Source: a candidate division WOR-3 bacterium (GTDB lineage Bacteria; Hydrothermota; Hydrothermia; LBFQ01). Taken from it: a DNA stretch of 53,926 nucleotides. Both the position numbers and the translations under genes were made by a program. Under the pieces are notes generated by a model. The model saw only the letters and a list, made by a program, of their open reading frames with translations. It did no database searches and was not told where the DNA came from. The stretch covers positions 1-53,926 of the forward strand of contig WFXS01000013.1 in the NCBI GenBank assembly GCA_015490465.1. The letters are read 5' to 3'. Of the stretch, positions 1 through 53,926 are shown one piece after another; positions within the stretch are counted from its first letter, which is position 1, and every line of letters starts with the position of its first letter.

Positions 1-305
1 CCACCACCCCTATACCCCTTATCACCTTCTTGTACTTCCCGCTATAGAGCCAATGCACCCATGCTGTCTTGTACCCCCATATCTTGTCTAACACCGTGTC
101 GTCTATCACCAGGTAGATATGCTCTCCCCCTGCCTCCCTTAACTGCTTTATCCCCTCCCTCATCACAGACTCGTACCCTTCCTTCCCCATCTTCCTTATC
201 CTCCTCCACACTCTGTAGTGTTTTTTTATGCCCAAGAAACTCTGAGATCGCCTTTATACTACCCTTTCCCGCCACCATAAGGGCGGTGATGATTTTTTTC
301 ATCAT
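1..305 (-). mobile_element. IS701-family DDE transposase, 5' part, frameshifted, runs off the window start
   Basis: ORF from ATG 305 (MMKKIITALMVAGKGSIKAISEFLGHKK). Skipping one A in the A7 run (T7 at 221-227) continues as HYRVWRRIRKMGKEGYESVMREGIKQLREAGGEHIYLVIDDTVLDKIWGYKTAWVHWLYSGKYKKVIRGIGVV, matching the IS701 'YLxIDDTVLDK...SGKxxKVxxGI' pattern. Confidence 0.8.
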
Positions 306-345
306 GCCCCTATTCTCAGGGTGTAAGGCCCTGAGGTAGGGGCAT
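304..345 (-). promoter_or_regulatory. Hairpin overlapping the transposase start region
   Basis: ATGCCCCTA (304-312) pairs with TAGGGGCAT (337-345); CTCAGGG (315-321) pairs with CCCTGAG (329-335). Confidence 0.6.
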
Positions 346-620
346 TTTTCAATCCTTGAGTTGTCTTGATCGGTGTAAATCCATCAATTCTAATCCTTCA
401 TTGCCCGGACCGCGAAAGTACTGCTATAACCGATTTAGGGGAATATTTCACCCCGGTAGCACATCTTTTTGAGATGACTATGGAACTTCGCGGTTCCAAA
501 GCACAGTAATAAATACGTTCATTGGCCAGAAAATTGGGAAAGTGAACCTGTGCCTTCGGGATAGTAACGGTCAGATAGGCCCCCCGTGAACCCGCAGGAG
601 ACCCCCCAACCCTTCAGCAG

Positions 621-626
621 TATAAT
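621..626 (+). promoter_or_regulatory. -10 box TATAAT of rpmH (leaderless-type)
   Basis: Perfect TATAAT 8 nt upstream of ATG 635; no SD. Confidence 0.7.
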
Positions 627-634
627 AGCCGCCT

Positions 635-769
635 ATGTCCATAACCTACAGACCTTCACGGCGTAAAAGGAAGAGAACGCACGGTTTCAGGGCGAGGATG
701 AAGACCCCCGGCGGCAGGAGGGTACTGAAGCGCCGTCGCAGGAAGGGTCGCAAGAGGCTCACGGTATAG
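635..769 (+). CDS. rpmH: 50S ribosomal protein L34
   Basis: Translated by hand (below the ORF-track cutoff): [44 protein letters not shown], with the HGFRARM signature. Confidence 0.97.
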
Positions 770-788
770 CGAACTTTAAAAGGCGGCC

Positions 789-2849
789 ATGGGGAAGAAG
801 AAGGGGAAAACTCCGAAAGGTGGTGAGGAGTACGATCTCAGTAAGATAAGGAACATAGGTTTTATCGCCCATATAGATGCCGGTAAAACAACGACGACGG
901 AAAGGGTCCTTTACTACACGGGAAGGACCCATAAGCTGGGTAGCGTGGATACGGGAACGGCGACCACCGACTGGATGAAGCAGGAGAAGGAGAGGGGGAT
1001 AACGATAACCTCAGCCGCCGTTACCACCTTCTGGAAGGGACACCAGATAAACATAATAGATACGCCGGGGCATATAGACTTCACGGTTGAGGTGGAGCGG
1101 GCCCTCAAGGTCCTTGACGGCCTCGTCGTCATTTTCAGTGCCGTAGAGGGTGTGGAGCCTCAGAGCGAAACCGTATGGCGTCAGGCCAACAAGTACGGTG
1201 TGGCCCGTATCGTGTTCATAAACAAGATGGATCGCATAGGGGCGAGCCACGAAAGGACGATAGAGGGCATGAGAAAACGCCTCGGCGTGGACCCCCTCCT
1301 CATTACCCTGCCCATAGGGGAGGAACACGGGTTCGTCGGTGTAAAACACCTGATAGACCTGAAGGAGTACATCTGGGACATAGACGAGACGGGTGAGAAG
1401 TACAGGACGGAGGATCTGGAGTTGACGGAGGATATCCTCCCCTACTACGAGGACATAATAATAAAACTGGCCGACTACGACCCCACCATCCTTGAGGAGT
1501 ACGAGGAGAAGGGACGTGTGGAGCCTTCCCGCCTGAAGAGGGCCCTCCGCGAGGCCGTCATAAGGAAGGAGATATTCCCCGTTTTTATAGGGTCAGCCCT
1601 GAGGAACAAGGGTATTCAGCCCCTCATAGACGCCATAGTGGACCTCCTGCCCTCCCCTCTGGACGTTCCTCCGGTCACGGGGATGAAGGACGGCGATATC
1701 GTGGAGGTTAAGACGGGGGAAGGGCCTCTGGTCGCTCAGGTGTTCAAGGTTCAGGTTGACCCTAAGGGGAAGCAGAAGCTCTTCTACGTGCGCGTATACC
1801 GCGGTGAGATAACCTTCATGACCCGGCTTTACAACCCCCGCACGGGTGAGACCATGAGGGCCACCCGGATTTACCGGATGTTCGCCAACCGTAAGGAGCA
1901 GCTGCAGGTGGCCCGCGCCGGGGATATAGTCGCCCTCGTAGGCCTGTCGGACAGGACAGAGACCGGAGACACTCTTACGGTTAAGGAGGAGCCGGTCGTA
2001 TTGGAGAGGATGGATATACCCCAGCCCCTCGTATCCATAAGGGTGGAGCCAAAGTACTCTAAGGACGCCGAGGACCTTGAGGAGGCCCTTCACTTCCTTG
2101 AGGTTGAGGATCCCTCCCTGAAGGTCAGGAAAGACGAGAGTACGGGACAGATAGTCCTCACCGGTATGGGGAAACTCCACCTTGACGTAATCGTGAGCCG
2201 CCTCAAAGAGGATATGAACCTTGAGGTCCATACGGGTAAGCCCTTCGTTTCGTATCGGGAGACGATCTCCCGTAGGGCGGAGGGGTACGGTGAGTTCCAT
2301 CAGGAGACCGCCGACACCATCCACAAAGGCAGGGTCAGGGTTGTGGTTGAACCTTCGGGTAGGGAGGACAACGTCCTTGAGGTTGAAGGGGTGGAAATGG
2401 GGCCGGTTGATGAGGCCATAAGGAGTACGTTCTACGAGGCCATGGAGTTCGGTCCCCTCATGGGCTATCCCCTGAAGGGCGTTAAGGTCAGGGTGATAGT
2501 TGAGAATCCGGAGGAGATAACCCCCCTCGGAGCCCGTGCGGCCACTCTCAAAGCCCTGACGGAAGCCTTAAATAAGGCGGGGCCTCTCCTCCTTGAGCCT
2601 TACGCACGGGTCATGGTCCAGACCCCTCCGGAGTACCTCGGTGGAATAATGGATACCCTCCGCACCCTCGGAGGGGAAATAAAGAACATTACGGAGGAGT
2701 TCGGTTATCAGGTTATAGAGGCGATCCTGCCCCTCAGGAACACCTTTGACCTCGCCGACAACCTCCGCTCTGCATCTAAGGGCAGGGCCACCTACGACAT
2801 AAAGGACATAACCTTCAGGCCTGCCGAAAACTATCAGAGTGAATCTTGA
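789..2849 (+). CDS. fusA: Elongation factor G, divergent paralog (EF-G2-like)
   Basis: AHIDAGKTT, RGITITSA, DTPGH and NKMD G-domain motifs; 686 aa; domains IV/V divergent; not in the str operon. Confidence 0.85.
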   Translation: MGKKKGKTPKGGEEYDLSKIRNIGFIAHIDAGKTTTTERVLYYTGRTHKLGSVDTGTATTDWMKQEKERGITITSAAVTTFWKGHQINIIDTPGHIDFTVEVERALKVLDGLVVIFSAVEGVEPQSETVWRQANKYGVARIVFINKMDRIGASHERTIEGMRKRLGVDPLLITLPIGEEHGFVGVKHLIDLKEYIWDIDETGEKYRTEDLELTEDILPYYEDIIIKLADYDPTILEEYEEKGRVEPSRLKRALREAVIRKEIFPVFIGSALRNKGIQPLIDAIVDLLPSPLDVPPVTGMKDGDIVEVKTGEGPLVAQVFKVQVDPKGKQKLFYVRVYRGEITFMTRLYNPRTGETMRATRIYRMFANRKEQLQVARAGDIVALVGLSDRTETGDTLTVKEEPVVLERMDIPQPLVSIRVEPKYSKDAEDLEEALHFLEVEDPSLKVRKDESTGQIVLTGMGKLHLDVIVSRLKEDMNLEVHTGKPFVSYRETISRRAEGYGEFHQETADTIHKGRVRVVVEPSGREDNVLEVEGVEMGPVDEAIRSTFYEAMEFGPLMGYPLKGVKVRVIVENPEEITPLGARAATLKALTEALNKAGPLLLEPYARVMVQTPPEYLGGIMDTLRTLGGEIKNITEEFGYQVIEAILPLRNTFDLADNLRSASKGRATYDIKDITFRPAENYQSES

Positions 2850-3631
2850 AGTTCCTCCGAAAGATCTCAACCCTCATATCGGTCTACTACGCCTACATGT
2901 TAGAGTACAGGGCTGAAATAGTCCTGTGGATGCTCTCCGGCGTCCTGCCCTTCATCCTGATGGCCGTATGGATGGCGGCATCGTCCCAGCATAACTATGG
3001 CCTCTCTCCCGTTGAGTTTGCCCGGTACTACCTCGCCGTTTTCCTCACCCATCAGATGATAGCAGTCTGGGTGATATGGGAGTTTGAGGAGGACGTACTT
3101 TACGGTCACCTCTCCCACTACCTGCTTCAGCCCATGGACCCTATATGGAGGTACGTGTCTACACACGTAGCCGAGAGATTTTCCCGCTTCCCTTTCCTCC
3201 TTCTCCTTATCCTCATCTTCTTCCTCATCTATCCCGATGCCCTCTGGATACCCTCAATCGGGGACGTTATCCTGTTCCTTCTGACCGCCAATTTTGCCTT
3301 CGTCCTCAGGTTCCTTATCCAGTACAGCATAGCCATGCTCGCCTTCTATGTGGAAAGGGTAGTGGCCTTTGAGGACCTCCACTTCCTTGTCTTCCTCTTC
3401 CTCTCTGGCTACGTCGCCCCCCTTGAGCTCTTCCCGGATACAGTCCGGGAGATCGTACTCTGGACCCCTTTCCCGTACATGATAAGTTTCCCCGTTAACC
3501 TGCTTCTCGGAAAGGAGGTTGACCTCGTGAGAGGTCTCCTCATTATGGGAGGATGGCTCGTGATAATCCTCGCCGTAAATCGCCTGCTCTGGAGGATGGG
3601 GCTTGCCCGGTATTCGGCCATGGGGGCATGA
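2846..3631 (+). CDS. ABC-2 type transporter permease (DUF990-like)
   Basis: About 6 TM segments; 'YAYMLEYRAE', 'G.LS.YLLQP', 'LSGYVAPLELFP', 'LARYSAMGA' end; TTG start overlaps the fusA stop. Confidence 0.8.
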   Translation: MKFLRKISTLISVYYAYMLEYRAEIVLWMLSGVLPFILMAVWMAASSQHNYGLSPVEFARYYLAVFLTHQMIAVWVIWEFEEDVLYGHLSHYLLQPMDPIWRYVSTHVAERFSRFPFLLLLILIFFLIYPDALWIPSIGDVILFLLTANFAFVLRFLIQYSIAMLAFYVERVVAFEDLHFLVFLFLSGYVAPLELFPDTVREIVLWTPFPYMISFPVNLLLGKEVDLVRGLLIMGGWLVIILAVNRLLWRMGLARYSAMGA

Positions 3632-3655
3632 GCTACACCGTTAGAATCCAATCGG

Positions 3656-4465
3656 ATGCGATACTTCTCCGAGTTTCTTGGCAGGTACGTTGAGGTTCCG
3701 GACAGACCTACCCGTATAGTCTCCCTCGCACCCAACGTGACGGATACCCTCTTTCGCCTCGGCCTCGGAGACAGGGTCGTGGGGGTAAGTCTCTACTGCA
3801 ACAGGCCAAAGGATATCCCCAGAGATATGCCCCGCGTCGGCTCCTACCTGAAGGTCCTGTGGGATCGGTTAGAGGCCCTGGAACCGGACCTCGTCTTCCT
3901 GACCACGGGCGCCCAGAGGGGTGTGGCCGAGGAGATACTTAACAGAGGTATTCCCGCCGGAATAATACCGGTCCCCACGTCCGTTTTCGGGATACTGGAC
4001 AACGTACGGAAGGTCGCCCTCCTGACCGACACCCTTCACAGGGCCGAGGAGCTGAACCGCAGGCTCCTGAACGATCTGATAGAACTTACGGAGAACCCTC
4101 TTTCCTTTAAGGTTTACTACGAAGTGGATCTCGGAGGCCCCATAACCGCCGGTGCGCCCTCCTACATAACCGACGCCCTCCACCTCATGGGCCTCAGGAA
4201 CGTTTACGCCTTCCGTAAGGAGCCGTACTTTCAGCCGGACGACGATGAGACCCGGAGACTTGACTTTGATCTCATCCTCTACGAACCGAAACCCGAAAGG
4301 AGGTACGACGGAGAAAAGATAAGGGCTTTCCTTAAGGAGAGGTTGGGGGAACGCAGGGTGGTGATACTTGAAGGTGATACCCTCGCCCACTACGGCCCGT
4401 CTTTGATAGACGAGATCCTGCCGTGGATAAAGGACAGGGTTAAGGAGAGCCTTCGGGATACGTGA
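3656..4465 (+). CDS. Helical-backbone metal/cobalamin-binding protein (BtuF/Peripla_BP_2-like)
   Basis: 'PTRIVSLAPNVTDTLFRLGLGDRVVGVS' and 'ALEPDLV'; no signal peptide. Confidence 0.8.
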   Translation: MRYFSEFLGRYVEVPDRPTRIVSLAPNVTDTLFRLGLGDRVVGVSLYCNRPKDIPRDMPRVGSYLKVLWDRLEALEPDLVFLTTGAQRGVAEEILNRGIPAGIIPVPTSVFGILDNVRKVALLTDTLHRAEELNRRLLNDLIELTENPLSFKVYYEVDLGGPITAGAPSYITDALHLMGLRNVYAFRKEPYFQPDDDETRRLDFDLILYEPKPERRYDGEKIRAFLKERLGERRVVILEGDTLAHYGPSLIDEILPWIKDRVKESLRDT

Positions 4466-5222
4466 GGTGGGCAAAGAGGTTGGAGAAGAAGTCGGGTGTG
4501 GTGTACATGAGGGCAGGTTTACCTTTGGTTATTACGATCTCCTCGCCGTTCTTCAGGTGTCGTATGGGTATGCCATCGGCAGAGAGCAGGGGGAGGTTGT
4601 CGTATCTAAACCTCACCCTTACCCGTATATCGTACCGGGAGCTGATCACCACGGACCGCAGGGAGAGGCTGTGGGGAGCGAGGGGGGTTATTATGAAGGC
4701 CGGGATGTCGGGCAGAACTATCGGGCCCCCCGCGGCCAGGTTGTAGGCCGTTGAACCCGTCGGTGTGGCCACTATCAGGCCGTCCCCCCTGAAGGTTATG
4801 GGTCTCTGGCCGTCAACCGTGAAGGACACCTCTATCATGCGGGCGGCCGTCGTGTTGACCGTGACGTCGTTGAGGGCGTCGTACCCGTCAACTTGGAGAC
4901 GTGTCCTCTCCTCCGGCTTGAGTTCCCCCCTCTTTATGGCACTCAAAACCTCCTCCATCTCACCCAGCTTGAACGTGGCGAGAAAGCCTATCCTTCCCCT
5001 CTTGAAACCCACGACCGGCCTGCCGTTGGCCAGCCTTATCGCCCACAGGAAGGTTCCGTCTCCTCCAATAGCGACGTAGAGGTCGGCCTCCCTCCCGACC
5101 TCAGGATAGCGACCGGCCTCCACAACGTCCACAACGCGCATAACCCTCCTTATGCGCTCCACGTAACCCCTGACCTCGTCGGTCGTCAGGTCGTCCCTTA
5201 TTACGACTGTACAGGAAACCAT
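4440..5222 (-). CDS. nadK: NAD(+) kinase
   Basis: GGDGT, GRIGFL, ALND, GDGLIVATPTGSTAYNLAAGGP motifs. Confidence 0.95.
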   Translation of the reverse strand: MVSCTVVIRDDLTTDEVRGYVERIRRVMRVVDVVEAGRYPEVGREADLYVAIGGDGTFLWAIRLANGRPVVGFKRGRIGFLATFKLGEMEEVLSAIKRGELKPEERTRLQVDGYDALNDVTVNTTAARMIEVSFTVDGQRPITFRGDGLIVATPTGSTAYNLAAGGPIVLPDIPAFIITPLAPHSLSLRSVVISSRYDIRVRVRFRYDNLPLLSADGIPIRHLKNGEEIVITKGKPALMYTTPDFFSNLFAHLTYPEGSP

Positions 5223-5788
5223 CTCTTCGCCTCCGCCACGGTGAAGGGATTACCGTGACCCGGATATACTAAGGTGGATTCGGGAAGGGACAGGACCCGT
5301 CTTATAGAACGGAATAGGGCGTCCTCATCCCCGCCGGGCAGGTCCGTACGGCCGACCCCTCCCATCTCAAATATGAGGTCTCCGGTGAAAACCACGCCCT
5401 CGCCCACTAAGGCTATACTCCCGGGGGAGTGGCCGGGGATCTCCCACACCGTAAATGTCAAACTCCCCACCTTCACCGTGTCCCCCTCCTTCAGGTACCC
5501 CTCAACCTCCGGAGGGGGAGGTACAGGTATTCCGAAGTACCTCATGACCCACTCCGGCGCCTCCTCCATCATGGGCAGATCGGCCGGATGCAGGAGTACC
5601 CCCTTTCCTGATAGCCTCACCCAGTCTTCGGCGTGCATGTAGTGGTCAAAGTGACCGTGGGTCAGGACGAGGACCGACACCTTCTCCACATTCTCCGGAG
5701 GAGGGTTCCCGGGATCTATAACCATATACTCCCCCTCATCCTCCACGATGTAGGTGTTGGCGAATCCCTTTATCACCCTAACCTTCAA
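5201..5788 (-). CDS. MBL-fold metallo-hydrolase (glyoxalase II-like)
   Basis: THGHFDH, PGHSPGS, FTGD, GRTDLPGG, YPGHG. Confidence 0.9.
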   Translation of the reverse strand: MKVRVIKGFANTYIVEDEGEYMVIDPGNPPPENVEKVSVLVLTHGHFDHYMHAEDWVRLSGKGVLLHPADLPMMEEAPEWVMRYFGIPVPPPPEVEGYLKEGDTVKVGSLTFTVWEIPGHSPGSIALVGEGVVFTGDLIFEMGGVGRTDLPGGDEDALFRSIRRVLSLPESTLVYPGHGNPFTVAEAKRWFPVQS

Positions 5789-6665
5789 TTCTGGCGAGTG
5801 GATGGCTGCTCAGGTACACCTCGTATATCTGCGGAAGGAAGGTCTTCAGGTACCGCTCCGTAGTGGTGACGGACGTATGGCCGAGAAGTTCCTGAAGGGT
5901 ACGGATATCGCACCCACCTATGAGCATGTGGGTGGCGAAGGTGTGGCGGAAGACGTGGGGATGCACCTTGTGGGAGAGGCCTACCTTCGCCGCGTAGAAC
6001 TTCACTATCTTCCACGCCCCCACCCGGCTCAGCCTCCCTCCCCTCGCGTTGGGAAAGAGCATGGGTTTACCCTTACTTAAGATCGGATGGGATTCGCTCA
6101 GGTACTCGTTTAAGAGCCGGGCCATACGCCCGTGGAAAGGTACCACCCTCTCCTTGTTCCCTTTACCCACCACCCTCAGGTACCTCTCCTCCAGAGATAC
6201 GTCTAAGACGTTAAGGGAGAGGGCCTCGGATATGCGGATACCCGTGGCGTACAGGAGTTCCAACAGGACCTTGTCCCTCATCCTGAGCTCGTCGGAGAGT
6301 TCAACGGCTCCGAGTATGGCCATCACCTCCTCGTAGGACAGGGCCTTGGGAAGGGGTTTCTCGTACGCCGGAAGGGGTACCTCCTCAAGGGGGTTGTAGG
6401 GTAGACGCTCGTACAGGGTGAGGAACTTGTAAAAGGACTTCACCGTCGCCGCGATCCTCTGAACCGTGGCAGGCGACAGTTTCCTATCCATTAACTCCGC
6501 GATGAACTCGTCGTACTCCCTGGGGCCGACCTTCAGGTAGTCGTACCCCCTCCTCTCAAGGAACTCCGCAAAGAGGTTGAGGTCGTGCTCGTACGCCTTA
6601 AGCGTATTGACCGAGCTGTTCTTCATCACAAGATAAGCCTTAAACTCCGCGACGACCTCCCTCAT
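5778..6665 (-). CDS. xerD: Tyrosine recombinase XerD/XerC
   Basis: LYATGIRISE, GKGNKER, HVFRHTFATH, QELLGH, TTERY catalytic set; N-terminal SAM-like domain; 295 aa. Confidence 0.85.
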   Translation of the reverse strand: MREVVAEFKAYLVMKNSSVNTLKAYEHDLNLFAEFLERRGYDYLKVGPREYDEFIAELMDRKLSPATVQRIAATVKSFYKFLTLYERLPYNPLEEVPLPAYEKPLPKALSYEEVMAILGAVELSDELRMRDKVLLELLYATGIRISEALSLNVLDVSLEERYLRVVGKGNKERVVPFHGRMARLLNEYLSESHPILSKGKPMLFPNARGGRLSRVGAWKIVKFYAAKVGLSHKVHPHVFRHTFATHMLIGGCDIRTLQELLGHTSVTTTERYLKTFLPQIYEVYLSSHPLARIEG

Positions 6666-6692
6666 CGCCCTAAAATTTTAAAGTTGAAACCT

Positions 6693-7382
6693 CTACCCTT
6701 CAAGGGTCGCTATGAAGCCCATCATAACGGACGCCAGTGTCCAGAGCGTAAGCGTATAGGTAGGTGAAGCCCGTCCTATGAAAAGGGCGTCTCCGAGGAG
6801 GTACGTACCTATGGCCACTGAACCTATCGCCCACTTCTTCGCTATCTCGCTTCCCCACAGGAGAAGGAGGTTGTAGAATATGATAAAGGCCATACCCACG
6901 TCCAGCGCTATAAAGAGGGCGTACGGGGATAGCGTCCTGAACATATCCACGACGTTGGGAACGAGGACGGTCATTCCGATGAGGAGGAAGGTCAGGAGGA
7001 GGACAGTAAGAAACCTCGTTAAGTTCAACCTGTATCCGAGGGACTGGAAGTAAACTATGTACCTCACGTTGCCGATGAACAGGAAGAATCTCGCAAGGAT
7101 GTACGTGATTATACCTCCCAGAGAAAGGGTTATTACGTCACCTATGTTCGTGAAGGCGAATCCGATCCCCTGAGACAGAAAGGCGATAGCCATGATCATG
7201 TAAAACTGTCCCCGTACGTTGTCCAGACCGAGTTCTACCGCCGCCTTGATGGCCCATACTACGGTTATAAACACTAAGAGAAAAGCAAGGAGGATCGGGG
7301 TGTAGGATGGGAAACGGAAGACGGAAATAAGGGAAACCAACCCCAAAATCAGAAGCACGATTCTGCCTGAAATACGGAGCAT
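6693..7382 (-). CDS. Polytopic membrane protein, unknown function
   Basis: About 7-8 hydrophobic segments; no recognisable motif. Confidence 0.7.
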   Translation of the reverse strand: MLRISGRIVLLILGLVSLISVFRFPSYTPILLAFLLVFITVVWAIKAAVELGLDNVRGQFYMIMAIAFLSQGIGFAFTNIGDVITLSLGGIITYILARFFLFIGNVRYIVYFQSLGYRLNLTRFLTVLLLTFLLIGMTVLVPNVVDMFRTLSPYALFIALDVGMAFIIFYNLLLLWGSEIAKKWAIGSVAIGTYLLGDALFIGRASPTYTLTLWTLASVMMGFIATLEG

Positions 7383-7424
7383 CCATCAAATTTAAGGGTG
7401 AATCCGGATTCAATTTATATCCTT

Positions 7425-8600
7425 TCAAATCCCCGATGCTAACCTGTCCCAGATCTCCCTGAGGTTGAGCTCGCCCTTACTTCTTCTGTCTCTGGTGAAT
7501 ATTCCGAACTTCGCCTTATAACCCTCAAGCCACTCGTAGTTGTCCATGAGACTCCAGTACAGGTAGCCCGCCACCCCTACCCCCTCGTCCATGGCACGCC
7601 TCACCTGTTTGAGGTGTTCCCTTATGAACCTTACCCTCTCCTCGTGGCTCTCCGTGGCTATTCCGTTTTCGGTTATTATGACCGGTCTGTTGAAGTTGTA
7701 CTTCTTGAGGAGCATGTACAATCCCTCCGGGAAGACCTCCCATCCGAGGGAGTTCCTCCACACACCTTCCGGAAACTCCTCCACACCGAAGGGCTGAAGG
7801 AGTGAGAACCTCACCCTGTCCCGCGTGTAGTAGTTTATGCCTATGAAGTCCCCTCCGGGGTGTATGTTCTCCATGAAGGCCGCAGGGGGTGGTATTTTGC
7901 CGGATATCTCGGAGTATATGGGCAGGAAGTTAAACAGGTACTCCCTCAGGTAGGCCGGTATCCTTCCGAGTGTCCCTGCGGGGGTAAAAACCCTCAGGTG
8001 GTGGGCTATACCGACCTTAGCCCCCCTCACGTTGGCCTTTATAGCGGCGTAGGCCTGTGAGTGGGCGCGCAGCATGTTCCTTACCACCTTCATGGCCTTA
8101 AAGATGGACCTTTCGCCGGGTGGCCAGTCTCCAGCGACGTAGCCCCTGTAGGCGTAAACGTTGGGTTCGTTTACGGTTATCCAGAGCTTTACGTCTGAGA
8201 AGTAACGGCTGACGAGGTCGGCGTACCTTCCGAAGATCTGAGGGGCATCCTTCCTCAACCAACCACCGGACTCGTAGAACCAGACGGGGTTCGTAAAGTG
8301 GTGAAGGGTAAGGATGGGTGTTATTCCGGTCCTCTGAAGGGCGTCCACGAACCGCCTGTATCTGAGGAGATTCTTCAGGTTAAATACCCCGTCCTCCACC
8401 TCTATCCTGCTCCACTCAAGGCTGAAGCGGTAGGCGTTCGCCCCGATCTTCAGGAGGAGGTCTATGTCCTCTTCCATCCTCTCCCAGCCGTTGCACGCCT
8501 CCCCCACCGGGGGAGCCTTCCCTTCCCTCTCCCATAACGTCCAGTCGTTGAAGGTGTTCCCTTCTATCTGGTGGGAGCTCGTGGCGGCTCCGAGTAGCAC
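7425..8600 (-). CDS. Glycoside hydrolase family 1 (beta-glucosidase)
   Basis: GAATSSHQIEG, YRFSLEWSRI, TLHHF, NEP (acid/base), ITENG (nucleophile), WSLMDNYEW. Confidence 0.95.
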   Translation of the reverse strand: MLLGAATSSHQIEGNTFNDWTLWEREGKAPPVGEACNGWERMEEDIDLLLKIGANAYRFSLEWSRIEVEDGVFNLKNLLRYRRFVDALQRTGITPILTLHHFTNPVWFYESGGWLRKDAPQIFGRYADLVSRYFSDVKLWITVNEPNVYAYRGYVAGDWPPGERSIFKAMKVVRNMLRAHSQAYAAIKANVRGAKVGIAHHLRVFTPAGTLGRIPAYLREYLFNFLPIYSEISGKIPPPAAFMENIHPGGDFIGINYYTRDRVRFSLLQPFGVEEFPEGVWRNSLGWEVFPEGLYMLLKKYNFNRPVIITENGIATESHEERVRFIREHLKQVRRAMDEGVGVAGYLYWSLMDNYEWLEGYKAKFGIFTRDRRSKGELNLREIWDRLASGI

Positions 8601-8618
8601 ACGGACATTTTACGGGGG

Positions 8619-10349
8619 CTACCTGACTATTTTGCGAACTACTTTCCCACCGGATACTACGAAGTAGACGCCCCTACTTCCTCTAAACCCTTTCAGGTCT
8701 CCCCGGTATACGAGTCTGCCCGACGGGTCGTACACCTCCACTTCGCCGTAAGTGTAATCTATAGCCCCACTCTCATGTACCACCAGTTCACCGGATGAAC
8801 CCACCGGCAGGGGTACGGGAAGGTTCTCGGAGAATTCGGACGTGTTCCACAGGTTATCCCGGCTCAAGGCCGTGAGGTAGAGGGACCCCGACCCCCAGTC
8901 CGGGCCAAGGCTGTCCACCTTCAGGGATACGTTGAAGGAGTTGAGTACCACCGGGACCGCCGTAAGGAAGGTTCCCCCCTCTCCGTGGCCGTTGACCTCA
9001 CCCGGACAGTTCTCGCTATCAAGCGTAGAGACGACGTAGACCTCAACGCTGTCCGCTCCCGTGTAGGCCCTTCCCCATACGAGGAGGGTCGTATCTCCTG
9101 AAGATACGTAAAGCTTTGCCGAGTCCAGATAGGGGTAGTCTATAAGGACGTTGGGGTTGTTGGTCTGTCTCAGGCCGTCGTTACACGTTACTCCGTCTCC
9201 GGCCGATCCTGAGGCACCCGACGAGTCCAGATCTATGGCGAGGCCTCCGTTATCTGAGAAGTAGTTCCGGGTAATTAGGACGTTCGTGGATATACCCCTC
9301 TTTTCGCCCACACCCACACCCGGTCCGGGCAGGTTCCACCCGTTTCCGTATATGCGGTTGTAGGATATCTCCACGTAGTCGGACCCCCCGTCTACGAACA
9401 CGCCCTTGGTCCCGTTACCGTATACGGTATTCTCCGTGATAACGGTCGTATCGGCGTCGTAACGTACCTCTATGCCGGCGCCGAAGACCCTGATGTCGGA
9501 CCCTCCGGGGTTGTTGGACGAGTGGATGAGGTTGTGCCGCAGGGTAACGTTACTGAAATAGACGTTAACGTTGTCCCCCTGATCAAAGTACCACGCACTG
9601 GCGAAGATTTCTGAGGAGTCCATCACCCAGCCGGAAGATGTCGTGGCCGAAGTGTTTCCGAACTTGACGCCATGGGAACCGCAGAAGCCGACGTACAGAC
9701 GGGAGAGTTTTCCGGACGTCCCATCGTCCACGAAGACGCAGTCCGAACGGGACGAATCCACCGGTTCGCTACCGTCGGCCGGAAGACCCACGAACAGTTC
9801 CCTCAGGGTTACGTTATGGCTTCCCGGTTTTACGCGTATCACCTGACTCCCGGAGCTTCCTCCTCCGTTGAAGAAGGCTATGCCCCTTACGAGGACGTCG
9901 CTCGCGTTTATCTCAAGCATTCCAGATATACTTGAGTTCCCGTTCAGGTCTATCTCAACTTCGGGGCAGGGGAAGTACGGTAAGGTGGCTCCGAGTGTTC
10001 CGACGGTACGAGGGTACGAGTTCCGCACCCCCGTCCACCCGGCCGAATCCGGGGCCGCCCTGTAGGAAGTATGGCACAGGTTGGTGTTCCCACGGTTGGC
10101 CGTCTGGCTCCACCCGTCTATGAGGACGGGGTCGGTTATAATCGGAAGTTTTGAGGTAAGGGTTATCCTCCACCAGCAGTTTCCGGAGGAGCATACGTAT
10201 CCGGGGTCGGTGTCAGGGATGTTGAAGGTGATCGTATCGGGGCCGGGGGATGCGTTGGCCTGATCTATGGCCCATCTAAACGTTCCGGGGGAGCCATTGT
10301 CCCCCGTACTGACCACCTGATAGGTTGCGGATAAAAGGTACAAAAACAT
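8619..10349 (-). CDS. Secreted right-handed beta-helix protein with T9SS-like C-terminal domain
   Basis: 'DNGSPGTFRWAIDQANASPGPDTITFNIP' start, PbH1-type repeats, 'NTSEFS'; C-terminal YDPSGRLV...GVYFV. Confidence 0.8.
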   Translation of the reverse strand: MFLYLLSATYQVVSTGDNGSPGTFRWAIDQANASPGPDTITFNIPDTDPGYVCSSGNCWWRITLTSKLPIITDPVLIDGWSQTANRGNTNLCHTSYRAAPDSAGWTGVRNSYPRTVGTLGATLPYFPCPEVEIDLNGNSSISGMLEINASDVLVRGIAFFNGGGSSGSQVIRVKPGSHNVTLRELFVGLPADGSEPVDSSRSDCVFVDDGTSGKLSRLYVGFCGSHGVKFGNTSATTSSGWVMDSSEIFASAWYFDQGDNVNVYFSNVTLRHNLIHSSNNPGGSDIRVFGAGIEVRYDADTTVITENTVYGNGTKGVFVDGGSDYVEISYNRIYGNGWNLPGPGVGVGEKRGISTNVLITRNYFSDNGGLAIDLDSSGASGSAGDGVTCNDGLRQTNNPNVLIDYPYLDSAKLYVSSGDTTLLVWGRAYTGADSVEVYVVSTLDSENCPGEVNGHGEGGTFLTAVPVVLNSFNVSLKVDSLGPDWGSGSLYLTALSRDNLWNTSEFSENLPVPLPVGSSGELVVHESGAIDYTYGEVEVYDPSGRLVYRGDLKGFRGSRGVYFVVSGGKVVRKIVR

Positions 10350-10493
10350 TGACCTGTCTTTATTCTAAGGGTGCCTATCGGTTCGGTGTATGGAAGGGAA
10401 CTTTATGCGTATCCACTTTACCGACGTCAAACTGGCAAAATGTTCCGTTTACGTGGAGCGCTCCCCCTTTATCCGTTTAAAATAACGGCTTAC

Positions 10494-11267
10494 ATGTGGA
10501 GGATCAGGAGAGTACTGCTAAGCGCCCTCAGGTATTTGAAAATTCCCATGACCTTCAGGAACGTCTACGGGGCGAAGATGATGGTGATGGAAGGTATAGG
10601 AGAGGAGTATTTTTTGAGCAGAGAGGAGGTGGGAACGCTTGGTGTTTTGAACAGATTTTTGGGACGTGGGGACGTTTTCGTGGATGTGGGGGCGTACGTA
10701 GGTTTCTTCAGTATGTACGCCTCCCGGATAGTGGGCGAGGAAGGGAAGGTTCTCGCCTTTGAACCCAACCCGCTGGCCTACAGGGTTCTTTTGAAGAATC
10801 TCAAAATGAACTCTATAAAAAACGTGATTGCCCTGAACGTAGCGCTGGGGAGCAGGGAGGAGTACCGTTATCTCTCCATGAACGACAACAGGCCAGCGAG
10901 CGAGACCACGTTAATGGATACGGGTCGGAATGGAAAGAGGGTCCGCGTGAGGGTCAGGAGACTGGACGACGTGTTAAACGATCTGGGGATAGGGAATGTT
11001 CGTATGGTGAAGATAGACGTTGAAGGGTGGGAGAACGAGGTTCTGAAGGGAACGGTCAGAACGATTGAGAGGTCAAGGCCTATACTTGTAATAGAGAAGG
11101 GGCCGCTCTTTCTGGGCGGGTACATGTATCTGCTGGAAAGGGGATACAGCCCGTTCGTTCTCAAGGGTACCAAGCGAAGGGTGTCGGAGATGGTGCCGGT
11201 GGAGGAGTACGACAACGTTCCGCTCTATGACAACATCATCTTTTTACCGGAAGATGTGCGTCTATAG
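10494..11267 (+). CDS. FkbM-family SAM methyltransferase
   Basis: FVDVGAYVG, AFEP, KIDVEG motifs. Start moved from 10371 to ATG 10494, which lies 10 nt after TAAAAT (10478-10483). Confidence 0.88.
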   Translation: MWRIRRVLLSALRYLKIPMTFRNVYGAKMMVMEGIGEEYFLSREEVGTLGVLNRFLGRGDVFVDVGAYVGFFSMYASRIVGEEGKVLAFEPNPLAYRVLLKNLKMNSIKNVIALNVALGSREEYRYLSMNDNRPASETTLMDTGRNGKRVRVRVRRLDDVLNDLGIGNVRMVKIDVEGWENEVLKGTVRTIERSRPILVIEKGPLFLGGYMYLLERGYSPFVLKGTKRRVSEMVPVEEYDNVPLYDNIIFLPEDVRL

Positions 11268-11304
11268 CAGGTTGGCCCGTACTGAGACACAGGAAAACGA
11301 TATT

Positions 11305-11316
11305 AGCGCCCCCACC
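11305..11316. repeat. 12-bp direct repeat of the tRNA-Glu 3' end (att-like)
   Basis: AGCGCCCCCACC at 11305-11316 is identical to 11970-11981. Confidence 0.5.
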
Positions 11317-11391
11317 CCCTTCGGTTCGGGATCCTAAAACCTGAACGATAAGGGAGATGTGTGGGAGGGAGGGGGGAGAGCAAGAAAATCT

Positions 11392-11860
11392 GGTATTACG
11401 CTGATAGGGTGATTGGCTCATAGTGAATACGAAGGAGGTTATGAAGACCCTCGTTATGGTACTCATAGGCTTCGGGAAGAAAGTCTATCACCTCCTTTAG
11501 ACTCTCTTTATCCCGTTTTCGCTTCACTGCTACAAACCTGACCTTCAGAAACTCATTAACGTGTACTATCGCCGACCACATCTCGTCTATGCTTATCCTT
11601 ATTGCCCTCCGCAACCTTGAAAACAACATCATGAGCGTAACTATGTACCCTATAACTCATACCCTCTGCCCTCATCTTTAACGCTAACTTCAGATCCTCC
11701 TCCCACACTCCTTGCACAGATACGTCTGCCTCCCATCCGGCTTCTTACCGTTCTTCACCACTTCCCTTGACCCACACCACCTGCACACTACCCCATGTTC
11801 CCCCTTCTTCCTCCTTACCTTCTTATTGCCCTTTAGTCTTATCTTTTGCGAGGTTTCTGG
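11392..11860 (-). mobile_element. Degenerate IS1-family transposase remnant
   Basis: Three broken frames: InsA zinc ribbon CRWCGSREVVKNGKKPDGRQTYLCKECGRR* (stop 11690-11692), HTH start ALKMRAEGMSYR, and InsB-like IDEMWS...NEGLHNLLR (11396-11632). Confidence 0.75.
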
Positions 11861-11971
11861 CCAGACAACTCAGGGGGAGGGCGGAGGAGCGTCCCAACCC
11901 TTAGGGGCCGTAAGTCCTCACCCATAACGCCCTTGGGGGCGAGTTCCCCTCGGAGTACCAATTAAAAAAAG

Positions 11972-12046
11972 CGCCCCCACCGGGATTTGAACCCGGGTTT
12001 CGTGGCTGAGAACCACGCGTCCTGGACCTGGCTAGACGATGGGGGC
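11972..12046 (-). tRNA. tRNA-Glu (CTC)
   Basis: GCCCCCA/TGGGGGC acceptor stem, CGTGG-TT-CTC-AG-CCACG anticodon arm, GGTTCAAATCC T-loop; CCA not encoded; TATAAT at 12060-12065. Confidence 0.95.
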
Positions 12047-12092
12047 GCGTGAGGATGATATTATAAGGCTGAACTGAGGGGGAGGTAGGACC

Positions 12093-12413
12093 TCAATCTA
12101 TCACCTCCCCACACTTCTTACAGTACCTGACCTTGCGGCCGTCCTCAAGGAAACGGAAGCCGACGCGGGTGGGCTGGCCACATTTGGGGCATACGAGCAT
12201 GAGCTTGGAGACGTATATCGGGGCCGGTACCTCCTCAATCTGGGCTTCCTCCCTGCCGTGCTTCCTTCCCCTGTGCCTCTTAACGAGATTTACACCCTCA
12301 ACTATCGCCCTGTTCTTTCTGGGGAATAGCCTGGTTACTCTGCCCTGATGCCCCTTCCACTTACCGGAGAGGACTATTACCGTGTCTCCCCTCTTTATCT
12401 TGAAGGCCATCAC
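12093..12413 (-). CDS. rplX: 50S ribosomal protein L24
   Basis: [20 protein letters not shown] motif, [10 protein letters not shown], two CxxC. Confidence 0.97.
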
Positions 12414-12796
12414 AGCACCTCCGGTGCGAGGGATACTATCTTCAGAAAGCCCTTGTCGCGGAGTTCACGGGCCACGGGTCCGAAGACGCGGGTACCCTTC
12501 GGCTCTCCGGCCTGGTTTATGAGGACGACGGCGTTGTCACCGAAGCGGATGTAGGAGCCGTCCCTGCGGCGGATCTCCTTCTTGGTGCGAACTATTACGG
12601 CCTTGTGGACCTCCCCCTTCTTGGCGGAGGCGTTGGGTATGGCCCTCTTTATGGAGACCACCACCACGTCGCCCACGTTGGCGGCCACCCTTCCCCCTCT
12701 ACGTCCACTCCCTTTAAGGACCTTGATTATAAAAGCCTCTTTCGCTCCGGTATTGTCCGCCACGGTAACGTAGGAAAGCTCAGGAAGATTCCTCAT
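12410..12796 (-). CDS. rplN: 50S ribosomal protein L14
   Basis: [38 protein letters not shown]. Confidence 0.98.
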
Positions 12797-13094
12797 TTCC
12801 CAGTACCTCCTTTGCTATCTCCTCAAGTACCGGCGCTTTGCGGAGGATCTTTACGAGCCTCCACCTCTTGAGCCTTGAGAGGGGACGGGTCTCCATGACC
12901 TCAACGAGGTCCCCCACGTGGCTCTCGTTGTTCTCGTCGTGTACGTAGATCTTCTTACGCACCTTTATGTATTTTCTGTACTTGGGATGCATCTTCATAC
13001 GGTAAACGGCCACCACGCGGGTTTTGTTCATCTTATCGCTAACTACCACACCGCGCAGCACCTTTCTCCTCCCCCTGTGTCCCTGATTGCTCAT
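12780..13094 (-). CDS. rpsQ: 30S ribosomal protein S17
   Basis: [31 protein letters not shown]. Confidence 0.98.
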
Positions 13095-13294
13095 AGCTTT
13101 ACCCCCTTCTCTCTGAGTACGGTCAGTACTCTCGCTATCTCCCTGCGGTAGTACCTTACTAAGTTGCGATCCTCAAGCTGTCCGAGGGCCTTCTTGAAGC
13201 GGGCGTCCCGTAGCTGGGCGCGGAGTACCCGGAGCCTCGCCTGAAGTTCATCTACGCTCATAGCCCTTAGGTCTTTGGCCTTCGTGGGCTTCAT
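13091..13294 (-). CDS. rpmC: 50S ribosomal protein L29
   Basis: KAKDLR...GQLE...RREIARVLTVLRE; position in the S10 operon. Confidence 0.95.
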   Translation of the reverse strand: MKPTKAKDLRAMSVDELQARLRVLRAQLRDARFKKALGQLEDRNLVRYYRREIARVLTVLREKGVKL

Positions 13295-13710
13295 CTCCCC
13301 ACCTCCTTGGTTGAGACTATCTTGGTGCGGACGGGGAGTTTGGAGGCGGCGGTTTTAAGGGCTTTAATGGCGTCCTCCTCCTTCGCCCCGGCCACTTCAA
13401 AGAGGATGGTGCCGGGCTTTACGACGGCGTACCATGCGTGGACGTCCCCCTTACCGCCTCCCATACGGACCTCTGCGGGCTTCTTGGTGTAGGGCCTGTG
13501 GGGGAAGATGCGGATCCATAGGCGGGCCTTCTTGCCGACGGCGCGGACTATGGCCACACGGGCGGCCTCTATCTGGCGGGCGAATATACGACCCCGATCC
13601 ATACTCTTGAGGGCGTACTCCCCGTACTCTATGCGGTTACCGGAGGTGGCCACGCCCTTGAGTTTGGCCCTGTGCTGCTTCCTCCACTTTACCCGGCGGG
13701 GCTGCATCAT
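13291..13710 (-). CDS. rplP: 50S ribosomal protein L16
   Basis: QPRRVKWRKQHR, QIEAARVA, WIRIFP, RMGGGKG. Confidence 0.98.
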   Translation of the reverse strand: MMQPRRVKWRKQHRAKLKGVATSGNRIEYGEYALKSMDRGRIFARQIEAARVAIVRAVGKKARLWIRIFPHRPYTKKPAEVRMGGGKGDVHAWYAVVKPGTILFEVAGAKEEDAIKALKTAASKLPVRTKIVSTKEVGR

Positions 13711-14381
13711 GATTTGACCTCCTTCTTACCTCTCAGTATGTCACCCTTGTATATCCAGACCTTCACGCCTATGGTTCCCCACTTGGTGAAGGCGGTATCG
13801 TACCCGTAGTCTATGTTGGCCCTGAGGGTCTGCAGGGGTACCCTCCCCTTGATGTACCACTCCTTGCGGGCTATCTCGGCCCCGCCTATACGTCCCTTCA
13901 CCTGTACCCTTATCCCTTTGGCGCCCATCCTCATGGCGGAGTAGACCGCCCTCTTCATCAGGCGGCGATGGTAAACACGCTGCTCAAGGCGGCGGGCTAT
14001 GTTGTACGCCACGAGCTGGGCATCAAGTTCGGGGTGGGTTATCTCCTGATGCTCAACGAATATCCTCTTCTCCGGGCCCCCGAAGGTCCTGTTCAGGGCT
14101 TCCCGGAGTCCCTCTATGTTCTTCCCGCCCTTACCGATTATCACACCCGGACGGGCGGTGTGTATGGTGACGTGGACGTTCAGACCCACCCGGTTGATGG
14201 TCACCCGCGAGATCTGGGGGTCGTTGGGTAGACGGCTGTAATAGTCAACGATGAACTTACGTATCTGGTAGTCCTCAAGGAGGTTCTGGACGTACTCCTG
14301 CTTTGTATCGGCGTACCAGATTGACTGCCAGGGTCTGAAGTACCCCGTCCTGAGTCCGATAGGATTGGCTTTCTGACCCAT
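13707..14381 (-). CDS. rpsC: 30S ribosomal protein S3
   Basis: [44 protein letters not shown]. Confidence 0.98.
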   Translation of the reverse strand: MGQKANPIGLRTGYFRPWQSIWYADTKQEYVQNLLEDYQIRKFIVDYYSRLPNDPQISRVTINRVGLNVHVTIHTARPGVIIGKGGKNIEGLREALNRTFGGPEKRIFVEHQEITHPELDAQLVAYNIARRLEQRVYHRRLMKRAVYSAMRMGAKGIRVQVKGRIGGAEIARKEWYIKGRVPLQTLRANIDYGYDTAFTKWGTIGVKVWIYKGDILRGKKEVKS

Positions 14382-14809
14382 TACTTACCCTCCTTTTTGC
14401 TATCGGGCAGGACGACTACCGTTATATGCGATGTCCTGCGCCTGAATATACCGTTGCCTCCAAAGCGGGCGGGTTTCACTGCGGGCTTCGGTATCTTCCA
14501 CATCGGGCCCCTATCCACCTTGACTATGGCGATCCTCAGGTGGGGGTAGAGGTCGTCCACGCTCCTCTCCGGGGCGAACTTATCCCTGTAGGAGGCGACG
14601 GCCGCCCGGAGGACCTTACGCATTATACGGGCGCCCTTCTTAGGTGTGAACTGCAGGACGTAGTCGGCCTCCTGGACGTTCATTCCCTTTACGAGGTCGG
14701 CGATGAGCTTCATCTTCTTGGGGGAAATACGGGCCCTCCTGAGGGTGGAGTACCCACCCACGGCCTTCCACTCCCTCTTCGTAAGCTGTCCAAAGGGTTT
14801 AACCTTCAT
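14381..14809 (-). CDS. rplV: 50S ribosomal protein L22 (divergent loop)
   Basis: [21 protein letters not shown]...RTSHITVVV; position between rpsS and rpsC. Confidence 0.93.
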
Positions 14810-15090
14810 TTCCTACCCGCCTTCTTGCCCTCTTTGTCCTTATGCCCTCCGAACTTGCGCGTGGGGGCGAACTCTCCGAGGCGATGTCCCACCATCTCCT
14901 GCGTGACGTAGACGGGTATGAAGGTCTTGCCGTTGTGGACGAGGAAGGTCAGGCCTATGAACTCCGGCAGGATCATAGACGCCCTGGACCACGTCTTTAT
15001 GGGGGTCTTGTCCCCCTTCTCCAGAGCCTTACGCACCTTCTTAAGCAGCTTCGGATGTACGTACGGCCCCTTCTTCAGGCTTCTGGCCAT
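14806..15090 (-). CDS. rpsS: 30S ribosomal protein S19
   Basis: [29 protein letters not shown]. Confidence 0.99.
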
Positions 15091-15094
15091 ATCT

Positions 15095-15943
15095 TCACTC
15101 CTTTGATCCGTATCCTATCCTCCGACGCTTGACGATGAAGGTGTCGGAGGGCTTCCTCTTTCTGCGCGTCTTAACGCCGCGGGCTATCTTACCCCAGGGC
15201 GTCTTCGGTATCTTACCTTTGGTGCGACCCTCACCGCCTCCGTGGGGATGATCCACGGGGTTCATGGCGACGCCCCTGACGGCGGGACGGCGTCCGAGCC
15301 AGCGGTTTCTGCCAGCCTTACCGAGGGTGACGTTCTCGTGATCCACGTTGGAGACCTGCCCGACGGTGGCGTAACAGTTGTGATGGAACTTCCGGATCTC
15401 CTTTGAGGGGAGCTGGACGTATATCCAGTTCTCGTCCTTTGACATTATGGTGGCGTAGGTCCCGGCGGCCCTTACCAGCTGGCCGCCCTTACCGGGTATC
15501 ATCTCAAGGTTGTGGATGGGCGTTCCCTCCGGTATCTTTTCAAGGGGCAGGGCGTTACCCACCTTTATGGGAGCGTCCGGACCGGCCACCACCTCGTCCC
15601 CCACCTTCAGGCCCTCGGGCGCTATTATGTACCGCTTCTCCCCGTCCCTGTAGGCTATGAGGGCTATGAAGGCCGTCCTGTTGGGGTCGTACTCTATGGA
15701 CTTAACGACTCCCGGGACACCGACCTTGTCGTGGCGCACAAAGTCTATTATGCGGTACTTCCTCTTGTTACCACCGCCCCTGTGGCGTACGGTTATCCTC
15801 CCCTGATTGTTCCTCCCGGCCTTCTGCTTCTTGGGTTTGGTCAGGGACTTCTCCGGCTCCTCCTTGGTTACGTAAGCGGAGTAGTCCACAACACTCATCC
15901 ATCTGCGGCCGGGAGTGTAGGGTTTGTACTTCTTTATCGGCAT
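15095..15943 (-). CDS. rplB: 50S ribosomal protein L2
   Basis: [41 protein letters not shown]. Confidence 0.99.
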
Positions 15944-15944
15944 A

Positions 15945-16241
15945 TCACACCCCCAGGTCTATCTTATGGCCCTCAGCGAGGGTCACTATGGCCTTCTTGT
16001 ACTTACTCGTACGTCCCACGATACGGCGGCGACGGAGATCCCTGCGGGGCTTCGGCTTGTAGTTCATGGTGTTGACCTTTATAACCTTGACGCCGAAGAT
16101 CCTCTCAACGGCCTCCTTTATCTGGTGCTTGTTGGCGTCGGGATGTACTATGAAGGTGTACTTGTTGTACTTATCTCGCAGGTTCAGAGCTTTCTCCGTA
16201 AGTACGGGTCTTATAAGAACTTCCTCGTGGGAAAGTTTCAT
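15945..16241 (-). CDS. rplW: 50S ribosomal protein L23
   Basis: [26 protein letters not shown]. Confidence 0.97.
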
Positions 16242-16861
16242 GATAACCTCTCCTTCAGCTTTTCTATTGCCCCATCCTCCGCGACCACGTAGTCGGACCA
16301 GAGGACGAAGTACGTGTTTAGCTGGTCGGCGTGCAGGACGTGGACGTCGGGGATGTTGCGGGCGGAGAGGTAGAAAACGCGGTTGTAGTCCTTCGGTACG
16401 AAGAGGACGTTCTTTCCAACCAGGCCCACGCTCTTGAGGAAGTTGTAGACGGTTTTGGTTTTGGGTTGATCCAGAGCCATGTTTTCAATCAGAAGGATGC
16501 GACCGTTCTGCGCCCTGTCGGCGAGGGCCATACGGAGGGCGAGCCTCTTCGCTTTTTTGGGCATCTTTATGTAGTACTCCTTCGGACGGGGGCCGTGGGC
16601 CTTTCCTCCTCCCACGAATATGGGGGCGTACCTGTCCCCGTGCCTGGCCCTACCCATGTGTTTCTGGGGCCAGATCTTCCTGCGGGAACCTTTTACCTCA
16701 CCGCGGGTTTTGGCGTGATGGGTCCCCTGCCTCTGGTTGTAGAGGTAAACCCTGACGGCCTCCCATAGAAGGTGTCTGTTGGGTTTTATTCCAAGGAAGT
16801 CTGCCGGGAGGTCCCGCTCGCCCTTCTTCTCACCCGTGATGCTGTAGATCGGGGCCTTCAT
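16238..16861 (-). CDS. rplD: 50S ribosomal protein L4
   Basis: RQGTHHAKTRGEV, QKHMGRARHG, GGGKAHGPRP, SARNIP. Confidence 0.97.
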   Translation of the reverse strand: MKAPIYSITGEKKGERDLPADFLGIKPNRHLLWEAVRVYLYNQRQGTHHAKTRGEVKGSRRKIWPQKHMGRARHGDRYAPIFVGGGKAHGPRPKEYYIKMPKKAKRLALRMALADRAQNGRILLIENMALDQPKTKTVYNFLKSVGLVGKNVLFVPKDYNRVFYLSARNIPDVHVLHADQLNTYFVLWSDYVVAEDGAIEKLKERLS

Positions 16862-17526
16862 CTCTTATCACCTCCGTACTTGTAAACTGCCGGCCTGACG
16901 AACACGTAGGCGCCCCTGTGTCCCGGAACACCGCCCTTGACGAGGAGGAGGTTGTCCTCAGGGTATATCCGTACGAGCTGCAGGTTCAGGATGGTGACGG
17001 TCTCGTTCCCGTAATGGCCGGCCATCTTCTTACCTTTCCATACCCTTCCGGGGAAGGTGTGCTGTCCTATAGATCCCGGTCTCCTGTGAAACTTGGAGCC
17101 GTGGGCGGCTGGGCCTCCCGAAAAGTCCCACCTCTTCATTACTCCAGTGAAGCCCCTGCCCTTGGTCTTGCCCTGCACGTCCACCACCTCTATGCCTTCA
17201 AACAGGGCGGCTCCGAGGGAGGAGCCTACCGGATACTTGTCCAGTTCGTCCGTTTTGAACTCGTAAAATTTAGTAGGATACTTTTCTTTATCGCCCAGCG
17301 CCCCCTTCACGAATCCGAGTACGGGCTTTTTGACCTTGTGGACGGGCTTGAAGTCGTAGCCGACTATTACGGCGTTGTACCCGTCCTTTTCGGCCGTCCT
17401 ATGGCCAACGACGACGTTCTCCGGGATCTGGAGGACGGTGACGGGTACGGGGATGCCGAAAGGCTCGTGTTCCGGTTTTACGTACACCTGCGTCATCCCC
17501 ACCTTTCTGGCTATCAGTTTAAGCAT
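16858..17526 (-). CDS. rplC: 50S ribosomal protein L3
   Basis: KVGMTQ, KGRGFTGVMKRW, HRRPGSIG, KGKKMAGHYG. Confidence 0.98.
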   Translation of the reverse strand: MLKLIARKVGMTQVYVKPEHEPFGIPVPVTVLQIPENVVVGHRTAEKDGYNAVIVGYDFKPVHKVKKPVLGFVKGALGDKEKYPTKFYEFKTDELDKYPVGSSLGAALFEGIEVVDVQGKTKGRGFTGVMKRWDFSGGPAAHGSKFHRRPGSIGQHTFPGRVWKGKKMAGHYGNETVTILNLQLVRIYPEDNLLLVKGGVPGHRGAYVFVRPAVYKYGGDKR

Positions 17527-17530
17527 GGCT

Positions 17531-17845
17531 CTACTCCGTGATTATCTTTACCTTTATGTCCACGCCCGGAGGGAGGTCTATCTGGGATATCTTCTCTATG
17601 GTCTCCGGGGTGGCGTCCCTTATCTCTATAAGGCGAGCGTGCTTCTTGAGCCAGAAGTGTTCCTGTCCCCTCTTGTCAATGTGCGGGCCTCGTATAACGG
17701 CGAACAGCGACTTCTTGGTCGGAAGGGGGATGGGTCCGGCCACCCTCGCACCGGTGGCCTTAGCCGTAAAAACGATCTCCCGGGCCGTCCTGTCAAGGAC
17801 GGCCGGGTCAAAACTCTTAAGCTTCAGGCGGATCTTGTCCATCAC
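17531..17845 (-). CDS. rpsJ: 30S ribosomal protein S10
   Basis: [25 protein letters not shown]. Confidence 0.97.
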
Positions 17846-19062
17846 TCAAGGATCTCGGTGATTACCCCGGCGCCCACCGTACGGCCACCCTCACGGATGG
17901 CGAACCGCAGTCCCTTCTCTATGGCCACGGGGTAGATGAGCTCCACGTCCATGGTCACGTTGTCGCCGGGCATGGCCATCTCACGGTCCTTTTCAGCGAA
18001 CTTGATGGTGCCGGTCACGTCGGTGGTACGGAAGTAGAACTGGGGCCTGTAGCCGTTGAAGAAGGGTGTGGAACGACCGCCCTCTTCCTTCTTGAGGATG
18101 TACACCTCGGCCCTGAACTTCTTGTGGGCCTTGATGGAGCCGGGCTTGGCAAGGACCATGCCCCTCTCCACCTCGTCCTTGCCCACACCACGGAGCAGGG
18201 CGCCGATGTTGTCTCCGGGGATGGCCTCGTCAAGGATACGACGGAACATCTCTATGGACGTGACCACGGTCTTGAGGGGCCTCTCCCTGAAGCCCACGAT
18301 CTCCACCTCATCACCGGGACGCAGAACGCCACGCTCCACCCTGCCGGTGACGACCGTACCACGACCGGTGATGGAGAAGACGTCCTCCACGGCCATGAGG
18401 AAGGGCTTGTCTATCTCCCTCTTCGGTTCGGGGATGTACTCGTCAAGGGCCTCAACGAGCTTCAGTATGGCCCCGGCACCTATCTCGTCGTCAAAGTCGC
18501 CGGGATTCTGGAGGGCCCTCAGGGCGGAACCCTTTATAACGGGTACCTCGTCGCCGGGATAACCGTACTCGTTGAGAAGGTCCCTGACCTCCATCTCCAC
18601 CAGCTCAAGGAGATCGGGGTCGTCCACGAGGTCCACCTTGTTGATGAAGACGACTATGGCCGGAACACCGACCTGACGGGCCAACAGGACATGCTCACGG
18701 GTCTGGGGCATCACGGAGTCCACGGCGGAGACCACCAGTATGGCACCGTCCATCTGGGCGGCACCGGTGATCATGTTCTTGATGTAGTCGGCGTGGCCGG
18801 GACAGTCTATGTGGGCGTAGTGATACTTGTCGGACTCGTACTCAACGTGGGCCACGTTGATCGTCAGGATCTTGGTCTCGTCCTTACGGGCGATCTTGGC
18901 GTCGGCCTTGGCTACCTCGTCGTAGGACTTGAACTCCGCCTGTCCCTTCTGCGCCAGCACGGCCGTTATGGCGGCCGTCAGCGTCGTCTTACCGTGGTCT
19001 ATGTGACCGATGGTACCCACGTTCTTGTGGGGCTTCGTACGCTCAAACTTGGGCTTTGCCAT
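17842..19062 (-). CDS. tuf: Elongation factor Tu
   Basis: [44 protein letters not shown]; strong SD AAGGAGGT upstream. Confidence 0.99.
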
Positions 19063-19093
19063 CGCTCTTTACCTCCTTTTTTTCTCCTTTACT

Positions 19094-19175
19094 AAAAAAG
19101 CGACCTGCAATTATACGGCCGTTAGGCAGGTCGCAACGTACCCAAACCCTCTCAGGGGGCAGGGTGCGTATTCTA
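19094..19175 (-). promoter_or_regulatory. Structured 5' leader of tuf-S10 with a terminator-like hairpin
   Basis: TAGAAT (19170-19175), then an imperfect stem ACGCACCC/GGGTACGT, then a perfect 9-bp stem GCGACCTGC/GCAGGTCGC (19100-19134) followed by T6. Confidence 0.6.
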
Positions 19176-19386
19176 AAGCAGTCGGACGGGAAAGTTTTAG
19201 GGTTTCAACGCCCATACCTCCTCTGTCAGGTACGTCTATGTACGTTCGCCCCCTCCCTCATCTTTTACCCATGCACGGTACGAAACTATGTGAATTACCG
19301 GGTGTACCCTGATAAATGGAAAAGCATAATTCTGAATCGTTCAAATGAACACGGGCAGACCCTTTTGCTGCCATTATAATGGAACG

Positions 19387-20928
19387 TTACCTTATAATAG
19401 CCCTCATATACCCTCCCGATTTCAGGATATACACCCCCTTCCTCTTCGGTCTGAAACCGGAGTACGACCCTCTGTAAATTAACCTCCCGTCCGTGCTGTA
19501 TATTTCAACTTCGCTGTCCGGCACGCTGCACATCCTCTCCTCTACGGTGAGGGAGGTATCCCCTACACCAATAACACATATGCTGCTGAACGTCAGGGGC
19601 CACGTCCTGAAGTGCAGGGTTGTGAGGTCGGTGGCCGGGTAACTCGTAAGGGTATGGCCTGTGCCGGTTGTGAAGGATAGCGATGTGGTTGATGGGTAGT
19701 AGGTACCGGATATACAGCTGGAGCATCCGCTTCCGGACGTATCCACTTTTATGAGCCATGGTTTTCCGTTCGCCCAGCCTACTAAGAGGAGGTTACCGTC
19801 GGGCATGACGGTGAGGCCGTAGATCCTTTCCCTTCCCGAAAGACCGTAGGTCTTGAGCCATAGGACGTTGCCGTTGGTGTCGGCCTTGACCAGAAAACCG
19901 TCTTCCCCTCCTGCTCCCCAGGTGGTGGTATAGCCCACGGCGTAGACGTGGCCGTTGTAGTAGAGGAGGTCGTATACGACTTCGTTCCCCGATGTGCGAA
20001 TCGTCTTTAGCCACGAGCCGTTTCCACTCGTGTCCATTTTCATAAAGTAGAGGTCCCAATCACCGGAAGATGGTTTAGCGATTCCAGATACGAAGATGGA
20101 TCCTGCAGATATGCGTGCAGTACGGGCATCACCACCCCAACCAAATCCCACTGAGTACGAAGGAATCCTCACGTTTTTGCTCCAGAGAATGTTCAGGAGA
20201 GTATCAACGGCGAATACCTTGAGTCTCGCATCAGAGGGCCAACCTCCACCACCGAAGAGAAGAACTTTGTTGTCGGATAGGATCTCAATGTCGCTTAACC
20301 CACTGTTAAGGTAGGAACTACTGCTATTACCATGAAAGGTCCTTATACGGAGAAGATTGCCGGAGGGATCGTATAAAGCCACTTTCGCGTCCGCACCATC
20401 GCATGCACAACTGGTCTCCCGTCCAGCAACTATAAAGATCCCGTTCCAGAGATCTACCTTTCGCAGGTGTGCGCCCAGATAGTTCCCGCAACAGTTCCAT
20501 CTTGATCTGGGTACCCTCCTCACCCTGTACCATACGAGGTTGAGGTTGCGATCAAACTTCGCCACGAAGTGGGATGGTGCCGGAGAGGGAGGAGCAGAGC
20601 CGTAAAACATCCCTCCCATGACCACGTAAGCGCTGTCGGGTGTGGTGATGATATGCCTTGGACCCACGGTTCCACCGAAGCCAACGAGGTTGCTCCTCAG
20701 GACGTTCCCGTCCGGGTCTATCTCAAGGAGGGCGAGGTAACTCGTCCCTGCGGAGTCAATGCGAGCGGCTACCACGATAGATGTCCCCGAAAGACTTAAG
20801 GTAGCAGATTCGGCGTATCCGCTACCGAAGGGATCGGCGTTGTAGTTCCTGCACCAGTAGGAGATCTGGGCGTCCAGACGCCCAAGCGCAAGGCCCATCA
20901 AAAGCGCTGCGGTTATGCTCCTTTTCAT
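19387..20928 (-). CDS. Secreted beta-propeller-like repeat protein with T9SS-like CTD
   Basis: Classical signal peptide MKRSITAALLMGLALGRLDA; repeats 'K.D..GN..W.KT'; C-terminal IYSTDGRLI...GVYIL. Confidence 0.75.
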   Translation of the reverse strand: MKRSITAALLMGLALGRLDAQISYWCRNYNADPFGSGYAESATLSLSGTSIVVAARIDSAGTSYLALLEIDPDGNVLRSNLVGFGGTVGPRHIITTPDSAYVVMGGMFYGSAPPSPAPSHFVAKFDRNLNLVWYRVRRVPRSRWNCCGNYLGAHLRKVDLWNGIFIVAGRETSCACDGADAKVALYDPSGNLLRIRTFHGNSSSSYLNSGLSDIEILSDNKVLLFGGGGWPSDARLKVFAVDTLLNILWSKNVRIPSYSVGFGWGGDARTARISAGSIFVSGIAKPSSGDWDLYFMKMDTSGNGSWLKTIRTSGNEVVYDLLYYNGHVYAVGYTTTWGAGGEDGFLVKADTNGNVLWLKTYGLSGRERIYGLTVMPDGNLLLVGWANGKPWLIKVDTSGSGCSSCISGTYYPSTTSLSFTTGTGHTLTSYPATDLTTLHFRTWPLTFSSICVIGVGDTSLTVEERMCSVPDSEVEIYSTDGRLIYRGSYSGFRPKRKGVYILKSGGYMRAIIR

Positions 20929-21677
20929 TTTCCACCTCCTTTTAGGCTGTAAGATATGCCCATATAAGGGGATAGAGTACTTTTAGTTGTATACCCTGCT
21001 CCGTGGTAATTAAAGTAGTTCAATTTGCTTATTCCGAACTCCGCAAAAAATTTCTTATACGATATATTTGTGTCAATTATTATGTATCTGTCATGCCCAG
21101 ATATAAGTTGATCTATCATATAAAATAGATCATGCTCGTACCTATTTAACATTAGAACTGATATTAACAAAATGTAATCCTTAGTGTATATTCTTACCCC
21201 TATGAACGGTATCGCATAATATGCGAAACCTAACTTAACCGGACCGATCATAACATAAGGATCAAGGAAGGCATAATTTGATAGATTTGAGCTGTTATAG
21301 CATGTGCTACAATAATTCGCCACTATTCCGAGATTACAGTCCATACCGATGAACACATCGGGTGCCGTGATAGGTGCGAAGAACTCACGTATAGAGCCGG
21401 GTGTCAGATTGTATTCAATATTAAACGAATAACCTACATGAGTTCCAATATTATTTATTTCTCCGCTTCCGGAATTTACAGAGTCGTCAATAACATAACG
21501 ATAGGCATACCTTCCATTTGTAAACGAACCTTGAACGAATATTTCATGCTCAAAGTTGAAACCCTTCGGTTTCTCACGATCCACTTTGAATATGGGCGTT
21601 GATGTCAGGTAAGGTTCAACGAACCCTGCAAGAACCGTCACGATGCACATCCACATCATAAGGTATTTTAATCCCAA
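20925..21677 (-). CDS. Hypothetical exported protein, possible beta-barrel; AT-rich
   Basis: 250 aa ORF, hydrophobic N-terminus, C-terminal strand PYMGISYSL; stop overlaps the next ATG. Confidence 0.6.
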   Translation of the reverse strand: MGLKYLMMWMCIVTVLAGFVEPYLTSTPIFKVDREKPKGFNFEHEIFVQGSFTNGRYAYRYVIDDSVNSGSGEINNIGTHVGYSFNIEYNLTPGSIREFFAPITAPDVFIGMDCNLGIVANYCSTCYNSSNLSNYAFLDPYVMIGPVKLGFAYYAIPFIGVRIYTKDYILLISVLMLNRYEHDLFYMIDQLISGHDRYIIIDTNISYKKFFAEFGISKLNYFNYHGAGYTTKSTLSPYMGISYSLKGGGK

Positions 21678-21745
21678 TGGGCTATCACAGGCGGGTCAAT
21701 AATTTTTGAATTTATAGAAGACATACTGACGAACCCACGGTTTGT

Positions 21746-22612
21746 TTACTCTATCTCCTCAACTTTGACCTTCTTTCTCCGCCATGGCCGTATGCGATAG
21801 GATATACTGGCGTCTATAAAGGCTATGTTCCCCCACTCCCTTGACCTGATGTGCATTACGCCCAACGTCCCCGTTAAGTCTTTAAAGTTCACGTTGAGAG
21901 TCATAAGTGGAATAGATCGGGAAGCATCAACGTACTCTTCCCATCCAACACGGATGAGATAAGCAAACCATGCCGTTCTCAAATCACCACTTATAGACAG
22001 GTACGGTATGGGCCTTATTGATATGCCGGCAATTGTGGCGTCAAGTTTCAGGAGATAGCAGCTCTTGAAAAGTCCGGGGCATATATCCCACGGATACCTT
22101 TCTAATACCGTCCAACTGTCCAACATTTCTAAGGCGGTCGGGTACGATAATAGCGACAAACTAACATTAAATGGAATAAAGCGTATATATTTTGAATTTA
22201 TATCTACATACGTGTTAAGGGTCAGGGAAGGGAACAGGACATCAACCGTATCGTATCTGTAGGGAAAGTAATAGGGGTCCTCAACTCTTGTTGCAAGTAC
22301 CCTTACGTTCCGTGAAGCCCTGAAATACCCTGAGAATCCCCATCCGACTCTGGAGTCTCCGAACTTCCTGTACGTATTAACAACCGCATAACCGTCGTAC
22401 TGATAGGAGTATGTAAAAGGCCAATCACCGTACATATTCATATACCCTCCCCCCACTCCAACGCTAACACCGGCCTTTCCGAAGTTGTCCGTATACGTAG
22501 GATACATGGGGAAGCTTGCCGCGCCCTGGTAGTACCCCTGTTTATCAATAAACACCACACCCGAAATACATCCCGAAAGAAATACCGAAAGCGCTATTAC
22601 GAGCCTTTTCAT
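21746..22612 (-). CDS. Hypothetical lipoprotein, beta-rich
   Basis: Lipobox LSGC at residue 15; alternating aromatic strands; FIDASISYRI near the end. Confidence 0.65.
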   Translation of the reverse strand: MKRLVIALSVFLSGCISGVVFIDKQGYYQGAASFPMYPTYTDNFGKAGVSVGVGGGYMNMYGDWPFTYSYQYDGYAVVNTYRKFGDSRVGWGFSGYFRASRNVRVLATRVEDPYYFPYRYDTVDVLFPSLTLNTYVDINSKYIRFIPFNVSLSLLSYPTALEMLDSWTVLERYPWDICPGLFKSCYLLKLDATIAGISIRPIPYLSISGDLRTAWFAYLIRVGWEEYVDASRSIPLMTLNVNFKDLTGTLGVMHIRSREWGNIAFIDASISYRIRPWRRKKVKVEEIE

Positions 22613-23562
22613 TCTTCCTCCTCCACGTTTATCTTAAACTTTCTTACGTCATCGTTTACGCGCACTTTCAGGATGTAGGTGCCGGTTTTGAGGTTCAGGC
22701 GGTAGGTGTGTTTCCCTTCCTGCAGGGTACCGAGGTCCTTCTCGTCCAACAGGGTACCGTCGGGGGATAGGATGAAGTACCTCACCCTCACCTGACCGCC
22801 ATCCACCGTAATGATGAGACTATCTCCCTGAACCGTAACGTTATAGGTTTCGCCTTCACCTTCTATCTCCCTTGAGGACGTAATCCCCTTAACCGCCATA
22901 ACCGGGTGGCCGTTCAGATAAACCTTCACCTTCCCCTTCTCTATAAGAGGATAAACGTTTAAGCCCCTTGAAGCCTCCTTGTATCCCCCGGCTATCTTAT
23001 ACCCCTCCTCTGAATATACCTCGTACTTGAGTTTTCCCTCCACAGGCGTGTAAACGTACAGACTATCCCCTTTGACGTAGAAGTAGGTTGGCATACCCTG
23101 AGGGTAGCGGCAGTAGGCACGGAGCTTTTTGAAGTTCTTCCTCAAATCCTTTACCCTGACCTTCTGGTATCTGAAAAAGGCGTTATCCAGACCGCAACCT
23201 ATGGAACCTACGAGAAATTCTGCCGGTACGGTGAGGATCAACAGAAGGCCGTGCAGTATGGATGCCGACATCATTAAGGGGGTGAAGACGAGCCAGAAAG
23301 TGGAAACGTTCCCCCTGTCGTATACGGGAACAACTACGCTTGATACCTCCTCTAAGGGCATTGAGTACGTCCTGCCTTCCTTGATTATCCACAGCGTATG
23401 ACTGTCAACGGCGAGGAGTTCGTCGGCCACTATTCTCTTACCCTTCACGGAAAATATAACGGCCGGCATGCCGCGGGGGTCGGTTGAGGGGTACCTTCTG
23501 GGAGTAACTACGGAGGCACATCCGCTCAAAAACACGACTAAAACGAGCAGCCCCCTCATCAC
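22609..23562 (-). CDS. Hypothetical lipoprotein with C-terminal CTD/Ig-like domains
   Basis: Lipobox LSGC; internal hydrophobic hairpin; ends ILSPDGTLL...LKTGTYILKVRVND. Confidence 0.65.
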   Translation of the reverse strand: MMRGLLVLVVFLSGCASVVTPRRYPSTDPRGMPAVIFSVKGKRIVADELLAVDSHTLWIIKEGRTYSMPLEEVSSVVVPVYDRGNVSTFWLVFTPLMMSASILHGLLLILTVPAEFLVGSIGCGLDNAFFRYQKVRVKDLRKNFKKLRAYCRYPQGMPTYFYVKGDSLYVYTPVEGKLKYEVYSEEGYKIAGGYKEASRGLNVYPLIEKGKVKVYLNGHPVMAVKGITSSREIEGEGETYNVTVQGDSLIITVDGGQVRVRYFILSPDGTLLDEKDLGTLQEGKHTYRLNLKTGTYILKVRVNDDVRKFKINVEEEE

Positions 23563-25082
23563 AGACCTCCTTTCCTTTCGTACTTGCTGTTCCAGAAGCC
23601 CTCCTCAAGGGCGCGTTCTACCTCTTTGTACTTCGGCGTTAGCAAGCGGAAGTACACGTCCGGAAGGGTGTAAAGTAGGGCGAGCATTACGGGGTTCTCC
23701 TCCTTAACCCACTCCTTCCTCTGCCACTCGTAGTAGTACCCCGTTGAGGCCAGAAACAGGCGATAACTACGGCCAGAGTACCTGCTGAGGTCAAATCTGA
23801 AGACCACCGTATCCCCCGGAAGGAGAATAACCGGAAACTCCTTACCAACCCCTCCCCTCTGTATCCCGCTGACGTCCATATCAAAGGGAGATATAACAAC
23901 GGGGTTTCCCTCCCCAACTACATCCGCAACCCCCACGTAATCTATCTTCCAGAAGCCTTTCGTACCCACGAGAAGCACCTCGTACTCCCCCTCATTTAGA
24001 TAGCCCAGATCTACTGCGGCGTTGTTGTGGGCGATGGGTCCTACCTCCGAGATCTCCCCCATAACCTCACCGTTCAGTATCACCTTCAACTTTCCAAACC
24101 TTGCAAATACCCCTCTCTTCCGAAAACTACCCTTTCCCTTCTCCTCAAGCATCTTTAGGTATTTCGGATAGTTCCATCCCATATAGGCTATGCTCTGGTA
24201 GAGGAGAAAAGTCGTCATCAGCGTTTGCCTGTAGGTTATCACGAGACCCTTCCTTCCAGCCCTCTCAACCTCTATCCTTACCCTTAAGGTCTCCGGAGTT
24301 AGGAGGTTGTTGGAATCCGCCCAGCTCCTGTACTCGTACCCGTCCCTTACCTTTACCATATCTGTCCTGTTCCCATCCTCCGTCAGAAACGCCTTCACTG
24401 GCCTCTCGTTCTTCACCCTCAGGAAGGCCCTCTCGTCTGGTGTTGTATATACTTCCTCGTCTTCACCCTTTTCAACGAGTATCAGTTTCTGATCCACTAT
24501 GTACTGGGTCTCAAGGGCTTCGTTCTTGGCCACTACGGAAAGGGTACCTGCAGGAGGTGTCCTCTCAAGCATATCAATATCGGTTTCCATCAGGGACTTC
24601 GCTATGGACATGGAGAAGCCCTCCGCCTCAAGGTTCCACCTGTGACCGTCATACGTGTAATACACCGGACAGGAGCCGAAAGCGGCCTTTACTGTGACAA
24701 ATGCCAAAGGTGTCCAACTTATAGCACACATTACAACGTCTACTGTTATCAAAAGGGTGCGAACTTTGTTAAGTGATAAAGAGTACTCGTTGACTTCCAC
24801 CAGGGCTATGCTATCCTTGTGAAGTTTAAACCTTCCCTTCTCTACGAGCCTTCTTGAAGGAGAGTAAAGGCTTCCCTTAAAAGTTATGTAATCTCCCTCC
24901 ACCTTTATGCTCTCCGCCACGTATACGCTTCCGTCCCACATGTGGAACTTTATGCCTGCCGCTTTCCCACTTTTCAGGCGTTCCGGCTTCACTAAGTATC
25001 TATCAAGGTGTTTGTACGTGCATCCTCCTACCACCGAGATAAGGGCCAGGACAAGAATTGCGGCCTTAATCTTCCCCTTCAT
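23559..25082 (-). CDS. Hypothetical lipoprotein (GSCP-motif family)
   Basis: Lipobox VGGC; internal TM-like segment followed by GSCPVYYTYDG...EAEGF...NEALETQY; GYYYEW near the C-terminus. Confidence 0.7.
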   Translation of the reverse strand: MKGKIKAAILVLALISVVGGCTYKHLDRYLVKPERLKSGKAAGIKFHMWDGSVYVAESIKVEGDYITFKGSLYSPSRRLVEKGRFKLHKDSIALVEVNEYSLSLNKVRTLLITVDVVMCAISWTPLAFVTVKAAFGSCPVYYTYDGHRWNLEAEGFSMSIAKSLMETDIDMLERTPPAGTLSVVAKNEALETQYIVDQKLILVEKGEDEEVYTTPDERAFLRVKNERPVKAFLTEDGNRTDMVKVRDGYEYRSWADSNNLLTPETLRVRIEVERAGRKGLVITYRQTLMTTFLLYQSIAYMGWNYPKYLKMLEEKGKGSFRKRGVFARFGKLKVILNGEVMGEISEVGPIAHNNAAVDLGYLNEGEYEVLLVGTKGFWKIDYVGVADVVGEGNPVVISPFDMDVSGIQRGGVGKEFPVILLPGDTVVFRFDLSRYSGRSYRLFLASTGYYYEWQRKEWVKEENPVMLALLYTLPDVYFRLLTPKYKEVERALEEGFWNSKYERKGGL

Positions 25083-25800
25083 CCTTTATAACCTCCGGTT
25101 TTGCTTTACGCCCTATCCCGATATCCGTAATGCTAAGTATAACCCCGACGCTTACCCGAACGTCCCTCCCGTAAAACCTTTCAATTGTTATGTTCTCCAA
25201 CTTATAATAGGTGTTATACCAGTATATCTGGGGAACGACTGCGATGTATAAGTTCATACCGTTGTCCGTGATATAAACGTATTCAATCGGGAAATTCCAC
25301 TGTCTTCTACAACTCATGTATTCAAAGGCCAGCGAAAGCACACCTTTCCTCTTAAGCTTTCCGTATACGCTGAAGACGCGTTCCCTACCCGAAGCTAAGT
25401 CGTTTATACAGAGCATCCATCCCCAATAAATACCGATGGAGAATCCGCCAGCGCTTGCACTCCAGAAGAGGGACAAAGGGTATATATCAAAGTCAAGCAG
25501 ACGCCTCACATCGCCAACTAAGGAGTAGCCGTACTCTATAGATGAAAACATACCGAGTCGGATGGTGTTAAACAGCTTAGGACCGACTTGCACGCCTAGA
25601 CTTCCCTGAAATGTAGGGTAGCCACTTCTGTAAACCACAACCGTATCTGCGTAGCCGTAGTAAGGCAGGGAAGTTTTATAAATACCTTCCAACCTTTCAT
25701 AAACATATCCCCCACCTCCACCTACCCTCAACCATCCACCCAACCCTACATCCCCCAACGGCGGAACGTATCCAAACGTCAAAAGGGCAACACCCGACAT
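25066..25800 (-). CDS. Hypothetical beta-rich (outer-membrane?) protein
   Basis: 244 aa, Gly/Tyr-rich amphipathic strands; SD GAGGT. Confidence 0.6.
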   Translation of the reverse strand: MSGVALLTFGYVPPLGDVGLGGWLRVGGGGGYVYERLEGIYKTSLPYYGYADTVVVYRSGYPTFQGSLGVQVGPKLFNTIRLGMFSSIEYGYSLVGDVRRLLDFDIYPLSLFWSASAGGFSIGIYWGWMLCINDLASGRERVFSVYGKLKRKGVLSLAFEYMSCRRQWNFPIEYVYITDNGMNLYIAVVPQIYWYNTYYKLENITIERFYGRDVRVSVGVILSITDIGIGRKAKPEVIKDEGED

Positions 25801-25810
25801 TTCTACCTCA

Positions 25811-26467
25811 TCACCACACCCTCACATCCACTCCCAACCCCAAACGCGGACCGGAGAGGTCAAATTTCTTGCAGTCCCCCGAGCATTCTAAAAGGACATC
25901 AAAATCCCTGTCCAAAAAAATATCATTGCCTTCTTTATCCTTACCCTTGTAGTTTTTAGCGCTGACCATGGGGTAGCTCAGCGAGATGTAAGGGGATATC
26001 CTTCCAAAGGGGAATTTTACGGATATGGAGGGATTGAAACCGAGAACCAAAGGCGCGCTGAACTGGTAGGTCTTTTTCTCCTCGTGTGGGCTTGGATAGG
26101 AGTAGTAATCGTAATACTCGTACTTAGCGCGGGAATATACGACAGGTACGCCGATGGCAGCCTCTAACATCACCCTGCCCAGAGCGGTCTCCAGAGATGC
26201 GAAAGGCTCAAAGAACACGGAAGAGACGTCTATATGCCTATAGTACTTGCTGGACGAGCTTGCACCACCCCATCTGACGAGCATCATATCGTACCGGAGT
26301 GTTAGACCCGTCTGAAGACCAAACGGCCATGAGTAGTACGCCCTGAAACCCCCTCCGAAGGTCCTGCCTAAGTCAATGCGGGCGTACCCATCCGAGGAGG
26401 TCGTATCCCAGCTGTACATCTCACCGGTTGCAACACCACCGTATAGGATAGGCCCTACGTAGATCAT
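25811..26467 (-). CDS. Putative outer-membrane beta-barrel protein
   Basis: Amphipathic strands; C-terminus DLSGPRLGLGVDVRVW ends in an aromatic beta-signal. Confidence 0.65.
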   Translation of the reverse strand: MIYVGPILYGGVATGEMYSWDTTSSDGYARIDLGRTFGGGFRAYYSWPFGLQTGLTLRYDMMLVRWGGASSSSKYYRHIDVSSVFFEPFASLETALGRVMLEAAIGVPVVYSRAKYEYYDYYSYPSPHEEKKTYQFSAPLVLGFNPSISVKFPFGRISPYISLSYPMVSAKNYKGKDKEGNDIFLDRDFDVLLECSGDCKKFDLSGPRLGLGVDVRVW

Positions 26468-27213
26468 CTTCCACCTCCTACGTTCAACCTTACGAAGACC
26501 CTCAAACGCGCGCCGCTGAGGTTGTCCCTGAAGTAGAAGGTAGGCCAGTGATAATCCTCAGTCGGCCAGATAAACATACTTTCACTGGAAAAAGTAAGTA
26601 CGGCGTTGTAAGTGGTGTCCCATGTGGCTCCTCCATCCAGATCTTTCCAGATTGCCTTCACACTTCCGTTGTACCTCTGGAGTACCATGTGGTCGTATCC
26701 GGCGTTTAAGCCCACGCTAAGGAGCGGGTGTACCCTGTAGGCCACCTCAAGGGCAAAACCTCCCCCTACCGTTCTGTTGGGTCTCATGGTGGAGTTAAAA
26801 GTTATGTTAAAACCATACGCCGTATATGAAGTTTTCCACGACAACTTTAACAGGGGGTAGAGAAGTCTCGTGTACGCGGCGAACTCTACAGGCCCCACCT
26901 CCTTCCTGACTCCAAAGACTGCACCTGCGATAACACCCGAAAGGTTAGAACTCATGGTATACTCTTCCCCGTAGTCGGGAAATTTGGCCCACACCTTCCT
27001 GTTCAAAAACACGGGACGGGCATCTACGAGGAACAGAAAACCGCCCACACCTACACCTGCTGCGACGCCGTACTCGGGGACGAAGGAGACCACATCCACT
27101 GTGTATTCCACCTGATCCGCCTTGTACACGCTATCCTTATAGCGTGCGTACTCGTTCCACTGATCCATCGCAAAGTAATCCATTCCCCCATAGGGCTGTA
27201 GAATAAACATCAT
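26464..27213 (-). CDS. Putative outer-membrane beta-barrel protein
   Basis: Amphipathic strands (GGGFALEVAYRV, SVGLNAGY); C-terminus NLSGARLRVFVRLNV resembles that of the neighbouring gene. Confidence 0.65.
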   Translation of the reverse strand: MMFILQPYGGMDYFAMDQWNEYARYKDSVYKADQVEYTVDVVSFVPEYGVAAGVGVGGFLFLVDARPVFLNRKVWAKFPDYGEEYTMSSNLSGVIAGAVFGVRKEVGPVEFAAYTRLLYPLLKLSWKTSYTAYGFNITFNSTMRPNRTVGGGFALEVAYRVHPLLSVGLNAGYDHMVLQRYNGSVKAIWKDLDGGATWDTTYNAVLTFSSESMFIWPTEDYHWPTFYFRDNLSGARLRVFVRLNVGGGR

Positions 27214-28073
27214 AGCCCACCTCCTTTTGAGTTTGTCGCTACCCCCGGCACCCAGCGCAGGCCGGGGACGTTGAGCTGCATATAAACCTCAAGGTCGGCG
27301 GTGTAAGGACCCGATCCGCTTATGCTTAGCACCCTGACAACGCCGAAGTAGTCGTTGTTGTCCATAGAGCCGTAGCCGGTGGACGTGTTATCCGCCCAGA
27401 AGAAGTAAAAACCTCCGGAAGCGACCTGTCTAACGACGCGATAGTTACCTATCCCAGGGGCCAGGCTACCGCTCGTATTAGGTGTGAAGGCCAGCTCCAT
27501 CCTGGCCTGACCGACCGAAGTCGCGCTTGCGTCCCTGAACTCGGGCGTACCGTAGGAGTAGTTGTTGTAGAATACGAACCATCCCGTGTTGGGAGCGGTA
27601 ATATCCACGGATGACTGCGGTACGAGAACCACATCACCCGCTGAGAAGTCCATTTTAACCCACGAATAACCCGATATGCCGTCGTGGGATACCAGTCCGG
27701 ATACGGAGGCGGAAACGGGTGTCAGGTCTATGGACACCCTCTTCTCGTCGCCCTCGTTGTACGCGGAGACCTCCACCCTCTGGCATACGTGGCTGGCACC
27801 CGGTATTGTGTAGGTTGTATCTATAATCCGCCTTATCTCGTTTCCGTCGCAATATATCTTGTACCCTTTCGCGTTCTCAACGGAACTCCAGATTATCCTC
27901 AGGTCTTGCCCGTCGTTTACGGCCGTTTTTGATACGATCGTGGGACTGCCGCCGAGAGGGGGAGGTGTCTCCGGACCCGTGGGGCCTCCACTGTCGGACT
28001 CCTTCTTACATCCTCCAAGGAGCAAAGCCCCCGTAAGTAGGACACTAACAATCGTGCAGATGTATGTTCTCAT
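27210..28073 (-). CDS. Surface lipoprotein with an FN3-like domain
   Basis: Lipobox LGGC followed by KKESD; Pro-rich linker; 'IIWSSVENAKGYKIY...VSAYN' FN3-like pattern. Confidence 0.7.
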   Translation of the reverse strand: MRTYICTIVSVLLTGALLLGGCKKESDSGGPTGPETPPPLGGSPTIVSKTAVNDGQDLRIIWSSVENAKGYKIYCDGNEIRRIIDTTYTIPGASHVCQRVEVSAYNEGDEKRVSIDLTPVSASVSGLVSHDGISGYSWVKMDFSAGDVVLVPQSSVDITAPNTGWFVFYNNYSYGTPEFRDASATSVGQARMELAFTPNTSGSLAPGIGNYRVVRQVASGGFYFFWADNTSTGYGSMDNNDYFGVVRVLSISGSGPYTADLEVYMQLNVPGLRWVPGVATNSKGGGL

Positions 28074-28182
28074 AATGCAGACGAAATTTTAATGCCCCTT
28101 CGTATTCACGGTCGGGTGGAAAATTAACGCACTTATGCCCGGCATTATCCAAAAACCCGGCTCTGTTTACTGAAATCGTCCC

Positions 28183-29709
28183 TCACTCCACCTCAACCCT
28201 CGGATAAATCCTATTCCCCTTTACCAGAAACACGTTTCCGAGCCTCCTCCTGAGGTACCTCACAGTTGAAGTGGAAAGGCTGGCGTTCTCAGTCAGGAGG
28301 GCAACGGCGTCCCTGTAGTTCCTCTCATCCCTGAACTTGACGGTACGTCCGTCAATCCATACCTCCTTCCTACTGTGGTAGAACTTTACCCTGTGGGGCA
28401 GGGAGAACCTGAGGACGTTTATAACGTCCCTGAAACCGTAAAGACGGGAGAACCTGTACGGATACACCGCGGCCATAAAGTTGAGGTGTAGGAGCAGACC
28501 GTATTCCTTTGCCGTTGAGACGGCCTCCTCAAGCCTTCCCCTTATCCACAATCTGGCCACGTTCTCCCGGGGGTTGTCCTTGAGGTTCCCAACCTTATCC
28601 GTGAGGACCGCTCTTGCTATCCTCCCGTACATGGTGTCGGTCGGTTGTTCCGATATATCTATCAGATAACTCCGGGGATCCTCACCCCTGTAAGCGGCGA
28701 ACGTACACCGGGCCACCAGATAGGCCTGCAGGAATATACCCTCCCGGAACTCCGCCGGATAGGTCTCCTCAAACTCAGCGTCCGAAACGGGCATCCCGAG
28801 ACACATCCTGAGCATCACCTTGAAGTGCCTTATCCAGAACCTCTCTATGTCGTTATCAACCTCGGGGTTGTGGCGGAGTAGTTCTGCCCTGAGCAGGGAG
28901 GACAGAACTATCGCCTTGTGGACTTCCTTTCCGTTGTATTCAAGTCTGGTCCTCCGTAGCACCCTGTGCGCATCTATCATGTATCCGAGGTTTATCAGGG
29001 CGTTGACCAGAGCCTTTACCCTGACCCTCTCAAGGTACGGGTTACCGAACCTTCTCTTACTAACCGCCCTCACCAGCCTCCTAACCACCCCCATATTCCC
29101 GGCGTTGGGGGCGGACAACGACAGTATTCCGAGGGCGTTTACGAGTATCACCGGGTTCAGACTCCCGAAATCGTAGGGGTTTATCTCCTCTTCGTACACC
29201 TTAACGACCTCCTCGTGCCTCCCCATAAGCATAAGTACGTTCATCTTTAGGAGGGAGGACAGCGGGACGTAGAGTAGCTTCCCCTCCCGTAAAGCAACGT
29301 GCCTTATGTCTTCGGCCATCTCAAGGGCATCGCTCAGTGACACCTTTCCCATCTTTAAACCCAACAGCGCACGGTTCAACCTGTGTTTCAGGGGTAAGGC
29401 CTCATAGGGAAGGTCAAAGAACCTGTTCAAACGTTCGGCGTCAGAAGGCACAGGCAAAAGCTTAAACAGCTCACGGGCGTACCTCCACGAGGGAGTACCC
29501 GCAGCCTCAACGCACCTGTCAAAGAGTAGGTTGCTCTTTTTGGAAGGTTTGCCGAAGAAGAACTCCCTGAATATCCTGCTCACGTATCCCTTTGATACTC
29601 CGCTCGCCAGAGCTATATCGGAGACGACGTAGTTATAACTTCCCTCTATGCTCCTTATTACCCGCAAGCATTTTCCCTTTTTTCTGTAAAGTCCACGAAG
29701 TATCTCCAT
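28183..29709 (-). CDS. Putative transcriptional regulator (N-terminal HTH plus long helical region)
   Basis: VSDIALASGVSKGYVSRIF HTH pattern; TPR-like helices; C-terminal 'KEVWIDGRTVKF' wHTH-like strands. Confidence 0.55.
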   Translation of the reverse strand: MEILRGLYRKKGKCLRVIRSIEGSYNYVVSDIALASGVSKGYVSRIFREFFFGKPSKKSNLLFDRCVEAAGTPSWRYARELFKLLPVPSDAERLNRFFDLPYEALPLKHRLNRALLGLKMGKVSLSDALEMAEDIRHVALREGKLLYVPLSSLLKMNVLMLMGRHEEVVKVYEEEINPYDFGSLNPVILVNALGILSLSAPNAGNMGVVRRLVRAVSKRRFGNPYLERVRVKALVNALINLGYMIDAHRVLRRTRLEYNGKEVHKAIVLSSLLRAELLRHNPEVDNDIERFWIRHFKVMLRMCLGMPVSDAEFEETYPAEFREGIFLQAYLVARCTFAAYRGEDPRSYLIDISEQPTDTMYGRIARAVLTDKVGNLKDNPRENVARLWIRGRLEEAVSTAKEYGLLLHLNFMAAVYPYRFSRLYGFRDVINVLRFSLPHRVKFYHSRKEVWIDGRTVKFRDERNYRDAVALLTENASLSTSTVRYLRRRLGNVFLVKGNRIYPRVEVE

Positions 29710-29739
29710 AAATTGGGGACATTATAACGGTGTAAGGTA

Positions 29740-31509
29740 CTACATCTTTATAAACTTGCGCACATTACACCCACATACTCCGAAGTACACCCCCCTACCC
29801 CTCACGCGCTCCACCCTCCTGCCGTCAGGTGTGTATATCCTCTCCGTTTCCGTACACGTCCCGTTCATTCCTTCGTCTCCGGATTCGTAAAGGCCCACGG
29901 GTATATCGCCACCGGTCGCCTCCCTCCACCTCGCCGCAAGGTACTGGAAGAACTGATCCGCGAAGTGCCTGCTGTAAATTATCACAACCACTTCATCGCT
30001 CCGGGTAAAGCCGTTGTAACTCCAGTTGGCCGAACCGAACTCCACGGCCGAGAGGTCCCTTATGGCGAACTTATCGTGAAAGGTATAACCGTTGAGGTAA
30101 TGGGTGACGTAGGTAGGAGGCCCCCACGTGCGCATGGTCTGGCTCTCGGAATAGGAGCTGTTCCAGTCGGAGTAATCAAAGAGTCCGACGACCGTACGAC
30201 CGCTATTATGCAGGGTGCGATAGGCATCCCTCACGCCGTCGTGGGTGAAGACGTTTATTCCAAAGTGTATCTGGGTTGACGTGGAGAGGATGAAACGGGT
30301 AAAGGCCTGCTCGGCCGTATCCGCAGGTGGGAACCACACGCCTATACTCTCGGCGGGAAAGTAGTTGTCCGTGTTGTGGGTCTTCTGGGTCCCGAACTTC
30401 GCTGCGGAGGGGTTGGGAGTATCTCCCGTACTCCCCCACATCTCGTTAAACTCCGCCAGAAACTGACGGGCGACGTTGGGTATCCGTATGGCTGTCAGGT
30501 TGTTCACCTGAAGGGTATCCGCGTAAACCGTGAAGTTGTACGAACCCACCAGTACGACGTCGTTCGTCGTATCGCCGTCCCGCGTATCTATTGAGACCAC
30601 CTTCATGTGCATGTAGCCGTAGTCCGAGCGGGTGTCGTCGGAGAGTACGGGTATACCGGCCGATCTGAGCTGGTTGATGTAGGAGTTGTCGTTGGAGGAC
30701 TCGTAAATTACCCTCACCTTCACCCCGCGGTTGTGGGCGTCTATCAGGGCGTCGGTTATGGTCTGGGATGTCAGGTTGTATATGGAGACGTCCACGCTGT
30801 ACCTCGCCTTATCTATGAAACGGGCGACGATAAAGCGGAGGGTGTCGTTCCCGTAGTTCTTCACCACCCGCGATACGGTGGTGTCCGTGGATTTGTTGAA
30901 AAACGGCGTGTAGTACCTGAGGGCTACGGGCGTTATATCCCCATCGTCCCGTGGGACGAGGCGGTAGTTGTCGTTGTACTGATCCACCACACCGGTAATG
31001 TAAACCGTATCGCCAACGAAGGGGAAATAAGATAGTGTCTCCCTGTTTAAAGCGTAAACGTCTGCTCCGTTCCACGTAAGCACGTACTCCCCTCTCCTGT
31101 TTACCCACGCGTCCTTTACCCATCCCTCAAGCCTTACGAGGACCCCCTCAAGGCTCTCGGCCACCTCCGGTATAACCACGGGTATCGGCGGTACGGGTGA
31201 GCCGCTTCCGAGAACACTGACGGAGGAGAGGACGATCTCCGTCATGTTCCTGTACTCCTGAACCGTACCGGAGACCTCAACGCTGTCCCAGAGGTTTACG
31301 GAGGGCATGGATATGCCGGCGTACACGAATATACCGGACCACGCTCCCACGCTGTCCTGAATGTAGAAGCCCCTCAGATCAGGTAGCACCGCCGTAACGA
31401 CTCCCCTTAAGGTGACGCTGCTTCCCACGTATGGGGAATCCCCGGATGGGTCCGTAGTAAACTGAACGTCCCGTATGGTAAGAGCAGTAAGTACGACGAA
31501 CACCTTCAT
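29740..31509 (-). CDS. Secreted phospholipase D/nuclease with N-terminal OB-fold module and T9SS-like CTD
   Basis: Two HKD motifs (HMKVVSID + GSYN; HDKFAIRD + GSANWS); OB-fold 'SPYVG..VTLRGVVTA...FYIQD'; CTD IYTPDGRRV...GVYF. True start may be GTG 31503. Confidence 0.85.
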   Translation of the reverse strand: MKVFVVLTALTIRDVQFTTDPSGDSPYVGSSVTLRGVVTAVLPDLRGFYIQDSVGAWSGIFVYAGISMPSVNLWDSVEVSGTVQEYRNMTEIVLSSVSVLGSGSPVPPIPVVIPEVAESLEGVLVRLEGWVKDAWVNRRGEYVLTWNGADVYALNRETLSYFPFVGDTVYITGVVDQYNDNYRLVPRDDGDITPVALRYYTPFFNKSTDTTVSRVVKNYGNDTLRFIVARFIDKARYSVDVSIYNLTSQTITDALIDAHNRGVKVRVIYESSNDNSYINQLRSAGIPVLSDDTRSDYGYMHMKVVSIDTRDGDTTNDVVLVGSYNFTVYADTLQVNNLTAIRIPNVARQFLAEFNEMWGSTGDTPNPSAAKFGTQKTHNTDNYFPAESIGVWFPPADTAEQAFTRFILSTSTQIHFGINVFTHDGVRDAYRTLHNSGRTVVGLFDYSDWNSSYSESQTMRTWGPPTYVTHYLNGYTFHDKFAIRDLSAVEFGSANWSYNGFTRSDEVVVIIYSRHFADQFFQYLAARWREATGGDIPVGLYESGDEGMNGTCTETERIYTPDGRRVERVRGRGVYFGVCGCNVRKFIKM

Positions 31510-31553
31510 ATTCTACCGTTGAACTTCACGATGATAGCAGGTAGAGAGTCCTG

Positions 31554-31575
31554 AGTTTAAGTTTAACCTTAAACT
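31554..31575. promoter_or_regulatory. 22-bp near-perfect palindrome (operator candidate)
   Basis: AGTTTAAG-TTTAAC-CTTAAACT, in the divergent PLD / M1 peptidase intergenic region. Confidence 0.4.
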
Positions 31576-31842
31576 GTCCAGATGTACGATTGCTGGTGTT
31601 AATGTCCTTAAAGTTAAGAATTGGATAACTAAAGTGATACACCGAGAGCGTTCAATGAATAGAGGGACTATGGGGATATTAGAAGATTTCCCAGTTCCAT
31701 GATGAACCGTGTAACGCGTAAGAGAAAGAAGGTAGGAGGGCATAGATCTGCATTCCGGTACACTTTCAAAAGACTGGCATTAACTTCGTATTCTGACCCG
31801 TACCGTGGTAGTACCCTAAGACTTCCACCGTAAAATACTCCT

Positions 31843-33744
31843 ATGTTGGTTTTCCTTACGTCCTTCGCCGTGGAAGACCTCTGGCAACCGGAGGAGCCTT
31901 TCTATCTGAAGGAACATAAACGCTCTTTCCGTTCTTACGGATACGGCCTCTACGACTGGCCGGACGTTGAAATCCCACCCTACGACGTACGGAAGTACAC
32001 GATCAGGATGGACCTATGGGGCGGATACGTCCACCTGGCCCACACTACGGTTAAGATCGTGGGCAGAAGTACGGTTGACACCGTACGGCTTTACTTCGGA
32101 TGGGACCCCGTGGACAGCGTAAAGTACAACGGATCTTCCGTACCTTTCTCAACCGTGGGTACGGATTCGGCCCGGAGGCTGGTTATTCCCCTTCCCTCCC
32201 CCCTCTACCCCGGAGATACGGGGTACGTGGACGTCTTCTACCACGGTACACCCCCGACGTCCGGATGCACGAGCTTCGGCGGTGGGTTATCCATACGGTC
32301 ATCCTCGTGGGTGTACGCGGACAACGAGCCTTACGGTCTCAGGTGCTGGGTACCTTCCTACGACCAGCCCTACGAAAAGGCGGACGAAGGAGTGGAATTC
32401 TACATCACCACGGACACCAGCCTTGAGGTCGTGGCCAACGGTGTACTTCAGGATACCACGACGACCGGTAGCCTGAGGACGTGGCACTACGCCCACGGTC
32501 ATCCCATAACCCCTTACCTGATAACCTTCGCCATCAGGGATCTCGTTTACAACGAGTGGACGTGGACGTACGGTTCCATTACCATGCCCGTGAGGGCGTG
32601 GTTGATAGCCTCGGACCCCGATTACTCGTGGGGAAGCAGCCTCACGGAGATGCTCACGGCCTTTTCCATAAGGTACGGCATTTATCCCTTTGCCGACGAG
32701 AAGTACGAACAGAGCGTCGTCCTTCCCGGAGGGTGGGCGATGGAGGACCAGACCAACTCCTTCTTCGGAGGATACTACGCCGGATGGGTGGAGGCCCACG
32801 AGTTGGCCCACCAGTGGTGGGGGAACGATGTGACGTGCGGCACCTTCAAGGACATATGGCTTAACGAGGGGTTCGCCACGTACAACGAAATAATCTGGCA
32901 GGAGCATACGGGGGGCTGGAGCGCTTACAGAAGCTATTACGACAGGCGGGCGGATTCGGCCATATTCACCTACGCCTCCAACCCCGGCCAACCCGTCTAC
33001 AACCCCGGCCCGGACATAAGAGACGCCTTTTCGGTCTACACGTACAACAAGGGTGCGGCCGTATTGCACATGCTCCGCTATATCCTTGACAAGGACACCT
33101 CCCTTTTCTTCGGCGCTCTCAGGTACTACAGGAGCAGACACAGTGGTTCCTACGCCCTCACCAGCGACTTCGTAAACGACGTCCAGACCTTCACGGGCAG
33201 AGACCTGACGTGGTTCTTTGACCAGTGGGTATATCAACCGGGATGGCCTGTGTACGACGTACGATGGAATAGGTTTGATGACGGTGGAAGCTGGAGATTG
33301 CTCCTCCGGGTAGAACAGGTACAACCTGCCGGTGCGCCCACCTTCAAAATGCCCATAGAGGTTAAGGTATTTACGCCGTCGGGAGATACCACGGTCGTCA
33401 TATGGGACAGTCTTGACGTCCAGCACTTCTGGATAACGCTCAGCGACAGGCCCGACAGCCTTCACTGGGACCCGGAGAACTGGGTACTGGAGCAGCATAC
33501 TCTAACCTACGACCCAGCCCTTAACCTGAGCGAGAAACCGGAGGTGGCCGTAAGGGACGTGGTGGTAAGGGTGAAAGGCAGGGATGTGGTGGTTTACGGT
33601 GTGAACGGGCGGTTTCCGGTATCCGTTTACTCCTCATCGGGTCGTCTTATATCTCGTGGCGATGGAAAGGTGAACGTTACCCTATCCCCCGGTGTATACT
33701 ACGCCGTCAGTAAAGACAGGGTGAAGGCCTTCGTCGTGAAATGA
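31843..33744 (+). CDS. Secreted M1-family aminopeptidase with T9SS-like CTD
   Basis: WAMED (GAMEN-like), HELAHQWWG...WLNEGFATY, YNKGA; CTD VYSSSGRLI...PGVYY. Confidence 0.92.
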   Translation: MLVFLTSFAVEDLWQPEEPFYLKEHKRSFRSYGYGLYDWPDVEIPPYDVRKYTIRMDLWGGYVHLAHTTVKIVGRSTVDTVRLYFGWDPVDSVKYNGSSVPFSTVGTDSARRLVIPLPSPLYPGDTGYVDVFYHGTPPTSGCTSFGGGLSIRSSSWVYADNEPYGLRCWVPSYDQPYEKADEGVEFYITTDTSLEVVANGVLQDTTTTGSLRTWHYAHGHPITPYLITFAIRDLVYNEWTWTYGSITMPVRAWLIASDPDYSWGSSLTEMLTAFSIRYGIYPFADEKYEQSVVLPGGWAMEDQTNSFFGGYYAGWVEAHELAHQWWGNDVTCGTFKDIWLNEGFATYNEIIWQEHTGGWSAYRSYYDRRADSAIFTYASNPGQPVYNPGPDIRDAFSVYTYNKGAAVLHMLRYILDKDTSLFFGALRYYRSRHSGSYALTSDFVNDVQTFTGRDLTWFFDQWVYQPGWPVYDVRWNRFDDGGSWRLLLRVEQVQPAGAPTFKMPIEVKVFTPSGDTTVVIWDSLDVQHFWITLSDRPDSLHWDPENWVLEQHTLTYDPALNLSEKPEVAVRDVVVRVKGRDVVVYGVNGRFPVSVYSSSGRLISRGDGKVNVTLSPGVYYAVSKDRVKAFVVK

Positions 33745-33750
33745 TCGTGC

Positions 33751-34665
33751 ATGCCTGAGAGGGTTCTGGGGGGTTTTCTGGGCCACGCTATCGGGGACGT
33801 TCTGGGTTTTCCCTATGAAGGAATCCCGAGGAGGGTCCTGAAGGTCAGGCCTATAACGGACGTGCCGGATAGGGTTATGCCGTCAGACGACACGGCCCTC
33901 GTCCTGTGTACGGCCCAGAACCTGTGTGAAAGGGGGATTGACCCCGAGGACCTCGCCCGCCGACTGGTCGGATGGCTGGAGAAGGGGGAGTGTACCCCCA
34001 ACGGGAAGGCCGTGGGTGTAGGGAGGACCACTTACGAGGCCGTAAAACGGATAGCATCCGGCATACCGCCCCTCATGGCCGGTGGCAGGGGGGAGAGGGA
34101 CAACGGGAACGGCTCCCTCATGAGGATGCTTCCCCTGATATTCTACCTGTACGGCAGGCCAGAGACGGAGGTTAAGGAGGTCGTCCGGGCGTACTCCTCT
34201 ATCACGCACGCCCACATGCGAAGCGTAATAGCATGCCACACGTACGTCCTGTTCGGTATGTACCTCTACGGAGGGAGTACACCCCATGAGGCTTACGGTA
34301 AGGTGGCAGAAAAAATACGTGCCTTCTACAGGGGGGAGGAGGAACTGAGGCACTTCTCCCGCATACTTGACGGTTCGCTACCGGACCTCAGGGAAAAAGA
34401 CGTGCGGTCGGGCGGTTACGTCGTCCACACCCTTGAAGCCTCCCTCTGGGTCCTTATACGAGGGGGAAGCTTCCGGGATATGGTCCTGCGGGCCGTAAAC
34501 CTCGGAGGGGATACGGATACGGTGGGAGCGATCGTGGGAGGACTCGCCGGCATATACCACACCGTTCGCGGTATACCGAAAGAGTGGATAAACAGGCTAC
34601 CCATGAGGGAGGAGCTGGAGAGGGTAGCCGTATGCCTTGCAGAGAGATCGGCAACGGGACGGTAG
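33751..34665 (+). CDS. ADP-ribosylglycohydrolase (DraG/ARH family)
   Basis: AIGDVLGFPYE, SDDT, NGNGSLMR, SITHAH, AVNLGGDTDTVGAIVG. Confidence 0.93.
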   Translation: MPERVLGGFLGHAIGDVLGFPYEGIPRRVLKVRPITDVPDRVMPSDDTALVLCTAQNLCERGIDPEDLARRLVGWLEKGECTPNGKAVGVGRTTYEAVKRIASGIPPLMAGGRGERDNGNGSLMRMLPLIFYLYGRPETEVKEVVRAYSSITHAHMRSVIACHTYVLFGMYLYGGSTPHEAYGKVAEKIRAFYRGEEELRHFSRILDGSLPDLREKDVRSGGYVVHTLEASLWVLIRGGSFRDMVLRAVNLGGDTDTVGAIVGGLAGIYHTVRGIPKEWINRLPMREELERVAVCLAERSATGR

Positions 34666-34698
34666 GGTACGGTTATCGTCCGTAAAATTATCGGGGGA

Positions 34699-35271
34699 AT
34701 GCGCAGGTTTGCGGTTATCGTAGTGTTGCTTACCCTCCCATCCTGTACAGAGCGGAAGTACACGGAGAGGTTGTTGCCGGGTCGGCTCTACGTTGAGGTG
34801 CAGGACACGAGTATTACGTCTCTCACGTTGATTAGGGACGGGAAAACGGTTTACGAGGGGAACGTGAGGACCTTCTACAGGACATCCTACTACGCGGGAA
34901 GCAGGTACGGGAACCTGAAGGTGTACCTGCCCACCGGGTACGGGTGCGCCCGTGCCGACGTGGAGTTGTCGTCCACGGGGTGCGGTGTGGTGGTCGTTCC
35001 GGATACCCCCTCCACCTCCGGTGGATGTCCCGACTGCGACTCCATGGAGACCCGGAGAACCACGATAATAGACGTCCTCACGTGGGAAAGACCCGTGGCC
35101 GTCAAGATGGGGGATAGGTGTCTACCCGTTTACGCGACGGGCAGGGTGAGGGCGTTTTACGTGGACAGCCTCCTGCCGGGCAGGTACCTGTTAGTGGTGG
35201 GTGGGGATACGGATACGGTCTTCGTTTCTTCCGAGAAGTGTACTAAAGTAAACGCGGGAGGTAACCCATGA
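34699..35271 (+). CDS. Hypothetical Cys-rich lipoprotein
   Basis: Signal peptide with lipobox LPSC; CPDC motif. Confidence 0.65.
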   Translation: MRRFAVIVVLLTLPSCTERKYTERLLPGRLYVEVQDTSITSLTLIRDGKTVYEGNVRTFYRTSYYAGSRYGNLKVYLPTGYGCARADVELSSTGCGVVVVPDTPSTSGGCPDCDSMETRRTTIIDVLTWERPVAVKMGDRCLPVYATGRVRAFYVDSLLPGRYLLVVGGDTDTVFVSSEKCTKVNAGGNP

Positions 35272-35798
35272 GCCTGATCTGGGGGATATGGCTCGGTTTC
35301 GGATTGAGCGGAGGGGAAACAAAGGAACCTGTACCGCGGGGAAGTATTACCTTCGGTGCCGATCTTCACGCCGGCCTTATGCTGGCCCGAACGTTCACGT
35401 TTCAGTTCTCCCTTTACCCCAACGTACAGAGTGCGGGGACGTGCGTGGACAGCTGGGTAAGGGGTAAGGCATCCCTGCTCCTCGGAAACCACGAGTTTGG
35501 ATTGATCGCTTCTCCCCTGTGCGTTTTGAACAGCGGCAGGTACACGGTGTACAGGGACGGTTATACCGAGAAGTACGAGTACAGGACTGGCGCCTACACC
35601 TACGGTGTGGGCGGATTCTACAACATCCGGCTCACCTTTGTAAAGAGCGTCAGGGTCTACGTGGGAATAGACTTCCTCTATCCCGTAAAACCGGTGACCG
35701 TCCCGTTAAAAACCGGTGAGAGTAAGGCCCCCCACGTCTCCTACCCGACCGTGGGCGTACACGTGGGATGGCTGTGGGGAAAGAGGATCAGGCTTTAA
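35268..35798 (+). CDS. Small putative beta-barrel protein
   Basis: ATGA overlap with the upstream gene, SD GGAGGT; amphipathic strands ending TVGVHVGWLW. Confidence 0.55.
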   Translation: MSLIWGIWLGFGLSGGETKEPVPRGSITFGADLHAGLMLARTFTFQFSLYPNVQSAGTCVDSWVRGKASLLLGNHEFGLIASPLCVLNSGRYTVYRDGYTEKYEYRTGAYTYGVGGFYNIRLTFVKSVRVYVGIDFLYPVKPVTVPLKTGESKAPHVSYPTVGVHVGWLWGKRIRL

Positions 35799-36957
35799 GC
35801 CTCTTAGCAGCCTCCTCCCGCAGCACCTTCGCCCACTCCTCGTCCTCGTCCCTCAGGAAGTTCCCGAACCGCAGGGCCATGTACATATCGGAGGGTACGA
35901 AACGCAGGTCCGACGCCCGTGAAAGGTTTTCCAATGCCCGACGCTTCGGAGCCTTGCTTTCGGGAAAGAGCAGGTGGGCATACTTGTTGAGCAACTCCTT
36001 ATCTCCGATCTTCACGAAGGCCACGCAGAGAACGTGTTTCTGGGGAACTTTAAGGGTCTCCATGCCCTTCATCACACGCAGGCGTCCGGCAAAGGTTATG
36101 TACACCCGGTCCTTCTTTATCTTGTCAAGGTACCACCACATGTTGTACAGGGAACGTAATCCCTCAACCGGACGGAATACCCCCTCGTTCCGCACCACGT
36201 ACCTGAGGTAGTCGTACATGACCCTCAGCATGGGGAAGGTCTCCGGTATATCCAGTTCGGGGACGTAGCCCTCCACCAATCCGGCGTATATTGAAGCCAC
36301 CGTGTACCCCATGCGATCCCCGAGGTTCTGGGAAACGTACCGGGCTACCTCTATATCCGACACTTGCATCTGGAACGCCCCCCGGAGTATCATGGAGTTC
36401 AGGGCTATACCCATCGCTCCCTGCTTCAGGCTCATAGAAAGGACCTCGTTCAGGTAGACAAGGGCGCGGTTTATTTCCCCTCCCACGAGATACCTCTTGC
36501 CGTTGAAGAACAGGAAGAAGAGCCTCTCAAGGGGTGGTATGTCCTCCGGAGGGACGAAGTCGCGCCCTTCAAGCAGGCTTATGGTAGCCCTCCTTGTGGG
36601 TTGGCCCATGTCGTACTTCTTCGCTTCCTCCGTGTATCCCAGCGTTGTCAGGATCCAGAAGGCCACGTGTTCGGGTATCTTTGGGATAAGGCTGAGGAGC
36701 TTATCGGTCTGTAAAGTGAGCATGTAGTATATGCCCAGTACCTCCGCGAAGCTATCCGGGAACTCTCCGTAGGTCTCCTTCCATCTCCTGAGTATCCGCT
36801 TCATCCCCCTCACGTCCCTGCCCGTGGAGAGTACCCTCAAAAGGTTAAGGACGTTTTTCTCGTTAAACTCCTCCCTCACTCTGGCGTACGCTATCCTCTT
36901 GGCCTTCTCCACCTGAGCGTTGGCCAGAAGGTCATCCACCGATACCTCAGTCCTCAT
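35788..36957 (-). CDS. Hypothetical helical (TPR-like) protein, possibly regulator-related
   Basis: 389 aa, mostly helical; C-terminal 'VYITFAGRLRVMKG' resembles the start of an AfsR/SARP-type wHTH; TATAAT 10 nt upstream. Confidence 0.55.
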   Translation of the reverse strand: MRTEVSVDDLLANAQVEKAKRIAYARVREEFNEKNVLNLLRVLSTGRDVRGMKRILRRWKETYGEFPDSFAEVLGIYYMLTLQTDKLLSLIPKIPEHVAFWILTTLGYTEEAKKYDMGQPTRRATISLLEGRDFVPPEDIPPLERLFFLFFNGKRYLVGGEINRALVYLNEVLSMSLKQGAMGIALNSMILRGAFQMQVSDIEVARYVSQNLGDRMGYTVASIYAGLVEGYVPELDIPETFPMLRVMYDYLRYVVRNEGVFRPVEGLRSLYNMWWYLDKIKKDRVYITFAGRLRVMKGMETLKVPQKHVLCVAFVKIGDKELLNKYAHLLFPESKAPKRRALENLSRASDLRFVPSDMYMALRFGNFLRDEDEEWAKVLREEAAKRLKA

Positions 36958-37026
36958 CTATAAGTGTATTATACGCGGGAGTCAAGTGCCGAAACCTACC
37001 GGTTTTAACACCCGTACAATTGGCAG

Positions 37027-38385
37027 TTGCTCAGGATAGCCCTCGCCTTTCTTCCGGAGATAAGAGAACTCCTTAAGAATCGGGAGTTCAAATCTTTGAA
37101 GTTGTTGCTTTCCGAATTACATCCGGCCGAAATTGAGGATATCATATCCGAACTTAAACCCTCCGAGGCCGTTTTACTTCTGAAATTACTTCCTCCGGAG
37201 AAGGCGGCAGAGGTGATATCCAACCTCCATACCCACAACATAGACAAGATAATCTCGGGATTCTCCGACAAGCAGCTCCTTGAGATAATTGAGGAGATGG
37301 ACGACGACGACCGCACCGCCCTCTTTGAAGAACTTCCTCCGGATCTTGTGCGGAAGATCCTCTCGCTCCTGCCTCCCGAGGAGAGGGAGGTGGCCCTCAC
37401 CCTCCTCAACTACCCCGAAGACTCGTGCGGCCGTCTCATGAACACGGAGTTCGTGGCCCTGAACCGGAACATACCGGTTAAAAAGGCTCTGGAGGAGTTG
37501 CGAAAGAGCGATTACCCGGACGAGGTCCTCCTGACTATATACGCCGTGGACGACGCCCACCGCCTCAGGGGGCAGGTGAAGTTGACCCGCCTAGTGAAGT
37601 CCGACGAGGACGTTCCCATAGGGAAGCTCGCGGAGAAGGTCCCCTTCGTGTCCGCTTACGACCCGGCCTGGAAGGCTGCCAGGATAATGGCCGATTACGA
37701 CCTCCTGGCCATACCCGTGGTGGACAACGCCAACCGCATGTTAGGTGTGATAACCATAGACGACGTGGTGGACGTGATAGTTGAGGAGAGTACGGAGGAC
37801 TTCTTGAAGTTCGCCGCTGTAAGCGATCCGGAGGACAACTACTTCCTCCTTCCCGTATGGGAGAGGGTGAAGAAGCGTCTGCCCTGGCTGGCGGGTCTGG
37901 CCCTTCTTGCGAACGTATCCTCCCTCATAATCGGCGCGTACTCCGACGTCCTGAAGGAAGCGGTTATACTCGCAGCCTTCATACCTATCCTGAACGGAAC
38001 GGCCGGTAATACGGGTTCCCAGTGTGCGAGTTTCGTCATACGGGCCCTCGCTACGGGAGAGATCACCCTGAACGTCAGGGAAGTTATGAAACTGTGGATG
38101 AAGGAGATGGTGGGGGTCCTGCTCGGTCTGGCCCTCCCCCTATCCCTCATAGCAGGGGGGAGCGCCTTCTTTCGTACCCGCGACCCGGTCATAACCGCCG
38201 TCGTCGCCCTCACCATGGTAGTGGCCGTCCTCGTGGCCAATACGATCGGTTTCTTCCTGCCCCTCATAGCAAAGAGGTTGGGTATAGACCCTGCCAGCAT
38301 ATCGGCGCCCCTGAACGCCACCCTCAACGATGCCCTCACCCTCACCCTCTACTTCACCATCTCAAGGGTCATTCTCCACCTGTAG
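37027..38385 (+). CDS. mgtE: Magnesium transporter MgtE
   Basis: MgtE_N and CBS pair (YPEDSCGRLM, GVITIDD), KRLPWL, AGNTGSQ, DPASISAP; TTG start. Confidence 0.95.
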   Translation: MLRIALAFLPEIRELLKNREFKSLKLLLSELHPAEIEDIISELKPSEAVLLLKLLPPEKAAEVISNLHTHNIDKIISGFSDKQLLEIIEEMDDDDRTALFEELPPDLVRKILSLLPPEEREVALTLLNYPEDSCGRLMNTEFVALNRNIPVKKALEELRKSDYPDEVLLTIYAVDDAHRLRGQVKLTRLVKSDEDVPIGKLAEKVPFVSAYDPAWKAARIMADYDLLAIPVVDNANRMLGVITIDDVVDVIVEESTEDFLKFAAVSDPEDNYFLLPVWERVKKRLPWLAGLALLANVSSLIIGAYSDVLKEAVILAAFIPILNGTAGNTGSQCASFVIRALATGEITLNVREVMKLWMKEMVGVLLGLALPLSLIAGGSAFFRTRDPVITAVVALTMVVAVLVANTIGFFLPLIAKRLGIDPASISAPLNATLNDALTLTLYFTISRVILHL

Positions 38386-38959
38386 CCATGGCGTAGGTCT
38401 CGGGGTCGTAAAGGACCACCCGGTCCACCTCAACCGTATCACCGTGGTAGATCACCGTGACCTTAACGTAATGCTCTCCCCTTTCCACGTCCGGTTCCAG
38501 ATACACGTAATCTTTCCCCTTCTCCGTAGCGACCACCTTACCGTCTATGGCCACGTTAACCGATATCTCGCCATCGCCCTGAACGAGGACGTAACCACCC
38601 CAGAGGTCATCAAGCCCCACTATCTCCACCGGTACGGGTGCCTTAGTACCTTCTTCCGTTTCACCGAAGTACCCCTTTACGAGGAAAAGCACGACGAGAA
38701 GGGTGGCAACGGCGATACCGGATAGGGCAAGGGTGAGGACGCGTCCACTGAAACCTCTACGCCTTACGGTGGGCAGGGGCGGAGGGATTACCTCGGAGGC
38801 CGTACCCTCCATCAGGGCAAGGAGATTCCTTTCGTTCTCGTAGATCCTGCGGCACTCCTCACACGTCCGGAGGTGATCCATCACCTCCCTCTTCTCCTCC
38901 CCTTCTAACCTCCCTATGGCTAGAAGCGGTATAAGCTCCTTTATCTCCCTATGGGTCAT
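38369..38959 (-). CDS. Zinc-binding anti-sigma factor (ZAS) with TM segment
   Basis: HLRTCEEC (HxxxCxxC); single TM; directly downstream of the ECF sigma. Confidence 0.85.
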   Translation of the reverse strand: MTHREIKELIPLLAIGRLEGEEKREVMDHLRTCEECRRIYENERNLLALMEGTASEVIPPPLPTVRRRGFSGRVLTLALSGIAVATLLVVLFLVKGYFGETEEGTKAPVPVEIVGLDDLWGGYVLVQGDGEISVNVAIDGKVVATEKGKDYVYLEPDVERGEHYVKVTVIYHGDTVEVDRVVLYDPETYAMATGGE

Positions 38960-39488
38960 TTTTCTCCTCCTTTACAAGCCTTTTAAGTTTCCCCTTCGCC
39001 CTGTTGAGCCGGGACTTCACCGTCCCCATACTCACGCCGAGAGCCTCGGCTATCTCCCTGTAGGTCATCTTCTCAACGTAGAAGAGGTATAGTACTTCCC
39101 TGTAAGGTTCGGGCAGGGAGTAGTAGGCCCTCTTGAAGGCGCTTAGAGGTACGGCGAAGTCAGGAGTCTCCTCTTCGTCATCGTCGTACTCGCCCTCGCT
39201 GGCGAGCAGGGGGTTGTCCAGATCGTCGGCCTCGTCCGAGTACGGCGCCGGCAGTAGGGGAAGGTGGCGGTTCCTGTATGCCCAGTAATCCTTAACGACG
39301 TTTACGGCTATGCTGAAGAGCCACGTTTTAACCGAGGACAGTCCCCTGAATCCTTTGAAACCCTTCAGGGCCTTCAGGAAGACCTCCGACGTGAGGTCAA
39401 GGGCGTCGTTGTAATCTCTGACCTTTGAGTACACGAACCGGAACACGTCCCCATAATGTCTCCGGTAAACCTCTTCAAACGTCACCAT
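38949..39488 (-). CDS. ECF sigma-70 factor
   Basis: DALDLTSEVFLKA, KTWLFSIAVN, YREIAEALGVSMGTVKSRLNRAK. Confidence 0.95.
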   Translation of the reverse strand: MVTFEEVYRRHYGDVFRFVYSKVRDYNDALDLTSEVFLKALKGFKGFRGLSSVKTWLFSIAVNVVKDYWAYRNRHLPLLPAPYSDEADDLDNPLLASEGEYDDDEEETPDFAVPLSAFKRAYYSLPEPYREVLYLFYVEKMTYREIAEALGVSMGTVKSRLNRAKGKLKRLVKEEKNDP

Positions 39489-39520
39489 GGATTAGACCCC
39501 CGCCTGTTCCCATTCTAAAG

Positions 39521-39550
39521 AAGAAAAAGGGGGGGCGATCGCCCCCCTTT
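39521..39550 (-). terminator. Intrinsic terminator after the S8 peptidase gene
   Basis: Minus strand AAAGGGGGGC-GATC-GCCCCCCCTTTTTCTT: GC stem plus U-tract. Confidence 0.8.
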
Positions 39551-39571
39551 AAGACGGTTATGCGTCAGGTA

Positions 39572-41728
39572 TCAGCGGATCGTGATCCTGTAGCTCCGGT
39601 CTCCGCTGACGACGAAGTACACTCCCCTTCCGAGGGTAACCCTCTGGCCGGAGGTAAATCTCCCTATCAGGCGGCCGTCAACCGCGTAAACCTTGGCATC
39701 CTTTGCAAACCGTACGCTTCTTCCCGATACGGTATAAGGGAGATGGTTCACCCTTGACCTCGGAGTCTCCTTAACGGATAGCCCCTCGTCGTTACCGCAC
39801 GGCCCCGCATCCACCACGACGAGGCTGTAGGGCTGAACTCCACCGGGTTTGGGGTTGTTAAGCGCCCTGCCGTAGACCTTCACCCTCCAGGTGCCCCGCT
39901 TCGCGGGAGCGACGTACACGACCTCAACGGGGTTCAGGTAATCCCTGCCGCTGGGGTTGGGTACCGAAACGCCGTCGTTGAAGACGTTACCGTGGTACAC
40001 GTTCCCGTCCGCCCCCTCAACTATCAGGTCAAGGTCGTTCTGGAGGTAGGTGCCGGGTGCGTCCGTCCACACCAGAACTATCTTAACGTAGTCCGTGTAC
40101 ATGGACGTGTTACAGCCAACGGTGACGTCGTAAACTGCCGTATCACCAGCGGATATGCCTATGCTGTCGTCCACCACGAACAGACGATGGCGGTACTCCG
40201 GAGGCATGTCGGCGAAGTAGAGCGCCCGGCTCAGGTTTATACCTCCGAACCCTATCTCGCTGTTCGGTGGCACTGGTTCGTACTCCAGAGGCTGGGCGGA
40301 GGCTATGAGCATGGCCTTAAGCAGGGAACCCTGCGGGATGAAGCCGTTGGCCGTGTCCTTCGTACCGCTCGGATACCACCCCTCACGGAAGTACTGGCGT
40401 ACGAGGAGGGCGGCACCGGCTGCCGCAGGAGCGGCCATAGACGTACCCTGAAAACCGCTACTTACCACGGAGCAGGAGTAGGTCCTGTCCGTACGGTTCC
40501 GGGCGGACGCTATGAAGGAGGGTGAGTAGTTGTAGTCTCCTCCGGGGGTCAGGATCTCAGGTTTGATTCTGCCGTCGTATGTGGGACCCTGCGACGAGTA
40601 GTAGGCGCGACGCTCGTGGGGTTTGGTGAACTCGTCAAAGGCACCCGTTGCTCCCACCGTAAGGGCGTTCTTGGCCGTAGCAGGAGACCCCACAGTACCG
40701 TCCTCAGACGCACCGGAGGAACTGCTGTTGCCGGAAGAAATAGAGACGAGAGCATCGGGATTGTCCCACATAAAGGCGTCTACGTCACGGGCTGAGGAAC
40801 TGTAGGTGTTGAAGGAGGAACCCCAGGAGAAGTTTATCACCCTCGCCCCACGGGTGTAGAAGTCGGTCAGGATATCGTATATAGACGAGCTGTAACATAC
40901 ACTACCGCAGCTACCACAGGAGGGCCCTCCGGCATCTCCGAATACGATTTTGGCACCGTAGGCCATACCCTTGTAGTTGTAGAAGATGGCACTTGCAGAA
41001 TCAGGATTACCGAGGAAAGTGCCGCTCACGTGCGTTCCGTGGGAATAGCTGCACGATGCGAAATCGTCGGCATAGCTGGATAACACCATGTAATCCAGAA
41101 CCTTCCTGTGGGTGGGTCCGGGGGTTATCACAGTAGTATCCCTGAAGAAGCAGGAGTAGTAGTCCAGGCCTGTATCCATAACACCACCGATTTCACCCTC
41201 ACCGTTTATACCGTGCGCCCATACGAGAGAATCCCCTTCAACGCGGGTCTGTATGTACCATCGGGTGTTGTTGTTCCAGAGGTACTTTCTCAGGTCCGGT
41301 TCTACCTTAGATACTGCGTCCATGGAGGCCAGACGGCGGGCCACGTAGAGGGCGTCACCCGGAGGAACGGAGACTTTAAAGCGCGGCATGTGGGACGATG
41401 GGAACCTCTCAGGTGTCAGGCCGAAGGAAGATATGGCGTTGAACAGATCCCCCTCGTCCTCTCCCGGATAACCGGATACTATCAGACGGACCTTACCGTT
41501 GTACACGGCATCCTCTATCTTCCCCTGGTACAGGAGCTCGCTCACCTTCAGGTTCTCCGGAACGGGACGCACGTTCGCCCCACGGAGTTTGAGGCCCTCC
41601 GGGACGTCTGCTATGTACCCGTAACCCGGAACGTATTCGTACACTCGTACACCGTACGATCTCAGAGTTCCGGCATCCACGCCTTCACCGTTGACCAGAA
41701 CCCATCCGCCTATCAGCACCGTAAACAT
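39572..41728 (-). CDS. Secreted subtilisin-like S8 peptidase (KP-43-like) with T9SS-like CTD
   Basis: MDTG, HGTHVSG, GTSMA catalytic triad; SPATAKN; LVWTD/NDLDL domain; CTD VYAVDGRLI...GVYFV. Confidence 0.93.
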   Translation of the reverse strand: MFTVLIGGWVLVNGEGVDAGTLRSYGVRVYEYVPGYGYIADVPEGLKLRGANVRPVPENLKVSELLYQGKIEDAVYNGKVRLIVSGYPGEDEGDLFNAISSFGLTPERFPSSHMPRFKVSVPPGDALYVARRLASMDAVSKVEPDLRKYLWNNNTRWYIQTRVEGDSLVWAHGINGEGEIGGVMDTGLDYYSCFFRDTTVITPGPTHRKVLDYMVLSSYADDFASCSYSHGTHVSGTFLGNPDSASAIFYNYKGMAYGAKIVFGDAGGPSCGSCGSVCYSSSIYDILTDFYTRGARVINFSWGSSFNTYSSSARDVDAFMWDNPDALVSISSGNSSSSGASEDGTVGSPATAKNALTVGATGAFDEFTKPHERRAYYSSQGPTYDGRIKPEILTPGGDYNYSPSFIASARNRTDRTYSCSVVSSGFQGTSMAAPAAAGAALLVRQYFREGWYPSGTKDTANGFIPQGSLLKAMLIASAQPLEYEPVPPNSEIGFGGINLSRALYFADMPPEYRHRLFVVDDSIGISAGDTAVYDVTVGCNTSMYTDYVKIVLVWTDAPGTYLQNDLDLIVEGADGNVYHGNVFNDGVSVPNPSGRDYLNPVEVVYVAPAKRGTWRVKVYGRALNNPKPGGVQPYSLVVVDAGPCGNDEGLSVKETPRSRVNHLPYTVSGRSVRFAKDAKVYAVDGRLIGRFTSGQRVTLGRGVYFVVSGDRSYRITIR

Positions 41729-41761
41729 GACACCGTTATTATAGGGCGGAGAGATAACCCG

Positions 41762-42511
41762 TCAGGAGTAGAAGTACATGGATATGAGGAAGTCGGCCGC
41801 GAGTATCAGGATGGCCGAAGCGACCACGGCGTTCATGGCCGACCTTCCCACGCCCACCGCTCCCCCTCGGGTATAATACCCGAAGTAGCAGCTCACGAGG
41901 GATATGATCACTCCGAAGACGAAGGACTTGGTTCCCCCTACTACGAGGTCTCTGGGTACGAAGCTCCCCTTTATCCCGTTGATCAGGGGGTTCGCGGGCA
42001 GAGAGTAAACGTACACGGTCAGGAAGAGAGCGGCCAGAACGGCTATGAAGGTGGCGACTATGGTGAGCAGGGGTATTGAGATCGTTCCCGCCACTATACG
42101 GGGGAGGACTATGAACCGGTAGGGGTTTATACCCATGACCTCAAGGGCGTCTATCTGCTCGGTTACCCTCATGGTGCCTATCTCGGAGGCCAGACCACCC
42201 CCCACCCTTCCGGCCACGACGAGGGCCGTGAGTACGGGGGCCAGTTCGGTTGAGACGCCCTTCCATATGCCGAGGCCTATGATGTCGGCTGGTACGAAGT
42301 CCTTTATCTGATAGGAGATGAGTACACCTGAGACCAGACCCACGAACGTGGCGCTTCCCATAACTATCGTAAGGGAACCGTAACCTATGGCGGCGATCTG
42401 TCTGACAATTTCACCGAAACTCCTGTGGATCTCCTTTACGGCCTTCAGGGTGTTCCATATGAGGAGGGCGAACTCACCGACGGCCTCTATCCACGAGAGT
42501 ATCAGAGCCAT
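41762..42511 (-). CDS. mlaE: MlaE-family ABC permease
   Basis: ELAPVLTALVVAGRVG, EIGTMRVTEQIDALEVMG, GGAVGVGRS. Confidence 0.93.
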   Translation of the reverse strand: MALILSWIEAVGEFALLIWNTLKAVKEIHRSFGEIVRQIAAIGYGSLTIVMGSATFVGLVSGVLISYQIKDFVPADIIGLGIWKGVSTELAPVLTALVVAGRVGGGLASEIGTMRVTEQIDALEVMGINPYRFIVLPRIVAGTISIPLLTIVATFIAVLAALFLTVYVYSLPANPLINGIKGSFVPRDLVVGGTKSFVFGVIISLVSCYFGYYTRGGAVGVGRSAMNAVVASAILILAADFLISMYFYS

Positions 42512-43848
42512 TTCTCCAGAGAGTTCGTATAGAACTTCCCCTCAAGGAACTCCTTACGTTCAAGTATGCGAAGGTGGAGGGGGATGGTCGTCTTTATTCC
42601 CTCAAGGACGAACTCGTCTAACGCCCTCTTCATCCGCTCTATGGCCTCGCTACGGCTGTTCCCCCACGATATCAGCTTCGCCACCATGGAGTCGTAGTAG
42701 GGGGGTATGACGTACCCCTGGTACACGTGTGAGTCCACCCTTACGCCGAAACCTCCCGGTTTGTGAAGGAGTTCTATCTTTCCCGGCGACGGAGAGAAGT
42801 TGTTTTCGGGGTCCTCGGCGTTTATGCGGGCCTCTATGGAATGCCCCCTTATGGGTATGTCGTCCCCGTTGAAAGGCAGCCTCTCCCCCATGGCCACCAG
42901 TATCTGGGACTTTATTATGTCTACGCCCGTTATCATCTCCGTAACCGGGTGTTCCACCTGCACCCGCGTGTTCATCTCTATGAAGTAGAAGTTTCCGTCC
43001 TCGTCGTAAAGGAACTCCACCGTACCGGCGTTTACGTACCCTATCTCCCTGACGAGCCTGAGGGCGTAATCTATGACCTCTCTACGTTTGTTATCGTCTA
43101 TTGAAGGGCTGGGGGCCTCCTCAAGTATCTTCTGGTGTCTCCTCTGAAGGGAGCATTCCCTCTCGTAGAGGTGGGTGGCGTTGCCGTACTCGTCCCCGAA
43201 GACCTGAACCTCTATGTGCTTGGGCTTCATTATGAACTTCTCAAGGTAGAGGCGACCGTCCCCAAAGGCCGCCTCGGCCTCCGCGGATGCCGAAAGGAAA
43301 CGGTTCTCCATCTCCCTCTCGCTCTCCACCACCCTCATACCCCTGCCACCTCCTCCGGCGGCTGCCTTCAGGAGTACGGGGTACCCTATCTCAGCGGCTA
43401 TCCTTTTGGCCTCCTCAACGCTCTCTATGGGGCTGTCCGTACCGGGGACCAGGGGTACTCCCGCCCTCCGGGCTACCCGCTTGGCCTCCACCTTATCCCC
43501 CATCATCTCAATATGCTCGGCCTTCGGTCCTATGAAGATGAGGTCGTGGGACTCCACTATCCGGGCGAAGGAGGGGTTTTCGGCCAGAAAGCCGTAGCCG
43601 GGGTGTACGGCGTCGGCCCCCCACGCCTCTGCTGCTGCTATTATGTTGGGAATGTTCAAATAGCTCTCCTGCGGGGAAGGTCCCCCTATACGGACGGCGT
43701 AGTCGGCCAGTTGAACGTGGAGGCTATTCTCGTCCGCCTCGCTGTATATGGCGATGGTCTCTATACCGAGTTCCCTCGCAGCGTATATGATGCGTACGGC
43801 TATCTCCCCCCGGTTGGCCACGAGGATACGGGTTATCTCACGGGACAC
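42502..43848 (-). CDS. accC: Acetyl-CoA carboxylase biotin carboxylase subunit
   Basis: ANRGEIAVRI, HPGYGFLAEN, GGGGRGMR, RECSLQRRHQK, EMNTRVQVEHPVTE, YYDSMVAK. Confidence 0.95.
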   Translation of the reverse strand: MSREITRILVANRGEIAVRIIYAARELGIETIAIYSEADENSLHVQLADYAVRIGGPSPQESYLNIPNIIAAAEAWGADAVHPGYGFLAENPSFARIVESHDLIFIGPKAEHIEMMGDKVEAKRVARRAGVPLVPGTDSPIESVEEAKRIAAEIGYPVLLKAAAGGGGRGMRVVESEREMENRFLSASAEAEAAFGDGRLYLEKFIMKPKHIEVQVFGDEYGNATHLYERECSLQRRHQKILEEAPSPSIDDNKRREVIDYALRLVREIGYVNAGTVEFLYDEDGNFYFIEMNTRVQVEHPVTEMITGVDIIKSQILVAMGERLPFNGDDIPIRGHSIEARINAEDPENNFSPSPGKIELLHKPGGFGVRVDSHVYQGYVIPPYYDSMVAKLISWGNSRSEAIERMKRALDEFVLEGIKTTIPLHLRILERKEFLEGKFYTNSLEKWL

Positions 43849-43946
43849 GGTGGCTATTTTAAGCGAGAACCCGCGGATCAGATGCCACCGGTTGCCTTTC
43901 CATAGATTACATGATGGGAAACGTTTACCCCTTTAGAATACCCTCC

Positions 43947-44303
43947 ATGAGCGAACTCTGGAAGCTCGGTATAATGCTCGTTGTAGGTCTTCTGGTCGCC
44001 TACGGTGGCATCCTCGTGTCCCTCGTGCTGGGGCCACGTCGTCCGAGTAAGACGAAGAACTACCCTTACGAATCGGGTATCCAGATAAAGGGAAATGCCC
44101 ACGGTAAGGTGGCCATAAAGTACTTTCTGGTTGCCCTGATCTTCCTCATATTTGACGTTGAGGCGGCCGTACTCTTTCCGTGGGCTGTAAAGGTGGGGGA
44201 TCTGAAACTTATCGCTGCCGTGGAGGGAGGTATTTTTCTGCTCATCCTGATAGTGGCTTATCTGTACGCCCTCGGTAAGGGCGCCATAAAGTGGCTGGAC
44301 TGA
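43947..44303 (+). CDS. nuoA: NADH-quinone oxidoreductase subunit A (orphan)
   Basis: PYESG, YFLVALIFLIFDVE, LFPWA, KGAIKW; start set at ATG 43947, 7 nt after TAGAAT. Confidence 0.92.
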   Translation: MSELWKLGIMLVVGLLVAYGGILVSLVLGPRRPSKTKNYPYESGIQIKGNAHGKVAIKYFLVALIFLIFDVEAAVLFPWAVKVGDLKLIAAVEGGIFLLILIVAYLYALGKGAIKWLD

Positions 44304-44306
44304 GGG

Positions 44307-44645
44307 TTACGCACCCTCAAGGGATCTTTCGGCTTCGTCCACGGTTATCTCGCCTTTTTCAAGCATATTCAGTATATCCGCAACTTCCGTCCGCTCCGCT
44401 CCCTCTGGGGCGATACCCATCGTTTTAAGTATGGCGTGAAACCTTGCCTTTACCGTGGGGAAAGAGAGACCCAGTTCCCTCGCTATATCGGGGAAGTTCC
44501 CCACACTCTTCGGGAACTCAATCAGAGAATCAATCTGATCTTTTTCAAGCCTTTCGGACGGGGGTCCTCCAAAGTACCCTTCCTGCATTTTAGAACCCGA
44601 CAACTAAACCTCATCGCGCAGTGGACACGTTAAGGCGACCCACAC
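44307..44645 (-). pseudogene. DUF2089-family HTH gene, N-terminally broken
   Basis: GNFPDIARELGLSFPTVKARF and ILNMLEKGEITVDEA are DUF2089-like; the N-terminal zinc ribbon survives only as CPL... interrupted by TAG and frameshifts. Confidence 0.6.
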
Positions 44646-44690
44646 GCGTCTGTTATAGTACGAAAGGGGCAACTTTAGAATGCCCGGATT

Positions 44691-45809
44691 ATGGCCGGCA
44701 TACTGACAGTGGTCGTCGTGGTGTTCATCGTGATGATGGGTTTCTCCCTCCTCTTCCCCATACTTCCGTTCTGGGCGTTGAACCTCGGAGCCACCCCCTT
44801 TCAGATCGGTTTAATATTCGCGGCCTATCCCGTAGCCCAGTTCGTCTCCGCACCCCTGTGGGGAAGGTTCTCCGACAGGTTCGGATACAAGTGGGGAATA
44901 ACTATAGGGACGCTCGGTTTTGCCATCACTTCCTTTTTGATACCGCTGATCCCGGCGGTCTGGTACCTGATACTCATAAGGTTCCTCGGCGGCCTGATAT
45001 CCGCCGCCGCCCTTCCCTCCTCCAGTGCCTACATCGGGGCCGTTTCCCCTCCGGATAAGGTCACCCGGAACTTCGGCTTCTACGGCGCCGCCCTCGGCAG
45101 TGGCATGGTGTTCGGCCCATTCCTCGGTGGCCTCGCGGCCAACTTCGGCCTCCTCGTGCCTTTCTTCGTCTCCGGAGCGATAGCCCTGATAGCCTTCACC
45201 GTGGCGCTCTTTACCGTCCGGAACGTTAAGGCCCACCTACCCCGTCGCAGGATCGGTATCCTCTCCCTTCCTGCCGACAAGCGTATTCTGGTGTTCATGG
45301 GTTTTGTGGGTATGCTCATTATGGTCAACTTTGAGGCCATCCTCGCCCTCCTCATAAAGGATAGGTTCGGTCTCGGTGCTAGGGAGGTCGGATACCTGAT
45401 GGGCGTGGCCGGGCTGTTCGGTGCGGCCGTTCAGGGGAACATGGGCAGGATAAGCAGGGTAATACACGAGAAAACGGCGATACTTATCGGTTTACTCGTC
45501 TCAACAGTGATCTCCGTACTGGTTCCCTTCTCACCCAGCTTCTACGCCCTCGGTGCCCTCGTTGTGATCCTCGTTATAGCATCGGGTATAACCCAGCCCT
45601 CCGTCCTCAGTCTGCTCTCCAGAGGTGTAAAGGAGAGGGGTCTGGTCATGGGGACCTACCAGTCGGCCAGTTCCTTCGGCAGGATAGTTGGCCCTCCCAT
45701 AGCCGGATACCTCTACGGTCTCCATTACGCTGCTCCCTTCTTCTGGGCGGCTATCCTCTCCCTATCTACGGCCGCATTCTGGGGACTTTACGGTAGGCAC
45801 GTGGAATGA
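44691..45809 (+). CDS. MFS transporter (TetA/DHA1-like)
   Basis: 12 TM; WGRFSDRFG motif A; GMVFGPFLGG motif C. Confidence 0.9.
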   Translation: MAGILTVVVVVFIVMMGFSLLFPILPFWALNLGATPFQIGLIFAAYPVAQFVSAPLWGRFSDRFGYKWGITIGTLGFAITSFLIPLIPAVWYLILIRFLGGLISAAALPSSSAYIGAVSPPDKVTRNFGFYGAALGSGMVFGPFLGGLAANFGLLVPFFVSGAIALIAFTVALFTVRNVKAHLPRRRIGILSLPADKRILVFMGFVGMLIMVNFEAILALLIKDRFGLGAREVGYLMGVAGLFGAAVQGNMGRISRVIHEKTAILIGLLVSTVISVLVPFSPSFYALGALVVILVIASGITQPSVLSLLSRGVKERGLVMGTYQSASSFGRIVGPPIAGYLYGLHYAAPFFWAAILSLSTAAFWGLYGRHVE

Positions 45810-46813
45810 GGGTTCTGGCCATAGAAACGTCATGTGACGAGACCTCCGCCTCCGTCGTTGAGATGGTGGAGGATAGGTTTGATGTCCTATCCCTCGTCGT
45901 CAGGTCGCAGGTCGTACACGAGGAGTTCGGGGGAATAGTCCCGGAGCTGGCCGCCCGCGCCCACGTTGAGGTCATATACGACGTCGTCAGAAAGTCTCTG
46001 GAAGATGCCGGTGTGCGCCCCGAAAGTCTGGATCTCGTGGCCGCAACCAAAGGACCCGGACTGGCCGCATCCCTGATAGTGGGCGTTCAGTTTGCCAAAA
46101 CGGTCGCCCTCGCCGTCGGAAGGCCGTTCGTCGGGGTCAACCACCTCATAGGTCACGTATACTCGGCGTACCTTACGGATCCCGACCTCCGCCCCCCGTT
46201 CCTCACCCTGATAGTCTCCGGTGGACATACGGAACTCGTCTGGGTGGAGGACTGGTACTCCTTCCGTCTCCTCGGCCATACTCTGGACGACGCCGCCGGC
46301 GAGGCCTTTGACAAGGGGGGAAGGACCCTCGGTCTCGGTTATCCGGCCGGACCCAAGATAGACCGCCTCGCCCGTGAGGGGAACAGGGAGTTTCACCGCT
46401 TTCCCAAACCGAAGATTAAGAGGCGAGGCTACTACTTCAGCTTTAGCGGCCTTAAAACCGCCCTGCTCCACTACGTACGGCAAAAGGGAGAGGATTTCGT
46501 AAAAGAAAATCTGCACCACATAGCAGCATCCTATCAGGAGGCCATAGTCTCCCATCTTCTGGAGGTGGTTGAAAGGGCGGTAAGGGAACTTGATCCCCCG
46601 AGGCTTGCCGTGGTGGGCGGTGTGGCCCTGAACAGCCGTTTGAGGGAGATTTTTACTGAGCGTTTCGGAGATAGGGTACTGTTCTCCGATCCGAAGTACT
46701 GCACGGACAACGCCGCCATGATCGGGGCGGCTGGCCTGAAGAAGTACGAATTGTTCGGCGAGGACGGGCAGGGTGTGGGGGTGTATCCTTATCTCGGAGT
46801 GGTTGAGCCGTAG
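45806..46813 (+). CDS. tsaD: tRNA threonylcarbamoyltransferase TsaD
   Basis: IETSCDETSA, GGIVPELAARAH, NHLIGH, VSGGHT, DDAAGEAFDK, FSFSGLKT, CTDNAAMI. Confidence 0.97.
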   Translation: MRVLAIETSCDETSASVVEMVEDRFDVLSLVVRSQVVHEEFGGIVPELAARAHVEVIYDVVRKSLEDAGVRPESLDLVAATKGPGLAASLIVGVQFAKTVALAVGRPFVGVNHLIGHVYSAYLTDPDLRPPFLTLIVSGGHTELVWVEDWYSFRLLGHTLDDAAGEAFDKGGRTLGLGYPAGPKIDRLAREGNREFHRFPKPKIKRRGYYFSFSGLKTALLHYVRQKGEDFVKENLHHIAASYQEAIVSHLLEVVERAVRELDPPRLAVVGGVALNSRLREIFTERFGDRVLFSDPKYCTDNAAMIGAAGLKKYELFGEDGQGVGVYPYLGVVEP

Positions 46814-47308
46814 TACTATCTCCCCGTATTGGCGGCCATTCTCTTTGAACACGGAACGTATGGGGGCGATCAACCGACATTCGGACCGATAGGATCCTTT
46901 CCCAGAACGTGAAATACTTTGGTATCCAGTGAATAGAAGGACCGGTGGATATGAAATCGTGATGCGGGATTAGCGTATTGGCGGGAATATGTGGATCCGT
47001 CATCGCACCGGTTCCCCGAAAGGATGGAGACTCCGAATACGGGGCATTTCCAAAATTTGAAACCTTCAGACATTTTAATACGCCATACGAGGTATTGCGT
47101 TGATAGAAGGATGACAATTCACCGAAGGTACACATCTTACCCATCCCGGGATACCTCCATCTGAGAAACCACACAGATATTTTATCAGCAAGAAGCATTT
47201 CCGTCCTACTGCTTGTATCATCCCATTCACTGAATACCCGGATGCGGGACATCACCCATGGACGCAATACCGAACAACCTCTTACCGAACCCCCAACGCC
47301 TCAGTCAC

Positions 47309-48109
47309 CTACACCAGATCCTCCCCACCGTCCACCCTTATGACGGCTCCGTTTATCCAGTAGGCCTCCGGACGGGAGAGGAGAGCTATAACGTTTGCCA
47401 CGTCTTCCGTCGTGGTAAGCCTTCCGGAAGGGTTGACGCTCTTCGCCCACTCCAGCATCTTCTCGTGGCCGGGTATCTTCCTGAGGGCGGGCGTATCCGT
47501 TACGCCGGCCTGTATGGCGTTCACCCTTATGCCCTTACTTCCCAGCTCAAAGGCCAGCTGGCGTACGTGAGCCTCAAGGACGGCCTTGGCGGCGGACACC
47601 GGACCGTACGCCGGGTACACCCTGTGGGATCCGGCACTGGTCATGGCGAATACACGGGCGTCCTCGTGGAACAGCCCCGCCCTGTAAACGTCCCTCACCC
47701 AATAGACGAGGGAGTTACCCATTATGTCCAGCGTCATCTCTATGTTCTGGCGCGTAACGTCCTCCTCCGGACTTTCCCCTATGTAGGGTTTCAGGGTACC
47801 GAAGGCGAGGGAGTGCATCATAACCTTTATCTTTCCCCCCTCCTTTCCCGTTATCTCCTTTATCTCCTCTATCACCTTCGCCCTCTTTTTGTCGTCGGCA
47901 GCGTTCGTGTTGAAGTACCTGACCTTTACCCCCTTTGACCTCAGTTCCTCTATCAGAGCCTCAACCTTAGGCATGGCGGCCCTTCTGTCCAGATGGACAC
48001 CGAATACGTTCAGACCGGCCTCGGCGAGCTTCCTGGCCGTTGCCGCACCAAAACCGGAAGATGCTCCGAGGATCAAAGCCCAGTTCGTCCCGTTGTCAAC
48101 CTTTATCAT
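47309..48109 (-). CDS. Enoyl-ACP reductase-like SDR (FabL/FabI type)
   Basis: LGASSGFG, HSLAFG, YGPVSAAK (Yx6K), GVTDTPAL, VDGGE; start set at ATG 48109, 7 nt after TATAAT. Confidence 0.85.
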   Translation of the reverse strand: MIKVDNGTNWALILGASSGFGAATARKLAEAGLNVFGVHLDRRAAMPKVEALIEELRSKGVKVRYFNTNAADDKKRAKVIEEIKEITGKEGGKIKVMMHSLAFGTLKPYIGESPEEDVTRQNIEMTLDIMGNSLVYWVRDVYRAGLFHEDARVFAMTSAGSHRVYPAYGPVSAAKAVLEAHVRQLAFELGSKGIRVNAIQAGVTDTPALRKIPGHEKMLEWAKSVNPSGRLTTTEDVANVIALLSRPEAYWINGAVIRVDGGEDLV

Positions 48110-48277
48110 AGCCGTTATTATACACGGGCAATATGTGGATAGGGCGCTCCGTCTGTACCCCATTGAATCGGACACGGTGCCGTATTTTGATCCGATCTTG
48201 CATTGCTCATCCGCATAGCATCCGGATGTGCCGGAATTTAAAAGCGCCTCTGTTTCCCCCCTTTAAAATACCTCCTT

Positions 48278-49417
48278 ATGAAGGTAACGCTTTCAGTGAT
48301 AAAGGCCGACGTCGGCGGTTACGTTGGACATTCCAGCACCCATCCGGCCCTCATGGATGCTGCATCCCAGGTCCTTGAGGAGGCTAAGACCTCCGGTCTC
48401 ATCATAGATTACGCCGTACTGCGCGTGGGAGACGATATAAACTTAGTGATGACCCATACCAGAGGGGTGGATAACGAGGAGATACACAAACTGGCCTGGG
48501 ACGCATTTCTAAGGGCGACCGAAAAGGCAAAGGAGTTGAAGCTGTACGGTGCAGGTCAGGACCTCCTTTCGGATACCTTCAGCGGGAACGTTAAGGGTAT
48601 GGGGCCCGGCGTGGCCGAGATGGAGTTCGTGGAGAGACCCTCTGAGCCGATCGTCATCTTCATGGCGGACAAGACCTCCCCTTCAGCGTGGAACCTCCCT
48701 CTGTACGAGATGTTTGCCAACCCCCAGAATACGGCCGGTCTGGTCATAGACCCCTCAATGCACGAGGGCTTCCGTTTCATCGTCTTGGACGTGAAGACCG
48801 GTGAAGAGTACGCCGTGGACTGTCCCGAGGAGATGTACGACCTCCTCGCCCTCATCAGTGGCATAGAGAGGTACACCATAAAGGCGGTTTATCGCCGCAA
48901 GGACGGTGAGATAGGTGCCGTGGCCTCCACCCAGAAGCTCTCCCTTATAGCCGGGAAGTACGTAGGTAAGGACGACCCCGTCCTCATAGTCAGAGCGCAG
49001 AGCGGTTTCCCCGCCGTGGGTGAGATCTTAGAGCCTTTCGCCCGTCCCTTCTTCGTTGAGGGGTGGATGAGGGGTAGCCACATGGGTCCCCTCATGCCCG
49101 TACCTTTCCATCACGCCAACCCCTCCCGGTTTGACGGTCCCCCGAGGGTCATAGCCGCCGGCTTCCAGCTGGCCAACGGCAAGCTCATAGGGCCGAGGGA
49201 CATGTTTGACGACCCGGCCTTTGATTACGCTCGCGAGGAGGCCAACCACCTGGCTAACGTTATGAGGAGGCACGGTATATTTGAGCCTCACCGTCTCCCG
49301 GAGGAGAGCATGGAGTACACCAACCTCCCCAAGATCCTCAAAAGGCTACGCCACAAGAAGGGTCTGGAGGAAGGTGAGTACGTGATTGAACATAACCCGG
49401 AGGAGGAACACGATTGA
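48278..49417 (+). CDS. fbp: Bifunctional fructose-1,6-bisphosphate aldolase/phosphatase (class V FBPase)
   Basis: SVIKADVGG, VGDD, LYGAGQDLL, GNVKGMGPG, YVGKDDP, GWMRGSH, EYTNLP. Confidence 0.97.
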   Translation: MKVTLSVIKADVGGYVGHSSTHPALMDAASQVLEEAKTSGLIIDYAVLRVGDDINLVMTHTRGVDNEEIHKLAWDAFLRATEKAKELKLYGAGQDLLSDTFSGNVKGMGPGVAEMEFVERPSEPIVIFMADKTSPSAWNLPLYEMFANPQNTAGLVIDPSMHEGFRFIVLDVKTGEEYAVDCPEEMYDLLALISGIERYTIKAVYRRKDGEIGAVASTQKLSLIAGKYVGKDDPVLIVRAQSGFPAVGEILEPFARPFFVEGWMRGSHMGPLMPVPFHHANPSRFDGPPRVIAAGFQLANGKLIGPRDMFDDPAFDYAREEANHLANVMRRHGIFEPHRLPEESMEYTNLPKILKRLRHKKGLEEGEYVIEHNPEEEHD

Positions 49418-50181
49418 TGTTGTTTAACGCTGTGATGGGGCTCCTCGTCGCGGGGGGCCCCCACCTTACGGGTCTATGGATGATGCCGGATGCTACCCCC
49501 CTGAGGGTATCCTTTGACCCGGCATCCAACCCCAACGCTCTGTCCGTATCCGCCGCTTATAGCCAGTCCTTCCGTATATTCAACGACGCCTTCGTGGGCG
49601 TTGGCTTCAGAGGGTTTGCCCTCGCTTTGGAGGGGAGGTTCGCTCAGCTGGAGGGTGAGTTCAACGGTACGGCGAGCGAGGTAAGCGTGTCCGCCGGGTA
49701 CGCCCACGACGTGTTTAAGGGTTTCCGCCTTGGGGCTTCCTTCTCCTACTACCAGCTGAGTACACCTCGCCCGGACGTACCGGGGCTTCAGTCCTTCGGG
49801 GTTCACCTCTCGTCGGCCTTTAAGGTTTACGACAGGTGGAACGTGGGTCTCTTCGCCCGCAACGTGAACGTTCCAGAGCTCGGAGGGACTCCCCTGCCCA
49901 CCCTTCTCGGTGGGTACATATCCTTCCTGCCCAGGTCCACCATACGCACGGCCATAGGACTCTACAGGGATCAGTACTCCGAGCTGAACTTCGGCATAGG
50001 GGGAAGCTGGGTGGTTTACGAGATCCTCACCCTACGCGGAAGCATGAGGTACGACGGCGAGTTCCCCGCCTTCTACTTCGGTTTCACCCTCCAGACGGGA
50101 GGTATATCCTCCGATATTCTGGTTGGCGCCCATCCGGAGCTCCCTCTAAGCACGTACATAGGCCTCAACTACGCCCGTTAG
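49414..50181 (+). CDS. Outer-membrane beta-barrel, PorV/PorQ-like
   Basis: FDPAS (NPA-like), VSAGYA, LGASFSYY, GLFARNVN, LTLRG, HPELP.S..IGLNY pattern of PorV/PorQ/FadL-like barrels; recognised by eye only. Confidence 0.55.
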   Translation: MMLFNAVMGLLVAGGPHLTGLWMMPDATPLRVSFDPASNPNALSVSAAYSQSFRIFNDAFVGVGFRGFALALEGRFAQLEGEFNGTASEVSVSAGYAHDVFKGFRLGASFSYYQLSTPRPDVPGLQSFGVHLSSAFKVYDRWNVGLFARNVNVPELGGTPLPTLLGGYISFLPRSTIRTAIGLYRDQYSELNFGIGGSWVVYEILTLRGSMRYDGEFPAFYFGFTLQTGGISSDILVGAHPELPLSTYIGLNYAR

Positions 50182-50204
50182 ACGGCTTTAGAATTCATTC
50201 CTTC

Positions 50205-50277
50205 GGGGCGGTAGCTCAGGTGGGAGAGCACCTGGTTTGCAACCAGGGGGTCGGGGGTTCGACTCCCCTCCGCTCCA
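50205..50277 (+). tRNA. tRNA-Ala (TGC)
   Basis: GGGGCGG/CCGCTCC acceptor stem with G3:U70, CCTGG-TT-TGC-AA-CCAGG arm, GGTTCGACTCC; CCA not encoded; TAGAAT at 50189-50194. Confidence 0.96.
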
Positions 50278-50565
50278 CTTTATTTTACGATAACTTCTTG
50301 AATTCATCGTTGACGTACAGATGGAAACTCCTGGTTGAGGTGTCCCAACACTGTCCTACACTGGTAGAGAAGTACGGCATAGAATACAGCCCTAAGAGGA
50401 AGGTGTTGGTTGGACTCATAACGGCGGACTTTTACGGTGAACTCCGTTCCCCCCAACAGAGGGGTGCTTTAAAGTTCTTTGATTTTACGTACGTGAGTAA
50501 GCCTGGCCCCCACGCGCCACCGCTGAAACCCCTATCCACGATAGTGGAAGATCTAAAGGAGACGT

Positions 50566-51171
50566 ATGGAAGTTAAATCACGAACTTTGCCCCTGACCGT
50601 GGAGGTGGTGGTCGTCTCACTCCTATGGGCGTTTTCTTTCCGGGGTCCCTTCAACTTCTGGTACGCCATCCTCGGCACGGCTCTGGTCATGATTGGTTTC
50701 TCCCTCCTCCACGGTGTCCCTTCCGTGATAAGACCGAAGTTCTCCGACATGATTTACGGTGTACTCTGGGGCATCCTCCTGTTCACCTTAACGTGGGTCT
50801 CCTCTTATATCGTGAGTCACCATTTCCCCTATCTAAGTGCCTACGTTGAAAGCACGAAGGCCCTGAGGTCCCTCGCACCCAACTACGTTTACGTTCCCGT
50901 CGTCTTCACCGTATCAACGGCAGAGGAGTTCTTCTGGAGAGGGACCGTACAGCGCAATTTGATCCCCGTGTTGGGTAAACTCCCCGGTTATCTCGTGGCC
51001 GTCTTCCTCTACGTCCTCGCCCACGTCCTCTCCGGCAACTGGGCGCTCACCCTCGCCTCCCTCTTCGCCGGCCTCTTCTGGGGTTTCCTTTACCTGTACT
51101 ACAGGGATTTAACTCCCGTATGGGTATCACACCTGACGTGGGACGCCTTACTTCTCAGCGTGGGTATATAA
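50566..51171 (+). CDS. CPBP (Abi/CAAX) intramembrane metalloprotease
   Basis: EEFFWRG, YVLAH, SHLTWD motifs; multiple TM segments. Confidence 0.9.
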   Translation: MEVKSRTLPLTVEVVVVSLLWAFSFRGPFNFWYAILGTALVMIGFSLLHGVPSVIRPKFSDMIYGVLWGILLFTLTWVSSYIVSHHFPYLSAYVESTKALRSLAPNYVYVPVVFTVSTAEEFFWRGTVQRNLIPVLGKLPGYLVAVFLYVLAHVLSGNWALTLASLFAGLFWGFLYLYYRDLTPVWVSHLTWDALLLSVGI

Positions 51172-51191
51172 CGGGTGTAGAATAAACGTAT

Positions 51192-53417
51192 ATGTTCCTG
51201 TTCGCGCTCAGTGTTATTGACGTTTCCATCCTCAGCGAAGGAAAGGTAATCCCGAAAAATACACCGTGGGTCCTTACCCTGACCTTTTCGCTTTCCTCCT
51301 CCTCCGACCCCGTTAACCACGTTGAGATAAATCTGGGCGACAGCGCCTCCTTCAGCACCTATACCACGGACGGAGCCTTCAACTACGCATCCGTCAGTAC
51401 GACGTCTAACACGATTACGCTCTCTGCGTTCACCTTTTCACCCGGTGGGAACGCCCGTTTGAGTTTCAGGGATGTCGTGATAAGCAGGAGCGAGGGGTTA
51501 AAGAACCTGTCCGTTAAACTGGCCAACAGTACGGATACCGTGAATTTAAGCGTTCCGGTTGTGGTAATAAGAGAGGATACCACTGTGCCTCTCAAGTTCT
51601 TCCATAACGTACTCTCGGAGAGGCCGGTTCTTATAAACGAGGTCGTGCGTGTAAGGGGTGTCGTCAGTGCCGTATTTGGAAACAAGACTTACATTCAGGA
51701 CACTTTCCGGGATACGGTCGCCGGTCTGGTCCTCTACGGAAGCATCGGCGTTAACCCCGGAGAACTTATAGTCGCGGAGGGTGAATTTGAACCCTACAGG
51801 GGTCTTGAGGAGATATCCTACCCCACGGTACTCTACAGGGAGGTGGTGGGTGTGCCGGAGCCGGTGGTTGTGGACGGGTTGAACAGGGCGAGGGAGAGGT
51901 ACTCCGGCGTCCTGATCAGGGTGGACAGCGTGAGGTTTGATACGACTCCCCTCGTCAGGGTCCCGGTGGGTGAGAACGTACCCATAGTTGACAGGTACAA
52001 CAACTCCGGAAACCTCTACCTTGACAGGTACGGGAACGTGGAGAGCTTCCCGCCTCCGGATACCATATTTGACCTCGTGGGGGTAGTGGACGAGGACAGC
52101 GGGAGTGCCGGTAACATATACCGCATAGTTCCCCGTGAGCCTTCGGACCTCATCTTCTACAACTCCGTTATGGTACTCTCTCAGGCACCCTACTTCGTAC
52201 ACAGGGGGCAGGCGTCCACGTGGAAGTTCCACCTTTCCTCGTTTAACCCCGTGGCGAAACTGCGGGTCTGCTCCGACGGTATAACTCCCTCCGAGATGGG
52301 TGCTGCAAAACTGGGAAGCCGATCACCGGACAACGTCATTACTCTGGCGGATACGGCATGTGCCGAGTTCCTGAACCCGGCCTTTACGGCGGACACTCTG
52401 ACCCTCTCCCTTGATCCTAAAGACGTGGACTCAATTACCGTTCTCCTCTACTCCGCTCTTGATACGGCCGACATATACAGGCGTTCCGTATTCTCTCCCC
52501 GTCTATATTTCACTACTCCCATATCCGACATTCAGGCCTACGGCGAGGATTACTCCTCCAATCTCGTAGGTCAGACCGTAGTGGTCGGAGGTGTGGTACT
52601 GGCGGACGCGTCCGCCTTCAGTACGAGCAATACGTCAACCTACCTCTGGGACGGTACGGGAGGAGTGAACCTCTATTCGTCCCAGTTCCTCGGATTAAAA
52701 GAGGGAATGCTAATAGTGGCACTAGGCACGGTTACGGAGTACAACGGCCTTACCGAGGTTCTCTTCTCCTCGGTTAAGGTACTCGGGAACGGGGAGGTCC
52801 CCTCCCCCACCAAACTGCAGAAGGGTCAGGCCCTGAACGAAGATCTGGAGGGTCATCTCGTCAGGGTGGACACGGTTATGGTAACATCTCCCCCTTCCTA
52901 CGCCGGTATAGGGAAGTCCTTTACGGTTTACAACGGAACCGTTCCCATAACGGTTTACGTTTACCCAACTACGGGTATTGACGTATCCCAGATCAAAGTC
53001 GGAGACTACGTCAGCATCACCGGTATCGTTGGCCAGTACGATAACACTCCGCCCTACACGTCCGGTTATCAGCTTCTGCCCCGCAAGTCCGTGGACCTCA
53101 TGGCCGTCCCCGGAGAGGCCTACGAGGCGGAGAACCTTGAGGTCAAGATATCCCGGAACGTCTTCATAGCCGGGAGGGAGACCGCCCGCATAGAGGTTAG
53201 AGGCCCCAAGGGTACGTACTCCATCAGGGTGTACGACGGCATGGGAAGGCTGGTCAAAACGATAGTTGAGGGGGGTGGTGCCGGAATACACGAGTGGGAC
53301 GGTACGAACATGGCTGGAAGAAGGGTTCCCCCCGGAATATACGCCCTGGTGGTTGTGGTCAACACCCTTGAGGGTAGCCAGAAGGTCGTACGCCCCATAG
53401 TTGTGGTGGCGAAGTAG
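51192..53417 (+). CDS. Secreted tandem OB-fold protein with FlgD-Ig/T9SS-like CTD
   Basis: Two OB modules (VRVRGVV...YIQD...EPYRGLEEI; VVVGGVV...TEYNGLTEV...GIVGQY...LLPR); C-terminal VYDGMGRLV...WDGTN..G..VPPGIY. Confidence 0.75.
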   Translation: MFLFALSVIDVSILSEGKVIPKNTPWVLTLTFSLSSSSDPVNHVEINLGDSASFSTYTTDGAFNYASVSTTSNTITLSAFTFSPGGNARLSFRDVVISRSEGLKNLSVKLANSTDTVNLSVPVVVIREDTTVPLKFFHNVLSERPVLINEVVRVRGVVSAVFGNKTYIQDTFRDTVAGLVLYGSIGVNPGELIVAEGEFEPYRGLEEISYPTVLYREVVGVPEPVVVDGLNRARERYSGVLIRVDSVRFDTTPLVRVPVGENVPIVDRYNNSGNLYLDRYGNVESFPPPDTIFDLVGVVDEDSGSAGNIYRIVPREPSDLIFYNSVMVLSQAPYFVHRGQASTWKFHLSSFNPVAKLRVCSDGITPSEMGAAKLGSRSPDNVITLADTACAEFLNPAFTADTLTLSLDPKDVDSITVLLYSALDTADIYRRSVFSPRLYFTTPISDIQAYGEDYSSNLVGQTVVVGGVVLADASAFSTSNTSTYLWDGTGGVNLYSSQFLGLKEGMLIVALGTVTEYNGLTEVLFSSVKVLGNGEVPSPTKLQKGQALNEDLEGHLVRVDTVMVTSPPSYAGIGKSFTVYNGTVPITVYVYPTTGIDVSQIKVGDYVSITGIVGQYDNTPPYTSGYQLLPRKSVDLMAVPGEAYEAENLEVKISRNVFIAGRETARIEVRGPKGTYSIRVYDGMGRLVKTIVEGGGAGIHEWDGTNMAGRRVPPGIYALVVVVNTLEGSQKVVRPIVVVAK

Positions 53418-53437
53418 ACGGGGATAGAATAGGCGGC

Positions 53438-53926
53438 GTGAAAGTTTTCGTCATAGGACCCTCTTTTGTGGGTAAGAGTACGCTCGTGGGGAGGTTGAGC
53501 GGCGGTAAGGGGGTGGGAACCCTTAGCGTTCTGGACGACAGGTTCCAGAAGCTGGTTCAGGTCTTCAAATCCCGGAAGGCCACGCCCCTCCAGATAACCT
53601 TGGTGGACAGCGATGCCCTCGGAAAGGCGTACAACGAGAACAGGCCCACGAGGGTCTTTCAGGAACTGGCGGAGGCCGACGCCTTCCTTGAGGTCAGTGG
53701 AGGACTGATAGGGGACTTCCTGAGTTTTACGGATACGACCCTGCGCTTCCTGAGTATTGAGAGCGACGTTATATCAAGGAGGATTGAGCGCCTGAGGAAG
53801 GAAGTGGCTACGGGCAGAGGGAGCGAGAAGGAACTTCAGGTCCTGACGAAGGCCCTAGAGTTTCTGGAGGAGGGTACCCCCCTCTACGCTGCCGGATTTT
53901 CCGAAGAGGAACTTAAGGTCCTGCGG
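53438..53926 (+). CDS. YchF/Obg-like P-loop NTPase, partial (runs off the window end)
   Basis: GTG start: MKVFVIGPSFVGKSTL...VLDDRFQKLVQVFKSRKATP...ISRRIERLRKE; YchF-like layout; TAGAAT 7 nt upstream. Confidence 0.7.
   Translation, partial: MKVFVIGPSFVGKSTLVGRLSGGKGVGTLSVLDDRFQKLVQVFKSRKATPLQITLVDSDALGKAYNENRPTRVFQELAEADAFLEVSGGLIGDFLSFTDTTLRFLSIESDVISRRIERLRKEVATGRGSEKELQVLTKALEFLEEGTPLYAAGFSEEELKVLR

Follow-up and report, generated by a model that had tools for sequence, protein, structure and literature searches.

Does the hexamer TAnAAT, which recurs just ahead of start codons throughout this 53,926-nt contig of a candidate division WOR-3 bacterium (the whole stretch is called the window below), act as a promoter placed so close to the gene that the mRNA has no leader? 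A sequence-only reading of the window had listed 22 such boxes with their spacers and had proposed that leaders of 0 to 5 nt are the default in this lineage. When the DNA was re-read base by base, the listed hexamer stood at its coordinate in all 22 sites and every box and spacer was correct to the base, including the variant TAAATT at 7389, the one exception to strict TAnAAT (21 of 22). The spacers measure 6 to 12 nt, the ATG, GTG or TTG that follows opens an ORF of 44 to 741 codons, and a C lies six bases 5' of the box in 20 of the 22 sites. The same box was said to precede both tRNA genes of the window, as it does, with spacers of 13 nt (tRNA-Glu) and 10 nt (tRNA-Ala); the tuf gene, described as using a Shine-Dalgarno (SD) site, is indeed leadered, with GGAGGT at 19071-19076, 8 nt before its ATG. 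The sites are listed here in order; the gene names rpmH, mgtE and accC are labels taken from that reading.

621..626, plus strand: TATAAT box, 8 nt before ATG 635 of a 44-codon ORF (rpmH)
3642..3647, plus strand: TAGAAT box, 8 nt before ATG 3656, 269 codons; the preceding same-strand ORF ends 24 nt away
6675..6680, minus strand: TAAAAT box, 9 nt before ATG 6665, 295 codons
7389..7394, minus strand: TAAATT variant box, 6 nt before ATG 7382, 229 codons
8607..8612, minus strand: TAAAAT box, 6 nt before GTG 8600, 391 codons
10362..10367, minus strand: TAGAAT box, 12 nt before ATG 10349, 576 codons
10478..10483, plus strand: TAAAAT box lacking the C at -6, 10 nt before ATG 10494, 257 codons; this ATG lies within the longest ORF (10371..11267)
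12060..12065, minus strand: TATAAT box, 13 nt before the tRNA-Glu 5' end (12046)
19110..19115, minus strand: TATAAT box preceded by the C at -6; the tuf ATG (19062) follows 47 nt later, the promoter type being the one seen elsewhere but serving a leadered gene
28086..28091, minus strand: TAAAAT box lacking the C at -6, 12 nt before ATG 28073, 287 codons
29721..29726, minus strand: TATAAT box, 11 nt before ATG 29709, 508 codons
31510..31515, minus strand: TAGAAT box, 6 nt before GTG 31503, 587 codons; ATG 31509 adjoins the box
31831..31836, plus strand: TAAAAT box, 6 nt before ATG 31843, 633 codons
34683..34688, plus strand: TAAAAT box, 10 nt before ATG 34699, 190 codons
36968..36973, minus strand: TATAAT box, 10 nt before ATG 36957, 389 codons; it stands back to back with the 37015 box
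37015..37020, plus strand: TACAAT box, 6 nt before TTG 37027, 452 codons (mgtE)
41738..41743, minus strand: TATAAT box, 9 nt before ATG 41728, 718 codons
43856..43861, minus strand: TAAAAT box, 7 nt before GTG 43848, 448 codons (accC)
43934..43939, plus strand: TAGAAT box, 7 nt before ATG 43947, 118 codons
44676..44681, plus strand: TAGAAT box, 9 nt before ATG 44691, 372 codons
48117..48122, minus strand: TATAAT box, 7 nt before ATG 48109, 266 codons; this start lies inside the longest ORF
48264..48269, plus strand: TAAAAT box, 8 nt before ATG 48278, 379 codons
50189..50194, plus strand: TAGAAT box, 10 nt before the tRNA-Ala 5' end (50205)
51178..51183, plus strand: TAGAAT box, 8 nt before ATG 51192, 741 codons
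53425..53430, plus strand: TAGAAT box, 7 nt before GTG 53438; the ORF extends past the window end

On both strands of the window, 21 of the 60 occurrences of TAnAAT lie 5 to 12 nt before the start of an ORF of at least 80 codons, compared with 2 to 13 of 36 to 89 occurrences for nine composition-matched control hexamers. The long 12-nt spacer of the box at 10362..10367 on the minus strand suggests that this particular mRNA would carry a short leader.

The pattern is a property of the whole genome, which was scanned as 2.05 Mb in 126 contigs with a crude gene caller of our own rather than a validated one. With starts assigned by the longest-ORF rule (the first ATG, GTG or TTG following an in-frame stop), TAnAAT begins at positions -17 to -11 in 657 of 1768 genes, with a peak of 173 genes at -14 and 127 at -13; the positions from -60 to -19 hold 0 to 13 each, mostly 0 to 6. 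When any in-frame candidate start is allowed, a box lies 4 to 11 nt upstream in 826 of 1823 genes, about 45%, against 18 to 42 genes for five unrelated permuted hexamers. Displacing the search to spacers of 14 to 51 nt gave 147 to 155 genes against 824 at 4 to 11 nt, the last figure being 824 rather than 826 because that run requires 60 nt of upstream sequence. The signal is genuine and stands well clear of chance expectation, and the positional enrichment whose absence would have counted against the sequence-only proposal is present. The box-to-start spacer has its mode at 8 nt (6 nt, 150 genes; 7 nt, 178; 8 nt, 210; 9 nt, 148), with 686 of the 826 box genes at 6 to 9 nt and 96 at 10 or 11 nt. 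The box-linked start is the first possible start of its ORF in 660 genes and lies downstream of the longest-ORF start in the other 166; roughly another 100 sites with box and start open ORFs of at least 30 codons that our caller had missed. GTG is the assigned start in 133 box genes and TTG in 72, and since leaderless TTG is nearly absent in the Deinococcus deserti data of PMC4007540, some of these assignments are probably wrong.

The box follows operon structure closely. It precedes 344 of the 456 genes with a divergent upstream neighbor (75%) and 159 of the 211 genes separated by 16 to 40 nt from a same-strand gene, but only 9 of the 378 overlapping, operon-internal genes (2%), so that it marks the heads of transcription units and not their interiors; in all, about 826 of 1130 inferred unit heads, some 73 to 75%, carry it. 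Genes without a box have AGGAGG (137), AAGGAG (99) or GGAGGT (71) at the same offsets, a strong SD site is present in 172 of the 378 overlapping genes, and 172 gene pairs overlap by four bases, in line with the earlier suggestion that internal genes rely on SD sites or on overlap coupling. Box and strong SD site occur together in only 8 of the 826 box genes, an exclusion that is partly geometric because both would fill the same bases. Among 150 SD-led first genes, 50 have the C-plus-box motif within 300 nt upstream, where about 14 would be expected, and in these it clusters 19 to 47 nt from the start, tuf being one example. The 16S rRNA ends in ...CACCTCCTTT, an intact anti-SD whose tail keeps CCUCC, and the genome encodes a six-domain S1 protein; loss of the ribosomal SD machinery is ruled out by these two features.

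The hexamer has the invariants of a sigma-70 -10 element (TA at its start and T at its end), but the conserved sequence does not stop there. A C stands at -6 from the box in 91% of 684 aligned promoters, in 39 of 39 tRNA promoters and in 30 of 32 promoters of another genus with 41% GC. Positions -3 and -2 are C in 64% and 48% and G in 23% and 20%, and position -1 is G or T, giving an extended motif of roughly TTtCnnCCkTAnAAT that is followed by A and a C-rich stretch. Neither the upstream C nor the C-rich stretch 3' of the box had been remarked on in the sequence-only reading. In the accC orthologs the box, its spacing and the C at -6 are kept in 12 of 12 family genomes, and the sequence farther upstream has diverged. 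The aligned promoters hold no information content at -45 to -10, and a TTGACA-like hexamer (at least four of six matches) at 17 to 18 bp spacing occurs in 41 to 44 of 823 promoters compared with about 26 at other offsets, in agreement with the earlier remark that no consistent -35 is seen. Extended -10 promoters carry TGn in Escherichia coli and the TRTG "-16 region" in Gram-positive bacteria; they resemble the WOR-3 promoters in being -35-independent and in having extra conserved bases just 5' of the hexamer, and differ in the bases themselves: here these are C at positions -6, -3 and -2, followed by G or T at -1. TGn, sought at -3/-2 in the aligned promoters, gives way to a dominance of C. 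The genome has three sigma-type genes. Regions 1.2, 2, 3 and 4 are all present in the primary sigma factor, a protein of 566 aa, so that loss of region 4 is ruled out, and it is nearly identical to solved RpoD chains over the aligned stretches, including the conserved region 2 stretch that reads the -10 box.

Stable RNA genes have the same signal. A box lies 8 to 17 nt upstream of 39 of the 48 tRNA genes, five of the nine box-less ones stand directly behind another tRNA or tmRNA, and the tight spacing is common to almost all free-standing tRNAs. Ahead of the 16S gene, TTTCACCCTTATAATACCC stands at a distance of 186 nt. In the tRNA promoters a fixed nine-base stretch ending in CCTC is followed by a purine, which points to start sites about 10 nt after the box; in nine tRNAs the mature end comes directly after this stretch, and most tRNA spacers imply leaders of 1 to 5 nt. 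The RNase P RNA was found in the genome as a partial sequence. Because tRNA genes, the 16S gene and leadered genes (tuf, for example) have the box upstream of them, it is best read as a promoter.

TAnAAT is thus very probably the -10 element of the housekeeping promoter, working without a -35 and giving leaderless mRNAs in about three-quarters of transcription units. Since the box stands 6 to 9 bases before the start codon, most mRNAs of this genome and of its order are probably made without a leader. From this spacing we infer the exact point of transcription initiation and the mode of translation: the polymerase would start at, or a few bases from, the A or G of the start codon, and the mRNA, having no room for an SD site, would be translated from a 5'-terminal start codon. 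Operon-internal genes, together with a smaller group of first genes that includes tuf, retain an AGGAGG-type site. The default of 0 to 5 nt leaders suggested at the outset accords with every prediction that can be made at the level of sequence (position, unit heads and RNA genes), and the fraction does appear unusually high on the same grounds, with the box at some 73 to 75% of unit heads and 45% of genes. The usual E. coli distance is 1 to 2 nt shorter than the modal spacer of 8 nt seen here, and many transcripts may therefore carry one to three extra bases.

This last point leads to the alternative that survives best, which accepts the promoter but places the transcription start about 7 nt after the box, so that spacers of 8 to 12 nt would mostly give leaders of 1 to 5 nt and only a minority of mRNAs would begin strictly with 5'-AUG. 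The modal spacer of 8 nt, the 244 of 826 box genes at 9 to 11 nt and the tRNA spacers of 8 to 17 nt all speak for it, and so does the finding that, of the 782 genes with a spacer of at least 6 nt, 570 have a purine somewhere from position 5 up to the start. Opposed to these are the pyrimidine-rich composition of the spacer (C 40%, A 15%), the pyrimidine immediately 5' of the start codon in 643 of 826 genes (78%), and the tRNA CCTC stretch, whose following purine points to starts some 10 nt beyond the box. In 475 of 713 genes the start codon opens with the first purine at position 7 or beyond after the box, versus 364 of 862 controls, only moderately above control. We regard this alternative as possible, with the odds leaning against it; leaders of 1 to 5 nt would still count as leaderless under the usual definition (<6 nt).

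It is highly unlikely that the extended motif is instead bound by a global DNA-binding protein or read by an alternative sigma factor. The conserved C bases at -6 and -3/-2 do differ from classical TGn, and the genome has three sigma-type genes, but the motif precedes tRNA, rRNA and tuf genes and about 45% of all genes, as a housekeeping promoter should, and the -10-reading stretch of the primary sigma factor is nearly identical to that of solved RpoD chains. Less probable still is that TAnAAT is an A/U-rich, non-SD ribosome binding signal of the Bacteroidetes type within a longer leader. The box occupies the usual location of a ribosome binding site, AT-rich signals at -20 to -10 are discussed as possible S1 sites in PMC5397173, and a six-domain S1 is encoded; a ribosomal signal would not, however, be expected before 39 of 48 tRNAs and the 16S gene, to be nearly absent from operon-internal genes, to lie 19 to 47 nt upstream of SD-led starts, or to combine the T-A---T invariants of a -10 box with a conserved upstream C, and the RNA genes and the operon-position split rule this reading out. 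Least credible is an artifact of start calling, of in-frame stops within the box or of AT-rich intergenic DNA: TAAAAT and TAGAAT begin with stop codons, longest-ORF starts by definition follow a stop, and whole-genome pattern counts are inflated in AT-rich relatives, but the artifact is ruled out by the highest peaks (-14 and -13) being out of frame, by the stop-bearing control TAnTAA occurring in 34 genes against 826 and by a genome total of TAnAAT that is not raised (2285 versus 2345 expected) even as 36% of it lies before starts, and it is at odds with the upstream C and the tRNA cases, which are independent of ORFs, and with the low share of box genes in AT-rich relatives outside the order.

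The -10 reading of the box places this uncultured WOR-3 bacterium (below simply WOR-3) within a known architecture, matching that of Deinococcus and the Actinobacteria. In Deinococcus radiodurans 46.1% of genes are predicted to be leaderless, the highest bacterial prediction given in PMC3160421, and dRNA-seq of D. deserti found 60% of 1,958 mapped starts to be leaderless (PMC4007540). Deinococcus is like WOR-3, by the accounts in these two papers, in having no widely conserved -35, SD sites on leadered mRNAs and a leaderless majority. The WOR-3 box is tighter (TAnAAT), has the conserved C at -6 before it and a C-rich stretch behind it, and extends with tight spacing to almost all free-standing tRNAs; the share of unit heads is also higher, at about 73 to 75%, a comparison of starts predicted here with starts mapped in D. 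deserti. Actinobacterial leaderless genes and those of the GeneMarkS-2 group C genomes have a Pribnow box 6 to 8 nt before operon-first genes and an SD-type site on the rest (PMC6028130), and WOR-3 likewise has a Pribnow-like box about 6 to 10 nt before operon-first starts and SD-type sites on internal and remaining first genes. For group C 25 to 50% of transcripts are predicted to be leaderless, and for Mycobacterium tuberculosis 40% of operons (PMC6028130), against about 73% predicted in WOR-3; the predicted fraction would thus be at or above the bacterial maximum given in these sources. A comparable leaderless share of 60 to 80% is reported for the archaea Haloferax, Sulfolobus and Halobacterium (PMC6028130, PMC5397173). 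Archaea rely on a TATA/BRE element about 22 to 26 nt upstream, whereas the WOR-3 promoter is a bacterial -10 box 6 to 9 nt upstream. The leaderless tRNAs of Nanoarchaeum equitans resemble those of WOR-3 in having the promoter a short, fixed stretch ahead of the tRNA 5' end (PMC10100707), but the WOR-3 genome has RNase P RNA and most of its tRNAs would have short leaders. Thermotoga maritima and the WOR-3 genome are both compact, with short regulatory regions. In the articles searched we found no earlier report of leaderless expression in the WOR-3 lineage; those on leaderless genes in Thermotogae included none concerning such a lineage, and a search on uncultured bacteria and candidate phyla likewise yielded nothing related.

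The trait is confined to one order, which joins Deinococcus-Thermus and Actinobacteria as a third bacterial lineage in which leaderless expression is, by these predictions, the rule; the accepted picture of how leaderless genes function is unchanged. A whole-genome comparison of TANAATN{6,9}ATG with a reversed control, made on 31 relatives, 5 named genomes and 121 genomes of the phylum, was dropped because AT-rich genomes beyond the order reached ratios of 2 to 3 as well, and a positional test took its place. By this test, applied to stretches of 57 to 100 kb sampled from each relative, the box stands before 20 to 40% of genes throughout the order and before 2 to 11% in families elsewhere in the class and phylum. 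Close relatives that have or lack the trait can therefore be compared for changes in polymerase or ribosome, and the simple and highly uniform promoter is suited to the study of -35-independent initiation and start-site choice. Standard gene callers that expect a ribosome binding site will misplace starts in this order, as the 166 of 826 starts downstream of the longest-ORF start indicate.

More tentatively, the almost invariant C at -6, together with CC at -3/-2, may form a new basal element that replaces the -35 in this family, contacted by sigma region 3 or by the core enzyme, with transcripts that begin at their functional 5' ends for about three-quarters of mRNAs and for some tRNAs. If this were true, nine tRNAs could be made without 5' trimming, and the order would have undergone an independent switch to leaderless expression within a phylum that otherwise uses Shine-Dalgarno sites.

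The window is contig C13 of the WOR-3 genome (G000; 2.05 Mb, 126 contigs, 55% GC, completeness rating 91.7%). The sequence-only reading had listed 22 sites in it at which TAnAAT, taken as a -10 box, stands just before a start codon. On re-reading, hexamer, strand and spacer are correct at all 22 sites, of which 21 are strict TAnAAT and one, at 7389, is the TAAATT variant that had already been recognized as such. The start codons behind these boxes open ORFs of 44-741 codons, and a box does lie ahead of both window tRNAs, at 13 and 10 nt from their 5' ends. Twenty-one of the 60 TAnAAT occurrences in the window lie 5-12 nt before a start opening at least 80 codons, versus 2-13 of 36-89 for nine composition-matched control hexamers. 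The box observation is confirmed.

To place the box genome-wide, 1823 genes were called with a simple codon-bias caller. The start was set at the first ATG, GTG or TTG after an in-frame stop, and the choice of start is therefore independent of the motif. With these longest-ORF starts, the hexamer begins at -17 to -11 in 657 of the 1768 genes with enough upstream sequence (successively 39, 36, 125, 173, 127, 133 and 24 genes); each position from -60 to -19 has 0-13 hexamers, mostly 0-6. A second test admitted any in-frame candidate start within the first third of the ORF with a box 4-11 nt upstream, and found the box in 826 of the 1823 genes, at the first possible start in 660 of them. Spacers of 6, 7, 8 and 9 nt occur in 150, 178, 210 and 148 genes, and the starts are ATG (621), GTG (133) and TTG (72). 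The comparison with controls, proposed beforehand as a test of the claim, gave 18-42 genes for five unrelated permuted hexamers. Three further permutations gave 156-169 genes because they overlap the box context (e.g. TATAATA), and shifting the search to spacers of 14-51 gave 147-155. Gene starts account for 36% of all TAnAAT copies in the genome; the total is 2285 versus 2345 expected from composition, and the hexamer is therefore positioned, not over-represented. The proportion of GTG starts among box genes varies with the spacer (59% at 5, 28% at 6, 6-8% at 8-9), and some GTG and TTG starts may be miscalled.

The box follows operon position.

Genes with a box, by relation to the upstream gene
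Divergent neighbour: 344/456 (75%)
Co-directional, gap >100 nt: 98/214
Co-directional, gap 41-100 nt: 112/188
Co-directional, gap 16-40 nt: 159/211
Co-directional, gap 1-15 nt: 60/230
Overlapping: 9/378

Operon-internal genes use Shine-Dalgarno (SD) sites or overlaps, as had been proposed: 172 of the 378 overlapping genes have a strong SD, and 172 gene pairs share 4 bases. Among box-less genes, AGGAGG (137), AAGGAG (99) and GGAGGT (71) are the most frequent hexamers at the offsets where the box would stand. Box and strong SD coincide in only 8 of the 826 box genes, an exclusion that is partly geometric because both would need the same bases. If unit heads are taken to be all box genes together with those box-less genes that have a divergent neighbour or lie >40 nt from the upstream gene, 826 of 1130 (73%) have the box. 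Many box promoters fit inside same-strand gaps of 16-40 nt. Both genes are boxed in 131 of 228 divergent pairs, mostly 50-80 nt from start to start, an intergenic region barely more than two back-to-back promoters; window examples are 36968/37015, 43856/43934 and 48117/48264.

The promoter anatomy had been described in part. Alignment of 684 promoters of the genome on the box revealed no information at -45 to -10 and therefore no -35 element, as the earlier description held; directly searched, TTGACA-like hexamers at 17-18 bp spacing occur in 41-44 of 823 promoters versus about 26 elsewhere. What had been missed is an upstream C and a C-rich stretch after the box. Relative to the first T of the box, C stands at -6 in 91%, at -3 in 64% and at -2 in 48% of promoters, -1 is occupied by G or T in 87%, and T is frequent at -8/-7; the box is followed by A (49%) and then the C-rich stretch, roughly ACCCnC. 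The resulting consensus, TTtCnnCCkTAnAAT-ACCCnC, is unlike a classical TGn extension. Of the 22 listed window sites, 20 have the C at -6, as do 30 of 32 promoters from another genus of the family (41% GC) and the promoters of all 12 accC orthologues from the two genera; in these accC promoters the box is held 7-8 nt from the start and sequence farther upstream has diverged. This C would be a family-specific element standing in for the -35. A further 547 C-plus-box motifs have no called gene: 72 are antisense within genes and 356 are intergenic, and 100 of the latter have an ATG or GTG 6-9 nt downstream that starts an ORF of 30 codons or more and probably mark leaderless genes that are small or were missed.

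The box belongs to a promoter and is not a ribosome site. In 39 of 48 tRNAs a strict box lies 8-17 nt ahead of the mature 5' terminus (mode 11, next 9); of the nine box-less tRNAs, five lie directly behind another tRNA or tmRNA and one behind an RNase P RNA fragment. Upstream of the 16S gene, at a distance of 186 nt, stands TTTCACCCTTATAATACCC. The C-plus-box motif is found within 300 nt of 50 of 150 SD-led first genes, versus about 14 expected, at distances clustering 19-47 nt from the start, which leaves just room enough for an SD; tuf, correctly described as using an SD, is an example.

Promoter features in the window
12060-12065, minus strand: box of a tRNA
50189-50194, plus strand: box of a tRNA
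19110-19115, minus strand: box of tuf, SD-led and leadered (GGAGGT 19071-19076, ATG 19062)

The tRNA promoters have TATAAT in 24 of 39 and C at -6 in 39 of 39, followed by a fixed nine-base stretch, ATACACCTC or similar, and then a purine. Nine tRNAs have their mature 5' end immediately behind this stretch and might therefore be transcribed with no 5' leader. The sole RNase P RNA match is a contig-edge fragment (C95:31-299 and 351-425; 60 and 26.5 bits, under the family cut-off). A box-less tRNA-Lys follows some 50 nt downstream, a layout that suggests co-transcription of the two. The tmRNA (C39:12859-13311, tag ANASYALAA) has TATAAT 33 nt upstream and a tRNA-Arg without its own box 9 nt downstream.

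The spacer of box genes is pyrimidine-rich (C 40%, A 15%), a pyrimidine immediately precedes the start codon in 643 of 826, and the first purine at least 7 after the box is the first base of the start codon in 475 of 713 genes versus 364 of 862 controls. Initiation on the start codon would fit these data, which are not proof of it, and with spacers of 9-12 the mRNA may retain a few leader bases. The 72 starts assigned to TTG are suspect, since D. deserti has almost no leaderless TTG starts (PMC4007540).

The transcription and translation machinery of the genome is ordinary. The primary sigma (566 aa, contig C32) has regions 1.2, 2, 3 and 4, is near-identical to solved RpoD chains in regions 2 to 4, and presumably keeps the residues by which the -10, the -35 and a TG extension are read. 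The 16S 3' end retains CCUCC, a six-domain S1 is present, and EF-Tu and sigma are 95% and 94-95% identical to their nearest named database records. Beside the primary sigma there are only two more sigma-type genes.

Further sigma-type genes
Window 38949-39488 (-): ECF-like protein, 179 aa
C29:18917-19123: open frame, ~317 aa

RpoB is encoded by a long open frame (1484 aa; C81:6795-8588, L157), and its conserved C-terminal 800 residues reach at most 46% identity (best segment) among the best 80 matches, from many phyla, a divergence that indicates a deep or fast-evolving lineage. Window positions 20001-30000 have a GC of 0.48-0.52 versus 0.55-0.57 elsewhere in the window, and a more negative GC skew.

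A survey of leaderless genes by TA-like signals reportedly covered 953 bacterial genomes. Prediction relied on the signal, situated some 10 bp ahead of starts, and the highest share was 46.1% of genes, in D. radiodurans (PMC3160421). GeneMarkS-2 group C comprises 1028 of 4769 bacteria, for the most part Actinobacteria and Deinococcus-Thermus; their first genes start 6-8 nt after a Pribnow box, and 25-50% of their transcripts are leaderless (PMC6028130). In D. deserti, 60% of 1,958 mapped starts are leaderless; its promoters have a -10 box and lack a conserved -35, and SD sites are found on leadered mRNAs (PMC4007540). T. maritima showed no leaderless transcripts, and its -35/-10 promoters resemble those of E. 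coli (PMC3636130). Our genome fits group C in every testable feature, and its predicted share, 45% of genes and ~73-75% of unit heads, reaches or exceeds the published bacterial figures, in line with the unusually high fraction originally claimed. Box position and operon split support the leaderless reading on sequence grounds. The literature searched held no earlier report of leaderless architecture for WOR-3 or this lineage.

Relatives were compared by a uniform test (longest-ORF start, minimum ORF length 120 aa, strict box at -17 to -11; 57-100 kb per genome).

Genes with a box in the window and in genomes of relatives
Window: 13/48
Same family, other genus: G007 32/87
Same order, other family: G012 13/65; G014 19/81; G017 34/85
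Same class, other families: G020 8/78; G025 8/76; G027 3/44; G024 3/60; G133 6/71; G109 9/79
Other classes of the phylum: G088 4/43; G065 2/88

Judged by the counts in the order versus those in other families and classes, the box before the start is a property of the order, over 27-55% GC. G014 and G017, at 27% GC, have the consensus sCTTTAAAAT-TTTCAA, without C at -6, and the C is a property of the family. The architecture is supported as one of a known leaderless kind, in a further lineage, and two of its details are worth follow-up: the upstream C element of the family and the near-leaderless tRNA genes.

Follow-up and report, generated by a model that had tools for sequence, protein, structure and literature searches.

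Short, uncharged hydrophobic starts as putative Sec-type export signals in a bacterium of candidate division WOR-3

The window analysed here, a stretch of 53,926 nucleotides from a candidate division WOR-3 bacterium, encodes five proteins with a C-terminal sorting domain (CTD) that start with a handful of mostly hydrophobic residues at the place where a signal peptide would be expected. This raises the question of whether such a start can be a true N-terminus and, at the same time, an export signal. The features concerned are the following:

8619..10349, minus strand: beta-helix protein with CTD (PF13229 Beta_helix, E 1.7e-11)
10326-10349, minus strand: encodes MFLYLLSA, putative short signal of the beta-helix protein; an in-frame stop begins 18 nt upstream
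10362..10367, minus strand: TAGAAT, -10-like box ending 12 nt before the ATG at 10349
29740..31509, minus strand: PLD-like nuclease with CTD (PLDc_2, E 5.3e-37)
start 31509, minus strand: MKVFVVLTA, N-terminus of the nuclease, with Lys at position 2; a stop begins 6 nt upstream
31510..31515, minus strand: TAGAAT box adjoining the ATG at 31509 (0 nt gap)
31831..31836, plus strand: TAAAAT, -10-like box ending 6 nt before the ATG at 31843
31843..33744, plus strand: M1-family peptidase with CTD (Peptidase_M1, E 6e-28)
31843-31869, plus strand: encodes MLVFLTSFA, putative short signal of the M1 peptidase; an in-frame stop begins 12 nt upstream
39572..41728, minus strand: subtilase (S8) with CTD (Peptidase_S8, E 7.4e-41)
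start 41728, minus strand: MFTVLIGG, putative short signal of the subtilase; an in-frame stop begins 36 nt upstream
41738-41743, minus strand: TATAAT box of the subtilase gene, ending 9 nt before the ATG at 41728
51192..53417, plus strand: DUF5689/OB-fold protein with a FlgD_ig/PorZ-CTD-like C-terminal domain (match to the PorZ C-terminal stretch, E 4.9e-07)
start 51192, plus strand: MFLFALSV, putative short signal of the DUF5689/OB-fold protein; an in-frame stop begins 9 nt upstream
51178-51183, plus strand: TAGAAT box of the DUF5689/OB-fold gene, ending 8 nt before the ATG at 51192

The five starts, the in-frame stops ahead of them and the -10-like boxes, all described in an initial annotation, were confirmed in the sequence. 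That all five starts are uncharged holds for four of them, but not for the nuclease with its lysine; moreover, position 31503, offered as an alternative start of this protein, reads GTT and is no start codon. A promoter role of the box at 31510..31515 is doubtful, because it lies too near the ATG at 31509 for a transcript starting there. In the AlphaFold model of the M1 peptidase, residues 1-42 have a pLDDT below 50 and are left unstructured, the fold beginning near residue 47; the hydrophobic start would thus lie outside the fold.

At the other end of these proteins, the CTDs are about 60-80 residues long, contain a G-[VI]-Y motif and are basic at their terminus, and the M1 peptidase model presents a seven-strand C-terminal domain at 574-632. 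The curated thresholds were not reached by the six CTD proteins of the window: TIGR04183 gave 16 bits on one of the six (cut-off 23), FlgD_ig gave 25.9 bits on one (cut-off 27) and PF18962 matched none. A CTD profile searched against the PDB had gingipain CTD constructs (RgpB) as four of its five top matches, with a best E-value of only 0.017. The presence of a T9SS translocon is judged from SprA (SprA_N, PF14349, 60.6 bits on an 1856-aa frame and 90.9 bits including neighbouring stretches), the component that the search covered.

The short start, understood as Met followed by about 6-7 hydrophobic residues with no Lys or Arg, is widespread far beyond the window, as the genome-wide collection of CTD and outer-membrane proteins made clear. 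It is present in 282 of the 1828 called proteins of the source genome and in 79 of its 111 CTD proteins (82 of 116 when the CTD cut-off is relaxed). Its carriers include BamA, SprA, Skp-, SurA-, TolC- and DsbA-like proteins (the last four identities assigned by us from sequence), many outer-membrane proteins and a further 34 proteins whose last residue is F, W or Y. To our knowledge, BamA, SprA and Skp-, SurA- and TolC-like proteins require export across the inner membrane everywhere. The pattern is well above chance expectation. Judging from their sequences, the envelope and secreted proteins of this bacterium and of many relatives mostly bear a hydrophobic, uncharged start of about 8 residues and not a signal of about 20.

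Such starts are also found in the window on genes led by a Shine-Dalgarno (SD) site, and two proteins with classical signals provide internal contrasts:

25066..27213, minus strand: three SD-led ORFs with short hydrophobic starts (26464-27213, 25811-26467, 25066-25800); no Pfam family
35268..35798, plus strand: SD-led ORF starting MSLIWGIWLGFGLSGG; no Pfam family
19387..20928, minus strand: CTD protein with a classical signal peptide (MKRSITAALLMGLALGRLDA, followed by Q); the 16-bit TIGR04183 match (cut-off 23)
27210..28073, minus strand: lipoprotein with a classical signal and lipobox (…LLLGGC); no Pfam family

The ORFs starting at 27213, 26467, 35268 and 25800 had been taken for outer-membrane barrels. 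Their short hydrophobic starts stood up, while the barrel identity stays putative, with no Pfam match; a GGAGGTGG Shine-Dalgarno site precedes each of them and they are not leaderless. The first, second and fourth lie downstream of the gene for a classical lipoprotein. Both contrast proteins, with starts at 20928 (CTD) and 28073 (lipoprotein), indeed keep classical signals, but an equation of SD-led genes with classical signals fails genome-wide, because 70 of 516 SD-led genes have a short start. The same genes speak against the causal link between short and leaderless starts that the initial annotation implied. Leaderless-type genes, i.e., those that lack an SD and have a TAnAnT or TAnnAT whose end is 4-11 nt ahead of the start, account for 753 of the 1828 called starts, an upper estimate since the start caller favours them, and 158 of the 753 have a short start. 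Neither of the other two start classes has so high a share, as would be expected if the hydrophobic start were a by-product of what leaderless translation needs from the mRNA (U-rich codons after a 5'-terminal AUG), with no role in export. Nevertheless, besides the SD-led carriers, 483 of the 753 leaderless-type genes fall in the "other" class, without a short start, and short starts are concentrated on extracytoplasmic proteins, with unequal frequency on cytoplasmic and exported ones. We consider this explanation very improbable.

It could also be argued that the short starts are artefacts, the true N-termini being longer but masked by errors of sequencing or start calling, by an alternative code or by recoding. 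Indeed, gene and start calling was home-made, and the crude start caller is demonstrably wrong on some genes, e.g., LepB and SecA. Against this stands a strict set of 137 genes, for which we required an upstream stop no more than 10 codons away, an SD or -10 box, and no K/R/D/E/H at positions 2-7. In 71 of these genes the in-frame stop is at most 3 codons away and in 103 at most 5, TAA, TAG and TGA are all used, and recognizable SD or -10 elements precede the ATG. Furthermore, the pattern is kept in the orthologues of 30 relatives and at 60 BamA loci. Read errors were ruled out for the two starts that were checked, 31509 and 31843: metagenome contigs of run X2 show 0 differences over 31200-32200, and those of run X3, assembled independently from a separate study, carry both starts intact, with a single difference at 31485. 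The artefact explanation is close to refuted, and we give it almost no credence.

The composition of the strict set is distinctive. L/I/V/F/M/W make up about 85% of positions 2-6, and K/R are at 0.0 over positions 2-8, compared with 19% in other proteins, a zero that is partly definitional because charged residues at 2-7 were excluded; what does not depend on that definition is the size of the class without a positively charged n-region, 282 proteins. K/R are also depleted at positions 9-25 of short-start proteins (0.093 vs 0.148). Trp occupies position 3 in 17/137 strict-set proteins (background 1.4%), position 7 of the short starts is rich in A/S/L/G, and Gln reaches 10% at position 8 (background 1.6%). 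An [ASGT]-Q pair within the first 11 residues occurs in 22/137 strict-set proteins (16%) and in 23/1324 others, and classical signals encoded in this genome often end in A followed by Q. After Met, the stretch of uncharged residues has a median length of 7 (IQR 6-9), compared with 14.5 for the classical signals of this genome, and the best 6-residue window has a mean Kyte-Doolittle value of 2.5-2.7, against 3.2. Textbook hydrophobic cores measure 7-15 residues, and that of the short starts is at or under the lower bound. Signal peptides are known to trade length against hydrophobicity, but this is no obvious rescue, because the short starts are not more hydrophobic than the classical signals.

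In orthologues of the M1 peptidase and of BamA, the hydrophobic character of the start is kept and its sequence is not. Where the protein of a relative bears a classical or lipoprotein signal, its orthologue has a short start in 19/58 pairs; where it is apparently cytoplasmic, in 13/502. The same orthologues may thus carry a short start in one genome and a classical signal in relatives: of seven classical-signal orthologues in genome G105, five are short in the source genome (G000), whose proteins have a median of 15 residues fewer before the alignment. Comparison of N-terminal length among homologues revealed a continuum on BamA, from 27 down to 7 residues across the phylum (60 genomes), in which presequences without Lys or Arg, of about 7-16 residues, are patchily distributed.

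Altogether, we consider it likely, with a probability of roughly 0.6, that the short starts are true N-termini acting as an extreme Sec-type signal peptide devoid of an n-region. The proposal of a minimal export signal made of Met and a short hydrophobic patch agrees with the comparative evidence, i.e., the identity of the carriers, the impossibility of upstream extension and the conserved character. A new system, also suggested at the outset, is not indicated, because BamA lengths are continuous and SecY, SecA, YidC and SPase I look ordinary. In this signal, Met would be followed by five to seven residues of strong hydrophobicity (often with Trp at position 3), then by a small A/S/G/T and frequently by Gln; Met would be retained, its free alpha-amino group carrying the sole positive charge. 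SecA and the lateral gate of an ordinary SecYEG would recognize the hydrophobic stretch, and cleavage after the small residue would probably fall to the only SPase I, which has a membrane anchor. The occurrence of the short starts, the bar to a longer N-terminus, their conservation and their spread in the phylum are observed; Sec dependence, cleavage and cleavage position are what we infer from sequence.

The inspection of the export machinery for lineage-specific changes is in line with this reading as regards SecY, SecA and SPase I. The source genome encodes a SecY, a single SecA, a single YidC and one SPase I, ordinary in sequence, the latter with a transmembrane anchor and the Ser and Lys boxes. 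SecY aligns Ile and Phe with E. coli I408 and F286, which we take to be the positions changed in prlA4; their retention speaks for a SecY with no prlA4-like relaxation and in this respect counts against the reading. Ffh, in turn, was not found. PF00448, the SRP54-type GTPase domain of Ffh and FtsY, had 0 matches in the source genome, and PF02978, the Ffh M domain, had 0 in 31 class genomes. Searches for Ffh/FtsY across 38 class genomes gave a best E-value of 9.8e-7; three weak matches, on inspection, were one AAA_22 protein and two MeaB proteins. Within the class, tblastn gave a best E of 0.19 and a phylum-specific HMM a best score of 17 bits, while the Ffh/FtsY search was positive in 14/14 control genomes. 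SRP RNA, searched for with the RF00169 model, was found in 0/31 class genomes, in 4/5 SRP-positive phylum mates and in 12/14 controls. The whole class, in all genomes searched, appears to be without Ffh, FtsY and SRP RNA. The altered SRP recognition once suggested is therefore exceeded by what was found in the class, but SRP loss does not track short signals, as judged on BamA.

Some evidence runs against a shortened Sec signal. On textbook geometry, about 8 residues cannot reach the outer-face active site of SPase I from the cytoplasmic face; [ASGT]-Q is present in just 16% of the strict set; and a search for a plant-type glutaminyl cyclase found none. The short start might instead be a tag for a non-canonical route or factor, distinct from the usual SecA/SecYEG recognition and perhaps uncleaved, with a lineage-specific chaperone or receptor, co-translational ribosome-bound SecA or added early mature-region signals as candidates. 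A tag below the usual rules in length and hydrophobicity, a preference for Trp at position 3 that is atypical of Sec signals, a SecY without the prl-like change that would explain the tolerance, and a class without detected SRP/FtsY, where targeting would be rewired at least for membrane proteins, all point in that direction. Yet no candidate factor was identified beside the one SecA and one YidC, the latter without a C-terminal extension in the SRP-less class; BamA signals are short in 16/27 resolved SRP-positive genomes outside the class and classical in 8/9 in other SRP-less or weak-hit families; and the length continuum suggests a shortened ordinary signal. We judge this route unlikely. 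Also improbable is the broader proposition that the class discarded SRP/FtsY and, with much of the phylum, exports most of its envelope and secreted proteins by an uncharged tag of about 8 residues outside the n-h-c rules, targeting being rewired and not trimmed. The alpha-amine of Met and Trp at position 3 may then anchor the tag, and recognition may take place at the ribosome or involve SecA along with features of the early mature region.

Few generalizations about protein targeting are as settled as the tripartite signal peptide and the universal occurrence of SRP, whose conservation is described as extending to all organisms or all domains (PMC7844537, PMC8230904). In the literature searched, neither short uncharged signals nor a class-wide absence of SRP was found described. 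A presequence of about 8 residues without Lys or Arg on most exported proteins would mark a natural lower bound for a Sec-type signal. Secretome or CAZyme surveys, like standard predictors, may severely underestimate the number of exported proteins in these vent bacteria, and such very short tags are candidates for secretion engineering. Furthermore, the apparent absence of SRP from the class genomes searched raises the testable question of which route inner-membrane proteins take without it.

How far does this departure extend beyond known systems? Membrane-protein biogenesis without Ffh and FtsY has been reported in Streptococcus mutans mutants and in mitochondria (PMC8546722, PMC8321541). 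Unlike those cases, a whole free-living bacterial class is involved here, with no Ffh, FtsY or SRP RNA found and with a single YidC lacking the C-terminal ribosome-binding tail. With the classical Sec/SPase I signal the short start shares its N-terminal position, its hydrophobicity, a variable sequence of constant character, periplasmic, outer-membrane and secreted carriers, and a small residue ahead of an early mature region with little K/R; the genome likewise encodes SecYEG, SecA and SPase I. It differs in having no positive n-region and about 7-10 residues instead of about 18-30, whereas zero or negative n-region charge is reported to lower transport, and the h-region to need a minimal length and hydrophobic density (PMC5875014).

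The CTD proteins resemble type A cargo of the T9SS in the G-[VI]-Y motif and basic end, the predicted seven-strand sandwich and the encoded SprA, but they do not reach the curated TIGR04183 and PF18962 models. Known T9SS cargo are described as having Sec-dependent signal peptides (PMC12618676); the CTD proteins of this genome bear the short variant in that place. Regarding the Q-rule, Gln stands at +1 after SPase I cleavage and is cyclized to pyroglutamate. The rule has been reported as valid in Bacteroidetes and not across the entire FCB group (PMC5837995). The A-Q ends of the classical signals and the [ASGT]-Q enrichment at positions 7-10 of the short starts recall it, but here as a partial tendency only. 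Finally, E. coli prl suppressors in SecY or SecA export signal-defective precursors, a laboratory mutant phenotype. The likeness lies in a crippled or minimal signal sequence that would still direct export; the difference is that SecY keeps Ile and Phe at the prlA4 positions and that the short signal is here the norm of a lineage.

The five proteins of the window that carry a C-terminal sorting domain (CTD) begin with MFLYLLSA, MKVFVVLTA, MLVFLTSFA, MFTVLIGG and MFLFALSV, as given in the initial annotation, and reading of the sequence bore out all of its coordinates (starts at 10349, 31509, 31843, 41728 and 51192), the upstream in-frame stops (18, 6, 12, 36 and 9 nt away, respectively) and a TAGAAT, TAAAAT or TATAAT box before every one of the five ATGs. 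The description of these N-termini as uncharged applies to four of them and fails for the protein at 31509, which has a Lys at position 2. According to Pfam, the mature parts correspond to a beta-helix protein, a PLD-like nuclease, an M1 peptidase, an S8 subtilase and a DUF5689/OB/FlgD_ig protein, each of which is plausible as a secreted enzyme; the four putative barrels of the window gave no Pfam family match. Genes with a short start (Met plus some six to seven hydrophobic residues lacking Lys or Arg) are flanked by ordinary housekeeping genes:

789-2849, EF-G
15095-15943, ribosomal protein L2
17842-19062, EF-Tu

Other neighbours in the window encode a GH1 glycosidase, MgtE, MlaE, biotin carboxylase, TsaD and a class V-type fructose-1,6-bisphosphatase. 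Between 20001 and 28000 the GC content falls to 0.48-0.51, against about 0.55-0.58 elsewhere, over a minus-strand run of ORFs without a Pfam family (20925-25082, three short-start ORFs and a lipoprotein reaching 28073), which adjoins a CTD gene with a classical signal peptide, that is, one of normal length, at 19387-20928.

Could read errors hide longer N-termini? Positions 31200-32200 are reproduced by contigs of other public vent metagenome runs, with no differences in one (X2) and a single difference in another from a different study (X3), where both gene starts are kept. In one X3 contig, 270 intergenic bases between the divergent CTD genes (31524-31795) are replaced by 1672 other letters, a case of strain-level variation in their shared promoter region. 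Across genomes related at levels from genus to class, the orthologous M1 peptidases retain a short hydrophobic start of freely drifting sequence. In an AlphaFold2 model built from 22 orthologues, which ends in a seven-strand C-terminal domain, residues 1-42 have pLDDT below 50 and the fold begins near residue 47, so that the hydrophobic start would not be a structural element of the enzyme. Explanations of the short starts as artefacts are, each of them, highly improbable.

The phenomenon extends to the whole genome (2.05 Mb in 126 contigs, 91.7% complete, GC 55%), for which a home-built set of 1924 genes was used (90% coding density, 1828 with a called start). Searching 8621 open frames with an HMM of the window CTDs gave 93 CTD-bearing ORFs (E below 1e-3). 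Short starts occur in 282 of the 1828 proteins: 79 of the 111 with a CTD and 203 of the remaining 1717. The latter include BamA and SprA, as well as Skp, SurA, TolC-like and DsbA-like proteins and an M16 peptidase, names that are our own reading of the sequences; 34 of these non-CTD carriers end in F, W or Y, an ending typical of outer-membrane proteins. Alongside them the genome encodes 151 classical-looking signals and 62 lipoproteins. A lipobox-like Cys occurs in only seven short starts, at positions 9-12, against the 62 classical lipoprotein signals, and lipoproteins thus retain the long form for the most part. That classical signals mark horizontally acquired genes was discarded, since the genes are alike in GC: the median for CTD genes is 0.568 with a short start and 0.566 with a classical one (Mann-Whitney p 0.22).

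The features of the short start were defined on a strict set of 137 genes, each having a stop at most 10 codons upstream and either a Shine-Dalgarno sequence (SD) or a -10 box; in 71 of them the stop, of any of the three kinds, lies within three codons. Positions 2-6 are about 85% L/I/V/F/M/W, and A, S and L predominate at position 7. After Met, the median length of the uncharged run is 7 residues (IQR 6-9), half that of the run in classical signals. A higher hydrophobicity compensating for this shortness was not seen in comparison with classical signals, the short run being no more hydrophobic than they are. Position 3 is Trp in 17/137, a 9-fold enrichment over the background of 1.4% that gives starts such as M-L-W, M-I-W and M-V-W, similar to some found in G031, a genome of another family. 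Gln reaches 10% at position 8 (background 1.6%), [ASGT]-Q falls within residues 1-11 in 22 of 137 genes against 23 of 1324 other proteins, and K/R are rarer at positions 9-25. A plant-type glutaminyl cyclase (PF05096) had no match in the genome, which is 91.7% complete.

Leaderless translation was considered as a cause and ruled out, since SD-led genes carry short starts too: 46 of the strict set are SD-led and 91 of leaderless type, which makes the short start independent of the mode of initiation. Genome-wide, up to 753 of the 1828 called starts lack an SD and have a -10-like box whose end is 4-11 nt upstream of the start codon (for instance 31831-31836, 41738-41743 and 51178-51183 in the window), an upper estimate because the start caller favours such sites; 516 starts follow an SD. 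Genes with no leader, or nearly none, would therefore be very common. A look for RNA runs containing the stretch, as evidence on transcript starts, gave none.

Comparison with homologues indicated that the short start is specific to certain proteins. In best-hit pairs it is present in 19 of 58 orthologues, in the window's genome, of relatives' proteins with a classical or lipoprotein signal, and in 13 of 502 orthologues of their remaining proteins. Five other genomes of the phylum were sampled with the same pipeline, 313-400 kb each. That of G105, an AT-rich phylum mate, contains 71 classical and 20 lipoprotein signals, eight of its ten CTD proteins are classical, and its nine short-start calls look cytoplasmic; among its classical-signal proteins, five of seven orthologues are short in the window's genome, whose protein has a median of 15 fewer residues before the alignment. 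In the other four samples (G020, G031, G093 and G159) both short and classical types are present. The CTD HMM was built from the window's genome and has low sensitivity for other families, where it gave 6-13 hits per 313-400 kb; these small counts were kept out of the statistics. Among 66 upstream-closed outgroup loci of the M1 peptidase (L029-L108, with 12 further rows open at the locus edge left out), N-termini were classical in 38, lipoprotein-like in 4, short in 19 and of other kinds in 5; this is a rough contrast only, because the choice of starts was crude and many of the short calls turn out to be extended stretches free of K/R or to start at the wrong codon.

The initial annotation had raised the possibility of altered Sec or SRP recognition. 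The genome encodes one SecY, one SecA, one YidC and one SPase I, together with SprA, and nothing was seen in these proteins that accounts for the short signals. The SecA frame, of 1010 aa, is ordinary at its N-terminus. SPase I starts with TTG and contains a single transmembrane segment, the Ser box GSMEDTF and a KR box, and SecY can be aligned over its full length with that of E. coli. A SecY resembling prlA4 (F286Y, I408N in the E. coli protein) was not seen, the aligned positions being Phe and Ile, respectively.

SRP is a different matter. In the window's genome PF00448 had no match, tblastn with Ffh and FtsY of a phylum mate gave nothing (best E 0.19), and neither did an unfiltered phylum-specific SRP HMM (best 17 bits). 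Among 31 genomes, related to it at class level or closer and some of them scored 100% complete, neither PF02978 nor RF00169 was found in any, while RF00169 matches in four of five SRP-positive phylum mates. Of 151 phylum genomes sampled, 38 belong to the class, and none of these had an SRP GTPase match better than E 9.8e-7; the weak hits examined among them are one AAA_22 protein and two MeaB GTPases. Of the other 113, 95 have matches with an E of 4e-40 or lower, as a rule two to a genome (frames of about 290 and 435 aa), 4 have weak hits only and 14 none. Strong hits are likewise missing from families f12, f25, f27 and f24, and only one weaker hit is seen in f18, f22 and f26 (E about 1e-40 to 1e-47). 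Ffh, FtsY, the Ffh M domain and the small SRP RNA are thus absent from the class genomes searched, which is not proof of absence. A ribosome-binding C-terminal tail on YidC that would compensate for the loss was not seen: the frames, single-copy in the class, do not exceed in length those found elsewhere, with matches ending at query residues about 450-458 of 459. The YidC of the window's genome (G000:C106:11930-13306) has no basic C-terminal tail and carries a lysine-rich stretch of about 35 residues right after its first transmembrane segment.

BamA, present in 149 of the 151 genomes, allows the two traits to be compared. Its 5′ region was read in 60 genomes, where the longest presequences have 27 residues and contain K/R and the shortest have 7 and contain none. 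Among resolved genomes, K/R are lacking in 11 of the 17 that belong to the SRP-less class and also in 16 of the 27 SRP-positive ones from other families, and loss of SRP was rejected on BamA as the cause of short signals. The proportion is 1 of 9 in other SRP-less or weak-hit genomes, that one doubtful, and 0 of 5 in those with a single weaker hit; outside the resolved counts stand G014, of the class, without an h-region by the rule used, and SRP-positive G138, which ran off the locus edge. The distribution of the trait in the phylum is therefore patchy, and the window's family shows it in its most extreme form. In G123, which also belongs to the class, the BamA match contains a single TAG in frame (G123:C86:4373-6580).

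The proposal of a minimal export signal is partly supported: the short start is real, genome-wide and specific to certain proteins, and a trimmed Sec signal is favoured over a new system. In this simplest reading, to which we assign a probability of about 0.6, the short start would be a Sec-type signal peptide that keeps its h and c parts and has lost the n-region. It is favoured by the kinds of protein that carry the start, by its specificity and signal-like evolution, by the continuum of BamA lengths and by the ordinary Sec machinery, together with the small-residue/Gln motif common to short starts and classical signals of the genome. Against it, the run has half the classical length and no greater hydrophobicity, efficient export needs, according to a review, n-region charge and a minimal h-region (PMC5875014), and the evidence for export and cleavage of these proteins is indirect. 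A different recognition mechanism reading the short start is an unlikely alternative to the trimmed Sec signal.

Within the literature covered, we found no published account of such short signals, nor of any lineage of free-living bacteria that lacks Ffh and FtsY. As to the other end of these proteins, membership of the CTD in the T9SS type A family is weakly supported: the window proteins do not reach the curated CTD models, and with a six-sequence profile gingipain CTD structures rank first (best E-value 0.017). The predicted seven-strand fold fits the description given in PMC11285876, and SprA of the T9SS is encoded in the same genome.
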